Part shown: one piece after another, positions 1 to 64,000 of the stretch
How positions within the stretch are numbered: the first letter of the stretch is position 1
Layout: every line of letters begins with the position of its first letter
Virus record (IMG/VR): IMGVR_UViG_3300032007_000021
Length of the DNA stretch: 64,000 nt
DNA from: an uncultured virus (IMG/VR IMGVR_UViG_3300032007_000021)
Lineage: Duplodnaviria; Heunggongvirae; Uroviricota; Caudoviricetes
Reading direction: 5' to 3' (one strand)
The notes under the pieces: generated by a model
What the model was told of the DNA's origin: nothing
What the model saw: only the letters and a program-made list of their open reading frames with translations
Database searches by the model: none
Translations under genes and position numbers: made by a program

Positions 1-864
1 TCTCACCCTCTGCTATATATTAAATCTTTTCCATTTTTCAAATTCTGCATCACTAAACATTCCAAGTTTCAATCTTCTATAAGGTATCTATGATTCCAAA
101 GACTGATATTTTGTCCGCATCTGAAATTCATTTTCTTCATTTCCACAATGCAGAACATTATAACCCTTTTTTCTTATATTAGAACCAATAGATTTCATTA
201 AAGTGGATTTTCCCTTGCCTGACAAACCAAATATAACTGTCAACTACGCCTTAAACAGACCTCCTGTCTGTTTATCCAATGTAGGAAAACCTGTAGGAAT
301 ACCAGCATATTTCTACGGATGTTCTTTCCTGTTTATAATCTAATCAACCCAATCATCCACATCATTGTGTAATGATATTACTCTTCCTTTATGTTCTACT
401 CTATTCAAATCCAAAGAACCGCTTTTCAAAATAGAAGCGGCATCATCTATACTTCCAGACTACAATTTTTCATAAGCCCTAACGATCACATCATTTATAT
501 CTGTTGCCAAATCAACTTCATTGAACTTAGAGACTATCAAATCCAACTCCTATGTAGGAGATGAATTACAACATATTTCAAACTAAGCTTGTAAAGCCTT
601 TATTTTTATTTCATCAGACTATTTATCAAAATCCTTATCTAACTCATACTCAAATTGTTCTTTTGTCAACAAACTCTTATTTTCTTCAAAATATAATTTT
701 ATCTTATTGTAAATATAAGTCCTTTCAATATTAGTAAACCATTCTTGCTTGCAAATTCCGTACATACGTTGTAAATACATTTTATCTTTCAAAAGATATT
801 TTAATAGTTCTCTTTCCAAAGACACAGTTTTTATTTTTCTTTCTTTCCTACTCTACATTTTCAT
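1..864 (-). CDS. dnaB: Replicative DNA helicase, DnaB family (3' end outside window)
   Basis: TAG read-through gives GIPTGFPTLDKQTGGLFKA*LTVIFGLSGKGKST (Walker A); ATG at 864 with AAAGGG upstream. Confidence 0.9.
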
Positions 865-881
865 TTTCCCTTTATAAAAAA

Positions 882-911
882 TTACCTATATGAATTTCTC
901 CATATAGGTAA
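882..911 (-). terminator. Hairpin TTACCTATATG..CATATAGGTAA followed by T-run on minus strand (copy 1)
   Basis: Perfect 11-bp inverted repeat; identical copy at 24352. Confidence 0.7.
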
Positions 912-935
912 CATCAAATTTTATTTAATATATTT

Positions 936-1196
936 TTACTCTCTATTATCTTGGAAATTTTCCTAATTACAACAAAATTCATTGTGACAAACATATAAAA
1001 CTACCTGTCCATCTTCATATTCAGGCTAACCGAACAAAGCACATTCCTGTCCACAGAAACTCAACTATTCTCTTCCTGTTTTGGGGTCTTTATATTTTCG
1101 ATAAGGACAAAACAATTTCATTCTTTCCTTTTTATTTCCCCTTGAAACTTCGATTGTACCAAACTTATTTAAAACCATTTCTTTTACTTCAGTCAT
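936..1196 (-). CDS. Hypothetical Cys-rich protein
   Basis: ATG with GGAG RBS, 3 internal TAG, ends TAA. Confidence 0.7.
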
Positions 1197-1209
1197 TTTA
1201 ATTTCTCCT

Positions 1210-1503
1210 TTACTTGTTTATTCTTGTAAATTTCTATTCTCCATTCTAATCTATATATCCAAGCACAATACCTTCTGTACTTAAAAACCAACCTGTTATC
1301 TTTATACTCTATTCTTTTCTTGTATGAATGCCATGTTTACTGTATTCACAGAATATCTTATTATGATGATTAGGACATAACATTACCAAATTATTTTTCT
1401 TATTACCACCTCCCGCTTCTTTAGGCAATATATGATGTATATGTATTCTACTTCTTTCAGAAGTCTTATAATCACAAAACTAACATTTATATATTTCTTT
1501 CAA
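1210..1503 (-). CDS. HNH endonuclease-like protein
   Basis: KC*FC...IHHILPKEAGG..N...LCPNHH; TTG start; ends TAA. Confidence 0.8.
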
Positions 1504-3499
1504 TTTCTCTTTCCTTCAGTCTAACATAATCTTGCAAATCAAGTATTTCTTTATCTGTAAAACTATTATATCTATTTTTATTAACAAACATAATTAACAA
1601 CGGAAAATTCTTTTCAATATACTTCATAAAATTAGAAATCTCAACAATTTTATATCTATTCAAATCAAAATACAATTTTTCCTTTTTATTCAAACCATTT
1701 ATCATTTTTATTTTTTCACCCAAACAACCAGTCCTGAAAATCTTATATTCAGAAACAACATCTTTTTTCATTAATCCTTCGTTAAAATTAAAACCATTCT
1801 TGAAAAAATCAACAAATAAATAAGTATTATCCACAAGAATAGCATTTATCTTTTCAGTATTTATATCTTCAAAATTAATACCTTTATAAACATCTTCAAT
1901 GTTTATAAACCTGTCATCATTTTCAATATACTTCAACGTACTTTTTGACAAACCATAAATATTTTTTCCAAGATAGTTTTTCATAGCATCAAAAAAGAAA
2001 TTCGGAATTTTATCATTTCTATAAACAATATGGTTTTTATCAATACAACAATAAAAAATCTAATCTTCATCCTATAATTCACAAAGACTTACATCTTTAG
2101 TATTAATCGTGTCATTCCAATTCTTATTAACAATTTTTATTTTTTTATCTTTTTCATGTTTTTCTCTTTTTACCTTAAAAGAAAGAAAATCATCTTTCTT
2201 TTTTTCAATAAAACCCTGCTCTTTACACCACTCAAACAATTTTTTGTTTCCAGTAAGAACAATAAACGATCCTTGACTGTTTTTTACATATTGTCTAAAC
2301 ATGTCAGAACCCCTGCATTTTTCATCAAAAACAACAATATATTCGTTCGCACAAACGAAATCAAAATCAAAATTATTATCAGAAATTTCAAAAACATCAA
2401 CAGATGCACCTTTTTTTCTATATCCTTTAAAAAGAACCTGTTTGTCAGAATAAACCACAGAATAATCTTTATAAAAAAGTAAATCTTTAGGAAGACAAGA
2501 ATCTATACGCAAATAAAACATTCTTTCTCTCAAAAAACTTCTTGATGCAATAAACTTTTCTATATTTGTGGTTTTTGAAGCAACACAATTTTTATAATCT
2601 TCCTCTTCTGCTTTCAAAAAGCTTTCTACCAATTCATTTATTTTTTTTACATTTTTTTCTGTAATCTCAAGACTTTCTCGACTAACAGATATGTCAAAAT
2701 CACCTATCTCTGCTTTTAAAACCAATTTATTCCTTACCAATCTAATTTTTTCATAATCTATTTTCTTTGACAAACAAAAATCATCCCATTCATGAGTAAT
2801 TGGATAAAAAATATTTCCCATTAAAATTCCACCATCTCTACTACTTCCGCTTACCTCAACATCATGTCTCCACACTTTATTTTCCTTAAACTTCATGTTC
2901 GCTCCAGTAAAAACTGGTTTTACATCAAACCACTCAAAAAATCTCAAACACTCATGGTAAAAATTTATAATATCTTCTGTCAAAACATTAAACTCAATTA
3001 ACATTCCACTTGGCTATTTTGTATCGCAAGCATCAAAAGCATTAATTTTAGGAACACCATTATCCATATAACATATATAACTATATTTCTTTCCTTCATT
3101 AAAAGAAACCACTTTAAAATTATTTACATAAGCAAATGGACTCTTACTTCCAAGCCCCAAACAACCCACATAATCATTCGATTCAGATTTACTAGAATAT
3201 CCATAAGTTGTATAAAGCTATTCCACTTCTTTTGGAAAAAGTCCTTTTCCAAAATCTCTCACAGAAAAATATTTTTCTTTTGAACTTGGAACATGCACTT
3301 CAAAAGGAATTTCTTTTTTTCCACATTCAACATGAGCATCATAAGCATTTGTTGACAACTCTCTTATTGGAGCAAGTATTTTATTTGCATAAATCTTACT
3401 TGATAAAATTTTAAACATTTTATCATTTGCAATAATATTAAATTTCTTTTCGTTTTCATCACATTCAAAAACTTCAGTAACCTTTTCATTCAATTTCAT
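1487..3499 (-). CDS. rIIA-like protein with N-terminal GHKL/HSP90-like ATPase
   Basis: Three same-frame track ORFs joined over TAGs; IRELSTNAYDAH, VRDFGKG, GCLGLGSKSPFAY. Confidence 0.85.
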
Positions 3500-3678
3500 T
3501 TCAATTCTCCTTTCAGATTAAAACCTTTCATTTTTACATTAAATAACCAACAAGTCAATTAATTACAAATTTTATCCACAGCCTACTAATTAAACATTGG
3601 ATTATTTTCATATTCACGAATTTCCTAAATATTTTTATAAATTAGTCGCATAAATAAATTCCTTTACAATTTATAAAA

Positions 3679-4911
3679 TCAATCTTCTTCCTCCTCATCC
3701 TTAAAAATACTTGCCAACATTTTAGAAAAATCATTTGCAGACAATTTCTTTATTCTGTTCTGGGCATTCTTAAAAGACTATGGAGAAGAATAATTAGCTG
3801 GATTCATGTTTTTTATAAAATCAGCCTTTATCTGATCCTTACTCCTTCCATGATATGTACCCCAAGGAGCAACTTTATTTTTATGAAAATCAGCCATTTC
3901 ATTATAAATAGTGTTTGTCTCCTATTCATCGCTATCTTTTTCAAATCTATTTCTAATTATAGCTTGCGTTTTATCATCACTTTTAAAACGATGACTACCA
4001 GAATTATTTTTTCCATAATTATAATCATCAATAATTACATCAGGCTTTCTAGGAGCACCATATTTCCCATCTTTTGTAATCTCCACAAAATCACCAACAC
4101 TAGCCTTATAAGTTCCCCACTATGTCGAAATATCCATCTATTTATTTGTCTTAAACATCTTCACTTCTTTAGGCTTACTCATCCAAATTGTAGGATCATT
4201 TGTCGGAGTATATAATTTGCTAAAATCTTCTTGTTTTATCGGATATTTGCCACCTTTTCCATCCTATGCTATAAAATCTCCTTTCTTATATGTAGCATTA
4301 CCTTCTCTTGTCTCTATCACTCCGTCTTCTGTTGCTTGTACCGCTTTCTTTTGTATCGGTTTCTTAATGAAAATTTTAGCATTTTCTTTCCCTTCTGGAA
4401 ACATCTGTACAGAATAATTTTTTGTTGCCTTGTTTCTTACATTATCATTCTCATCATTTCCCATCTTATCCAAAGTATCAATGTCTGTACTTGTGTTTCC
4501 TGCGACAGACAATCTTACCCTATCACTATTATCTGTACTCAATTTTTGTAAAACATCTTTAGAAATACCTTGTTTTTTAGCAAGCTCATTTTTCACACCC
4601 TAATTAGAATTGTTTGACAAATAATTTGCAACAAAATCCGGAATGTCTTTGTTTTTTATCATCTTGATTTTTTTCTAATTATTCATTTTTCTTATCTTAG
4701 TGAGAATCTACTTCTTGATTTCTCCTTTATCAATAGAAGAAGGTTTTTTATCTTTATTTTCATCTCTATCTCTATCTAACTATAACTTTGTATCCTTTCG
4801 AACATTGTGTTGTTTCTTATAATTCTACATTTCTTTTTTAGTCTTGAATTTAAGACCAACTAAAGCTCGTGCAATTCTAACCAACTATTTTGCCACATAA
4901 ATTTTCTTCAC
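3679..4911 (-). CDS. Protein with N-terminal leader motif, leucine-rich-variant (LRV/HEAT-like) repeats and PGDYG-like region
   Basis: GTG start after GGAG; VAK*LVRIARALV; VRLSVAGNTST..TLDKM; ends TGA; N-terminus paralogous to 34364-35098. Confidence 0.75.
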
Positions 4912-4926
4912 TTCTTTTCTCCTTAT

Positions 4927-5547
4927 TTATTTCCTAACTGCATATATAAATTCTTTTCCATTTTCATCTTTATAAAAACCTCCAACCCTATATTCACTCA
5001 AGTCTTCACAAACATTGTTATCAAAACTCGTAAATAAACTCCTCGGTGAAATACCCATCAATGTGCCAACCTTGCTTTTCCAATCTATCTAACCACCAAC
5101 CGAACCACCAGAATTAATATACTCATTATCATATTTTTCAAAAGTATAAATCTTAAAAACTCCACTCTAATAATTAATTGTAGTCAAATCCTTTCCCATT
5201 CTTTGTAATTGATGATTCATATCAAATTCCAAAGCATAATTCTATTCTCCTTTTGTATTCTGCAAACATTCATCAGCAGTCCAAAAACCACTCTTTTCAT
5301 TGTTATTCGCATATCTGAAATCAAAATCTTTCTATAATTGCAAAGAACCATTTATCGTAAATCCTCCCGCTCCAACTTTAGAAGGATATTTACAAGCTAA
5401 ATCAACTTTCAAATAATGTCCACTTTCATCATCTTCATTCTGTATAAAATTCACAATAGTTCCAGGTAACCAGCCTTTTAACATATCTCCACTTGGCCTT
5501 ACTGGTAAGGTAGCTCCATCTCTTAATCTAAATATCGGTAAACTCAT
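4927..5547 (-). CDS. Hypothetical protein
   Basis: Track ORF extended over TAGs to TAA. Confidence 0.75.
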
Positions 5548-5741
5548 TTTTCTTTCTCCTATTTATTCAACCACTAAATTGTGTGATTCAACACATCCTC
5601 ATAAACAATCTATGCATTGTTTTTCCAATCACTCACAAAATAGCCATCAGGAGCAATCCATCCTTGATTCTAAAAATCATAAAAAATAAATTGCCTCGCC
5701 ATCATCTATATAGATGATCTGTATTTTTCAAATCTCGTCAT
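5544..5741 (-). CDS. Hypothetical protein
   Basis: GAGGGG RBS; TGA overlaps next ATG (ATGA). Confidence 0.6.
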
Positions 5742-6144
5742 CTCTTTTTCCCCTCTATGAAAAATCTATATCGGCTCCCAAATGCTTAATGACAACATTC
5801 ATATTTACCTTGTCACTAAACTATTTGTCTGTCAATATCTACTTGATTAACTATTTAGCCTATTCCCTTGTCAACTTTTCCTCATTTTTATTTTCATCAT
5901 TTTTTTCTTCTTCATATTTTTTACTCAACATCTAAAAACAAAATCTTGTAATCTATTGCAACATACCAAAAGATACTTTTTCTGTTTCAAAATCATTCTC
6001 TACCTAACTATCAAAAGCATTTAATAATAACTAAACACGAAAAATGTTGTCAGCAACAACCACTTTTAAAGAATCATTTTCCAAAGAATTGTTTGTTTCT
6101 TTTAACAATTCCAAAGCTATCTTTATTTTGTTTATTGCCGACAT
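5728..6144 (-). CDS. Hypothetical protein
   Basis: Open over TAGs, ends TGA. Confidence 0.6.
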
Positions 6145-6150
6145 GTTTTA

Positions 6151-6399
6151 TTACTTCACTTTCTTTTTACTCTTTGTCTATTTCTTTTCTCTTTTTTCTT
6201 GATTTGACATCATCTTTTCATACATATCATCCATTGTCTTCTTGAATCTCAAAAATTGTCCGGAAGTCATTGCAACTTGAAAAATATTCGACATCTAAAC
6301 AACATCATCTTCACTGTTCACATTGTAAAATTCTATCTTTATTATATCTTTTTGATTAACTATCTTTGAAACACCATCTGCAAAATATACTTCATTCAT
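6151..6399 (-). CDS. Hypothetical protein
   Basis: GGAG RBS, 2 TAG, ends TAA. Confidence 0.65.
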
Positions 6400-6402
6400 T
6401 TT

Positions 6403-6582
6403 TTATTCTCCAACTGTTATTTTCTCATAAACACTTTTACTTACAAATGTAGTCATCACCCTTCCGTCTTCCGTCTTTCCTTTTAAAGCATATCTTAACT
6501 TATTATCTCCATAACTCTATTTGGCAACAACCTCTAACTCAACCTTCTTTCTATTCTTCAAATCATAAAAATGATACTTCAT
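6403..6582 (-). CDS. Small basic beta-rich protein, possible nucleoid/DNA-binding protein
   Basis: MKYHFYDLKNRKKVEL*VVAK*SYGDNKLRYALKGKTEDGRVMTTFVSK; GGAG RBS. Confidence 0.6.
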
Positions 6583-6610
6583 AATCTTACTTCTCCTTTA
6601 CTATTAATTA

Positions 6611-7432
6611 TCAAAGTTTATTTATTAATCTGTCTATCTAATCAATCTTAATATTACCCTTTTGAGCTTCTCTTGTCGTTTGAGATAATTTGCCTATTAA
6701 ATTACTCACATAACTAACAACATTTTTATATTGCTTCGCTATCCATGTACCAATTCCAACAAACCAATCCTTAATACCAGCAATCCTTATTTCTGATTCA
6801 ACAGATGCTTTAGGCAAAGATGGCATTGGCTTATCAGGATGTTCTTCATCATATTTCTATTTTCTTTCATTATAAAAATCAGCAAAATCTTTGTCCCAAG
6901 ATTTACTCGCACCTTTTATCAAATCACTTCCAGTTTTTATGTCAACTATATTTTTCTTAAAAGACGCTTCTATCTTCTACACATATTTATAATACTCTGT
7001 TCCATTCAATGTAGAAACCAACAACGCCCAAGCCTATTTATAAGACGGTTGTTTACTCTTTTCTGCCTTGAAATCTATATCCTATACCTTTTCCTGTACT
7101 CTCTATAACATCTCATCAACATTCTCACCTAAAGACATGGCACTCGAAACCATTTCTGTAGCTTCTTTCATTAACTTTGACATCTAAACCTATTTGTCAA
7201 ACTCTTTATATTGTTCCTTCATCTTTTTTTCAAGCAACTCTTTCTGTTCTGTCAAAATATCTATCTGCTTCTGCAAATCAGCAACATCTTTACTTATATC
7301 TTTAGATAATTCTTTCCATCTCTTTGTGCCAACAGAAATTTTACTAACTATATCCTCTAATTCATTTTCCTGTAAAGCCACCAAATTCTTAGCTATCTTT
7401 ATCAATTTTCTTGCAATTATATCTTTCTACAT
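6611..7432 (-). CDS. Coiled-coil protein with N-terminal leader motif
   Basis: M*KDIIARKLIKIAKNLVA; second codon is TAG; GGAGG RBS; ends TGA. Confidence 0.75.
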
Positions 7433-7445
7433 TTTCTATTCCTCC

Positions 7446-8336
7446 TTATTTCATAAATTTATTCCACTTCTAAATAAAATCTTCTTTGTACATCAAACAT
7501 TCCTATAACATATAATCAGCTTTACTTATATCATCCAAACTACCATATATCTGCACAGGATTATAATAAGTAAAACTATTAAATCCTAAATTCTATCCCC
7601 AAAATTTACTCATACTTTCATTACTGTTTGTAATATCAGGAATAATAAAATCAGTCAACCAATCAACAGCTCCCCAATCATTTACCTACTTATATTTATA
7701 ACCTTTTTTAGATATAGAATTTCCAGCACAAATGACAAATACATCCATATCCTTAAATTCTATCCCCAATTTCTTCTTTAATCCACAAGCATGTGTTAAT
7801 ACTGGGACAACCTATCTTATACCACCATCAACAACAGCATCCTATCCGTGATTTCTAATCGGAAAATAAAACATCGCTGCACTTGTATCTAATGATATAT
7901 CTGTCAACTTTATATCATCATCTGTTCCATCTATATTATCATAGACCTTAATTTTGCCTTGCGTTAAATTATAACAAGGCACAAACATACTCGTGTTCTT
8001 ATATCTTTCCCTTGTGTCCTTTATCGTTTGATCTCCAACCAATAAATCTAAAGACTATTTCAAACCTCTATCACTATACCACGGAATATCAAGTATGTTT
8101 TTATTTCTTCTCTTAAATATCTTTGCTCCATTTTGCAAAAAACATTTTTGTATTTCTTTTGCTGTATTTCCTCCCATTAAAGCACAAGCCTAAATACCAC
8201 CTATACTACAACCACTTATACTATCTATCTTATTACATAAATCATAATCCTATCCCAAATAACTTAAAAAAGTAGCATCTATCAACCCAAAAAATCCACC
8301 ACCACCAAGAACCAATAATTTATATCTCTTACTCAT
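7446..8336 (-). CDS. Patatin-like phospholipase
   Basis: LGGGGFFG oxyanion loop, GCSIG nucleophile, TSAAMFYF, VDGG. Confidence 0.88.
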
Positions 8337-8338
8337 AA

Positions 8339-8602
8339 TCACTTACTCCACTTATTTGAACTCTATGTTCTCTATATGCACAAACTTAAAATATAAATTT
8401 CTTCATCTGTCAAAAATCCTTGTTCTTGCTTTTTTATTAAATAATTTTTTATCCTTTCAACCTTATCCACAGGATTGTTCTATATAACCACATAAACAGC
8501 ATCCACTATCCCTTGCTTCCTAATCTTCAACTATTCAGACGTGAAACTATTACACCCAACCAATAAAAAACATAACCCAAAAACTAAAATTAATCTTCTC
8601 AT
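8339..8602 (-). CDS. Putative lipoprotein
   Basis: MRRLILVFGLCFLLVG-C lipobox. Confidence 0.7.
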
Positions 8603-8660
8603 AAAAATTATCCCTATTGTTAATTATAAAATCTACATATATATAGCATATATAAAACTT

Positions 8661-9101
8661 TTATTTTCCAGATGAGCCAAAACCTCCATTCCCTCTGTCT
8701 GTCTATTCCAATGCCTGTACTATCTATATAGATACATTAGGAACTCTTGTAATCACCATTTGAGCCACTTTATCATACTTCTTGATATAATATGTATCTT
8801 CCCCCAAATTACGCAATATAACACCTATATTGCCTGTATAATTCTCATCTATAGTTCCTGGTGTATTAGTAATGGTAAGCTGTTTATTTAAAGCCAATCC
8901 GCTTCTCGGCCTTATCTGCGCTTCCCATATCCACCCCTATTCATGAGGCAATTTTATATTAATTCCCGTATCTATCAATACCTGACTGCCACCTCTTACT
9001 TCATAATCATTCATACTTCTCAAATCATATCCAACATCACTTTCATGTGCTTTTTCAGGTTTGCATCTCTCATCTCTCAAAACAATCTTCACTTTATACA
9101 T
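8661..9101 (-). CDS. dut: dUTPase (trimeric)
   Basis: DVGYDL, AQIRPRSGLA, GTIDENYTG, VAQMV, LE*TDRGNGGFGSSG. Confidence 0.95.
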
Positions 9102-9118
9102 GGTTCAACAACTCCCTT

Positions 9119-9685
9119 TTATTTTTGTACTTCTAATTTCTTCAACCAATCATATTTACCATTGTTCAATCCTAAAAACAAATCTATTATACTGGGAGCT
9201 TTAGGCTCCCTTATCAATTTCATCCCACAACTCTTCAATAACCTGTTGCCTTTTTTATTGTTACATTTCCAACAGGAAACCACCACATTCTCCCATTTCA
9301 TTTTACCCCCTTTGCTCTTCGGATATACATGATCTATCGTCAATCTCTTTCCAGTTATCCTTTCTCCACAATATTGACAAATATGACCATCTCTGTCTAT
9401 AATGCCTTGTCGAGTAACCCTCATCCCCACATTCTTTATATATACTTTCATTAAAATTACAACTGGCCTGCAAATGAAAAATGTAACTCCATATATCTTC
9501 TATACCAAATCTTTCTCTCGTTCTCTGGAATACTCTATCCATTCTTCAAAATCATATCTCTGAAAATTCTCATCCAAAAAATAAGCTTTCCCTTGATATA
9601 CTTTATCTATTCCATCAAATATACTGCAAATCCTTACCGCTTCATAATTCTTATTTAAAACCAACACCCTTTCATTCTTCTTCAT
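9119..9685 (-). CDS. HNH endonuclease
   Basis: VLVLNKNY N-terminus joined over one TAG to RDGHICQYCG..TIDHVYPKSKGG..WENVVVSCWKCNNKKG. Confidence 0.9.
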
Positions 9686-9935
9686 TCATTTTCTCCATGT
9701 TAATCATGTTCTCCACAAAAAATTCACATTCTTCATTGAAATCAAAATCTGTAATCTTTTTCTGTAAAGTACAAGTCTATGTTATATCTTCTTTCCTTAT
9801 ATACAAATTACAAGCCCCCTTAAAATTATCCGTCTTAAAACTACCATATAAACAAGGATAAATATTACCACGATCTATTCGAATTATATCATTACATTTT
9901 GAACAAATTTTACAAACTTTAAGTCTGTCTATCAT
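9672..9935 (-). CDS. Small Cys-rich paralog family member
   Basis: LKVCKICSKC...CEFFVEN. Confidence 0.65.
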
Positions 9936-9947
9936 CTTGTTTTCCTT

Positions 9948-10640
9948 TCAATTCAATAATTCTTCTCCATCACTGCACAAATCTTTTTTCACTTTCACAT
10001 ATACATCAAGTTTATTCTCTTTTATAAACGACAACAAATATTCTTTATTTAAAAAATTCTTATATACTTCTTTCAATTCTCCATACAACAATCCAATCAA
10101 ATATCCAAAATCTTTACCAACAATTTTATTAATCTTCTATATATCATCCTTACAAGTAATTTTATATTCCACTTCCTCATTTATTGTTTCAAACTTCACC
10201 CAATTTTTTCTTATCGGAGAAACAAAATTGTTCAACATTCCATAACGCAATTCTCCAAATCTATTTTCCCAACTCCATTTACCGTTTATCCAAGTTCCTC
10301 CACAAGACAAAACAAATATATTCCTTTCTCTGATACTTCCAAATTTTTCACATAATCTTTGAATAAAAATACTGTTATTCTTGCCATAAATTCCACAAAA
10401 CCTGATCTTCAAACAATCCTTTTCTACTATCAAAAAACAATAAGTATATCTCTTTTTAATCGCTGAACCATAAACTTTTTTTATCTCATCTCCAAAATCA
10501 TAAGGCTTAACTTGATTGTCCGTTAAAAACCCATTATATCTATCCACATGATAAAAATTGTCATACTTACCATCAATATAACCAAATGACAACTCACGAC
10601 CATTCACAAAAATTACCTTGTCACCAACTTCCATTACCAT
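9948..10640 (-). CDS. Hypothetical protein
   Basis: Track ORF extended over one TAG to TGA. Confidence 0.7.
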
Positions 10641-10685
10641 TCTCCTTTCTTATGTTTTTTATTTACTTATATATATAACAACATA

Positions 10686-10718
10686 AAAAAAGAGTGGAAT
10701 TTTTTATCTTCCACTCTT
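10686..10718 (-). terminator. Rho-independent terminator
   Basis: AAGAGTGGAA/TTCCACTCTT stem plus T-run on minus strand. Confidence 0.65.
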
Positions 10719-10746
10719 AACAAACATACAGGTCAATCTTATCTTA

Positions 10747-11193
10747 TTATTCTATCTCTATCAAATCTTCAGTATCTTCTTTGTTCTAAAACGGTATGTC
10801 AATTTTCAACAAACCATTCTCAAACTTAATCTTGATTCCTGAACGATCTATATTACTTGGAAGTTTATAACTGTTCTCAAAGGAACGATACGAAATACCA
10901 CTCTTCACAACAGTCTCATTTTCTTTATCCTGCTTTTCCTGTTTCTCACAGCGAACTACAAGATAATTCTCCTTTGATAAAGTTACTTTTATCTCTTCTT
11001 TCGTAAATCCTGCCAACGCATATTCAAGCCTATATCCAATAATATTCTCTCCTTCTTTCATTTGTACAATATTCATCGGATATGTCGTTTTCATTCCAAC
11101 CATATCATTGTGGAATACTTCACTGATTATTTCATCAAATAAATCTCCACAAATCGGATATGATCCAAAATTCTTCCTAATCAAATTATTCAT
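10747..11193 (-). CDS. Hsp20/alpha-crystallin small heat shock protein
   Basis: YPMNI, ALAGFTKEEIKV, GISYRSF, FENGLLKIDIP; extends over one TAG. Confidence 0.88.
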
Positions 11194-11314
11194 GTTTATC
11201 TTTCCTTCCTGAAAAACCCTCATCAGCATTTTCTTTTTTGTTTTGAACTCTTTTTCACAAGACATTCCAGCAACCTGTATGTTTATTTTTTATTTTACTC
11301 AATCAAAACTATTT

Positions 11315-11782
11315 TTATTTGTTAAAAAATACCTTTTCTCCTTCAAGTTTTATATTTCCTGCAAAACAATCTTTCAAATCTATTTCTTCAAACAATCTCA
11401 CACCAAAATATCGCTTCTCTTTATCCACACATTCTTTCGCATATCTTCCATCTGCATTTTCATGTTGATTAAATCCTTTATATATTTCCAATTTGTTTGT
11501 ATCTAAATTAATTATATAAGCATATTCACAAAATAAACTGTCTTTCAAAAATTCATGACAATCTTCAAATTCTTGATTAATCTCACCTTCATCCCAATTC
11601 CACACATCTCCCTTCCCAACAAATTCTATTTTTTCATAAATATCTATCAGTTTCTTTATATTCTTCCCTTCCAAAAAACACAACAGCTCATTGCCTAATC
11701 CTTCAAAATAACTGTCACAATGATTATAACCAACCTTATCAATTCCATTCATCCTGACACCCAAAGCTCCTCTTGTACTCAT
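11315..11782 (-). CDS. Conserved phage hypothetical protein (no TAG)
   Basis: MSTRG..YNHCDSY..GLG..DSLFCEYAYIINLD; intact in standard code. Confidence 0.8.
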   Translation of the reverse strand: MSTRGALGVRMNGIDKVGYNHCDSYFEGLGNELLCFLEGKNIKKLIDIYEKIEFVGKGDVWNWDEGEINQEFEDCHEFLKDSLFCEYAYIINLDTNKLEIYKGFNQHENADGRYAKECVDKEKRYFGVRLFEEIDLKDCFAGNIKLEGEKVFFNK

Positions 11783-11801
11783 CTCTTATTTCTCCTTTCT
11801 A

Positions 11802-12128
11802 TTAAATATAATATTTACCATTATCATAATCTACTTCACCAAACACTCGTTCATCCTCTTTCCAAGAAAATTTCCATTCCAAAAAATTACCATCTTTATC
11901 CAACACCATTACATTTGTAAAATACATCGGCCCACTACTCCATGGAGCAACTTGTATGTGTTCCCTATATATCTTCCCTTCTACCTAAACTTCTCTTCCA
12001 TATATCTCTTCAGGAAAATTAAAAGCATAAAAACCAATAGGCTCTTTCGTCCTATGCACTCCTTTCTGTTTGGAAAACCATTCTTCACCTTCTCTCGTCA
12101 ATCCTATCCATTGGTCACTCCTACTCAT
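11802..12128 (-). CDS. Hypothetical protein
   Basis: MSRSDQWIGL...QVAPWSSGPMYFT; one TAG. Confidence 0.7.
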
Positions 12129-12131
12129 CTT

Positions 12132-12452
12132 TCATTTCCTTTCATATTTATTCAATTCATTAAAAAAATTGGTCAACGTTTCTTCTCTCAATCTCCTGCA
12201 CACTTCTCTATAAGCCTCTTCTTTGGTCTTAAATATATCTTTTTCTTCTATAATTGATGTGCCTATCAAATAATTCTGTATATCTCCATTCCTCATAAAA
12301 ATATCTTTTATATACGACATATATACCGTTCTTGACAAGAAATTTTCTATTCGAAAATCAAAATCACTTAATTCAGCAAACGAAGTCTTTCTATCATATA
12401 AATTAGTAAAAATTATATAATAAACTTTTTCGTCTCTTTTAAATTTAGTCAT
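12132..12452 (-). CDS. Hypothetical protein (no TAG)
   Basis: Track ORF with GGAG RBS. Confidence 0.7.
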   Translation of the reverse strand: MTKFKRDEKVYYIIFTNLYDRKTSFAELSDFDFRIENFLSRTVYMSYIKDIFMRNGDIQNYLIGTSIIEEKDIFKTKEEAYREVCRRLREETLTNFFNELNKYERK

Positions 12453-12465
12453 AACATGTCTCCTT

Positions 12466-12951
12466 TCATTTTAACCATTCAGGCTCTTCTCTTACATAAT
12501 ATTCAAATTTACTCAAAACTTTTTTCTTATATCTATAATATCTCCTATATGATTCAACTATCTCATCTATATCATTACCTCCTGTTTTATATTCTTCCAA
12601 CATACATTTCGGAAAACTTGTCTCTTTAAAATTTATCACCGTTTCTTCTTCTGTTTTCCAATATTTATTGTAAAGTCCTTCACATTTATGCACCTTTCCA
12701 TATCTTAATCTGTATTCTTTCAATAGCCACTTCAAATGTATCTTCAACCATTCATAATTATTCCTGTTCTCCAAACATCTTACACACGGATGATTCTTGT
12801 ATGTTATCTTATATCTTTCACCTCCTAATCCATTCATCCTGTCTGTTGTACTCAATAGTTGAACACTCTCCAATATCATCTTCACTATATGCTTATTACA
12901 CATATATTCAGCACTCTTCTTAGGGTCTTTATCCAATACAAATATATTCAC
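12466..12951 (-). CDS. Pyrimidine-dimer DNA glycosylase-like protein
   Basis: MNIFVLD..P..SA....KHIVKMILESVQLLST, NHPC, YGKVHKC, SYRRYY. Confidence 0.8.
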   Translation of the reverse strand: MNIFVLDKDPKKSAEYMCNKHIVKMILESVQLLSTTDRMNGLGGERYKITYKNHPCVRCLENRNNYEWLKIHLKWLLKEYRLRYGKVHKCEGLYNKYWKTEEETVINFKETSFPKCMLEEYKTGGNDIDEIVESYRRYYRYKKKVLSKFEYYVREEPEWLK

Positions 12952-13082
12952 TATCCTAAATCCTATTTCTTCTTCCTATTATATATCTTCTTACTCGGTA
13001 TCACTTTCTATACAGGTTTGCAATTTCCCCAATCCCTCCTCACCTGTTCATCAATACGTTTCTTCCTCTTTTTCTTCTTCAT
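12948..13082 (-). CDS. Small basic protein
   Basis: VRRDWGNCKPV*KVIPSKKIYNRK; GTGA overlap with next gene. Confidence 0.6.
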
Positions 13083-13211
13083 TTCTTTCTCTCCTTGAAA
13101 AAACAAACAAAAGGTACAAACTAACTCATAATCATAACCACAAACTAAAAATCAAACATCACTTCTACAATCTTGTCCATCTCTTAATTCTCCTTGATTA
13201 AGTTTTTTTCT

Positions 13212-13239
13212 TTGCAATATCTATATAACAACAAAAATT
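13212..13239 (-). promoter_or_regulatory. Candidate phage promoter AATTTTTGTTGTTATATAGATATTGCAA
   Basis: Intergenic; near-identical copy at 32544-32572. Confidence 0.55.
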
Positions 13240-13257
13240 ATTGATTACATTTTTTTC

Positions 13258-13740
13258 TTACAAATGATATAAACTTTCTTTCATTATCCTGCTGACATCA
13301 TAATTTCCACAATATCTTCCATTATTCCTTCTCAAATTGATTATGAAATCTTCTTCATTGTTCTATAAAAATAAATTATAGTATATATTCAACTCAGCTC
13401 CTATCGCTTGACTGCGACTTATCCCTGCCCAACAATGTATCTGTATGTCCTATCCTCTCATATACACTTCATCAGTAAATCTCTTTATCCTATCTGCTAT
13501 ATCTGTCGTAAATCCTCTTAATTCACGCTTTTCAGCCTACTTATTATAAAATGGATGTAAAAGATTGTGTTCCTTGTTAAACTCCGTTATATCATCAAAA
13601 TATAACTTCAATATGTTCTTTCCTTCTTTGTCTAATTCCTTATATAATTCATCATATCCTATATCCCTTATACTTATCCAATTCCTACCTTTATCCCGTA
13701 ATCTCTACACTTCTCTGTAACTGTATATATATATCTTCAT
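13258..13740 (-). CDS. Protein-tyrosine/dual-specificity phosphatase-like protein
   Basis: LYFDD, IHCWAGISRSQA (HCxxGxxRS loop). Confidence 0.85.
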
Positions 13741-14105
13741 CTCTCACTCTCTTCTAATATTTTCAATTTCTTCCTGTCCTACAAAAATTTCATCAGTTTG
13801 TAAGTAAATTTATCATGATAACTTATTATAAGCTATATATATTCCACTTCTTCTTTCATCAAATCTCGCAATCTTTCATACTATTCTTCACTATACCAAT
13901 CCTTCCTGTAGTCCAATATCTATTTCTTATTATAATGAAATACTCTTGTACTGTCCGAACGACAGTAAGGAAACTGATTTACCATCTATATAAACTATTC
14001 AACACTAAATTCCAATCCCTTTATCTTAATTCCTTCTCCTCTTTTGTAACTTATAATAAAACTACTGCTGGAACTGTTACTAACATACCCATTCCGTATT
14101 TTCAT
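13737..14105 (-). CDS. Hypothetical protein of the MKIRxGxVSNSSSSSF family
   Basis: MKIRNGYVSNSSSSSFII; ATGA overlap. Confidence 0.8.
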
Positions 14106-14156
14106 CTCTTCTTTCACTCCTTATATTGCTTTTTAATTCTTCCATCTTTTTTACCG

Positions 14157-15377
14157 TTAAACAGAATCTATTAAATTCTGAATTTCTGTGTTATGAGGAA
14201 CGGTAAGTGCCTCATTCTTGAAACGGTTTAATATATTTATTGCACCATTAACATCAGCATCTAATATTGTGCTACATTTGATACATTTATATATTTCACC
14301 ATTTCTTGATTCCTTGTGAATCTCTCCACATTGACTACACATTTGAGAAGTATAAGATGGTGAAACAAATGTGAGACAAACACGGTTTTCTTCACATTTA
14401 TCCAAAATCCTTCTATATACTAAATTTATATTCCAATTACCAAGTAATTTTCTTGTTGTTTTATTTACTCTACCTTTTGTGTTTTTGGTAATGTTTTTCA
14501 AATTTTCCATAACTATCAAATCATAATTTTCAATACCAATTTGATTTACCGCATTACCGATATAACACTTGATTTCAGCAAGAGTTTGATTATAATTTCT
14601 ACTCCCGACTTTTCTTCTATGTAACTTTTTTATCAATCTCTTTATATCAGAGCCAAGTTTTCTTCCATCAGATAAAGTTAAAAGTTTGTTGATACCTAAA
14701 TCTATACCAATACTTGATTTTCCTGACTTTATCGGAGTATCTTGCTTTTCAAAAAACAAATCAACAAAGTATTGATTTTCAACTTTTCTCAATGAAGCTG
14801 ACTTTGCAAGTTCAAATCCATTTGCTATCATTTTGTTAAACTGTTTGTGTTTTTTTGTGGGAAGAATTAAACTATATCTACCGCCAAATACCGAACCAAT
14901 CCTTATCCACAAATCAAAAGATTTTGCTTTTTTGCTATCTTTAATTGAAATTAAATCACTGTTCAAATCAATCACAAATTTTTCAAATCCTGGTTTCTTT
15001 ACCTTTCTATTGATTCTCTTATCCTTAATCCATTCAGAATAAACTTTATCCAAAATACCAAAACGATTTCTATTTGATTTTTTACATTTAGCAAAAACTC
15101 TTTTATATTGTTTATAAACAAGTTGTTTATTTTTATCACGAATTGATTTGATTATTTTGATTGCTTGATTTCCAGCACATTTCATTGCTTTTCCAAGCAA
15201 CCAAGAATTTACTTTATGATATTCAGCAGAACTAATTTTAGAAGGTAATTTATCTTGTTCAAAATACAAATCAATAAAGCAATTTACCACTCTCTGATAT
15301 TCTGTAAAGAACTCATCAAGTTTATTTTGCTTTGCTTTTGTAAAGTTGTTTAATGAACAAGATACTCTGCGTTTCAT
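14157..15377 (-). CDS. tnpB: TnpB RNA-guided endonuclease
   Basis: GIDLG, VMENL, CxxC/CxxC zinc finger, DADVNGAINI; RuvC triad intact. Confidence 0.93.
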   Translation of the reverse strand: MKRRVSCSLNNFTKAKQNKLDEFFTEYQRVVNCFIDLYFEQDKLPSKISSAEYHKVNSWLLGKAMKCAGNQAIKIIKSIRDKNKQLVYKQYKRVFAKCKKSNRNRFGILDKVYSEWIKDKRINRKVKKPGFEKFVIDLNSDLISIKDSKKAKSFDLWIRIGSVFGGRYSLILPTKKHKQFNKMIANGFELAKSASLRKVENQYFVDLFFEKQDTPIKSGKSSIGIDLGINKLLTLSDGRKLGSDIKRLIKKLHRRKVGSRNYNQTLAEIKCYIGNAVNQIGIENYDLIVMENLKNITKNTKGRVNKTTRKLLGNWNINLVYRRILDKCEENRVCLTFVSPSYTSQMCSQCGEIHKESRNGEIYKCIKCSTILDADVNGAINILNRFKNEALTVPHNTEIQNLIDSV

Positions 15378-15568
15378 TTCAATCCTTTTATCTTTTTATA
15401 TTCTAATTCACTTGAATATGTTTTTACAAATTCATCAAATTTCAAACAAAAACTTTCAACTGTTTTATTATTCTTTTTTTCAGATAAATTTTTACATAAA
15501 ATACCAGAAAAATGTCCCCATAATTCACCTTTCTCAAAACATTTTTCTTTACATCCACAAATTTTCAT
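15374..15568 (-). CDS. Small IS passenger ORF
   Basis: ATGA overlaps with both tnpA and tnpB. Confidence 0.6.
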   Translation of the reverse strand: MKICGCKEKCFEKGELWGHFSGILCKNLSEKKNNKTVESFCLKFDEFVKTYSSELEYKKIKGLK

Positions 15569-16173
15569 TTTTTATTTTTTCTCCTGTTTTCTGCACTTCT
15601 TTTACCATAAATTCTTGCACTAAATGAACTCATAAGAGTAATCAAATCTTTACAAAGTTCTTGTTCAAATCCTTCGCTCATTACTTGTTCAACATATTCA
15701 ACTTCTACTCCATGACTTTTGAAATATCTTTCAAATACAGGAATAAAAAATCTTGCTAATCTATCAGAATGTTCAACTACTATTTTTGTGATTTTATGCT
15801 GTTCAACCAAATCAAAAATCTGATTCAGTTTTGGTCTGATTGCGTTCATGCCAGAACAAACTTCTTCAAACACATAACCAACTTTATATTGTTTTTCAGC
15901 GCAATATTCCAATATTCTCAATTTCTGTCTATCCAAATCTCCATGTTGTTTTTGGTCTTGTGATGATACTCTACAATATATGCAAATCAATTCTTCTTCA
16001 TTTGATTCAATTTGTTTTCCTTGCAATTTTTCAATATCAGACAATAAATATCTACGATGTTTTCCGTTTGTTCTTTTAGCGACTAAAACACCTCTTTCGT
16101 CATATTGTCTTAAAGTATCTATTGATACTCCAAGCATTTCACTTGCTTTTGATATTGAAATTAACTTATCCAT
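15565..16173 (-). CDS. tnpA: IS607 serine-recombinase transposase
   Basis: N-terminal HTH, IYCRVSS, DLDRQ, EHSDRLARF, FSARIYGKRS. Confidence 0.95.
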   Translation of the reverse strand: MDKLISISKASEMLGVSIDTLRQYDERGVLVAKRTNGKHRRYLLSDIEKLQGKQIESNEEELICIYCRVSSQDQKQHGDLDRQKLRILEYCAEKQYKVGYVFEEVCSGMNAIRPKLNQIFDLVEQHKITKIVVEHSDRLARFFIPVFERYFKSHGVEVEYVEQVMSEGFEQELCKDLITLMSSFSARIYGKRSAENRRKNKK

Positions 16174-16345
16174 TATTTTCAATTTCCTTATTTATAAAAT
16201 TCACACTATTTTCATAGATTTTTTGAAATTCTTCAAGAGTTGGAACTTCATCTAATGGAATAGGATGCTCGCAATAAGTTCCATCCTCAAGTGTAAATCC
16301 ATTTTTATCTACTGCAACCACTTTAAGCATTTTGATTTTTTCCAT
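16166..16345 (-). CDS. Small IS passenger ORF
   Basis: MEKIKMLKVVAVDKNGFTLEDGTYCEHPIPLDEVPTLEEFQ; AAGGAAAG RBS; overlaps tnpA start. Confidence 0.6.
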   Translation of the reverse strand: MEKIKMLKVVAVDKNGFTLEDGTYCEHPIPLDEVPTLEEFQKIYENSVNFINKEIENNG

Positions 16346-16464
16346 TTTTCTTTCCTTATAAAAGTTAATTCTCTTATAAGTTTCTACTATTAGAAAAATA
16401 TAAAAGAAAAGTTAAGTTTTCTTATATTATACCATAATTTCATAGATTTTTAATCTACTCTTTT

Positions 16465-16785
16465 TTACCCCTCCTACAATAGCATCTGTTCTATCTTATA
16501 TTTACATTCCCTACCACCAGTTACTCCCACTTCTTCTATCTTCAAATTGTTCATCAATTCTTTCATCTGTTCATAATTTAAATGTAATCTTTCCACTCGA
16601 TATTCTCTTCCGTTTTTATTAAATAATTTTTTTACATACTATCTTCTTATTCTTATATAACATGTATCACATTTTCCTGTCAATGTCAATTCACATATAT
16701 ATTCTCTTGTCAAATATTCCATAACCTTTAATATGCTTTGTTTCCGTATCTGCCCTATACATCTATTACATATCTCTATATCCAT
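16465..16785 (-). CDS. Small Cys-rich paralog family member
   Basis: MDIEICNRC...CKYKIEQML. Confidence 0.75.
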
Positions 16786-16796
16786 ATCTCATTCCT

Positions 16797-17081
16797 TTAC
16801 ATTATCATTTGCTATATCATATATCTACATGGACAACCAAATTCAAAATTACGCACTATCATCACTTCTTCTACATCATGGCTCTTCAATAATTTGTCTA
16901 CCTATTCCTTGCTTAAACTTTTACTCTAAATCTATGTACCATATGGATTCTTCCAAGCTATTTGACATAATCCTTTATCCCCTCCTATCACCACCCATAT
17001 ATATTTATCATCACTATTTAAATAACTCTTGGCATAATCGTTCATTAAGCCTATACATTTCTCACATATATTTATATCCAT
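16797..17081 (-). CDS. Small Cys-rich paralog family member
   Basis: MDINICEKC...CRYMI*QM. Confidence 0.75.
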
Positions 17082-17082
17082 T

Positions 17083-17241
17083 TTATTCTATCACACTCTG
17101 CAATACCTCTCTCTTGATCTATAATTCTATCTATTCTTCACTCTATAATTTGCATTTCTATTCTTTCTTATATCTCTATAATTCATTTTCCAATTCCTTA
17201 CACCTTTCCTTCCAATATCTTATCTCTTCATCCTTTGTCAT
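17083..17241 (-). CDS. Small coiled-coil protein
   Basis: MTKDEEIRYWKERCKELENEL*; 5 TAG; ends TAA. Confidence 0.55.
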
Positions 17242-17539
17242 TTCCATTTCCCTCTTCATTTATCAATATCTGTTCCAATTCATATAAACATAAACGATAC
17301 ATCTTATCATCCATTCTTAACTCTTTCACAAATCTTTCCAATAATTCACCTTCCAGATATAACTCACCATTCATTTCCTTTATCCCTATCCTTTTACATA
17401 TATCTTCCATTTCTTCCTGTTTTTCTTTTAATCTACAAAAGCAACGATCATTTCTACCTCTTAAAATAAGTTCCTTATAATTTCTTAATTCCCCTTTTAT
17501 CTCACCTCCCAAACATTTATTACATATATCCAAATTCAT
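17228..17539 (-). CDS. Small Cys-rich paralog family member
   Basis: MNLDICNKC...CLYELEQIL. Confidence 0.75.
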   Translation of the reverse strand: MNLDICNKCLGGEIKGELRNYKELILRGRNDRCFCRLKEKQEEMEDICKRIGIKEMNGELYLEGELLERFVKELRMDDKMYRLCLYELEQILINEEGNGNDKG

Positions 17540-17835
17540 TACATTTCTCCTACCATTTGCTAAATCTTATATAAACACTCCCCTCCTATCACTCTCACTT
17601 CACTCATATATAACTCTTCCAATATCTTCTATATCTATTCCATATCCAATTTTATCCTCCATACCCTTCCTTCCTATCCTGTCCAATCTATTAACCTATC
17701 TCCATTTATTTGCAAAATACAATTCCTTTCTCCTATTAATGTCAAATTATATCTATAACTATCACCTAATTCATATCTCAAAACCCATCCCCCTTGTATC
17801 TTACCTATACATCTTTCACATATCCGCTTCTTCAT
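17539..17835 (-). CDS. Small Cys-rich paralog family member
   Basis: MKKRICERC...CLYKI*QM. Confidence 0.75.
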
Positions 17836-18116
17836 GTCTATTCCTATCTCACTTCCTATATCTGTTCCTCAAGATAATCTTCAATCCCTCCATATATCCA
17901 TTCTATCGGAAATCTTACCCACTTCTATCCCTATTTCTTTAAATACATCTTCCCCTAACTCCATCTGATCTTCCATCTATAACCCCTCCTGCTCGCTTCC
18001 AAACATCCTTCAAATTTCTATGGATATTTCTACCTTATCACCTATATATAACCCCTTATCTATTCATCTACTACCCTATACCCAAAATATCTCCTCACCT
18101 ATCTCTATGTCAACAT
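17832..18116 (-). CDS. Hypothetical protein, extremely TAG-rich
   Basis: 12 TAG in 94 codons; GGAG RBS; ATGA overlap. Confidence 0.65.
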
Positions 18117-18269
18117 CTTTCTTTTTTTCTCTCCTTTATTTTCTAAAAAAATTTTATTTTTTTTTTATTTTTTTTATTTTTTTAGAGAGAGGTTTAATCC
18201 CTCCCATTTCCCATATTCATATTTCAAAAATGTTTATCTGCATATTTTCTATATAACAATTCATATTTT

Positions 18270-18791
18270 TCAATCTTTAAACCAATTTTTGATCTTTTCA
18301 ATTTGTTCATCAGTAATTCCTATCTTCATGTCTGTATTTATGAATTGAACTGGTATATCATTATATATAGTTTCAGATATATTCCATGCTTCTTCCATAT
18401 CATCTATTACTACACATTTTCTTATCATATCTTTATGATGATCTATCCAATCCTTTATTTCATCTGATCTTAATTTATTAAATAAATATGGAGTTCTGTC
18501 AAGCCAACTGTCTTGTAACATACCAACTCCATAATACAAACTCTATCCAAATAATTTAGAACCGTCTTTTATCAATCTCCAACTGCTGCTCCATACAACC
18601 TTACAATCCTATATATCCATTAACATATCATTGATCTTTTTCTGTAATTCAGGAACTATATAATATTCACCATATTTACAATACTTATACCTGAAATCTA
18701 AAAAACTCATACATTTTAATTGCTATCCTATAAACTTTTTATTGTTGATTACTCCATCCATATCTAAAAAAATTATCTTATACTTTTTCAT
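18270..18791 (-). CDS. HAD-domain protein
   Basis: IIFLDMDGVIN, VVWSSSWR, RSDEIKDW, VVIDD. Confidence 0.85.
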
Positions 18792-19038
18792 GTGTTTCCC
18801 CCCTCTCTCTCTGATCTTTTTCTTATTCTTCTTTATAAACCTTTCTTTCTTCCTATTGTAAATTCTTACTGTTTTTATGACAGGTATATCAAACAAAATC
18901 AAAAGTATTTTCCCGGTAATTTTAATTACTTTTTACCTCAAACCATCTTTTTTAAGTTTTTGTTTTTTTATTGTAAATTCTTACAATTTCATAAAAATTT
19001 TTCAAAGGTTTTGTAATTTTTTTGATAGAGAGATTAAG

Positions 19039-19312
19039 TTTTCCCGTTAATTCCCTATTGATTCCCGTTAATCCCTATTAATTTCCATTAGTTTTCCCAT
19101 TAATTCCCATTAGTTTCTATTAATCTTCCTATTAAGTTTCCCTATTCTTTCCCTATTCTTTTCCCTATTAATTTCCCCGTTAGTTCCTATTAATATTCCC
19201 ATTGATTCCTATTAGTTTTCCTATTCTTTCCACATTAATTCCTATTAATTCCTCAGTAGTTTTCCTATTAGTTCCCTTATTGTTTCCCTGTAATTTCTCT
19301 ATATTTCCCTTG
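19039..19312. repeat. Degenerate tandem array of ~10-12-nt units (consensus about TTCCCTATTAA)
   Basis: More than 20 imperfect units in a ~750-bp non-coding gap. Confidence 0.8.
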
Positions 19313-19560
19313 CTTTATATCACATCTCTATTATACCTTTATCTCCTCTAATAACGATGCTATAATCTTGAAACATATCAAGCCTGATAAGGATATAACA
19401 AAACAGATAGATATAGCTTATTCTTTCATTAAAGCTGGAAAAACACATCTTTATTATTTCTTCTTGTTTCTCTTATCATGATAAGGTATTGAATGACATA
19501 TATAAAGCTCTGCAAAACTTATCTCTATCGCATGGATGTTATATATCCATAGTTTTGCTG

Positions 19561-19845
19561 TCAACTCTACTAATGCTTTTTCTTAATTTGTTTCATTTGA
19601 CTCATTACTTGTTCCACATAAAATTTACAATCTGGTTTAACTTTTTCCACATCCAATTTACGAAACTATTTTTTATAAATAGGCGTTTTATTTTTCGGGC
19701 GAAATGGACTAATAAGTTTTCTGTATTGCTACATGCTCAAAACTAATTTGCATGAATATTCTCTTCCCCACAATTCAGCCATATTATCATAAAATATGAT
19801 ATGCTCTATATCATTCAAACATTTTTGACAGATTTTAAGATTCAC
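19561..19845 (-). CDS. Small Cys-rich paralog family member
   Basis: MNLKICQKC...CKFYVEQVM. Confidence 0.72.
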
Positions 19846-20165
19846 GACAACCTTTCGATTTTACTTTGAATTTCATTCAAAGATTTGGTTGTATTCTATA
19901 TTTCTTTCAGAAGCCATTGCTCTTTACTTTTTAAGGTGTTCAAAAGTTGATTTTTCAAATTCTCATAAGATTCAAACAACTCTTCAGGAAAAAAGAAACG
20001 AATCTCCTTGTTTTCTGATTCAACAACACACCAAATCGTTCTTTCATAATATCCGGCAGAATAATCCTCTTCCTCTTTAATTTGGATAAATTTGACTTTT
20101 TCAATTTGCCAATCATTTGCAACAACATAGTAAAAATCACCGATTTTCAGTTTTTCAGGTTTCAT
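19842..20165 (-). CDS. Hypothetical protein
   Basis: Track ORF extended over one TAG; GTGA overlap. Confidence 0.7.
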
Positions 20166-20207
20166 TTCACTTATTCTCCTTTTCTTGTTCTTCTTTCATT
20201 TCTCTTA

Positions 20208-20471
20208 TCATTTGTTCATTTCTCTTATCATTTGTTCAAGTTCAAACTAACAACCATTTTTACAATTTTGTATGCTCATGTCTTTTATCATGGTTTTAAA
20301 ATTATCAACTTGTTCCCAATAATCAAATTGGGCAGAAATATCTTGAAAAGCATTATTTCGTAAAATACATATTTTTCCAGGATTATGATTGCCCCATAAA
20401 CAAACACTATTCCCGTTAAAAGAATAAGACCATATATTCTTCAAACATTTTTTACATATCTACAAATCCAT
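20208..20471 (-). CDS. Small Cys-rich paralog family member
   Basis: MDL*ICKKC...C*FELEQMI. Confidence 0.72.
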
Positions 20472-20515
20472 TCCAAACACCTTTCAAAAAAATTCAAATT
20501 TATAGTAAAATAACA

Positions 20516-20719
20516 TCAAAAATTATTATGTTCATTTTTTATCGTGTTTTTCAATTTTATAGCTTTTTTCAACATTTCATTGACATATTCATGCAGATCG
20601 TTTACCTCTTTGTAATACGAACTTTTCACTTTTTTCAAATCAAACAAAAAGTATTCCATAGTTACCTATAACTATGCCAATAAATCAATAATATCAGCCA
20701 TTTTCTGTTTCTCTGTCAT
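20516..20719 (-). CDS. Hypothetical protein
   Basis: GGAG RBS, 2 TAG, ends TGA. Confidence 0.55.
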
Positions 20720-20743
20720 ATCTATTACTCCTGTTTGATTTTA

Positions 20744-21010
20744 TTATTGTTTATCTATTGTTCGTTTATAAACATTTTCTTCAAACACTATTTGTTCCAC
20801 ATAAAAATCACATTTGTCTTTTGCCGTTTTTGAAACCTTGATTTTCTTCAAACGATTCTCAAGTTTATCCTTATCGTTTTTAACACCATCCAAATCTTCA
20901 TCACTCCACAGCAAACATCCTCTATCTTTACCGGAAACCCAAATCCAACTTCCGGTAATTTCAATTTTAAAATACTGTCCACAACATTTTTTACATATCT
21001 AAATATTCAT
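20744..21010 (-). CDS. Small Cys-rich paralog family member
   Basis: MNI*ICKKC...CDFYVEQIV. Confidence 0.75.
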
Positions 21011-21159
21011 TTCTTTTTATTTCCCTTTTTATATGCAAAATATGTTTTTATCATATCAAAAACAAAAGAAACACATCCAAAAACAATAAAAAGAAAACCT
21101 ATAAAACAAATTACAAAAATAATAGCATTCATATTTCACCTCTCTTCCTTTGTTCTAAT

Positions 21160-24048
21160 TTAAATATCTATTCCTTTCTATACAATCTATTCAATTCTTC
21201 TCTTAATACCATCTGTACACATTACCTATTCTCCTGTTTCGTATTGTTTCTTGCTTCCATCTTCAAACTATACTTCGATTACATCTCTCTTTATCTTGTC
21301 TTTACAACCATCAACAAACTTGTTTTTCCAATATTCGACATCTTCTTTATTGTGAAGTTTGTTTTTGTAAATCTTTTTCATAAGAACATACGCATTTACC
21401 TTGTCAAATCCGGCAAGCTATTTAGCATAATGATACACGGATTCTTGAAAAATAGGCAATCCATAAGTCGCTCCCATTGTACTTTGAAGTTCTTTAGGTA
21501 TAAAAATTTGATCTGCATTTTTTCTCGTCTATCCATACAATTTATCAAATCCATTAATCAAAGCCGCAGGTCTGGCCAAAGTGTTTACAACAGCTAAATC
21601 TTCAAAACTCTTGACACCTCCCATATTATCAATCACTTTCATTGCTACAGGACTATCAAATTGAAACACTCCGATTGCATCATGATAATTCAATTGATCC
21701 AAACTTGATTTCTCATCTATAGGTATGGAATATAAACTCCAATCTGTTCCATGTCTTGTGTTAATTAATTCTATCGTTTTTTCAATCGTTGAAAGAGCAT
21801 CAATAGCCAATATATCCATTTTGATAAATCCCATTTGACCAAGTTCTCTTCCACTAATACCTTCTGTCCAACATGATACCAATTTACCATCTGTTACTCT
21901 TACAGGCAATTGTTTTGTCAAATCAAAATCTGTTACTAACATACCACCAGCGTGTATGCCCCAACAATTAATTGCTCCATATATCTTATCAAAAACCTAT
22001 GCTAATTTAGGATACTTTTTCAAAAACATATCTAAGGCTTTACATTTCTATCTTAATACTTGTATAGACTTTCCCTAATCATCTTTATCAAGTTGTTTCA
22101 ATCCTTCTGTAGTTAATTGATTCACCTACTACAACGGTATTTCGTATAATCTGCTTAATTCTTTCAAACATCCCCTTAATTTTAAATATCCAACTGTTCC
22201 AATATGACACACATTATTTTTTCCATATTTACTGATAAAATATTCTCTTACATGATCTTTTTCTTCTCCGGGAAAATCGCAGTTATGAACAACAACACCT
22301 GTTTCATGAATTTTTTGTTCTGTAATTTGCCCATTTATCAATTCAACTTTATTAAAAGTTTTTCCACACACTCTAAAACAATGTTCTCCCTCAATTTCAA
22401 TATCTTTAACCAACTTTAAGACATTACTTTTATCAATAATAGCAATAATAGGAATCAGTACATTATTACTTTCAACAAGAAAATCATCTTCTCTTAAATT
22501 CATTACATATTCATAATAAAATTTATCATTTCTTTTTATCAAAAACTTATGATTATAAGTTGTATCTACATACCAACTACCATAACAAACTCTAACTATT
22601 GGACAATTCTTATGAACCACTTCGTTTGTAATTTTCTTAACTTCATTTTCTCTTGTAATAACTTTGTCTCCAATATGTAAATCACCAATTTCTTTTGGGC
22701 CATTTGGAGTTAAAACAAGAGTATCTAATGTAAAACAATCAACATCTGGATATTGTTCTGCTGTTACTTTCTATCCTTTTTCAATAATTGCTTGCAACCT
22801 GCTTGCATCCAAAAATCTTTCAAACAAAAGATTATATTTTAAAGGATCAACATTCATTACTCCAAGACAATATAAAACAAGGCTACCGCCACCGCTTCCC
22901 CTTCCAGCGGAAGGGGTTCTATGTCTCTACTACCTATACCATCTATACAAATCTTCCAAAAACAGAAAATAATCTGCAAATCCAGCTTTAATTACATTAT
23001 CCAACTCATATTCCAATCTTTCAATGTATTCTCTCTTCTTATCCAAACCTTTTAATCTCAATCCTTCATAAGCCTTTTCTCGCAAAATCTTGTCTCCATC
23101 CTTGAACTTCGGCATCTTCGGAGTAACATCTATATCAAGCAAAGTAAAACTCTTCAACAATCTATCCAACTCTTCACAAATCTATTCAAATATCTTATCA
23201 GTAAACACATCACTTTTCAAATATTTTTCATAAGTCTATCTCACCTCGGTTCTTGTTTTATAATACATACCTTTTGAAAAATCAACCTCATAAGACAAAC
23301 CACCTTTTATTTTTGAAATTTTACGAAACACATTTAATGCTTCTTCGTCTTCCGGCAAATGATAATGACTGTTACAAACAGGAATCATTTTAACCCCATG
23401 ACTTTTACAAAACTCAATAGTCAAATCATTAATTTCTTTATAATTTTCATCTTCAACTATAGGAATTGACACATATACCTCATCAAAAACACTACGATAA
23501 AAATCAAGTTTCTGCTACGCCTCTTTTGTTAATCCATTGTATATTTTTGAACAAACTTCACTATAAGGATTCGGAAACACACAAACAATTCCTTTCCCAT
23601 GTTCATGAATGAATTTATCATTAGTTCTAGGCCTGTTCTACATTCCATTCATTTGAGCATCATTGTGTATCTGTATAATGTTGTAATATCCTTCTATTGT
23701 CCGCGCAAATATATCTAAGGAAAAATCAATAGTGCTGTAATCTTTTTCTTCATCTGAAACTTCTTTGATATTCTTACTCCACCCTTCAGTTATCTTTTTC
23801 AGATACAATTCTCCGTCTTTTCCAAACATCCCATAATTATTAACAAAAGTCTCCATGCCAAGTATCGGAACAATACCATTTTCTTTACAAGTGAAATAAA
23901 CAGAGGGCCAACAGCTTATCTCTCCATAATCAGATACAGCAAAATACTTTTGGTTTCTCTATTTCAATATCGGTAATATTGTTTTCATATTGCCATGAGC
24001 GTACTTAATGCTGTATTCAAGTTTTTTACCAAAATCACAAAACCACAT
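21160..24048 (-). CDS. dnaE: DNA polymerase III alpha (family C), N-terminal part, containing an intein
   Basis: PHP-like [62 protein letters not shown]; all fragments in one frame; ends before the FNKSH motif. Confidence 0.93.
22282..22737 (-). mobile_element. Mini-intein (152 aa) in the DnaE catalytic motif
   Basis: [17 protein letters not shown]...TTYNHKF...VVVHN|CDF; no endonuclease domain; no TAG. Confidence 0.9.
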
Positions 24049-24068
24049 GTGTTCTCCTTACATAAAAA

Positions 24069-24329
24069 TTATTCTTTTCCATTTCCTTCAAAAAATCTTA
24101 TTTCCTTAGATTCAATTTCAAAAATCTGAAAATGATGAGATTTTCCGGAAAAAGTTTTGGTTTCAAGATTCCAAGTTACTTCTTTTATGTTCTCTACTTT
24201 ATATAAACTTACAATATATTTGACAGCATCATCAGAACTATCAAAAAAACCAATAATTTTATCTTTTATTCCTTTGCTATTCAAAATTGTTTCTTTTATT
24301 ACAAAACATTTGTTAATATCAATTTCCAT
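24069..24329 (-). CDS. Hypothetical protein (no TAG)
   Basis: Track ORF, AAAGGA RBS. Confidence 0.65.
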   Translation of the reverse strand: MEIDINKCFVIKETILNSKGIKDKIIGFFDSSDDAVKYIVSLYKVENIKEVTWNLETKTFSGKSHHFQIFEIESKEIRFFEGNGKE

Positions 24330-24351
24330 TTTTTAATTCCTTTACATAAAA

Positions 24352-24381
24352 TTACCTATATGAATTTCTCCATATAGGTAA
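24352..24381 (-). terminator. Hairpin TTACCTATATG..CATATAGGTAA (copy 2)
   Basis: Identical to 882-911. Confidence 0.7.
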
Positions 24382-24405
24382 CATCAAAAATTAAAAAAAG
24401 CAAAA

Positions 24406-24744
24406 TTATTTACTTGAAATGCCTATATAAGCATCAAAAACATCATCTATGACATCTACATTGATAGATATAAGGTAAACATCATTATATTCATTAGAAT
24501 ATAGTTTAAATTGCTGTTTCAGCAAATCAAAATATGTTTGCCAATCTCCTCCTCCGTTTTCTCCACCATTTATATGAACAACTAAATGTCCTTCTTCATT
24601 CAAAACAATAATTACTCCATCCAACAAAAAATCTTTAAGTGTTTTTCCTTCTATTCTTTCAAACAAATCTTCTTTTGCATAAACATAATTTTCCTCAAAT
24701 TGAGACATAAATCTTTCCAAACTCTCATCTCTTTCCATCTTCAA
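24406..24744 (-). CDS. Hypothetical acidic protein (no TAG)
   Basis: Track ORF, GAGGAG RBS. Confidence 0.7.
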   Translation of the reverse strand: MKMERDESLERFMSQFEENYVYAKEDLFERIEGKTLKDFLLDGVIIVLNEEGHLVVHINGGENGGGDWQTYFDLLKQQFKLYSNEYNDVYLISINVDVIDDVFDAYIGISSK

Positions 24745-24756
24745 TTCTCCTCTTTT

Positions 24757-25413
24757 TTATTTTACAACATCTATCACAGTCTAAACCACAGCTTTCTTAC
24801 CAAATTTTTTTCTCAAAAACAAATATACAGCAACACAAACTGCAATCGCAAACAACAAACAAATACTAATAATTATTAAATATTTAATCGCTTGATTAAT
24901 CGCATTATTTGCAACATCTCTGGCCACATCTCCTGCTGATTGCATTAATTTATCAAATCCACTTGCTACAGATTGTATATCTTTTGATTCAATTCCCGAT
25001 CCTCCTGCCGCAGAAACAGTTTTTGCTGATACAGGTGTTGGAACAGGATTTGTTGTTGACATAATCGCTTTTATAATCTATTTTTTAACATCATCGTTGC
25101 TGTTTGAACTTGTTAAAACATCTTTCAAATTACCTTCATTCAACTGTATTCCTGTCAACATTTGTGTAGTTGTTTGTGTTCCTCCATTACCAAACACACT
25201 TCCTCCTGTTGAAGTAGTAGTAGTATATGCAGTGTTTCCTCTTACCACTCCAGTGCTGACATCATAATAACCAAGTCTTATATTAGGAACATAACTCTAT
25301 CCACTCCAAGAGAACTACAACCCAATACCTTTTGCATTGTTTTGTATATTATGCCCACATGAGACAAATAACAAACTACCACACAATAAAAGCAAGCATA
25401 TTATTTTTTTCAT
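24757..25413 (-). CDS. Lipoprotein with C-terminal transmembrane helix (candidate unimolecular spanin)
   Basis: MKKIICLLLLCGSLLFVS-C lipobox; C-terminal YLIIISICLLFAIAVCVAVYLFLRKK; 4 TAG. Confidence 0.7.
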
Positions 25414-25572
25414 GATAACCCCTTCTTTAATGATATGACACAACAAAAATTTACATTGCCGTTAATTGCGTAAATAAAAAATTCTTCTTTATTAAACTCC
25501 TACTATAAACAAAAAATTATAACCTCAACTCAATTTTTATTACATACCCGTAAAGAACAAAGCTGTTTATTT

Positions 25573-26206
25573 TCACAATCTTTCCTGTTGTAACTTAAAA
25601 CCAAATTCATAATCCTAATTGTTTGCACCTTTAGGATAAGGTAAAACAGAATATGTTAATGCTTTCATTGCATGTTTTCTTTTTCTTTCACTCATTGCAA
25701 AATAAATATATCTATGTTTTTCACTTCTTATTACTCTATAAACATCTTCATTATCTATATGCCTCGGATGTTTACCATTACTACAAGCATCTGTTCTTTT
25801 TTTTTGTCTTTCCCGTATAAAGAAAATTTGTTGCCTGATATATATAACCATGATGATTCATTGCCATATCACTATATGAAACAACAATCAATCCATATTT
25901 TTTTAACTATCTCAAACTCCAAGAAACGAATTGAGACATTGATATATTACAATCTTTCTATCTACACAAACGATTCAATTCTATAACCTTATCTTTATAC
26001 TACTATCCACAACATAAACACACATAATGACTTGCAGGAATACCATAAGTTATAACCGCTTTTAATATACCCTATTGAAAATAACCATAAGCATAAATAA
26101 TCATAGGAACTCTTCCACTGTAATGTCTTTGCAATAAAAACTATTTTGCCTATTCATATCCTATCTTTCTAAATCCATTTTCAGAAAACAAAATCATTTG
26201 CTACAT
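25573..26206 (-). pseudogene. Mom-like DNA-modification (GNAT-fold) gene with a frameshift in an A9 tract
   Basis: RHYSGRVP, TYGIPAS, CG**YKDKVIELNRL, VSYSD..HHGYIYQATNFLYTG, then +1 frame KKRTD..GKHPRH..KHRYIYF..PYPKG. Confidence 0.75.
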
Positions 26207-26381
26207 TTTTCACCTTCAAATAATCCAATAATTCTTGAGAAGAATCTATTCCAACATCACATTTTCCCTATCCAAACTCATTATTCATTCTAACGAAAGA
26301 CATCTTATAACCTTCTGTAAAAAACAGAAAATTAAAAACATCATATTTTTCATAATAAATCCCTCCTTCTTTACTACACAT
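26181..26381 (-). CDS. Hypothetical protein
   Basis: Open frame with one TAG, ends TGA. Confidence 0.5.
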
Positions 26382-26761
26382 CAAAAATAAATGTTCTATT
26401 CCTTTTCAGAAATATCTCCATCCAACTAACTCAATATCTGCTAAACTGAAAAATTACACTTGTCAAACTCACTTATCATTGATGATTTTACATTTTTCAA
26501 AAGGTTTTCAAAGCCCTTGCAAACTCTGATTTTTTCTGAAAAAAAACAACCGTTTTGAAAGTTCTTTGTGAGTCTATTTTTAGAATACAAATAAGAAAAC
26601 AACTATCTCCCTTCACCAATAAAAAATTTACATCTTGCCTACGTTTCTCTTCCAACATAAAAAGCAATAAAACAAGCCTATTTTTCAACAAAATAGAAAC
26701 TAATAAACAAACTGTTTTTATTACGACATTTCAAACATCTCTTGCATATATCCAAGTTCAT
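26381..26761 (-). CDS. Small Cys-rich paralog family member
   Basis: MNLDICKRC...CNFSV*QIL. Confidence 0.72.
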
Positions 26762-26776
26762 GTCTTCTTTTGCCTT

Positions 26777-29584
26777 TTACAAACAATCAATCAAATCTAA
26801 TGCCTTAAAATGTATTTGTTTTAATTCATCTGTATTCTAATCTAATAGAGCGTCATTCACTTGTACTTTACTCTCTATTTTTGCTCTCACTCTCTATTCC
26901 ACAGTATCTTTTGTGATAAATCTATATACTACAGCAGATTTTTTACTGGTAGCTCGGTTGCACCTATTGTTCCTCTGTATCATGATTGCAGGACTATAAT
27001 TATCATCATAATGTATGCAAGCATCTGCTTCCTGTAAATTCAAACCAGTACTCATGGCATCCGTTCCAATCAAAATATCTATATCCTTATCCTCGTTGAA
27101 TCTTTTGCACAACTAAACCCTTTCTTTCGTATCTGTATCTCCATTTATAACTAAAATTTTATAATCATCTTTCAAATTCTTCAACAACAAATCCATTGTT
27201 GTTCTGTATTGTGTAAATATAATTACTTTTTGATGATTTTCTTTTATCAATTCATTTAACAATTCTTCTAAACAAGCATATTTTGCAGAAGGATTTTTTA
27301 ACCCAACAATCTATGGAAAATCACAAAACTGTCTTGCCTTTATCAAAAGAGACATGGCATCACTTTCCGTAATCACTTTTGATTTGCCCTTTACTATCTC
27401 ATTGTATTCTTTCATCTCTTTTGGTTCTAATTCAACATATATATCCTTATACAATAAAGGCGGTAAATCTTTCAAAACTTGTGTTTTTAACCTGCGCAAA
27501 TAATATGGCGCAATCTTTTCTCTAACCTATCCAATATTCTTATACCCAAGAACACGACCAAAAAAATCAAGATTTGCATATCTTTCAAGAAATTTATGTT
27601 TGCTCGGAAACAAACCTGGTTTCAAAAACTAATAAATACTCTGTATTTCCTCTAATTTACCATCTATCGGAGTTCCTGTAAGCCCCAATCTGTATTTACA
27701 CTTAAATAGCTTTAAGGCTCTCGATCTTTGAGATGTATTACGCTTCAAAAAATGGATTTCATCGACACATAACATATCAAAAGAACTTAACACACTCTAT
27801 GCTCCGGCTATCCGATTATCTATAACTTCCTATCCTTTTTTCTTGTCAATAAACAAATCACAAGTAATCGTTTCATATCCCACAATCTTGAAAAAATATC
27901 CTTTAGCCAACCACTTTTTCTGTCTCTATTCCTTCACACCATCTATTACCAACACACTTTCATTAGTAAACTTCTTTATCTCATCCAACCAATTATATTT
28001 CACCGATGCGGGACAAACTATCAAACAATTATTAATTAAACCCTGATTTTTTCTTAAAATTGATATACCTAAACCCTGAATTGTATTATGTGTAACTATT
28101 GCATGTTCTGTAACATATAAATGATCTATTGAATCTACTGCTATACATACACATTCTTTCTATCCAACATATTCTATATTTCTAATAAACCTAGCACATT
28201 CATATTTTTGCGGAAATTTATACAATTCTCTTTTTCTCTTCAACTTAAATGGAATCATGGGATATGGTAATTTTATATTTAAACTATATATATCTCTACA
28301 TTCATACTTAACTCCATTTTTCTTATAATGTGTTTTTTTACAATGTTTCCGACAAACTCCACCTAAACTTTGTACTATCTACGCTACATCATCAACAAGT
28401 CTTTCTGAAACAGAATAATATTCTGCACTATTAAAATAATCATTGTTTTTTTTCATACAATATCCATCTGTATCCATCAAGCCTTGTAACAATTTAAGAC
28501 GATTCTATATAGTAGAATACTTATATATGTCTGGTATAAACTTATTCCAACTTCTAATATCTTTTAACCCAAGATTTTTCAATAAATCTTTTTCAAACAA
28601 AACAGAAAAACTTCTTAAATTCTATTTATAACAAACTTTTTCATTACATTTAATACCTTCAAACATCTATAAAGAATCTTTTTTCTCCATTTGAAAACTA
28701 ACTCCATTACATATAAAATGTCCGTCTCCTAAACACATACCTAATAAATATGGTTCTATAGGTAAAACATCATTATTCTAAAACTATATAGATTGAACTA
28801 CTGGTATCTGCCACTTACTACCACCTCTATTATCTTTATAATATGTTTTATATCTATAAATCTTATCTTTATTATGACCTATACCACTATGTTCTTTTAC
28901 TAAATTCTAGTCTAACAATTCATTTACTGTCAAAACATTTTCAAAACCTTTTCTTCTTTCAAACACTTTCCATAAATGTTCTGATGAACATTCCATAGAA
29001 TATCCATCACTAAATGTCATTTTATACACTTTTTTAATACCTTGTGGATAAACACCAATTACATCATGAGATTTTCCATCACTTCCAATTATCTTATCAC
29101 CAATAACTATATCACCAATTCTTTTTCTTCCATTCGGTGTAAACAATCTATTATCTACTATCTATGCTTTTCCTAATCCACATGAATCACCAATTAAAAA
29201 TCCTTCTCCAGATACTTCAGCACATTTTATTCCATGTTTTTGATAATTAAACAATGGATTCTTCCCCTTGTAAGACAAACCTTTTACTGAAAAATCAATG
29301 TCTTCATTCTTCTCTGCAATTTTTTTTGCAGACAGAAATTCTTCCTGTTGCTTTTTCTTCTGATTTATTAAATAATTAAAAATAGGAGGTATCTGCAACC
29401 TATCTTTGAACATTCTGTACACTTCATCCCAAACTTTCAAATCCAATGCAAATTTCCAAACCTTCTTCTACATATCCCAAGAACCATTCAATTTCTTCAT
29501 TTTATTTCTGGAATCTATGTCTTTGTAATCTATCCGCAAATAGAACATCTATTTATTCTTGTTATCCAACTACAAATTTATCAT
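26777..29584 (-). CDS. SNF2-family helicase/ATPase with intein
   Basis: YQKHG, GDSCGLGK|T, VCPASVKYNW, VDEIH, LTGTP, LRRLKTQVLKDLPP, GLNLQEA, QRNNRCNR, TKDTVE*R. Confidence 0.93.
28085..29167 (-). mobile_element. Ala-starting intein (361 aa) with LAGLIDADG homing endonuclease in Walker A
   Basis: GLGK|A*IVDNRLFTPNG...CSSEHLW...LLGMCLGDG...LLQGLMDTDG...IVTHN|T. Confidence 0.9.
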
Positions 29585-29590
29585 TTATTA

Positions 29591-29860
29591 TCACCTAAAA
29601 TCACTTTTCAACACTTTTGCTAAAACAGATATAACTATGAATATCCAACATAATATAAAACAGCACCAACTGAAAATCATTACACCATATCCCTTTTCCC
29701 CAATCATTATACTCTTCGCAAAACGATAAAACCTCAACATTTTCTTTTTATGTTCATAATAATCATAGCTCTCACAAATCTTTTTGACAACAAAATCACA
29801 AATGAACAAAAACAACAGAAAACACACTCCTGCCAACAAATAAACACCTAAATAAATCAT
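29591..29860 (-). CDS. Small membrane protein
   Basis: Two hydrophobic segments; ATGA overlap with gltX. Confidence 0.65.
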   Translation of the reverse strand: MIYLGVYLLAGVCFLLFLFICDFVVKKICESYDYYEHKKKMLRFYRFAKSIMIGEKGYGVMIFSWCCFILCWIFIVISVLAKVLKSDFR

Positions 29861-31377
29861 AGCTCCTTCTTTATCCTTTCTATCACTCTGTCTTTTCCCA
29901 ACAAAAGAATTGTATCTTGTACACTTATACCTTCTTTCCTGCCACTAATACAATATCTTATCGGTTGATTCAATCTGTATTTATCCAAATTAAACGCATT
30001 TTCAAGCATTCTAATCAATGTTTCTATATCAGATGATGTTTTATATATACCTTCCTCTAACTCCATTGTAAATCGCTTTAAAACATGTTTAATTTCACTC
30101 AAATGACAAGATTCCTTAAACACAAAATCTTTTTCATAATCTTCATTGAAATAATACTCACATTCTTTCTTTACATCGAGTAAAGTCTTAAATCTCCCTC
30201 TCATCTTTTCAAAAACATTCTTGCAATAATTTCCATCATAAATACTATAACTGCAATCAAAATCAATTATCTTTTGGTAAATATTGTCATCCTCTTTCAG
30301 ATATTTGGAATTTAACTTTTCAAGTTTCATCAAATCAAATTGTCCTGCCGATTTCTGTACTTTCTTCAAATCAAAAGTTTTTATCAACTCTTCTCTGCTC
30401 ATTTTTCCTTGACAACTATATCCTATCATCATCAGATAATTCAACAAACTTTCAGACAAAAAACCTTTGTCTCTAAAATCTCCGACATAAGCATCCCCAT
30501 CCCTTTTACTATAAGGCTTTCCTTCTTGATTAACAATCATAGGCAAATGCAAATATTCAGGAATTTTCACCCCTAAAGCATGAAACAAAAACAAATGCTT
30601 ATAAGTATTCTCTATATGATCGTCTCCTCTTATAATGTGAGTAACACCTTGCGTAATATCATCAACTACATTTGCCAAATGAAATACAGGACTTCCATCA
30701 CTCCTCGCTATCACAAAATTACTCATTTTATCCAATGATTTGTGCATTTCTCCACGCACCATATCTTTAAAACAAACTTCCCTCCTAATATAACTAATAG
30801 CACCAACTTCAACAAAACTTTCTGAAGAAAGTTCATTAACATCCTTTAAATAAAATATTTCCTTATCTTGTTTGTTGTATATTCTCAAATCTTTATAACC
30901 AGCCAAAGCTCCCTTTTCTTCTTTACCATCACAAATAAAAGTGATTTCAGATTTGTTTAACTTTATATCTCCCTCAAACTTTTCCTTGACAAATCCAACT
31001 TCCCGGACAAAATCAAAATCATCACAATTATAAGGAATTTCAAAATAAGCAGGAAAATTCAAATCTTTTTTATTCAAATCACAACCATAAATATATCCTC
31101 TTTTCCACATTTCTTTCAAACATTCAAGATGATGTTCTCTTTGTTCTGTCTGATACATAACTTCATCATCATAATCCAAACCAAGCCATTTCATACAATC
31201 ATATAAAGCATTAATGGATTCTCGCGTACTTCTTACTAAATCAGTATCTTCCACTCTCAAAAGAAATCTACCTTTGTTATGTCTCGCAAAAACATAATTG
31301 AAAATGGCAACTCTCATATTGCCAATATGTACTTTCCCTGTCGGACTGGGAGCAAACCTTACAACAACATCTTTCAT
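29857..31377 (-). CDS. gltX: Glutamyl-tRNA synthetase
   Basis: RFAPSPTGKVHIGN, LRVEDTD, VVDDITQGVTHIIRGDDH, HLPMI, KPYSKRDG, C-terminal anticodon-binding domain; no TAG. Confidence 0.96.
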   Translation of the reverse strand: MKDVVVRFAPSPTGKVHIGNMRVAIFNYVFARHNKGRFLLRVEDTDLVRSTRESINALYDCMKWLGLDYDDEVMYQTEQREHHLECLKEMWKRGYIYGCDLNKKDLNFPAYFEIPYNCDDFDFVREVGFVKEKFEGDIKLNKSEITFICDGKEEKGALAGYKDLRIYNKQDKEIFYLKDVNELSSESFVEVGAISYIRREVCFKDMVRGEMHKSLDKMSNFVIARSDGSPVFHLANVVDDITQGVTHIIRGDDHIENTYKHLFLFHALGVKIPEYLHLPMIVNQEGKPYSKRDGDAYVGDFRDKGFLSESLLNYLMMIGYSCQGKMSREELIKTFDLKKVQKSAGQFDLMKLEKLNSKYLKEDDNIYQKIIDFDCSYSIYDGNYCKNVFEKMRGRFKTLLDVKKECEYYFNEDYEKDFVFKESCHLSEIKHVLKRFTMELEEGIYKTSSDIETLIRMLENAFNLDKYRLNQPIRYCISGRKEGISVQDTILLLGKDRVIERIKKEL

Positions 31378-31508
31378 TTTTTTCCTTTCTTTTGAGATAA
31401 ATAAAAGCTGATTTTATCAAAAATAAAAAAATAAATAACAGAAAACAAACCAACTATCAATAACAAAACAAAATATAAACCCAATAAAATATAACCTATA
31501 TCAATCAT
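31374..31508 (-). CDS. Small membrane protein
   Basis: Hydrophobic stretch; ATGA overlap. Confidence 0.5.
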   Translation of the reverse strand: MIDIGYILLGLYFVLLLIVGLFSVIYFFIFDKISFYLSQKKGKK

Positions 31509-31731
31509 TTTCGTTACTTTTCTTCAAAGCAATTTCAATCAAAGTCGGCAACCAAAAAACACTCACCAAACCCAAAAACAAACCAACCATCAAAAACGGA
31601 TGTTTGTTCTCCAATTTGTTCCAAACATCAAAAACTTGTTTGTCTGTTTTTTCAATCTAATCTAATGTTGATTTATAACCAGTAATCGCAATGAAAAAAC
31701 CAATAGAAAGATAAATCAGCAAAACTATCAT
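31501..31731 (-). CDS. Small membrane protein
   Basis: Two hydrophobic segments, one TAG. Confidence 0.55.
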
Positions 31732-32099
31732 TTCTGTCCCTCCAGAAAATCCTTAATCAGAAAACTTTTATTTTTCATGAAATTTGCAATACCACACACC
31801 TCATTGTCATTCATAAGAATACGAATAGGTACATCCTTAAGAGATTTACCAACAGAAATATAATCATCTTCAATTTTATCTGTTAAGTCACAAATCACAA
31901 AAATCAGCTCTCCAATCAGTTTTTTCATATTATAATTGTCCATAATACAAAAAGAATGAATCTGTCCTTCAGCATCTTCATATTCAATTTTTATTCCACT
32001 TGTCACCATTCCATAATGACCGTAAATATGAATGTCAAATTCTTTAATCATTCCATTGTAAACTTCATACTCATCATAATCAATCGGTACAAAATTCAT
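31728..32099 (-). CDS. Hypothetical protein (no TAG)
   Basis: Track ORF, AGGAG RBS. Confidence 0.7.
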   Translation of the reverse strand: MNFVPIDYDEYEVYNGMIKEFDIHIYGHYGMVTSGIKIEYEDAEGQIHSFCIMDNYNMKKLIGELIFVICDLTDKIEDDYISVGKSLKDVPIRILMNDNEVCGIANFMKNKSFLIKDFLEGQK

Positions 32100-32220
32100 C
32101 TTTACAATCTCCTTTCAATTCTTACATTTATTTTTCATCACTTTTTTGTACTCTTCAATCAACTTGTGCGCTCTAATCCATTTGATAGCTTCTTCTTTCG
32201 TCATGTTTCATTCTCCTTTC

Positions 32221-32511
32221 TTACCATTCAATATCTGTTACGTTATCAGACATATAATTCCACGCTTCAATAGCTTCTTGCACAATATCAGATTCAGCAT
32301 CAATTTTACGCTTTCTTCCTGCTTCATCTACAAGATATGCTTTCTCAACTTCCTCAAAAACACGACAATCTTCGTATTTTCTAACAATACCTCTCACTTC
32401 AATTCCACAATACAAACCGCTCTTCGTCTGCGTTTTATAAAGGAACCTGGCTTCATACTCATTACTTGCATAAAACTCATCTGCACAAAAATCATATTCT
32501 GTCATTTTCAA
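32221..32511 (-). CDS. Hypothetical protein (no TAG)
   Basis: Track ORF, AGGAG RBS. Confidence 0.7.
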   Translation of the reverse strand: MKMTEYDFCADEFYASNEYEARFLYKTQTKSGLYCGIEVRGIVRKYEDCRVFEEVEKAYLVDEAGRKRKIDAESDIVQEAIEAWNYMSDNVTDIEW

Positions 32512-32543
32512 ATCTCCTTTGATTTGTTGGTTTGGTTTTTGTT

Positions 32544-32572
32544 TTGCAATATCTAAATAACAACAAAAAATT
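32544..32572 (-). promoter_or_regulatory. Candidate phage promoter upstream of the gltX-containing gene run
   Basis: Near-identical to 13212-13239. Confidence 0.55.
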
Positions 32573-33382
32573 TTACTTACATTTTTTTATTCGATTTATC
32601 CATTCATTGACAATACCATAATCAGGTTTTTTTACATTCAAACACAAAATTTCCTTGTTTGTAAACTTTTTGTAAGAAAAATCCTTTTCGATATACAAAA
32701 CTCTGTCAGGATAAACAGTCATTCCAAAATGAAAGTTTCCTGTAGCTACTGATGCCATACCAGCCAAAGAACCCATCAAACCTATCATTTTCTATATACC
32801 AATTCCTTTTGTTCTCATTGACCAATCTACAAAATCATACTTCTAATTTAATGGTTTGCTTGCACTCTTTTCTTTCGGAACAAACAAATCTATTGCTATC
32901 AATCCATTGTCTTCAACAATTTTCCATAGTTTTTTAGCTATCTCATAAGGACAATTTATTTCTTTCGGATGAAAACTATTGAAAAACGAGAATCCAACAA
33001 TGTTACCACTTGCTTCTATACATTCTGTGTACTATAATTCCTTTTGATATTCTATACCCAAATCCAAAACAGCATTACATTCCGGTTTTGTCATCAAACA
33101 ATTCTTTTCCACTTCATTAAAGTAAGCCGGAATCCAAACAACATAATCATAATCATTTTCATTCATGACAGGTGGGAACATACTTTTAATCAACTCATTT
33201 ACCTTTATATCTATTACACAATTTGGATAGAGACTTTTAAACTTCTTGAAATATGGATAAAACATCAATACATCTCCCAAACCATGCGGATATAAAATCA
33301 AGATTTTTGCTCCATCTTTACAATAATCTTTAATAGTTATCTTTCTATCAGTAAACTTATTATCAAAAATAATCTTTTTCAT
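32573..33382 (-). CDS. Glycosyltransferase family 9-like protein
   Basis: KILILYPHGLGDVLMFYPYFKKFKSLYPN; two track ORFs joined over TAGs. Confidence 0.72.
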
Positions 33383-34278
33383 ACTGACACTCCCATACTT
33401 AAACTATTTGTACAAAACAAAACATTCAAATTGTCATTCTCATCTTTGAAATCTTCTATCATCTTATTCCTTTTATCATAAGTTAAATCAGCATTATAAA
33501 ACACTGCTCTTATACCATTTTCCCTAACTTTTTGCAAAAAATACTATCCAATTTTTTTGGATTGTACAAATATCATTATCTTATCTTCAGGATTTTTCTT
33601 GCATGTCTATATGATTTTCTACAGTTGTTCCTGTGTATTCTATGCTATCTATATCCTTTTGGATAACTTTGTCGGCCTCCACTTACTATCTATATAATAA
33701 GTGTTCAACCCATTCAATCCTTTTATCCATTTAGCTATCTATTTTATATTTGGTAAAGTGCCAGATAAACAAACTATTCTACATTCAGGATTTAAAAAAC
33801 AAATATTCATTATCAATGACTCACTTCCCGCACCTCTTTTCTAATTATTAAATAAATGTGCTTCATCAAAAGTAAACAGTTGTATTTGTTTTGTCCAATT
33901 ATCTCCCCTTCTGCAACACACATTCATTGACTATATTGTTGACACAATTATTCTGGCTTCTTCCAGCTCTTTAATCGACACATAACTATCTGAAGACAAC
34001 ATCACCATCTTGTATTTCTTAAAAGTGCTATGCTATTTCCATTCTCTATATTTTTCCTACGCTATTGCTTTCATCGGACAAACATACACTATCTTTTTAG
34101 ATGACATTGTTAATTCATATCCAGCTATGGCTTCATGTATTACTGTCTTTCCACTTGCCGTTGTTGAACTTACCAACAAGTTACATTGCAATGTAAAATA
34201 TTTACTTGCTTCTTCTTGAACAGGATTAAACGTATCAAACGGAAAGTCACAATACACATATTCACTTGTATATTTCAT
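33379..34278 (-). CDS. Ski2/Hel308-like SF2 helicase, ends at motif V
   Basis: FNPVQ, TASGKT, CPMKAIA*EK, VSTI*S, FDEAH, LSGTLPN, RPTKL, IFVQSK, CTNSLSMGV then TGA. Confidence 0.85.
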
Positions 34279-34299
34279 TCGTTTTCTCCATTAAAAAAA

Positions 34300-34333
34300 T
34301 TACCTATATGAAATTTCACTATCATATAGGTAA
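34300..34333 (-). terminator. Hairpin TTACCTATATGA..TCATATAGGTAA (copy 3)
   Basis: Same stem as 882 and 24352, different loop. Confidence 0.65.
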
Positions 34334-34363
34334 CAATTGTTTTTATATAGGTAACAATTATTT

Positions 34364-35098
34364 TTATCTTTCTGCTAAATTATATTTAGCTGTATTCCTT
34401 ACTTGTTCATCTTTATCATTCATCAATTTATTCAATGTTTTTTCAGATGTATTTTTATTTCCAGCCACACTCCATCTTAAGTAATAATCTAAATCATTAT
34501 CAGATAACTTATCCAATGTTTCCGAACTTGTATGAGGATTACTTGCAACACCATAACGAACCAAAAAATCCTTGTCATCACTTAATCTGTCCAATGTTTC
34601 CGAACTTGTGTTTTTATTATTTGCAACATTCTTACGAACATCAGAATTTCCATCATAACTTAACTTATTTAATGTCTTTGCACTTGTATTTGGATGTTTT
34701 GCAATATTCTATCCAAGCCCTCTTGTAAGAGAATGATGATTACTCATTCTCTATAATGTTTCAGCGCTTGTATCTGGATGTTCAGATACTTTTTTACGAA
34801 CATTTGCACTTTTACTATCTGCCAAAACATCAAGAACATCTGAATTTATATCCCATTTGTCAAACATTTTCATTTGTTTTTCCTATGACATCTTATTTAT
34901 CTTTTTTCTCAACAAATTTTTTACAGACTCTTTTTTACTTTCAGAAGAAGAATTGTCTTTTTTCAAAGTTAATTTTGTAGTTTTTCTCACATCATGATTT
35001 TTCTTATAATCATCCAACTATTTTTGTGTATTAAACTATAAAGCAATTATACTCCTCGCAATTTTAACAAGTTCCTGTGCAATTTCTGTTTTTCTCAT
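34364..35098 (-). CDS. LRV/HEAT-like repeat protein with N-terminal leader motif
   Basis: MRKTEIAQELVKIARSIIA; repeats VRxxVAxNxxTSxETLDxLSxD. Confidence 0.82.
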
Positions 35099-35124
35099 AG
35101 TTCATTCTCCATTGTTTTCATTAT

Positions 35125-35508
35125 TCACTTATAATATGGAAATGAATTAGGAATCATTTTCTTCAAAACATTCTATGCCTATTTTATCACATCAAGAAGA
35201 CTCTTTTTCCGTTTAATTTTAAACAGTTTTGTTCTATTTCCGCCAACACTTATATATAATTCTGCCTAATACGGGAAACCGTTTTTTAATGTCTTATCTT
35301 TCAAGACACTCAAGACAAACCTATCATCATTAGGATAAACACTCTCCCAAGAACAAGACACATTATAATTGCCATCCATAAAACCCTATGGTTTTTGCCT
35401 GTCAATTTCTATTTTCAACGCCTATTTCTTAAATGAGTCGAAAAAATCATCAGCAACCAACTTTTTTGCTATTTTTATTAATTCTCTTGCTACTTCTATC
35501 TTTTTCAT
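35125..35508 (-). CDS. Hypothetical protein with N-terminal leader motif
   Basis: MKKIEVARELIKIAKKLVA; ends TGA. Confidence 0.7.
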
Positions 35509-35576
35509 GTTTTTCCCTTTAATTATTATTTTTTATAATATTACAATTATAAACAAAAAATTTATAACACAATATT

Positions 35577-36056
35577 TTAACTTATCTTTTCTGCATATTG
35601 ATTATAACTCGCTAAATGCACTCCAAGTACATCATCATCTCTTCCTTGTACATCCGGTATAAATCTGCCATATTTAATTATAATATTAGAATACTGTTTA
35701 AGGCTATTTATTTGCTCTGCAATCTCGTTTTTGTTATAACCTGTATAAACAATTATGTCATCATCTGTCTGCGCTCTAAAGGCCTTTATAAGCCTCTATA
35801 ACTCATCATATTGTTTGAATGGCTATAACCCTCCAATTACTACAGCATTTGTTAAACTATTTTTCATATATCTATCTACAATCTTTTCATCTGATAACTA
35901 TATATCTTTCTGTTTAGCTGTTGGAGAATTTTGACACATACATATATCTTTTCCTAATTCCTTGCAACATTTCCAATCACATACACAAGTAGCTATAAAC
36001 ATGGAAATTTTTTTGTAATTTACAATATCTTCATCTAATAAATTTTTAATACGCAT
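35577..36056 (-). CDS. nrdG: Anaerobic ribonucleotide reductase activating protein (radical SAM)
   Basis: DEDIVNYKK, CDWKC..C, GGL*PF, VYTGY, KYGRF, LASYNQYA. Confidence 0.9.
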
Positions 36057-36063
36057 TTTTACC

Positions 36064-37995
36064 TCACTTTGCAGTTAAATCATCGCCGGAACTTAAATCA
36101 AACCAATCTCTCAACTTAAACTATGCTTTTCTTTCCTTACTATAATTCACTTCTGGCACTAAAAATCCAACAATTCTTTGATAAGATGTATATTTTGGCT
36201 ATCCACAATAAGGACAAGTATCTCCAAAAAATCCATGATTGTTTTTACAAGCACTAATTCTAACACAAAAAGCAAAATACTTAACACCAGCATCCGCCAC
36301 TTTATTTAAAACTATCCATGCTTGTTCAAAATTAGTAAACGGTGATTGAAGATTAATATGAGAAATAGAGCCGCCATTACAATAACCATCCAACAACGCA
36401 CTAATTCTAATCTTTTCATCTATCGTACATTTTACTGCAAGAGGAATCCACTGATTCCCATATACAGGTAATTCATATCTTTCACAAGGATATAATTCTT
36501 TGTCTTTATACATCAAAACAGCAGCAGCCCTCTCCGCAGGTATCTGTTCTATGTTAATTTTATAATCTTTATCTTTTCTAAACTATTCTTTAACTTCAAT
36601 TATCTTATCAAACAATTCCTTCGCAAAATTCAACCCTTCTTCTGTATATGTAGCATAACCAATTTCATCTTTACTTATCATTCCATATTTTTGCAACACT
36701 TCATAAATCCCAATAACACCAATAGTATTATACTGACTACTCATATTCATAATTCCAAGCGAATAATTTGGCAAAAGGCCTTTTGATACATTTCTCTTAA
36801 TAATGTCACGAACAACATCCAATGTTTGCAAGCAAAGAACAACCTATTTTCCCAAAGCTTCCAAATAATCTTCTTTTTTGTTCTCATAAGCAATTCTAGC
36901 AAGATTTATCGTATTAACTTTTACCGAACCAACTTCTAATGCAGTGCCACCAATACTGTTAAAATAACCCAACTCATCAATCTATGAAACCAAACGACAA
37001 CAATTAGAAAGGCTAGTAACAGAATCACTAATAAAAAAATTACTGTCAGCCCATTTCATATTGTGTTTACAACACCACTTTGCAAATTCTTCATCACCCC
37101 AACTTCCATCTTTATTTCTCAAAAGACACATGGATAACACCGGAAATGTCATAAAATTTTTTTCTCTTATATCACTTACAACTTTCATAAACGCTTTTTC
37201 ATATTCAATAATATTATCTATCTAATCAATAATAAAAGAACCATCAGGATACTATTTTCCTCCAAACAACTCAACAAGATAATCTCTATCTAAAATACTA
37301 AAATTTGTAAAAGCACTTTGATTGATTCTTAAATAAGGCTGATTCAATTTATAAATAATTCTCTGAAACTATTGATCTCTGTAATATTCCGGAGATTTCA
37401 TATAAAACCCCTATTCACAATCCTTTTTCCAAAAAAAATACGAATACACAAGAAAAGAAGGTAAACCACAAGCCCCAGAGCTTCTATTACTAACCCAGCT
37501 AACAAACTATCCAACAAAATCTGTATATGTTGTCAAATGTTTCGGAGGTTGAGCATTAAAATCTTTTATAAAAAACAACCCCTTTTTAACCAAATTTTCA
37601 ATATCATACGCAAAACAATACGAAAAAAATGTGCTGGAACTAGAATCATGAAGATAAAATTTTCCATTCCACTCTGCTTCAAGCCATTCATTTGCAATAT
37701 GATAACCATACTTTTTATTCAACTCATAAAAAATCTTGTTAAATGCAAGCAATTTACTATGTGGTTTACTCATCTATGTTGTCAAACTTGTAATGTCTTT
37801 TGTACCAACATTTGCATTACCATCTATACTTGCATCTGCAACTGTATTTTTATCAACAAAATTATCAATAAAATCAGTATAATTCAACTGCTTTTCAGAA
37901 AATCCATTCAACTATCTCATCTTCTATCCGTATTTTTCAATCATCTTATTAAACGCAACAGTGAAATTCTTATCCAACTTAATATTAATATTCAT
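36064..37995 (-). CDS. nrdD: Anaerobic (class III) ribonucleoside-triphosphate reductase
   Basis: YLHD, YCFAY, PKHL, SNRSSGACG, TFPV, SNCCRL, GSVKVNTIN, EQIPAE, GGSISHIN, CPYCG, RIVGF glycyl motif. Confidence 0.96.
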
Positions 37996-38016
37996 ACAAC
38001 ACCTACAATTATCCAA

Positions 38017-38220
38017 TTAAAGACTATTTACATACTTAACAGCTTCAGCGAAATTTAATCTTGTTCCACCAACCTATAACACCGGAACACTCTGAATACC
38101 TTTTTCTCTCATAAGGTTTATATCAGAAATCTTTTCATATTCAATTCTCTTCTCATTCAATTTTCTCTATAACACTTGACACTTACTGCATCCAGTAGAA
38201 TACATCAATATTTTTAACAT
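38017..38220 (-). CDS. Glutaredoxin/NrdH-like protein
   Basis: YSTGCSKCQVL*RKL...SVPVL*VG. Confidence 0.85.
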
Positions 38221-38406
38221 GTTTTTCTCCTTACTTTTTACTTCTTATTTTAATTTGCAATCCACATATTACATTTTATCACTGATTTTTTCTCTGTTTT
38301 TTAAAGCAAAAAATCACAAAAAAAGCATAAGATAGTGCTTTTTCAAACAAATAAATTTTTCGGAAATTTTCTTGTTTTAGATAAATAACTCAATTTTTTA
38401 TACCAA

Positions 38407-38757
38407 TCATTTCTCAAGCAATCTCCAAAAATCATTTCCATAATTCTTTTGGGCATAATCTATATATATCTTTATCTATTTACTGCCAATCACATTTATT
38501 GGATAAGGAAAACAAGTTATCTTCTTCTTGCTTCTGTAATCTTTGATACCTTTGATCTACACATACTTTCCAGCAATAATAAAATCCGGTTTGTAATATT
38601 CATAATGTTGTCTCCAAAGATACTTGAATGTCTTTGTATTTCTTATAATCTATATGTGGTTATCCAAACAATACATCACTACAGCCAATTCCCAAGAACT
38701 GTCACACCAATATCCTTTATACCACCCTCTATGTGTTTGCTTATATTTCAAGTTCAT
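38407..38757 (-). CDS. PD-(D/E)xK endonuclease
   Basis: GWYKGYWCDSSWELA...YKPDFII...YV*IKG. Confidence 0.85.
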
Positions 38758-40420
38758 AATTTATTGCCTTTGGAGTAATACTAACATTGTTCTCCATATA
38801 GTTTTTCCACAAGTTTCCAATACACAATGAAACAGAACTATCAGAACCTTCATCAAAATACTTAAAATACTCTCCAAAATCAACATAAATACTATCAACA
38901 ATCATACCCAATATTGTTCCTTCGCCTAAATAACCATCTCCTAATTGGGCTGATTGTATTAAAGCATCGCTTTCTTCAATATATGTACCTTGTTTCCAAT
39001 AATTATTATAAAACCAATCTTGCTTTTCAATCAAACGCTATCTATTATCCCGATAAACAGTTGGATTGCCTCCTTTTAATGACTAAAACCAATCATTATA
39101 TACCGATAAATCAGGAAAACCCAAATAATTATTGTTAATATCAATCAAATCATATTCCACAAAACCAAACGACTAAATTTTAAATTCACCATCTTTGTTC
39201 TCTGAACTTATTGTTAAATAACTGAAACTTCCACTTGGATATTGTTTTTTTAATATTTCTATTTTTTTATCTATTATATCTTTTGCAGATGTAAAACCTA
39301 TTGCTACAAACTTCCACACATTCATAAAAAAACCATACTGTGTAATATAACAAAACAAACTATTGGACATATCATAAATTTGCAAACCGTTTCTATCCTA
39401 ATCCATTAAACCGTTTTTCAAATCTGTAGAAATTCCACTTACAACTACTTGATCGAATATTTTAACATTAGCAACATTTATTGTTTTATTTACCGGATTG
39501 CAATATTCAAACTTCAAATCATAATCATATACTCCATTATCAGACATATCAAACGGTAAACACATTTTCCGAAAATAACTGTTCCTTAATATCTGTGTTG
39601 GATTTGTAATTTGAGCTTTAGTACCAATTCTGTGCAACAAATAATCAGAAATATATCCGTTTCTCAAAAAAACATGAACTTTCAACTTTTTCTACTTGTT
39701 TTTGAAAATAATGTTTTGAGTAAACCAAAACGTGTTATCTGTTAATTTTTTCGGATTGATTAAATGAACATAATGGCTTTCGGAATCCACAACATAATCT
39801 CCTTTTAAATGTAATCCTGAGGGCAATTGTTTACTCACAATAGACTAATCCAAATTTGTATATTTATAATATGATTTATCATCATCTTTATAACCTTCTA
39901 GATATTTCTAATAAATCTGTGGTCTATATATTCCTCCATTCTATTTAAGAAGCAGATTTTGACCAGGAGCAAAACCACTTGATGATTCCAAATAACCTTC
40001 CTTTAAAAGACCAACATTATTACCAATCCTAAATACATTGACATATCTTAATTTATTTAAAATATCATAAGTCTGTCTCAAAAAACTATTCATTTCTTCC
40101 TATAAACAACCAACACAAGGAATTTTATAATCGGAAAAATCATCAAAACTATAATAATGGAAATAATCAGACAAATCATTAATCAAAACATTTTTTCCCT
40201 AAATTTTCTTGGGTTTTTTAATAAAAGCCTTTACATCAAAAATTGTCTTTAACGCTTTCCCAATATTAAAAAAATTCTTATAAGAAATTATATCACCACA
40301 CTATATATCAAACGTCTAATCACCATGACCAACAATCTACATTTTTTCATTCAAAGCTTTGTATATCCATAATATATATCTTTTATCCAAACTATTTGGA
40401 TTACTCCAACTTAAATCCAT
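38741..40420 (-). CDS. Putative virion/baseplate protein
   Basis: Three track ORFs in one frame; AGGTG RBS; tail-module context. Confidence 0.6.
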
Positions 40421-41439
40421 GTTATCACCTACGCCACAAATCTTTCTTCTGTTTGCATACCTTCCCACCATTGACAATTACTAAATTCATAATAAGAAAC
40501 TGAAGACCAACTTTCATTGTTTCTTATTTGAAAAACACATGGTATTATATCTAATATCTGCTCCTCATCTTTTATTTTAATTTTCATTCGTTTTTTATGA
40601 TCTTTCGTTCTTAAATACACATATTCACCGTCCTTAAACTAATCCTAATAAGGCAAAATCTAACCATTTCTTAAAATCCTGTAAGAAACATTGTCAAATT
40701 GCCAATAATCATTAGAACCAATTTGAAACTATATAAAAGTATCGTTTTTTTTCAACTATCCTTGTGTGGACTCTCCATTAAATTCAAACTTTCTATATCC
40801 AACATATACTTTTGAAAAACTATAAGATTTTGAAGATTTAATACGATATAATCCATATTTTTCCTGTCCTTTATAATATTTATAAATTGATTCAGAACCT
40901 TTCTTGTAATACTATTTATATGAATATGAAAAATCATTTACCACACCAAAATTACAACAACCTCTTCCCTATTCAATAGTCGAAATGTATTTTGTACCAA
41001 AAAAATCATTTCCATTATCAAAAGCATAATTTATATAACCATTATTCGTTCTTGTATAAAAACGGCCACCACATGACAAAGGTTTTTCTCCATTTAAATA
41101 TCTCTCAAAAGTTGATCTATTTTTTACCCCTTTTACAAAACTATTTGAATAAAAACCAATTCCTTTATTTTCTTTCTAATGATAATAATAATTCTTTTCA
41201 GAAACACTCTCAAAATACATAGAACAACTACAACTATAACTATTATCTCCATCTGTTAAAACAAACTTTTTTCTCTTTCTTACTTCTTCTCTCTATACAA
41301 AGATACAGTCTGACAAATCTAACATCCATATTTTGTTTAGATAACCTATTTGAAATAAATAATCACATTTTTTTATCAAATAAGTTCCGTTGGAAAAATC
41401 CGGAAAGTGCGTCCACAAATACTATCCTCTTATTGCCAT
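40411..41439 (-). CDS. Putative virion protein
   Basis: GAGGTG RBS; same frame as track ORF 40429-40620. Confidence 0.55.
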
Positions 41440-42362
41440 ACAAACACCTCAGCAACATAAACCTACTATAAGTTATGAGTATCAAAATAACCGGAAAAAG
41501 AAAACGAACACTCAATATCACTCTATACCCAAGAATCACTCTCATATATCAACTTTTTTTTAGATATTTTCCCTTTTTTGTTTAATTCACTATCAGAAAA
41601 AACAAACTTTTCTGTTGTTAAATAAAACTAACTAAAACCTTCCGAATAATTATGATTCCACTATCTATAACTATCAAAAAACTTAAAACCATTATTATTC
41701 TATTTCAACCAATAATTATATTTTCTTTCGTGATATATTTTATAACCAACATATATTACAGATGATTGTGAATCAATATACTTTCCATAATTATTATTAC
41801 CACGATAAATTTTACCATTTATACCCTTACTTTTATAATTAAACTGTTTATACAACCTATCACCATCTATATACCAACTGTTTTTGTTCAACCAACTAAT
41901 AGACTAAGTTTCATTTGGAAAAACACTCACTCTTTTTTTTTGAAAAAAATAAGCATTTCCATAATTCACCAATTCAATATAATCTTTCTCTAAATCTACA
42001 TAAAAAGAATTGGATTCTGTAACATAACCAACAATTCTTTTTTTTGTTTTTCTCTACAACTTCATCTACTATTCAATCCACTATTCATTCTAATAATGAA
42101 GATAACCATCATAAAAAGAATAATTAAGAGACAATGAAATACTAAAACTATAATCACTATTTGAAAATTGATAAAGCTTTTTTGATTTCAAATCTTCTAA
42201 CAACGAAAATGTCCTTTCTTCAACATTTAAAACATACCATTTGTTATTTCTCTCACAAAAATACTGAGGAATAAATTTGTAAACACCAGTACCTTTATGA
42301 AATTCAAAATCAGAAAAACGAGTTGGATAAAATAACATAATTTCAGTTTTATTATCATTCAT
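41430..42362 (-). CDS. Putative virion protein
   Basis: Two track ORFs joined over TAGs; ends TAA. Confidence 0.6.
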
Positions 42363-42365
42363 AAC

Positions 42366-43103
42366 TTATTCAATCTACACCTTCATTGTTTTTGTTTTTA
42401 CTTTGTGAACCATAACTCTTGTGCCTGTCGGAACAGTAGCATTCAAACCAATATTTAACATATACACACCAGTCAATATTTTATCTACACCACTCTACGG
42501 ATCAAAATATGTTACCCTATAACCTCCTACTGAATCACCTCCTGTAACAGTACCAACAAAACAAATCTCGTTTGTTGTTCCACTACTTCCACCACCCCTA
42601 TCATCTATCTCATATTCGTTTCGATAAAAACAATTCTTCTTTATGCAAATTGGTATTATCACCTTACTTTCACTTATATCAGCCCCCATATATTCTATCT
42701 TACACAAATACTGTAACGAAGAAAAACTAACATCACTATCACTGTTATTCAAAAACTATTCTTTTTTATAAGGTCTTGTCTCATCCAACAACAAAATACA
42801 ACCATTAGCATCCATCTACAAAACTTTTGGATTTATCAAGTTCTACATCATTTCCAGTTGATTTCCATTCTTAAGCAAAAGCGGGAAATATTTTTTATTT
42901 AATAAAACTGAAGACGATTCCTGCAAATCATAAAATTTAAACCCCAAAGACCTCAACTGATTATCATAACTTTTGATAGTACAATTGCTTCCCTATATAC
43001 TTATTTTAGATAACGAAAACTCAAAAAAATTTGATTGAATTATGCAAATATTTCCATCTGTCATTACCGTACTTGCACAATTTCCAGAAACCACTTTTGT
43101 CAT
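42366..43103 (-). CDS. Putative tail protein
   Basis: Read through TAGs; GGAG RBS; ATGA overlap. Confidence 0.6.
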
Positions 43104-43906
43104 TTCTTCTTCTCCACATCAACTTTTATTTGCAATTTCTTCCCTTTCTCACCATTGTTATAAATAGTTACAACATCCCCTTCAATTTTCCACCAAATCT
43201 ATCCAACTCTTTCCTATCCATAACATGTTACAAATTTAGGAGTATATCCTTCTCTCTTCCACTATACACCCTCTATATCGTTCGTTAAAACCACATCATA
43301 GATACAAGGATATATTTTATATCCCTCATACTTAAACTCATCTGTAACTTCCATATTTTTTTGTATCAGGTTTTCTCCATGTGGATTTGTTTTATCTTGA
43401 GTATGAGCCAAAACATTTTTAGCATAAACCTTGTTAATATCATCTTTCAAAACTGGTTTGTCATCCCGATAATCAACCTAACAAATTTTCAAAACAGAAC
43501 TATTATTTTTATCCAAACTATCATCTTTTGAAACCTATATTGTAAATCTGTCGGGATATTTATTCATCGCAAAAGTATAACAAATATACACATAAAAATA
43601 TCCTTTCCCAAAATACGGAGACTTAAATTCTTTAGACCGATATAAACGATAATTCAAAATACCCAAACCAGCATATCCACCCATTCCATAACCCTAAACT
43701 TTAACTCGATAATATCCCTTGTTTTCATCGCTCTACTACAACGAATATTTTCCATCCTCAATAATACACTTGTCAGCTCCAAAAGTTGCCGCATATAACA
43801 AATTATCTATAATAGACATTTGCTACAACTCATCCTACTAAGTCAACATATCACCAAATTTCATACATGGTATCTTATAAAACTATGTCTTGTTGCTATA
43901 ACTCAT
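43100..43906 (-). CDS. Putative tail/baseplate protein
   Basis: MSYSNKT*FYKIP...HTQDKTNPHG. Confidence 0.6.
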
Positions 43907-43916
43907 TTTTATTTCC

Positions 43917-44135
43917 TCATATTCTTTTGTTACAAAACTACCAACTCTACTACCCTTCTTTCCCACAAAAACTTTTACCACATATTATATCATTATCAGT
44001 GGTTTTTGAAACAATTTCCTTCCCTCTCATAACATTTCCTCTGGCAGAAGCAACTGTCTCAATACGTCTAAAAGTATTTTGATTCGTATTGATATTCAAT
44101 CTCTGATAAAAATAATTAAAAAGCGTTGTATTCAT
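43917..44135 (-). CDS. Hypothetical protein
   Basis: Track ORF extended to TGA. Confidence 0.55.
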
Positions 44136-46516
44136 TAGTCAATCTTCCCTATTGATAAACCTATTGTCCATGTCTTGCTCTGAAAATCAATATTATGTGA
44201 TATTCCAGTGATATAAAACTACTTGCTGGTTTCATCTGTATCTATGACAATCTTATCATATAATTTTAATTTTGAAGATTCAGGCGTTCCCTCAATATTT
44301 ATACTTCCTTGATATACAGCTTGTGAACCTCTCCGTATATTTTGATTATGAAAACTCTATAACTCTTCAATATTATTAAATAATCCCGGAGCAGCAAGAG
44401 CAATAATTCTGGACCATGGATATTTGATTCTTCCTTGTATCGTATCCCATAAAACTCCCGGAACCACACTTGTTGGTAATGGATTATTACTACCATCAGG
44501 AGTTTGACCAACTAATGTTCCCATTGTTAAAAATGAGTTGTACACATTCTCAATATATGGACTTACATTATAACTAATAATATCTGTTGTCTCAAATCTC
44601 ATTTTTACATTACTTCTATCTACCTTTTTAGGATAACCCTATTCATTACACTATAAAAACTACCCATAACCTTGTGGATAAAGAACCAATTTCGCATTAA
44701 CAGCTTCACATAATTCCTGTAAAGCATTCAGACAACTCGTTCCCAACTGAAAATTAATAGCAGGATGACCATACTATACACTTGTTGGAACTCGGACACT
44801 CAAATTACAACGAATATCACAATCACAATATCCTACAATCCAATCAACTATATCTTTTACTTTATCTCCATCCCAAAACGGAGCATTAATCAACTTCAAA
44901 TCCTATAATTTTTTCTATATTCCAACTAAACTAATCGTATATGTCGCATCACCCTAACTTACATCATTACTTGTCTGCATAGTATATCCGTTAAATATCT
45001 CTATCTCTTGTCCTTGACACTAAACAGCAAGTCTTAATCCGCCGATGCTTTGCTCTGGTAATTCACTCAATTTTTTCTCTATCGCATATTTATCCACAAC
45101 AATCTAACCTGTTGTTGATTCTTCAGTACAATTCAATCTCATCGACCTGACATATTTGATCCAATCATTTCCGTTATTCATCCAGTTTGAACTATCTAAA
45201 AACGAATTGACTCTCATATCAAAACCTCCGTCTCCTGTCTTCAAACCAGATGCTTTCACTGGTGTTTTTACCACATTGATAAATCCAAACATCTATGGCA
45301 CACTATTACCTTTAACTTCCTTTAATTCAAAAGAATATCTGTAATAACTAGACATCAGCTATTCTATTGACTATACTTCTTGAGCTTCTATTGTCTTTCC
45401 CCTATCCGGATAAGTAATCGTATAAGCTGTATAAGTAATATTTTGCCCCAAATTATTTCTTTTTAATTGCCCTTTAAAATAATAATGAAAAACAGCTTTT
45501 TTAGCAAAATAAATTGGTACATAACAAAATGAACCGTTCATATTATTCCATTTAACCTTTAAACTTTGTTCCCATTCAAATTGCTATCCATCAACCACTC
45601 TTATGTTTTCTCTACTTGAAGGAAACTATGCCAAACTTGGAGAAATATTTGCAAAAGCGTTCATACTTTCATCAGACAATTCAACAATCACTTGGTTATT
45701 ATCAACCACTGAATTGCTTATATTTGATGTAACAACCAAACCATTATAAATGGAATAAACAAACACTGTAATATGATCTTTCAACTTTTTGTTTTGTATA
45801 ATCTGCGGTAAATCATATCCACTTGATGCTTTTGTTACAGAACAAGTTTTTGATCTTCCACCAACATTAATAATCAAATCAGCATTCTAACTAATTGTCA
45901 TTTCACTGTTCGTACCAAATCCGCTCAATTTAATATAAGCATGTTGATCTTTTTCTTCATAAGAATTGCTTACTTTATACAAAAAAGCAAATGGATTTGC
46001 TGGTATTTCAGTATTAAACTACACCTGTTTTTTACCACTCATTCCAAAAGATATAAAACCAGCTTTGTTTTTTTGTCCATAACCAACACTCACACCATCT
46101 TCAAATTTAGTTTCTGTCACCCACTTAACACTGACTTTACCTGTTTGACTCGGCTTTCCATCTAAATTATTATTAACATAATTATTATTGGAACTTGGTA
46201 TCAATATTTGCGGAATAACACTTCCATTCTTTGTAACAATTCCACAGGAATAATCTTTTAATACCTACCATGAATCCCCAACCATTACTTCATCTGTCGG
46301 AGAAGCAACACTCATCTTTTCAAAAACTAATACCCCTTCAGTTTGATCCATTTTTCCTACGATCTACTAAAAATTTACATCACCAACAAACTGAAATTTA
46401 TTAGAAAATTTTACCAAAGTCGGAACATAAGTATAATCAACACCTCCAGAATGTTTCCGAAAAGCATATCTTTTTAACTGAATATTCTTTTTGTTTTTGT
46501 TATACCAATCACTCAT
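44135..46516 (-). CDS. Putative baseplate hub / tail protein (~793 aa)
   Basis: Four track ORFs in one frame directly downstream of the tape measure; GAGG RBS. Confidence 0.65.
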
Positions 46517-46527
46517 TTTTTACCTCA

Positions 46528-49500
46528 TCAAGATTTATTCATCATAGACAAAATAATCTTTTTGCCATCCTATGTTTCCAAATACTATTTCACAATTTCT
46601 TTGACACTCCCCTTAAAACCATTTTTATCAGCATTTATATTTACAGCAACATTAACATTCAACTTATCTTCTTGCGAAGCACCTGTTTTCTATGTTGTTT
46701 CTTTGTTTTGTGTTTTTTGTTGTGGAGCAGGAACAAGATTATCTGTTACATTTGTTGCGCTTGGTACAACAACTGGATTAGAAGCTTCCAAACCAGCACT
46801 CACAACACTTGGCATCTTTGTATTCAATCCTTTGTTTGTCCCATATTTTTTCTTTGTATCAGAAAGAGAAACACCATTAGAATCAAGTTTTGCTCCACCT
46901 AAAGACCAACTAATTCCACTGTTTAATTTAGCCCCACCCAAAGACCATTTACTGCTTTTGCCCCCAACACTTAAACCACCTCCAAATTTATGTCCAAAGG
47001 TACTTTTACCTCTCTATACAGATTTGTTTATTCTATCTCGATCTGCTTGATGAATTTCTTTCAATCCATAATCTCTCTGTAAAAACGCAGTTTTTTTATT
47101 TGTTTCTAATTTTCTTTTTTCGTCACTCAATTTATTTATATTCTTTTGTATATCTTCCGAATAAGCATCAAAAACTTTTTCAAAATATGGATACATCTAT
47201 CTTTGATAAGACAACAATTTTTCTTTTCTTTTCTTTTCATCTTCTGTCAAACTATCTTTTTGCATCAATTTAGAATACTATTGATTTATCTGCTAAACAC
47301 TCTTATTCAAATCCTTTTCTTCAACTAAACCTTCTTTATCACCAGCGATAACAGCCATATTAACACTTCTCATTGATGCAAGTTTGGATTTTTCTTTAGC
47401 CAACTAATCTTCTTTATTTTTTAACTCTTCATCAATTTTTTGTTCTTTTTGACTAGGACCAATCTGTTTTGCTTCCACTTTTTTCTAAACATTTTTAACT
47501 ATATTTTTATTTTTAGGAGCAAATCTTTGATTCAACAAAAAAACTTTCTTTTCTGTTTCTGCTTTTCTCAAAGCTTCTTTGGCTTCTATTAAATCATCAT
47601 AATCACCTTCAATGTCCATTTCTTTAAAATACTTTTGTAATTCTTTCTTTCTTCCTTTCTATTCATCTGTCAAACCCTCTCGTTCCTCTTTTTGTGAAAG
47701 AGAATAATGCTATCTTCTCAATTCTTTTATAGCACTATCTTTTGCATTTAGTTTTTTTATTGACAAAACTTTTTCTTTTGCTTTTTGTATATTCTCATTC
47801 AACTAATCTAATTTCTATTGTTGTGTTTGTTGTGTTTCTTCTTTCACATCAGTTTTCTGTTCTTTTTGAGCAACAGAAACACCACCAACATTCGTTTTTT
47901 CTACTTGTTTTACTACTCCTACAGAAGTAGTTTTTTCTACATCATTATTTTTAACACTTGAAGTTGGTTTTTCTTCTGTTTTTTGTGAAGCAGAAGGAGT
48001 TTTACTCTAACCATTTTGCGGTATTCCTATAGTCTATAATTGCATAGAAATTCTCTTTACCCAACTCAAAATATGCTATTGCACCTATTTTTCACTTCCC
48101 AATACTTCTTTATATCCTTCTATCTTTTTGTTAAGCTATTCATTCTGTTTCTATTGGTTTAAATTCTTTTGAACAGTTTCTTGTATATTCTGTTTTTCTC
48201 TAACCGTCATTTCTTGTTTGGCAATTTCACTCTATGAATATTTGCCGGATTTTTTCATTTCCTACAATTTATTTTGTTCCTGTTGAACGCTGGTTTTTGC
48301 TCCAAATAATTTTTTCTCAAGATTCATTCTTTCTGCTCTTTTTACATCCCCTTGAGCTTGTAAAGACAACAATCTTCCTGCGTAACCAGTAGTGGCAGTT
48401 CCACCACCTCTAACAACTTGTCCGGAACTGTTAATTTGATAACCACTACCATAAATAGCCGCTTTGTTTAAACCCCCTCTAATTCCAGCAACAGCATTAA
48501 AACTACCAATCGTACTGGCCATCAACTTCTATATGGAACTTCTTTGCGCTCCCAATACAGCTTTCGTTACATTGGCATTTGCTCTCATTACATTGTTTCT
48601 TTGCTTTTCCAACTCATAAGCATCAGCACCATTCTTTTTCATGTTCTAAAAAGCTTCTTCCTATAAAGCGGCTTTCTGCATAACAACCTGAACAGATTGT
48701 CTTTCCAACTATAATATCTACGCAAATGGCAAACCGATTTCATTTGCCAACTCAAGTTGTATATCTACACTGTCTTTTGCCAAATCCACGATTTCCATTT
48801 TAGCATTCTTCTATTTATTAGCAAGCTATGCAACCTGTTTCTTTTTCTACACCTACAAATCTATAAACATTTGCTATGCTTTAACTCGCGCTATTTCCAT
48901 ACCTTTCTTTTCATATTCTATGTTCTGCTACTATTTCTTTTTCTACTATTTCTATGATTCTGTAAGCACACCTTTTTGATTCAATTCAGCTACTCTTGTT
49001 TGACTTTTTTCTATCGCAGCTTGTCTCAATTTCACCTATTGGTCATACATCTGTTTCGTTCTTTTAATTTCATAATCATATTTTCGATTGCTTGCTTCTA
49101 TAGATTCCTAACCAAATTTTGTAATAGCCCCAACATCCAAACCTCTCAATCCCTTCTATCTCTTTGATTCTGCTAAAGATAATTGTTGTTCCAACAAACG
49201 ATAATCAGCAGATTTCTTGATAGAATCATACATCTTTTGAATGATATTATCTATCCTCATAATCAAATTCGCTCTCTATTCCTATTCCTTCACGATTTGC
49301 TGAATACCACTGTTTAATGAAGCATACAACATCTGAAAATTTCTCCCTTCATCTGTAGCCAAAAACTTTTTAACAGACTACTTTTGCTACATATTCTTCA
49401 TTTCTTTTTGCGTTTTTTTCAATTCTTCCTATTCTTCTCCACTTATTTCCTTTCTCGCTTTTTTAGCAGATAAATCAGCAACTTTTTCAAAAGCTTTTAC

Positions 49501-52500
49501 ATACTCAACAACTTCCGTTTCTTCTTTACCCTTAAATCTGTCTTTGTAAATTTTATTCATTTCTTTCACAAAATCAAATTGAGCATCTTTGTCTCCAACC
49601 AATCCTTTCTACCAAAGTTTTCTAATTCCAGGGTCTTTAAGAGCATCTTGAAATTTCTACTTGTTCTCTTCAGTCACAATATCTTTTACATCCTTTAACT
49701 AACCTTTATCATTATACAAAACGTCTTTTAACCCACTTAAGATAGTATCATAATCTTTCTTTTCTGATTGCACACCAGCAGGTTTCTATATACCCTTTAA
49801 AAATTTATAAGAACTACGATAAAAATTTGAAAGTTGACTAAATTTCTATAATCTCTATTGATGTTTTGCATACTATGCTTTATCTGCATTGGCAGGATTA
49901 AATTCTTCGATCTTTTTCCATAAATTCGATAATTGGTCATAAGCATTTGTGGTTTGATCTTTACCTTCAACTTTTTCTGTAACAGTTATTCCACTTAAAA
50001 TATTAACATTATCTTTCAACCATTTTTTAACATCAATATCCTAAGCCCCCTTCTTCTTCTATAATTCTTTACCAATTTTCTATCTTCTCTCTAAAGCTGT
50101 TTCTTTATCTGTTTTTCTATTTTCTACCCATTTTCTCGCAACTTCTACTTCTCTGCCCCATCTTTTTTCTTCGTCAGACTAAGAAGAAGCACCAAATCTT
50201 TGTTTATTTATTCTTTTTGCATAAGCTTCATTCTTTTTTTGAACCGCCGCCTAAAGTTGTTTTCTATTCTATTCATATACTGATTCATGTTTTTTAGCCT
50301 ATTTACTATATCCCTACATTTGTTTCTTTAAAATCGCTTTTTGTATTGCGTCTCCACTACCAAAAAATCCCTTCTATTCTTTGGATTTAGCCTACTGCCT
50401 TTTTTTATAAGCTTCATCTATTTCCTACAAACGATTAACCTATTTCTTGTTAACCAAACTATCAGCTTTTTCCTTTATTTTAGCTATCGTATTTTCAAGA
50501 GAAGTTCTTGTTTCACTCATTAATTCACCTCTCTTCGCATAAATCTATATCTAATTCTTTGCCATCTATCCAAATAATTGCAAAGAATCACCATAAGCCA
50601 CCACTCTCTATTCAGAAACAGATAACACTTGATTCAAATCCGATAACATCTTAATCATCGGATTAAAATTAACCATCTCTATTATCTTTTCAACTTTTTT
50701 TGCTTCTTCTTGTAATTTCTACAAATATTGTGTATCCAAAGAAACTTTCATTTTTTCAGTAGATTTCTTTAAATCTACTCCCATTTGCAAACCTCTCAAA
50801 GCGATAAATTTTTTACTTGATTGCTCATAAAGTAATTTTTCTACACCAGTCATATTTGCTTTTGGTAAATCAACAAGCAAATCTACCATTTTTTCTTGCA
50901 ATAATTGCAAAGTTTCTTGAAACGCAACAGAATTATCCACATTTTCATTCAACTGTTCTATTTCACTAATCATTGTCTTATACATTTTTCTTGACTAATT
51001 GGCTGTAGGACTGTTTCCTGTTATAGCACCCATTTGTTGTCTAAGTTTCTCAAGAACATCACTTTTTTGTTGTGCAACAATTTGTTGAGATATTTCCTTT
51101 TGAAATACCTTGCCTTTTCTTTTATCTATAGATTCATTTACATTATTAATCAATTTTTTAATTTCAGACTTATTAGCCTGCTTTTGTGCATCTCCTTCAT
51201 AAGCACTGGAAAACTTTTGTTGCATACCACTAATTTCTTGTTGAGTTTTTTGTAACTCTGTCAAAAGATTAGCTTCATTTATCTTTCCCCCAGCCCCAAC
51301 AACATTTGTACCTTGAAACACACCTTGAACTTCTTTTGCTCTTTCTTCTACCAATCTACTCATTCTTGTACGAGTTGTTTCTATTCTTTCTCTGTCAAGA
51401 TTGTATTTTTGTGTTGTTTCCTACATTCCCTTTCTAATAGACTCACTCATTTCTTTCAAATAATTTTGATTCATAAATGATGAGCCAACATAATTTTGTC
51501 CCAAAAATTTTTGCAAAGAACCGGATAACTATGCTTTCATCTATCTCACAACCATTTCCGGCAATTCACTAAACTTACCAATAGAAGCACTTAAATCATT
51601 TAATACACTCATAAATTTTTCATTCTATTGATCTAAAATTCTTATTCCTTCAGCTTGTACAGCTTCAGGATCATTATCAAAATCTCTTGTCAACAACTAT
51701 TTTGTAGCCTATCCTATTGATCTAAAATTCTTGGAAAATGAATTTAAAGCATTTGTAAACATCATGCTTTGTTCAGCCATAAACGCAAGATTAGACCCGC
51801 CAAACTATCTTTTTAAACTGATTCCTGATTCAAATGCTTTTTTTGCTGTATCATAAAACTTTGTTAATGCACCACTTTTTACTTCATTCAAAATAGCATC
51901 TATCGCTCTCAAATGCGTTAAAGTCTTTAACATATCCGTTCTTTGTTTTTTTGCATTCTTTTGATAATCCAACATTCTCTTATTTGATTTGTTTTGTTCT
52001 TCAACAGCTTCTTCATTCAAAACATATTCTCCATCTTTCTCTTTAACAAATCTTGATTTTCTCCACTCTTTTCCCAGTTGTTCTTCCATAGCCGCTTCAA
52101 ATCCCTATTTAAGACCAATCTTTTGACCAATCTCTTGCGCTCCTAATGCCATACCTTGAAACGCCGCTTCTGTTCCTAAAACAGCACCAGCGCTTGCAAC
52201 AGGCGATGCTCCTATCGTTGCTATACCAGCGGCGGCTGAAGCTATGTGACCAATCATTGAAACATTTGAATAATATTCCTATCCTTTTTTCTTTGACTAT
52301 TCCTATTGTCTTCTCCTTACTTTTAAAGCATCAAACGCATTTTTAGATATATTAAAACCAAGTTCCTATTTCTGTCTTAATTTCCTCATATCCTACAACT
52401 ATTGTTTCGTTTCATCATTCTTTTGTAATTCTTCCAATTCTTTTTGCTTTTTATTAGACATCCAATTGGAAATTGCCATTCCACCAAGCCCAACAAGCGC

Positions 52501-54561
52501 TCCTGCCCCCGCTCCAATACCCGCTCTTAACAATCCTGCTTTTAATCCACCTTTACCAAAAAAACCACCACCATATCCTTTTACACCCATTTTATTAGAT
52601 ATATTTTTCAACATCATTAATGTGCCACCAAAACCAACAGTCATTCCTCCCAAAATACTAGCAACTTTTACAATGTTCTAACCATATTTAGCAACCATTA
52701 ACGAGCCTTGCTTTACAATATCTGGCATAGTATTAACAACAAACACCTCAAAATCTTCCAACCGTTTTTCAATATTTTGATTCGTCTATAAAATAGCCTT
52801 GTCCCCTTCACTCATTTTCAACATCCCTTCAAACTATCCAAAAGCACCTTTTTCAAACAACTATATAGCCGCATCAATTTTTCCACCCTACAACAAATTT
52901 GAAAACAAATTTAATTTATCCTAAGAATCATCACTCATTCCTAACATCACATCTATTTGTGCTTTCGGAATATCTTTCAATGTATTCATTACTTCCTTAA
53001 AATCTTCAACATCCAATTTCCCAAGATTTTGTCTCAAATTTTCAGCAAGTATATTTGCTGTTCCAAATCCTTTATTGCTATTTACAGCAAATTCTTTTAT
53101 TGCAGGACTTAAACCAATTATTTCTTTTCTTGTCAAATTCATTTGATTTCTAAAATTAGTCAAACGATTTTCATCTCCAAAAGCTGTTTTACTTATCCTC
53201 TCAACACCTTTCATTGCAACATTTAATTCAGTAACATTCATTATGGATTCTTTTACCTTATCACTAAATTCTTTCACTGCTTTTCCCAACAAAGCAACAG
53301 AAGCAACTAATGCAATGAAACCAGTTGGATTCTTACCAAAAATTTCATCAAAAGAATGTGCAAAACGCTAAGATTTCTTTCCAAACTAATCTAATATATT
53401 TTCTGACTATCCTATAGAATCATTTAATTTTTCAATCTTTTTATAAGCATCTTCCATAGATTTTAAGTCTTTAGCGCTAATCAATTCTCCAACCGCAGAT
53501 TTTAAAGCGTTTTTCTATGAAAAAGCACCACTTCGATTAACTCTCTCGGCAACTTTTGCTGACATAGCAAAAATTTTTGTTTGTCTGTCCTGCTATATCT
53601 TTTCTATACCAGTTTTACCCATTGCAAGATGACTTGACTTAACAGCCAAATTTTTTAAGTTTATTCCCTATAAACTTTTAGGATCACCAAGTTCTTCCTA
53701 TAACTTGTTCCATTTTTCTTTCACTTCTTCTATCTATTTAGATAATTTCTATAATCCAGAAAAACTATTGGTTTTACTAACATCTAAATCATAAAATTTT
53801 ATCTGTTCACTATTTAAATTAGTATAATCATCAATTAATTTATCAAGCATCTTTTTTTGATACTATAAAGTTTTTCTTTGAGAATCAGACAAAGAATCAC
53901 TCTTCAACTCTTGATTTATAGCTAATTTTGAACCAACTAAACTCAATCGTTTTTGTGTTTTCTACTATAAAACATCTTTATTTGTATAAAAACCTCTTTG
54001 CAAGCTCTTAAAATCATTTGCATCAGTAGATAATTTCGGTCTTAAACCTTTTGTCAAATCGCGCATAAAATACTAATTAAAATAAGATTTTCCAATTATT
54101 CCTGACAATTTAATTTTCGGCAAACCATCTTTAACTACATTTTTTAATTTTTCAACCTGTTTCGTCAACAAAGAAATACTGTCAATTCCTGTCATCTTAA
54201 AATCAACGATTTGAGATTGAGCTTCCTTTACTTCTTTAAAAGCTGTCACTAATTTTTTTATGTCTTTATCACTGTTTCCAAGTTTTCCAAAACTTGAAAT
54301 CAAAACATTTGTCTATATGTCAGACTCAGCCACACTTTTTTTGTATTTTCCAAATAATTCAACCACATCTTCAATACAATCTTTTAAACTGTTGCCTCCT
54401 TGAGTCAACGAAAACACTATGGAATTTAACGCACTCATATCCTATTTTGATTTTGATGCGTTTTCTTGTATCTTTCCAAGCGCTTCCGCTAACTCTATCT
54501 ATCCATTTTGCACCAAATTTTGCCTTTCAACATCAATTTGGTTCATTATGTCACGAGGCAT
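46528..54561 (-). CDS. Tail tape measure protein (~2,677 aa)
   Basis: Nine track ORFs all in one frame, separated by TAGs; coiled-coil, Gly/Ala hydrophobic segments; GGAG RBS; ends TGA. Confidence 0.85.
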
Positions 54562-54572
54562 TTATTTTCTCC

Positions 54573-55082
54573 TTAAATGATATTCATTTTCTTCTCAAAT
54601 GTAGCCAATACCGTGTCTAAAAGACTAGAAGGTAATAAATATATCAGCTACAATGTTTCATCGCTTAAAGCACCGTTTGGATCAAATTTTAAGGGTATCT
54701 TGTTTCCTTCTTCATCCTACAAATTCCAATCCACCAAATGCCATACCAAAAAGAACTATCTTAATTTTAACGTATTAATTGTTGTTGTTTTATCTTCAGC
54801 GTTGTATTGCAAACTTCTGTTTCTGTAACGATTCAATTTATCATACGAAACCTTGCTGAATTTAAACGTATAATCCTTTCGAACAAAAACATCATCTTTA
54901 CCATCATCTTTTACATATTCCAAAGGAAATATCATAATCAATTCCCCTGTCTATGCAGAATGGAAACCAACCACCGTAATCTCAATCTTTTCATCTTTTT
55001 TGATGAAAATTTTAGGTACAATTTTTGATTTAACTTCTTTGTTCTACGCCACTTCAACTACTTCTTTTTTCTCTTCTTCCAT
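54573..55082 (-). CDS. Putative tail assembly chaperone
   Basis: Directly upstream of TMP; LVDWNL..LSDET; paralogous to 56660-57208. Confidence 0.6.
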
Positions 55083-55103
55083 TTTATACTCCTCTACTTT
55101 TAC

Positions 55104-55964
55104 TTATGTTATCTTGAATATTTCACTCGAAGCCACATTACTTCCACTAATTTTATAAGTTTTCATTCCTTCTCCATTTACTCCTCCAAACTGCCAATTC
55201 TCAGACTATTTATATTCATTTATAAATGAAAAATTATGACTTCCAAGTTTGATTGTCGTACTCTTTAACCAATTTTCCAAACTTGTAATAGTTGCACTAC
55301 ATTCAATAATTCCAACCCGAATATAAGTAGGCATTAAATTGTCGTTGTTCAAAAAAACTGGCACACAATTTCTTTGAAATGAAATATTGAAAGATTGTAA
55401 ATATATCTTCCCTTCTGTATTAATCCCTGTTCCTTCATTATTCTGTCCAACAACACCATATTGCCAATACTTTTCAGGGCTATCATTTAATACAATCTCC
55501 CTATTTTCCCAATTTGAAACCTAAAACTATTCTTTGTAATTATTTACACTTTGAAAACTTATTGAACAATTTATCGTTCCGTTTGTTGATCCGTTTATAT
55601 CAAAATTGTTCCAAACACACTTTCTCATAGTAATTACTTTCATACCGTCACAAACAATCACATCAAAAACAGTTTTTCTGTTAAAAAAATCATTTGGTTC
55701 TTTTTCTCCAGATGGAGCAAAAAAGAAATTACTCAAGCCTTTTGTCAATTCAAAAGATAAATTGCCGCTAAAATTTAATGTTCCATAATTCAGCCTTATT
55801 TTTGATCTCCCTTTATCCGAAAAAGGAACGTGATATGTGTTTTGAAAAGCAACATTAAATGATCTGTCAACACTACCATTTGTCAATGGAACATAATAAG
55901 AGCTTGATCCAAATTTTAATATGCACCAACCTCCAAAACCTAAGTTATAACTTGTTACAGCCAT
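55104..55964 (-). CDS. Tail tube-like protein
   Basis: Beta-rich, GFGGW N-terminus, FSGNLSFELT; resembles 59901-60989. Confidence 0.55.
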
Positions 55965-55974
55965 ATTTTACCTC

Positions 55975-56667
55975 TCAAAATCCATAACTCACACTATTTT
56001 TTCCACTCTTATTTGCATTATTGTTTCTTGCAATTTTGGAAGCAGTTAATTCATTATCAGCATTCAATATCCTTCTCAATCCATCAAAAACTTCTTGAGG
56101 CAATCTTTGAATATCATAATAATTCAATCCAAACTTCTACCAAAAAGCAACCAAATCACAATACAAACTAACAGTCCAATGTGGATTACTAATTCCTTGT
56201 CCTTTATCAAAAAGCAAATAACATTGCTTTTGAATTTTACCATTCTATTCTTCAGTAAACCCAGCTCTATATACATATTGCTATAAAACGATTTTTAATA
56301 TCCGAGGATGAATTTTATATATCTTCTCCATACTTTCATCATCCAACATGCCATCTTCGTTTCTATACACTTCAAAATCAAGGTTTGAACCCTTATACAT
56401 AAATCTCAATATGTACTCTTTTAACTTTCGAGTATTATAAATATAAATCATATCAAATTCATTCACGCCTTGTTGCTACAAAATACAATCTTGCTAAATT
56501 AAAGTCCAAAAATAATGATTCATATTATAAAAATAAAAATCCAGTCGCTATGTGTTGGGTTTCTACTCTTCAAAGACATAAGGTTGTTTTCCGGATTCTT
56601 TATAAACCCAGCAACTTATTTTTTGCTCATCTTTGTCATATTTATCTATACGATATATATTATTCAT
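55975..56667 (-). CDS. Putative tail assembly protein
   Basis: Read through TAGs; LDDES motif; FW*KFGLNYYDIQRLP. Confidence 0.55.
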
Positions 56668-57208
56668 TTCCCTATAAAACTCCATTCATCATGTTGATAA
56701 TATTATTGATTATCACGGGGAAAAAGCCAAGTATTACCTGATAACTTTCATCACTTAATACTCCCCCACAATGCAACAATTTGAACTTTGCATCTATCTA
56801 TCCAAAAGACCAATCCAATATCAACCTTTTTATTTTTATTTCATTCAATTTATTAGAATCTATTAGAAAACTTCTTGACTATTGGTTGAATTTCATACAA
56901 TTTTCTTTCCATTCCAACTATTCTTTATAATTCCACATACGAAATTTAACCCAATGATGCTACGCTTCAGAATAAAACTACACATCAGAATCCGGTATCA
57001 CATTAATCCTTTGTTCATTCTATATCAAGCCAAATTTTATTACAAAAAAACTTTCCTTTGAAACTTCATATTTCGTAAAAGATTTTTTTTCTTTTTTCTC
57101 TTCTTTTACTTGCTTCTTTATTTCAACTTTTTGCACATTATTATTTGTAAGACCTAAACGATCTTGAACACTCATTTTCGCGTTTTTCAAATTTGAAAAA
57201 TCATCCAT
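56660..57208 (-). CDS. Putative tail assembly chaperone
   Basis: LILDWSF..LSDES; GAGG RBS. Confidence 0.6.
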
Positions 57209-57225
57209 ATAATTACCTCTTAAAA

Positions 57226-59817
57226 TTATAATTCAATCTCGTAATTCATATTCTTTTCGATTTTATTTACATAATTAATTATACTATCAAAAGTCATAAG
57301 ATAATTCTTGAATAAAACTATCCACCTCGCCAAATCTTGTATATCATCAGATGTTTTTATAATATTTTCAAACTCAGAATTCGAACCAATTAAATACAAA
57401 CAATAATCGTCAAATTTATAGGAATTTAAAGCAAGAAAAGCAGAATCACTTTCTCCAAATATTTTTTCAATTTCATTCATCATCAAATACAATCTCGCAG
57501 ATGACTAACTATAACTTCCGGAAAAACTTTCACTCTAATCCGGATAATAACAAATTTTCTTTAATTCATTCAACAAATAATGATAATTACCATCTATCAT
57601 ATTCATAATCTTCTCGTTCAGACAGTTCTTGTTGTATTTAATAAATTCAAAAGATTCATTCAAAAAATCAAACAAATAACTTGATTTTTGATAAAACAAA
57701 CTCTTCAAATTTCCGTTGATTTCATTTATAATCTCTCTAATATGACTGTTGGAAATGTTCAAAAATTCTTCATTTGTACTTTCTATTTTTTGAAGAATAT
57801 CAAAAATTTTGTCCAAATCACTTTCACTCTTATCAAAACAATCAGACAAATCTTGCAAACAAATATCTATTTTATCTGACAAACCTTTCAAGCTCATCAA
57901 ATTTATCCTTGAATTTGAAAGTCTGCCCAACAAATCTCTCATAACATCTTTCAGAACAATGACCTAAAAACTGTATGAATTACTATAAGAAAAACTATGC
58001 GAAAAAGACTTATCATATAAATACAAAACATCCCCGTAATTCTTATATATTTCACTGTTTGATACAACCTATATTCTAACAAAATTTTCATCATAAATCA
58101 AATTACTGTTGGAATAAACTCCATGCTATAACATCAAATTTGAATCAGAATAATAAGTATCATCTTCAAAAATCAAACGAAACTATCCATTTTCATTTAA
58201 CTCGTAAATCTTGTTATTCATCAACTATATTTGAGCAACAGAATCATAACTATATCTATCACACAATTTTTTAAATTTTTCATTCAATTCAACAACAGCA
58301 TTGCAATAATAATTTCTCTTTTCAAAATCGAACAAATTTTCTTTTATGTCAACTTCCAAATATTTTTCATATACATCTTGGGAAAAAATCAAAGCATCAA
58401 TTTCATCTATTTTCTTTTGAACATCGCTGACAGAATACTGTTTTAATCTACCATAATCTTCTTTTACATTTACAAGAATGATGGAAAAACTACTATCACT
58501 TTCATATCTATTTATTAAATATGTGTTTTCATTTATAACACCACTTGTATCTATATCTAAAACAGAAAAATCTAAAACTATTTCATCTTTATAAAAACTT
58601 CTTCCATTCTAACTTTTCAACAAATCCTCTAAACTATAAATATTGTCATAAACAACACCAAAAAAATTCAAAACAACCTCTCTTGAATCAGTTGTTTGTT
58701 CTACTATCACAGACAAATTATTTGTGTTCAACTCTCTTAATTTTTGATAGCTGAAATAAAGAGAACTATCCGACTTATCAACAAAATTACCATAATCAAC
58801 TTTTGCTTCTTCCAACAACCTATTTGTCTTATTAATTTGAACTTCATATTTTTTCTTGACAACGGAACTTGACTCCTATTCAATCAAAGTGTTTTCCATG
58901 TTTCCCAGCAACAAGTATTTCATTTCGTATAAGGAAATATTGTCTCTATTACCAATAACAGGATTTACTTCTTGCAACAAACATCCTTTCAAATTCAAGA
59001 AATTTTTTCCATCAAATTTCAACAAAACATTTTGCGTTTTCAAATCTTCTCTTGTAAGATAACCATTATTCAAATCTTGCTTGAAATCAAAACTCATTGC
59101 CTTGTTCATTATAACCGAACATCCAAATTCAACTGTCGGCCTTTCAAAAATAATTTGATAACAAGCCGGAGCATAATCATCATTGACTCCACTCATTGCA
59201 TATTTAGCATTCAAATTTTGACTAAAATTAAAATCAAATTCAATTACATCACTCTTTATCCCATTGAACAACTACAAACCAAATCTGTAATATGCTAATA
59301 TATCTCCTTCTCTTTTCTTGAATGGAAAATGATTTTGCATACCAATCAAATGATAATTATTATTTGAAAAAACTGAAGATACAGAACCAACATTTTCCAT
59401 AACCGTAAAAAAATCAATTTTCATCACTAAAACAGAATTTTCAGAAACAGAAAATCCCAACGCCATAACATAATTCTATTTCTTATCAAATACAAAACCC
59501 GTTGATGGATCAATAAATTTTAACCAAACTCTTCCTTTCCTATTATTGCAAATCAAATCTATAAAATCATTCAATAAATCCACTGTACATTCAATCTAAA
59601 CACTTGTTTCACAAGTCAAAGCATCTTGAATTACAGGATTGCCATATCTATACAAAGTTTCTGCATCTCTCTATAACGAATGGTAAACACCGGATGTGGT
59701 TATCCAATTCCTATTTACACTAATAGTATATGATGTCGCTGAAATATATCTTTCTATTCCAGCAACATTCATTGTTCCATATCCGGTGAAACCTTTACAT
59801 AATAACTTTGTACTCAT
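57226..59817 (-). CDS. Large virion protein with tube-like N-terminal domain (~863 aa)
   Basis: Five track ORFs in one frame; GFTGYG N-terminus. Confidence 0.6.
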
Positions 59818-59837
59818 ATTCTTTGTTCTTCTCAATT

Positions 59838-59875
59838 AAAAAAGGGCATCCGCACCTATCATACGGACACCCTTT
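59838..59875 (-). terminator. Rho-independent terminator after the putative major tail protein
   Basis: AAAGGGTGTCCG/CGGATGCCCTTT stem with G-U pairs plus T-run. Confidence 0.7.
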
Positions 59876-59900
59876 ATTTTTCAATCAAACTTTAGAATAA

Positions 59901-60989
59901 TTAACCTTCAACCACAGATGAACTAGAATTATCTTCAAAAGGTGTATGTAAGGAAATCGGTGGCTCTTTCCCGTTACCAATAGCTTGGAAACTGAAATCA
60001 GCAGTAATATACTGTCCACCAGTCTGAATTGAAGTGTTACCACTCTGATTAATCGCAGTAGGAATAAAAATCCATGTCTTATCTTTGTTTGCAATCTTAT
60101 CTCCATGACCAACTTCATTGGAAGCATTCATCATGAATCTCAAAGAACGTCCAGTATGATATTTCTCTGGTTCGAAATCACCTTGCAATCTGAACACTGT
60201 ATAACTTCCGCTACCAGTCATAGTACCAATCAAAAGATAATCCGGGCCAAGAGGAGCCTCCTATCCATCCATAGCGGCTTGACCAATATTAGAACCAGAG
60301 CCTTGTTGACAGCATTTTAACGGAGTGATTTCAGAACTATATTCTGCACTCCATGTTGTAATATCATTCAAAATAGTATTAGCTTCTTCAGGTGTTCCAT
60401 CTATCGGGCCACGCAACACTTTAGTTGCCCAATAAGGATACAATCCATTCCTTGCCATAGGCAAAACACCATTAGATATACCAAGCGGAGTATTGCTACT
60501 AGTACCTGTAATAACTCTGTTTCTTGCATTAGGATCGGTACTCATGCCATCAATATAACTTTGGAAATCACAATCACAACTAACCACATCACCTTCACTT
60601 GCATTGAATCTCAAAGAAGAACACCAACCATAACCATCAAAGCCATTTTCGCCATTAGGAAGAATAACAATCCTTGTTCCTGAAGGCTCTCCTCTTCTGG
60701 TAAAACAGAACAAATCAACACAATATAATCCTTCTCCCTATGTAAGTTGGAAACTGAAGTTACCTTCCAATCTTAAATAGTTGTTTGCATAAGCAACCTG
60801 TTCTGCTGCATTCTGATAACCAGCTCCCCAAACTCCTTGAGAGAAAATAGGATCATGATTAATCGTAAAAGAACCACCAGTTGCCAATAAAGTTGTAACT
60901 TTCTATTTTAACTACGCATCAAACGTACCATTTCCTAATTGTACGACACCTCTATATCCAGCATCGCCGCTAAAAAGTGTTCTTCCCAT
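59901..60989 (-). CDS. Putative major tail tube protein
   Basis: GYRGVVQLG, LEGNFSFQLT; GGAG RBS; followed by a terminator. Confidence 0.6.
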
Positions 60990-61045
60990 ACTTTTATCTC
61001 CTTATATATTTAAGTTTATCTCTATATATTTGCAATATAAACAAA

Positions 61046-61237
61046 TTATTTTAATTTATCCAACTATTTTTTCAATCGAACTAATTTCTTGAGCATACTG
61101 TCACAGTAATACTCTATCCTTTCAGAATCATTCTTTGTTAAATTATTCTTAAATTCATTTTTTATTTGCATTTCATCTTTTACGACTTCATACAATTTCT
61201 ATTTCACTTTTGTTCTTTCATAATCTCTGTAAATCAT
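61046..61237 (-). CDS. Hypothetical protein
   Basis: ATGA overlap; 2 TAG. Confidence 0.45.
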
Positions 61238-61440
61238 GAATACAACTCCGTTTTTAATTTTTGCAAATAAAAAATTGAATAATTCACAGATTTTTTCAAC
61301 TATTTCAAATCTTCATCATTAAAGCTTGAATCCAGTCCATAATAAAAATTTACTTTTATTCCTTCATCTCGGAACAAAGCTTCATTCAACCCTTGTCTAA
61401 ATTTATTAAATAAAAATCTCTGTTTTTTTATGTCTGGCAT
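61234..61440 (-). CDS. Hypothetical protein
   Basis: GGGAG RBS; 1 TAG. Confidence 0.5.
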
Positions 61441-61482
61441 ATTTTTCTCCCTTTTAACATTAATTTAATATAAACAAAATAT

Positions 61483-62037
61483 TTATATCAAAACATCCTC
61501 TTTATAATCCATTTTGGCTGGCCCCAACGTCAAATCTCCAACAGGGAATGTCTATATAACCTTACCACTCCAATCCCATTGTGCAACTCTTATTGAACCA
61601 TCTTTCGACGAATTATAAACAACACTACTTATTGTACCAAATTGACAATAAACTGGTGTTTTATTTTTATCGTGATATTCATTTGGAATAATGAAACACA
61701 TATTACTTGGATAAGTATATATTTGAACAATCCTTCTTGTCAACTAAGATATATATTCCGCTCCCAATTCATCATTATCACAATTAACTGTCAACGTACA
61801 TTGTATTGTATATTCTCCTGATTGTGCAGATGTCGTAATCCACTCATTAGAACCATTTGTAGGCTCAAACTATATACAAGGAAATGAAGATAGTGGTAAA
61901 GTCTTTCTCATGCCTATAAACACGTTTAAATGCTCATTAGAACCAAGATAATGTTGCAATATCTCATCTATACTTTCAGTATTAACTTCAAGTATTTCTA
62001 TCAATGCTTTAATTATGTTTATCGGAGAAATATACAT
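61483..62037 (-). CDS. Putative tail terminator/completion protein
   Basis: Position between neck and tube genes; FPCI*FEP. Confidence 0.55.
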
Positions 62038-62052
62038 TCAAAAATTCCTTCC

Positions 62053-62802
62053 TTACTACATTCTCTAAGGATTCTTACTTGGCATTAATTCCGGAGGGGC
62101 AAAATGACTTATTCCATTTGCTTTCCATCTCAATCCCGGTATTCTTGCATTATATATAGTAAGTTGATATATCTATTTCCTCGCTTCCTATATATATTTA
62201 CTTACTGCTTCTGTTTGATTCGGCTATAAATTTTGAAACTATGATTGTAACAACAATCCTGCTGTCCATTGCAAAGCGGTTAATCTTATTTTTCCGGGAA
62301 ACACTTTCTCTAATGTCCCATCTGGATTTACTCTATTATATCTTCTTACAGGAACAAAATAATACTACTATAAATATGAATCAATATGACCATTCACTAA
62401 TTTCATATATTTTTCAACCATTTCATTTGTGATTTTACACAATTTTCCGTTTCCAATATTCAAAGATTTACAAAACAACAAAACATCATTGACTGTTCCG
62501 GCATAATATTCAAAACTCCAAGTCTCATCTCCATTTTGTTCTATACCAAAATTACTGTTTCCTTTATTAATAATTACACTATAAGGTTTTTGTTGTGTTG
62601 GTAAATACTATTCGTTAAAAGTAATTTGAATTGTATCATCATCTATATACTTCACCTATAAAACAGCATACTAATTGTTTTCATCATAAATTTGACAAAA
62701 AACATACCCGTTAAACAAATGTTTAACGGTTAAAACATTAGCTTCCCATGTATAAGAATAATACGTTCCTGTATAATTTTCATCAGTAACTTCTATCAAC
62801 AT
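62053..62802 (-). CDS. Putative head-tail connector protein
   Basis: GHIDSYL**YYFVP motif; neck-module position. Confidence 0.55.
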
Positions 62803-63236
62803 AAATCAAATTCTCCAAACTTAAAATTCATTTGTTTTGGATTGTTTCTTATTTCTTTTTGCCAAACGGTATCATTATCCATAATCTTCTATAATTTATT
62901 CTTATCAAAACTCGGTATTCTTTCAAAAATCTGTTTCGCATATTTAGGCATCTTATTGAAACATATTTGTATTTGTTTTGAAGTCAGAAAATTTTTATTA
63001 TTATACCACTTACAAATACTTGTTAATATCTCCGCATCATTACCAGTAAATCCAACATTATTCAAATCTCTTGTAATATTCTATTCTTTTTCTTCAGGTG
63101 TCTGTTGTTCGCAAATAACTTGCAAGGCTCTTAACAACCATCTCTTATCTGTCATCAACTTATATTTCAAATAAGCTATCATCTATTTTTTAAAATACTA
63201 TGCCGTTATTTCTTTTGCAATTTTAAATATATTCAT
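62796..63236 (-). CDS. Conserved hypothetical protein with partial leader motif
   Basis: MNIFKIAKEITA; RAL..QTPEEK..NNVGFTGNDAEILTS..SKQ..MPKYAKQ. Confidence 0.7.
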
Positions 63237-63246
63237 ACTTAACTCC

Positions 63247-64000
63247 TCATATATTCAAAGAATCTCCACCACTACGGAAAATTCCACTGTTAATTTTCAA
63301 TCCTCTTATTCTTGTACTATTATAAGTTCCATGCTAACTTGTTCTCAATCCGTTTCCAATCATCAACGCCCTATAATATGCAGGAGTTGGCTTTTTAAGC
63401 ATTTGCGGACTTCTAAAAGTAGGATTATCCAACGTTCTATAAGCCCTATCCTCACAATTTCTTTTCAAAGTCTATAATTGACCAACAATATCTCCACTTC
63501 CTCCGTATAAATTCTAACTGCTTATCGCGTAAATCAATCTACCTTTCCAAATATCATAATCTAACAATAATTTTTCAAAACATTGTGCTAATGCCAAATC
63601 TGCAATAATCGGATCATAACTTGTAGGAGCATCTTCCAAAGTATAATTTGTAACTCCTCCTTGTCCTGCTGTATTAACTGTTCCTAACGCTCTCAAAATA
63701 TATCCTTTCAACACAAAAGCAGGAAAATAATTGAAACTATAACTCACTTGCACATTATCTGCCGGAGTCAACTAAAAATTCATCTTTATTTTTCCATTCA
63801 AATAATCAACCACATACATTTCAGGATTCAATGCTGTCTATGATCCATTCAAAAACACTTCAGGCTAAAATGCTTCATTCCAATTTTGATAATGAAACTT
63901 ATAAGTATCTCCACTGACTTGTTGTTGAACTCTTGTACCTGTTTCATAATACACTTTTAATTGCATATATTCAATCAATAAAGAACTCATCATAGAATTA
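63247..64000 (-). CDS. Putative neck/head-tail adaptor protein (5' end outside window)
   Basis: Track ORF extended both ways over TAGs; ends TGA. Confidence 0.55.

Follow-up and report, generated by a model that had tools for sequence, protein, structure and literature searches.

Gene content of the window

The DNA analyzed here, referred to as the window, comprises 64 kb of a 187-kb contig from a bovine-gut phage. The gene set used for the window contains 81 genes, 73 of which lie on the minus strand, with a coverage of 93%, and includes 465 in-frame TAG codons (2.33% of codons). Genes for replication, nucleotide metabolism and structural proteins use TAG alike, and TAG accounts for about 26% of the Glu-type codons window-wide. 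This share is far lower in a block of eight genes (5 TAGs among 127 Glu-type codons), and TAG is absent from an IS607-like insert that is presumably host-derived (0 of 48), as well as from the gene for a glutamyl-tRNA synthetase (GluRS), which has 43 GAA/GAG codons and no TAG (P=2.3e-6). The features and the TAG codons discussed below are listed in Table 1. The phage also encodes a Mom-like DNA-modification protein, and the strand composition of the window is very odd.

Table 1. Features of the window and individual TAG codons
Feature	Coordinates	Strand	Remarks
Phage gene block, TAG as sense	1..64000	-	73 genes; terminators exclusively TAA/TGA
dUTPase TAG, LE-TAG-TDRG	8703		
Low-TAG block (HNH, HSP20, pyrimidine-dimer glycosylase, others)	9119..12903	-	8 genes
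IS607-like insert (TnpB, small ORF, MerR-serine recombinase)	14157..16173	-	0 TAG
Six small Cys-rich paralogs, scattered	16465..26761	-	16465-16785, 17228-17539, 17539-17835, 20208-20471, 20744-21010, 26381-26761; TAG alternates with E
DnaE-type polymerase with Hint intein	21160..24048	-	19 TAGs
SNF2 helicase with LAGLIDADG intein	26777..29584	-	21 TAGs
SNF2 TAG, TKDTVE-TAG-R	26894..26896	-	
Bacterial-type GluRS, 506 aa	29857..31377	-	PF00749 1.7e-67; PF19269 5.5e-17
DEAD-box helicase	33379..34278	-	10 TAGs
DEAD-box helicase TAG, VSTI-TAG-S	33931..33933	-	
NrdG TAG, GGL-TAG-PF	35823..35825	-	
NrdD, anaerobic ribonucleotide reductase	36064..37995	-	13 TAGs
NrdD TAG, FVG-TAG-FVSW	37507..37509	-	
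Glutaredoxin TAG	38074		
TAG of 116-aa putative nuclease, YV-TAG-IKG	38557..38559	-	
Tail/structural block, common to G005	41430..63993	-	Gene comparison with G005
Tape-measure-like gene, 2677 aa	46528-54561	-	105 TAGs

TAG is read as a sense codon

Under translation table 11, the window holds 46 ORFs of at least 100 aa that are scattered over both strands, as compared to 82 when TAG is read through, and those on the minus strand then tile the window. This increase bears out the original prediction that gene fragments rejoin only across TAG, and the comparison of coding density that it proposed leads to the same result, with TAG as sense restoring both the minus-strand tiling and the conserved genes. 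NrdD, for example, becomes a protein of 643 aa, in comparison to 637-645 aa in most homologs. Stop-to-stop ORF coverage is not counted as evidence here, as reading TAA as sense also lifts coverage, to 0.94.

The 80 complete gene calls end in TAA (44) or TGA (36), and the 72 complete genes of the minus strand, with 37 TAA and 35 TGA, agree with the earlier statement that genes end at these two codons only; ATGA overlaps, also described earlier, are present at 8 of 72 gene junctions. Since TAA and TGA still act as stops, the reassignment is confined to TAG. Within the last three codons of genes, where an excess of TAG would be a relic of old TAG stops, 7 TAGs were seen against 5.1 expected, which is not significant. 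It is virtually certain that TAG is a sense codon in this phage.

The TAG codons are not assembly noise. In an independent assembly from another sample, 98.3% identical to the window, all 11 TAGs in the overlap are unchanged and the other changes are mostly synonymous. Independent bovine-gut sequencing runs show word shares of 0.45, 0.42 (an RNA library) and 0.27, which is taken to mean only that near-identical words occur there.

Assignment of TAG to glutamate

Profile decoding was applied to 63 TAG sites in NrdD, SNF2, DnaE and the DEAD-box helicase, with 15, 52, 74 and 149 non-redundant homologs, respectively. TAG scores +77.9 nats for Glu, -9.2 for Gln and -33.4 for Asp. Sense codons were decoded rightly in 58 of 60 cases, the two misses having 2 and 4 sites, and both CAA and CAG decode as Gln. 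Glu is the top residue in 35 of the 63 TAG columns and the majority residue in 22, while Lys tops eight, Asp four and Gln also four, with Gln in the majority in none (SNF2 residue 652 and helicase residue 74 are examples of Gln-topped columns). The 28 columns without Glu on top represent a share similar to that at real Glu codons. The profile columns at TAG sites therefore map to Glu, as the original prediction expected, and are neither dominated by Gln nor random, though column statistics are compatible with other residues in a minority of cases. In relatives of the NrdD region, the codons found at TAG sites are led by GAA (372) and GAG (345), followed by TAT (70) and AAA (67), with CAA and CAG outside the top 12.

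A similar picture is reflected in G005, a complete standard-code phage of 329 kb that has 28 of the 81 window genes in common. Across the 180 TAG sites that align, the G005 residue is Glu at 80 (44%), Asp at 17, Lys and Asn at 11 each and Gln at 10 (6%), whereas true Gln codons of the window align to Gln in 24-31% of cases. The log-likelihood of the G005 residues at TAG sites is -379.5 under the profile of the window's Glu codons, compared to -443.9 under that of its Gln codons. The Glu:Gln ratio of 80:10 at TAG is indistinguishable from the 174:17 at GAA/GAG (P=0.66) and departs from the 30:56 at CAA/CAG (Fisher P=4e-14). Glu aligns to TAG at 47 of 101 sites in the replication block and at 33 of 79 in the structural block, where Gln is found at 5.

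The Cys-rich paralogs provide an internal control. In the column preceding their invariant Gln, the six genes have Glu, Glu, TAG, Glu, Glu and TAG, while the invariant Gln itself is never spelled TAG. Together with the decoding of CAA and CAG as Gln, this upholds the earlier observation that conserved Gln is spelled with these two codons.

Several individual TAG codons had been proposed to occupy conserved Glu positions, and four of these are firmly confirmed by homologs. The NrdG site aligns to Glu in 73 of 73 relatives (spelled GAA in 50 and GAG in 23) and in G005, the DEAD-box helicase site in 145 of 148 homologs, the NrdD site in 116 of 120 and the SNF2 site in 114 of 119. For the 116-aa putative nuclease, Glu is found in the only relative (1/1) and in G005, and all three TAGs of this gene align to Glu in G005, but the name PD-(D/E)xK given to it earlier found no Pfam or PDB support. 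Neither this protein nor NrdG has a usable PDB sequence match. Glu is likewise the commonest residue at the glutaredoxin site (Glu 35, Ser 19, Lys 6, Val 4), although conservation there is moderate only. The dUTPase site, also listed as a conserved Glu, is not invariant, as relatives have Asp (9), Ala (3), Gly (2) and Ser (1), and the three best PDB chains have Glu, Gln and Asp.

Profiles, relatives' codons, G005 and paralogs each give Glu and reject Gln, in line with the original prediction. From these comparisons it is highly probable that TAG stands for glutamate in this phage, and a code with TAG as glutamate, TAA and TGA being kept as stops, is very likely the best explanation overall.

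A glutamine-reading control clade and apparently misannotated relatives

Four TAG-recoded IMG/VR phages of 111-179 kb (G001-G004) were kept as a positive control only. Like the window they have recoded TAG, and their NrdD is about 71% identical to that of the window, but NrdD, NrdG and dUTPase are the only genes that they share with it, and each record has 15-29 tRNA matches. They carry a tRNA(CUA) with U1-A72 and G73, resembling a Gln suppressor. TAG exchanges with CAA/CAG in these genomes, and their TAG sites align to Gln in 23% and to Glu in 15% of cases; by the same procedure that gives Glu in the window, TAG is called as Gln in this clade. Because G001 shares just 3 of the 81 window genes, this suppressor tRNA is irrelevant to the phage of the window, and the 80 loci retrieved with NrdD were rejected as genome relatives. 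A DnaE-based search of IMG/VR found nothing nearer than 41-47% identity.

Public databases translate the TAGs of the window's phage as Gln, and the database copy of its SNF2 protein (P0121) has Gln at all 19 TAGs covered. Among the nearest relatives, two NrdD proteins have Gln at 21 of 25 (P0002) and 12 of 25 (P0009) invariant-Glu columns, and the SNF2 protein P0123 has Gln at 12 of 14. In the same proteins, Gln is found at just 0-2 invariant Asp or Lys columns. With Gln occupying as many as 21 of 25 invariant-Glu columns in relatives, the TAG-to-Glu code appears to be clade-wide and mis-annotated in the databases.

A canonical glutamyl-tRNA synthetase without TAG

The GluRS gene is the most significantly TAG-free gene of the window, and its composition is like that of the remaining phage genes. 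Its product scores above the cutoff of the TIGR00464 equivalog model (378.8 against 289.95 bits), while the GluQRS and GlnRS models remain far under their cutoffs. The enzyme has a class-I catalytic core and an all-helical anticodon-binding domain; a PDB GluRS match reaches 1.5e-82, and the alignment with solved GluRS covers its HIGN, RGDDH and SKR stretches. An atlas model has a TM of 0.93 to a bacterial GluRS cluster, and the atlas clusters closest to it are ordinary bacterial GluRS of the Lentisphaerota type, a likeness that extends to the long insert. Only one anticodon-related position was mapped, an Arg aligned with Arg358 of Thermus thermophilus, which the phage enzyme keeps. Arg358 reads C36 of tRNA-Glu; no conclusion on anticodon reading by the phage enzyme is drawn from this single position. 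By sequence and predicted fold, the GluRS looks canonical, with no mark of adaptation to a CUA anticodon.

The GluRS gene is absent from both of the two complete standard-code relatives, and used as bait it recovers no relative in IMG/VR and none in GTDB genomes. Among GenBank phages there are 42 matches, all below 60% identity (24-33% among the matches listed), and in JGI metagenomes it matches only the contig of the window itself and a strain fragment of 3.4 kb. Around the GluRS unit, promoter-like sites are about as frequent as chance predicts (16, compared to 17.4 expected). As other genes of the window are also TAG-free, TAG-freeness alone is no pointer to function.

Decoding of TAG and alternative explanations

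No tRNA was found in the 64-kb window (ARAGORN 0; Rfam 0 matches at E<=1; noise only in permissive ARAGORN runs), nor was a release factor, and neither is located beside the GluRS gene, whose flanks are free of tRNAs for 29 kb in both directions. The probable decoder of TAG is nevertheless a phage tRNA(CUA). Such a tRNA, charged with glutamate, would be encoded on the part of the contig that lies beyond the window (approximately 123 kb). Kept free of TAG, the GluRS could be translated while the host's standard code is still in force and may then take part in the switch, either by charging the tRNA(CUA) or by securing the supply of Glu-tRNA; it is likely to be a standard-code component of the code switch, and the chance that it charges the tRNA(CUA) with glutamate itself is judged to be about even. 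The switch would have to act very early in infection, since the replisome genes themselves contain TAG.

The identity of the amino acid could be questioned in several ways. Ordinary code 15, with TAG as Gln, is the translation that public gene callers gave the contig, and the Gln at all TAGs of the database SNF2 protein follows from the caller's table choice and is hence not evidence. The four Gln-topped columns would fit this code, as would the phage literature, which in the portions available reports only TAG to Gln. It is already contradicted by profile decoding, where Gln lies 87 nats under Glu, by the scarcity of Gln at the TAG sites aligned to G005 and by the GAA/GAG codons of relatives, while the same procedure does return Gln for the G001 clade; the probability of code 15 is very small. 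Scarcely more probable is ambiguous decoding, in which near-cognate readthrough inserts a mixture of Glu, Gln and Lys, or a non-standard residue such as pyrrolysine. The statistics see only the selected average, and Lys and Asp top some columns, but mixtures would be costly at the invariant, catalytic-type Glu sites of NrdG and the DEAD-box helicase, the TAG profile cannot be told from that of GAA/GAG, and the window has no Pyl genes. An artefact, in which base-calling or assembly errors (for instance at a modified base) turn GAG into TAG in a phage of standard code, could draw on the Mom-like protein and the odd strand composition. This is the least probable explanation of all, practically negligible, given that 233 GAG codons remain, GAA and GAG are equally frequent in relatives at TAG sites, particular genes avoid TAG, all TAGs in the overlap recur in the independent assembly and many independently assembled relatives have the same signature.

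With TAG taken as glutamate, the question becomes who decodes it. If the host itself read TAG as Glu, the phage would simply follow without a switch of its own, and TAG in replisome genes would be easier to explain, as decoding would be in place beforehand. This is improbable. TAG is avoided non-randomly in the GluRS gene, the IS607-like insert and the low-TAG block, as would be expected were certain genes required to be translated with the standard code, and a survey of approximately 2.7 million prokaryote assemblies describes, in the part available, no bacterial TAG-to-Glu code. A more serious alternative, only somewhat short of even, is that host GluRS charges a phage tRNA(CUA) whose body is that of a tRNA-Glu, while the phage GluRS is unrelated, providing general translation support and being TAG-free through early expression or chance. 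The canonical nature of the enzyme, with its conserved Arg, Lentisphaerota-like relatives and close structural match, agrees with such a role. Huge phages are also known to carry aminoacyl-tRNA synthetase genes, GluRS among them, according to the sections available (Al-Shayeb 2020), and the lack of a tRNA near the gene is unlike the compact module of Jade phages. On the other side, the specificity of the synthetase is exactly the reassigned amino acid, and this most significantly TAG-free gene is missing from the complete standard-code relatives. The combination in which a clade of rumen jumbo phages has a natural TAG-to-Glu code, with a phage GluRS and tRNA(CUA) pair working beside the standard machinery of the host, can be put forward tentatively.

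Relation to known recoded systems

In the available parts of the phage literature, TAG recoding is treated as Gln (Borges 2021; Cook 2024; Peters 2022). A search of the literature available found no published report of a TAG-only Glu code in a phage, as the original prediction had surmised. Like the Lak, crAss-like and Garnet/Topaz phages of code 15, as far as the accessible descriptions go, the phage of the window uses TAG as sense and terminates at TAA and TGA, its coding density collapses under table 11 and some of its genes are readable in the standard code. Unlike in those phages, TAG is read as Glu rather than Gln, and no suppressor tRNA or RF2 is seen in the 64 kb. In addition, its replication genes are recoded as heavily as the structural ones, whereas the code 15 papers, in the parts available, stress late and lysis genes.

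The nearest parallel to the GluRS gene is the code change module of Jade phages, described in the available text as a suppressor tRNA, TrpRS and RF1, all in standard code (Borges 2021). Both systems have a phage synthetase for the reassigned amino acid that is free of the recoded stop. The Jade change is from TGA to Trp, and its three genes are described there as adjacent and upstream of the lysis cassette, whereas the change here is from TAG to Glu, and the GluRS gene has neither a tRNA nor a release-factor gene as a neighbor within 29 kb. In huge phages, a host-like GluRS gene also resides in a large genome, but the account available does not tie it to codon reassignment (Al-Shayeb 2020), in contrast to its coincidence here with TAG as Glu and its conspicuous lack of TAG.

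Among genetic codes in general, NCBI table 30 of peritrich ciliate nuclei also has TAG as Glu. It is, however, a eukaryotic nuclear code that reads TAA as Glu too, while TAA ends 37 of the 72 minus-strand genes of the window. We know of no NCBI table in which TAG alone is Glu.

Implications

Stop codon recoding in phages is at present treated as one of two cases, TAG to Gln or TGA to Trp, with table 15 hard-wired in gene callers. Should TAG be able to mean Glu as well, 2-3% of residues in the database proteomes of such phages, in many cases catalytic glutamates, would be wrong in charge. Such errors degrade homology searches, structure prediction and proteomics matching, where Glu and Gln differ by 0.98 Da. 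The argument, as given in the part of the paper available, that susceptibility to suppressor tRNAs is limited to GlnRS and TrpRS (Borges 2021) would also need revision.

For genetic-code engineering, an amber suppressor that naturally inserts Glu, perhaps together with a synthetase of its own, would add a new part. For the biology of these phages, the system would offer a test case of a virus imposing a new code from the first minutes of infection, because the polymerase itself needs TAG to be decoded. If the tentative reading of the rumen clade is true, TAG would be the main Glu codon in some of its members, as one relative's NrdD suggests (21 of 25 invariant Glu positions), the Gln in part of the 'code 15' phage proteins of public databases would really be Glu, and the clade's amber system would be the first one in viruses or prokaryotes to insert Glu.

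Gene Content and Stop Codon Use

The window matches part of L081, a 187,352-bp metagenome contig, exactly; it corresponds to about positions 11269-75268, which leaves roughly 123 kb of L081 outside it. Runs labelled bovine gut metagenome share sequence words with it. Its G+C content is 29.8%, with G making up only 8.5% of the plus strand. On the minus (coding) strand, G reaches 21% and C only 8.5%, the GC skew is about 0.43 across all 64 kb, and C takes 0-10% of third positions in every gene. The locus of G005, a complete standard-code phage of 329 kb related to the window phage, has 46% G+C.

Translation with table 11 yields 46 scattered ORFs of at least 100 aa, whereas reading TAG as sense yields long minus-strand frames that tile the window. 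The resulting gene set takes up 93% of the window; of its 81 genes, 73 lie on the minus strand. In-frame TAG occurs in these genes 465 times (2.33% of codons), beside 1067 GAA, 233 GAG, 462 CAA and 135 CAG, and the complete genes terminate in TAA (44) or TGA (36). The original prediction that readthrough of TAG restores reading frames, and that genes end only at TAA or TGA, is thus borne out; the ATGA overlaps that it called frequent are present, at 8 of 72 gene junctions.

Families assigned with Pfam and PHROGs include DnaB, RIIA, patatin, dUTPase, HNH, HSP20, pyrimidine-dimer glycosylase, an IS607-like TnpB with a serine recombinase, DnaE polymerase and SNF2 helicase (each with an intein), Mom, a DEAD-box helicase, NrdG, NrdD, a glutaredoxin-like protein and glutamyl-tRNA synthetase (GluRS). 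The same searches gave no family match in the tail/structural block downstream.

An artefactual origin of the TAG codons was considered and rejected. All 11 TAGs covered by a 3.4-kb strain assembly from another sample (L082, 98.3% identical) recur there independently, 233 GAG codons persist, and TAG avoids particular genes. The 34 codons changed between the two strains are mostly synonymous, the TAG-bearing helicase included. Of the 59 positions that differ between the window and L082, 17 fall in the largest non-coding gap, upstream of a unit formed by a small ORF and GluRS, all 8 gap positions among them; this non-coding stretch has no Rfam match, and its promoter-like sites are at chance level.

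Features of the window and TAG sites named in the original prediction (positions in the window unless a locus is given)
Feature	Position	Observation
dUTPase TAG site	8703	relatives mostly D; three best structures E, Q, D
Low-TAG block	9119-12903	
IS607-like element	14157-16173	TnpB, small ORF, MerR-serine recombinase
Six small paralogs	16465-16785, 17228-17835, 20208-20471, 20744-21010, 26381-26761	N-terminal ICxxC; C-terminal C-x-(F/Y)-x-x-E-Q
TAG-dense ORF	17832-18116	94 codons, 12 TAG (13%)
DnaE	21160-24048	Hint-domain intein
Mom-family protein	25778-26206	9 TAG of 12 Glu-type codons
SNF2	26777-29584	LAGLIDADG intein
SNF2 TAG site	26894	E in 114/119 homologs
Largest non-coding gap	31732-32572	841 bp
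Helicase TAG site	33931	E in 145/148 homologs
NrdG TAG site	35823	E in 73/73 relatives
NrdD TAG site	37507	E in 116/120 homologs
Glutaredoxin TAG site	38074	relatives E 35, S 19, K 6, V 4
Putative nuclease		116 aa; three TAGs, all opposite E in G005
tRNA(CUA), control clade	L084:2517-2592	76 nt, identical in three members

Residue Assigned to TAG

Homologs of four proteins were filtered at 80% redundancy, retaining 15, 52, 74 and 149 sequences, and each window codon was scored against the homolog columns in the style of Codetta. Across 63 TAG sites, Glu scored +77.9 nats, Gln -9.2 and Asp -33.4; column statistics of the kind proposed with the original prediction, applied to these four proteins, map TAG to Glu and not to Gln. 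The same scoring correctly decoded 58 of 60 sense codons, the two misses having 2 and 4 sites. The top residue at the 63 TAG columns is E in 35, K in 8, Q in 4 and D in 4, and the codons of relatives at TAG sites of the NrdD region are GAA (372) and GAG (345), with all others far behind.

G005 has 28 of the 81 window genes in common, including the structural block. At 180 aligned TAG sites, its residues are E (80), D (17), K (11), N (11) and Q (10). Opposite GAA/GAG of the window, it has E at 39-40%, and opposite CAA/CAG, it has Q at 24-31% and E at 14-15%. A Glu-codon profile explains the residues at TAG better than a Gln-codon profile by 64 nats, and their E:Q ratio is the same as at GAA/GAG (P = 0.66) and unlike that at CAA/CAG (P = 4e-14). 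The replication block (E at 47 of 101 sites) and the structural block (33 of 79) agree. Within the window data alone, the column preceding an invariant Gln in six Cys-rich paralogs reads E, E, TAG, E, E and TAG. These small proteins have no family match in Pfam or PHROGs.

Most of the individual sites put forward as conserved Glu hold up, namely those in NrdG, the helicase, NrdD and SNF2. The glutaredoxin site is more mixed among relatives, and the dUTPase site is not an invariant Glu. The putative nuclease fits Glu at its TAGs, but its PD-(D/E)xK label found no support in Pfam or the PDB.

The discrimination of the method is seen in a control clade of TAG-recoded IMG/VR phages (G001-G004, 111-179 kb), which have just 3 of the 81 genes in common with the window and encode a tRNA(CUA) in which U1 pairs with A72, followed by G73. 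Among these strains, TAG swaps with CAA/CAG, and TAG sites show Q at 23% and E at 15%; the same test therefore reads them as Gln and can tell the two assignments apart. Each record has 15-29 tRNA matches. The NrdD of this clade is about 71% identical to that of the window in otherwise unrelated genomes, indicating that nrdD moves between phage lineages. The observations behind the original prediction are confirmed, and these sequence comparisons support its interpretation that TAG encodes glutamate in the window phage.

Database Translations of Relatives

In the database copy of the window SNF2, every one of the 19 TAGs covered is rendered as Q. Proteins of relatives were scored at columns otherwise at least 80% E, where Q was found in NrdD at 21 of 25 (P0002), 12 of 25 (P0009) and 8 of 25 (P0003 and P0054), in SNF2 at 12 of 14 (P0123), 8 of 14 (P0124) and 7 of 14 (P0122), in DnaE at 3 of 6 (P0241) and in the helicase at 3 of 3 (P0362). 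At conserved D or K columns of these proteins, Q occurs at just 0-2. The simplest reading is that the nearest relatives are likewise TAG=Glu phages, mistranslated with table 15. The NrdD count suggests that TAG has nearly displaced GAA/GAG as the glutamate codon in the P0002 phage.

Distribution of TAG among Genes

TAG is not spread evenly. Two further stretches are compatible with the standard code: the low-TAG block, where TAG makes up 5 of 127 Glu-type codons, and the IS607-like insert, where it makes up 0 of 48. The TnpB segment of G005 is 58% identical to that of the window. TAG shares in replisome genes are 21% in DnaE, 29% in SNF2, 27% in NrdD and 31% in DnaB. The accessible literature on recoded phages stresses an early/late split, whereas recoding here extends in full to the replisome genes, so that the code switch would have to act before replication.

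The intein parts carry TAG at E-rich columns, for instance at SNF2 residues 306, 360 and 402, indicating that the inteins use the code of the phage. The Mom-family protein has the highest TAG share among annotated genes; Mom is responsible for DNA adenine modification in phage Mu. The ORF with the densest TAG in the window has no homologs in family searches and could be a Glu-rich protein or no gene at all.

GluRS and the Probable Decoding Mechanism

The phage GluRS (506 aa) scores 378.8 bits against the NCBIfam equivalog model of bacterial GltX (cutoff 289.95), and its HIGN, RGDDH and SKR stretches align with solved GluRS. Its nearest atlas neighbours are Lentisphaerota-type bacterial GluRS of 528-531 aa (TM 0.93), and the 90-residue insertion that sets it apart from PDB structures is therefore a lineage trait. 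The gene has 43 GAA/GAG and no TAG (P = 2.3e-6, given a TAG share of 26.1% across the window, 457/1752), and it is missing from both complete standard-code relatives. Its G+C, skew and third-position composition are like those of the remaining phage genes, and recent import is argued against.

In the available text of Borges 2021, TGA-recoded Jade phages carry a module of TrpRS, suppressor tRNA and RF1 in standard code. The window phage likewise has a TAG-free synthetase for the reassigned amino acid; unlike the Jade module, the 64-kb window holds no tRNA gene by ARAGORN or Rfam and, by Pfam and PHROGs, no release factor. From the parallel with the standard-code Jade module, we infer that GluRS belongs to the code switch. 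Several points weaken this assignment and would fit a GluRS unconnected with the switch. The enzyme looks canonical, keeping Arg at the position aligned with Thermus thermophilus Arg358, which reads C36 of tRNA-Glu; no tRNA lies in its neighbourhood; and, as far as the accessible literature extends, GluRS occurs in huge phages generally.

Comparison with Known Codes

Neither table 15, in which TAG is Gln, nor table 30, in which both TAA and TAG are Glu, fits the window phage. In the available text of Borges 2021, Gln for TAG and Trp for TGA are the only reassignments observed in phages with a code unlike that of the host, and TAG is handled with table 15 in the accessible parts of Cook 2024 and of a 2026 jumbo-phage survey. 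In the accessible part of a 2026 preprint, TAA/TAG to glutamate comes up solely as contamination of archaeal assemblies. Phrases for TAG or UAG to glutamate were not found in the searchable literature, which excludes subscription journals; within that scope, no published report contradicts the novelty originally claimed for a TAG-only Glu code in a phage. Stop codon recoding in phages is known, while glutamate as the residue is new and apparently unpublished. A TAG=Glu code has practical consequences for annotation, and its mechanism is testable.
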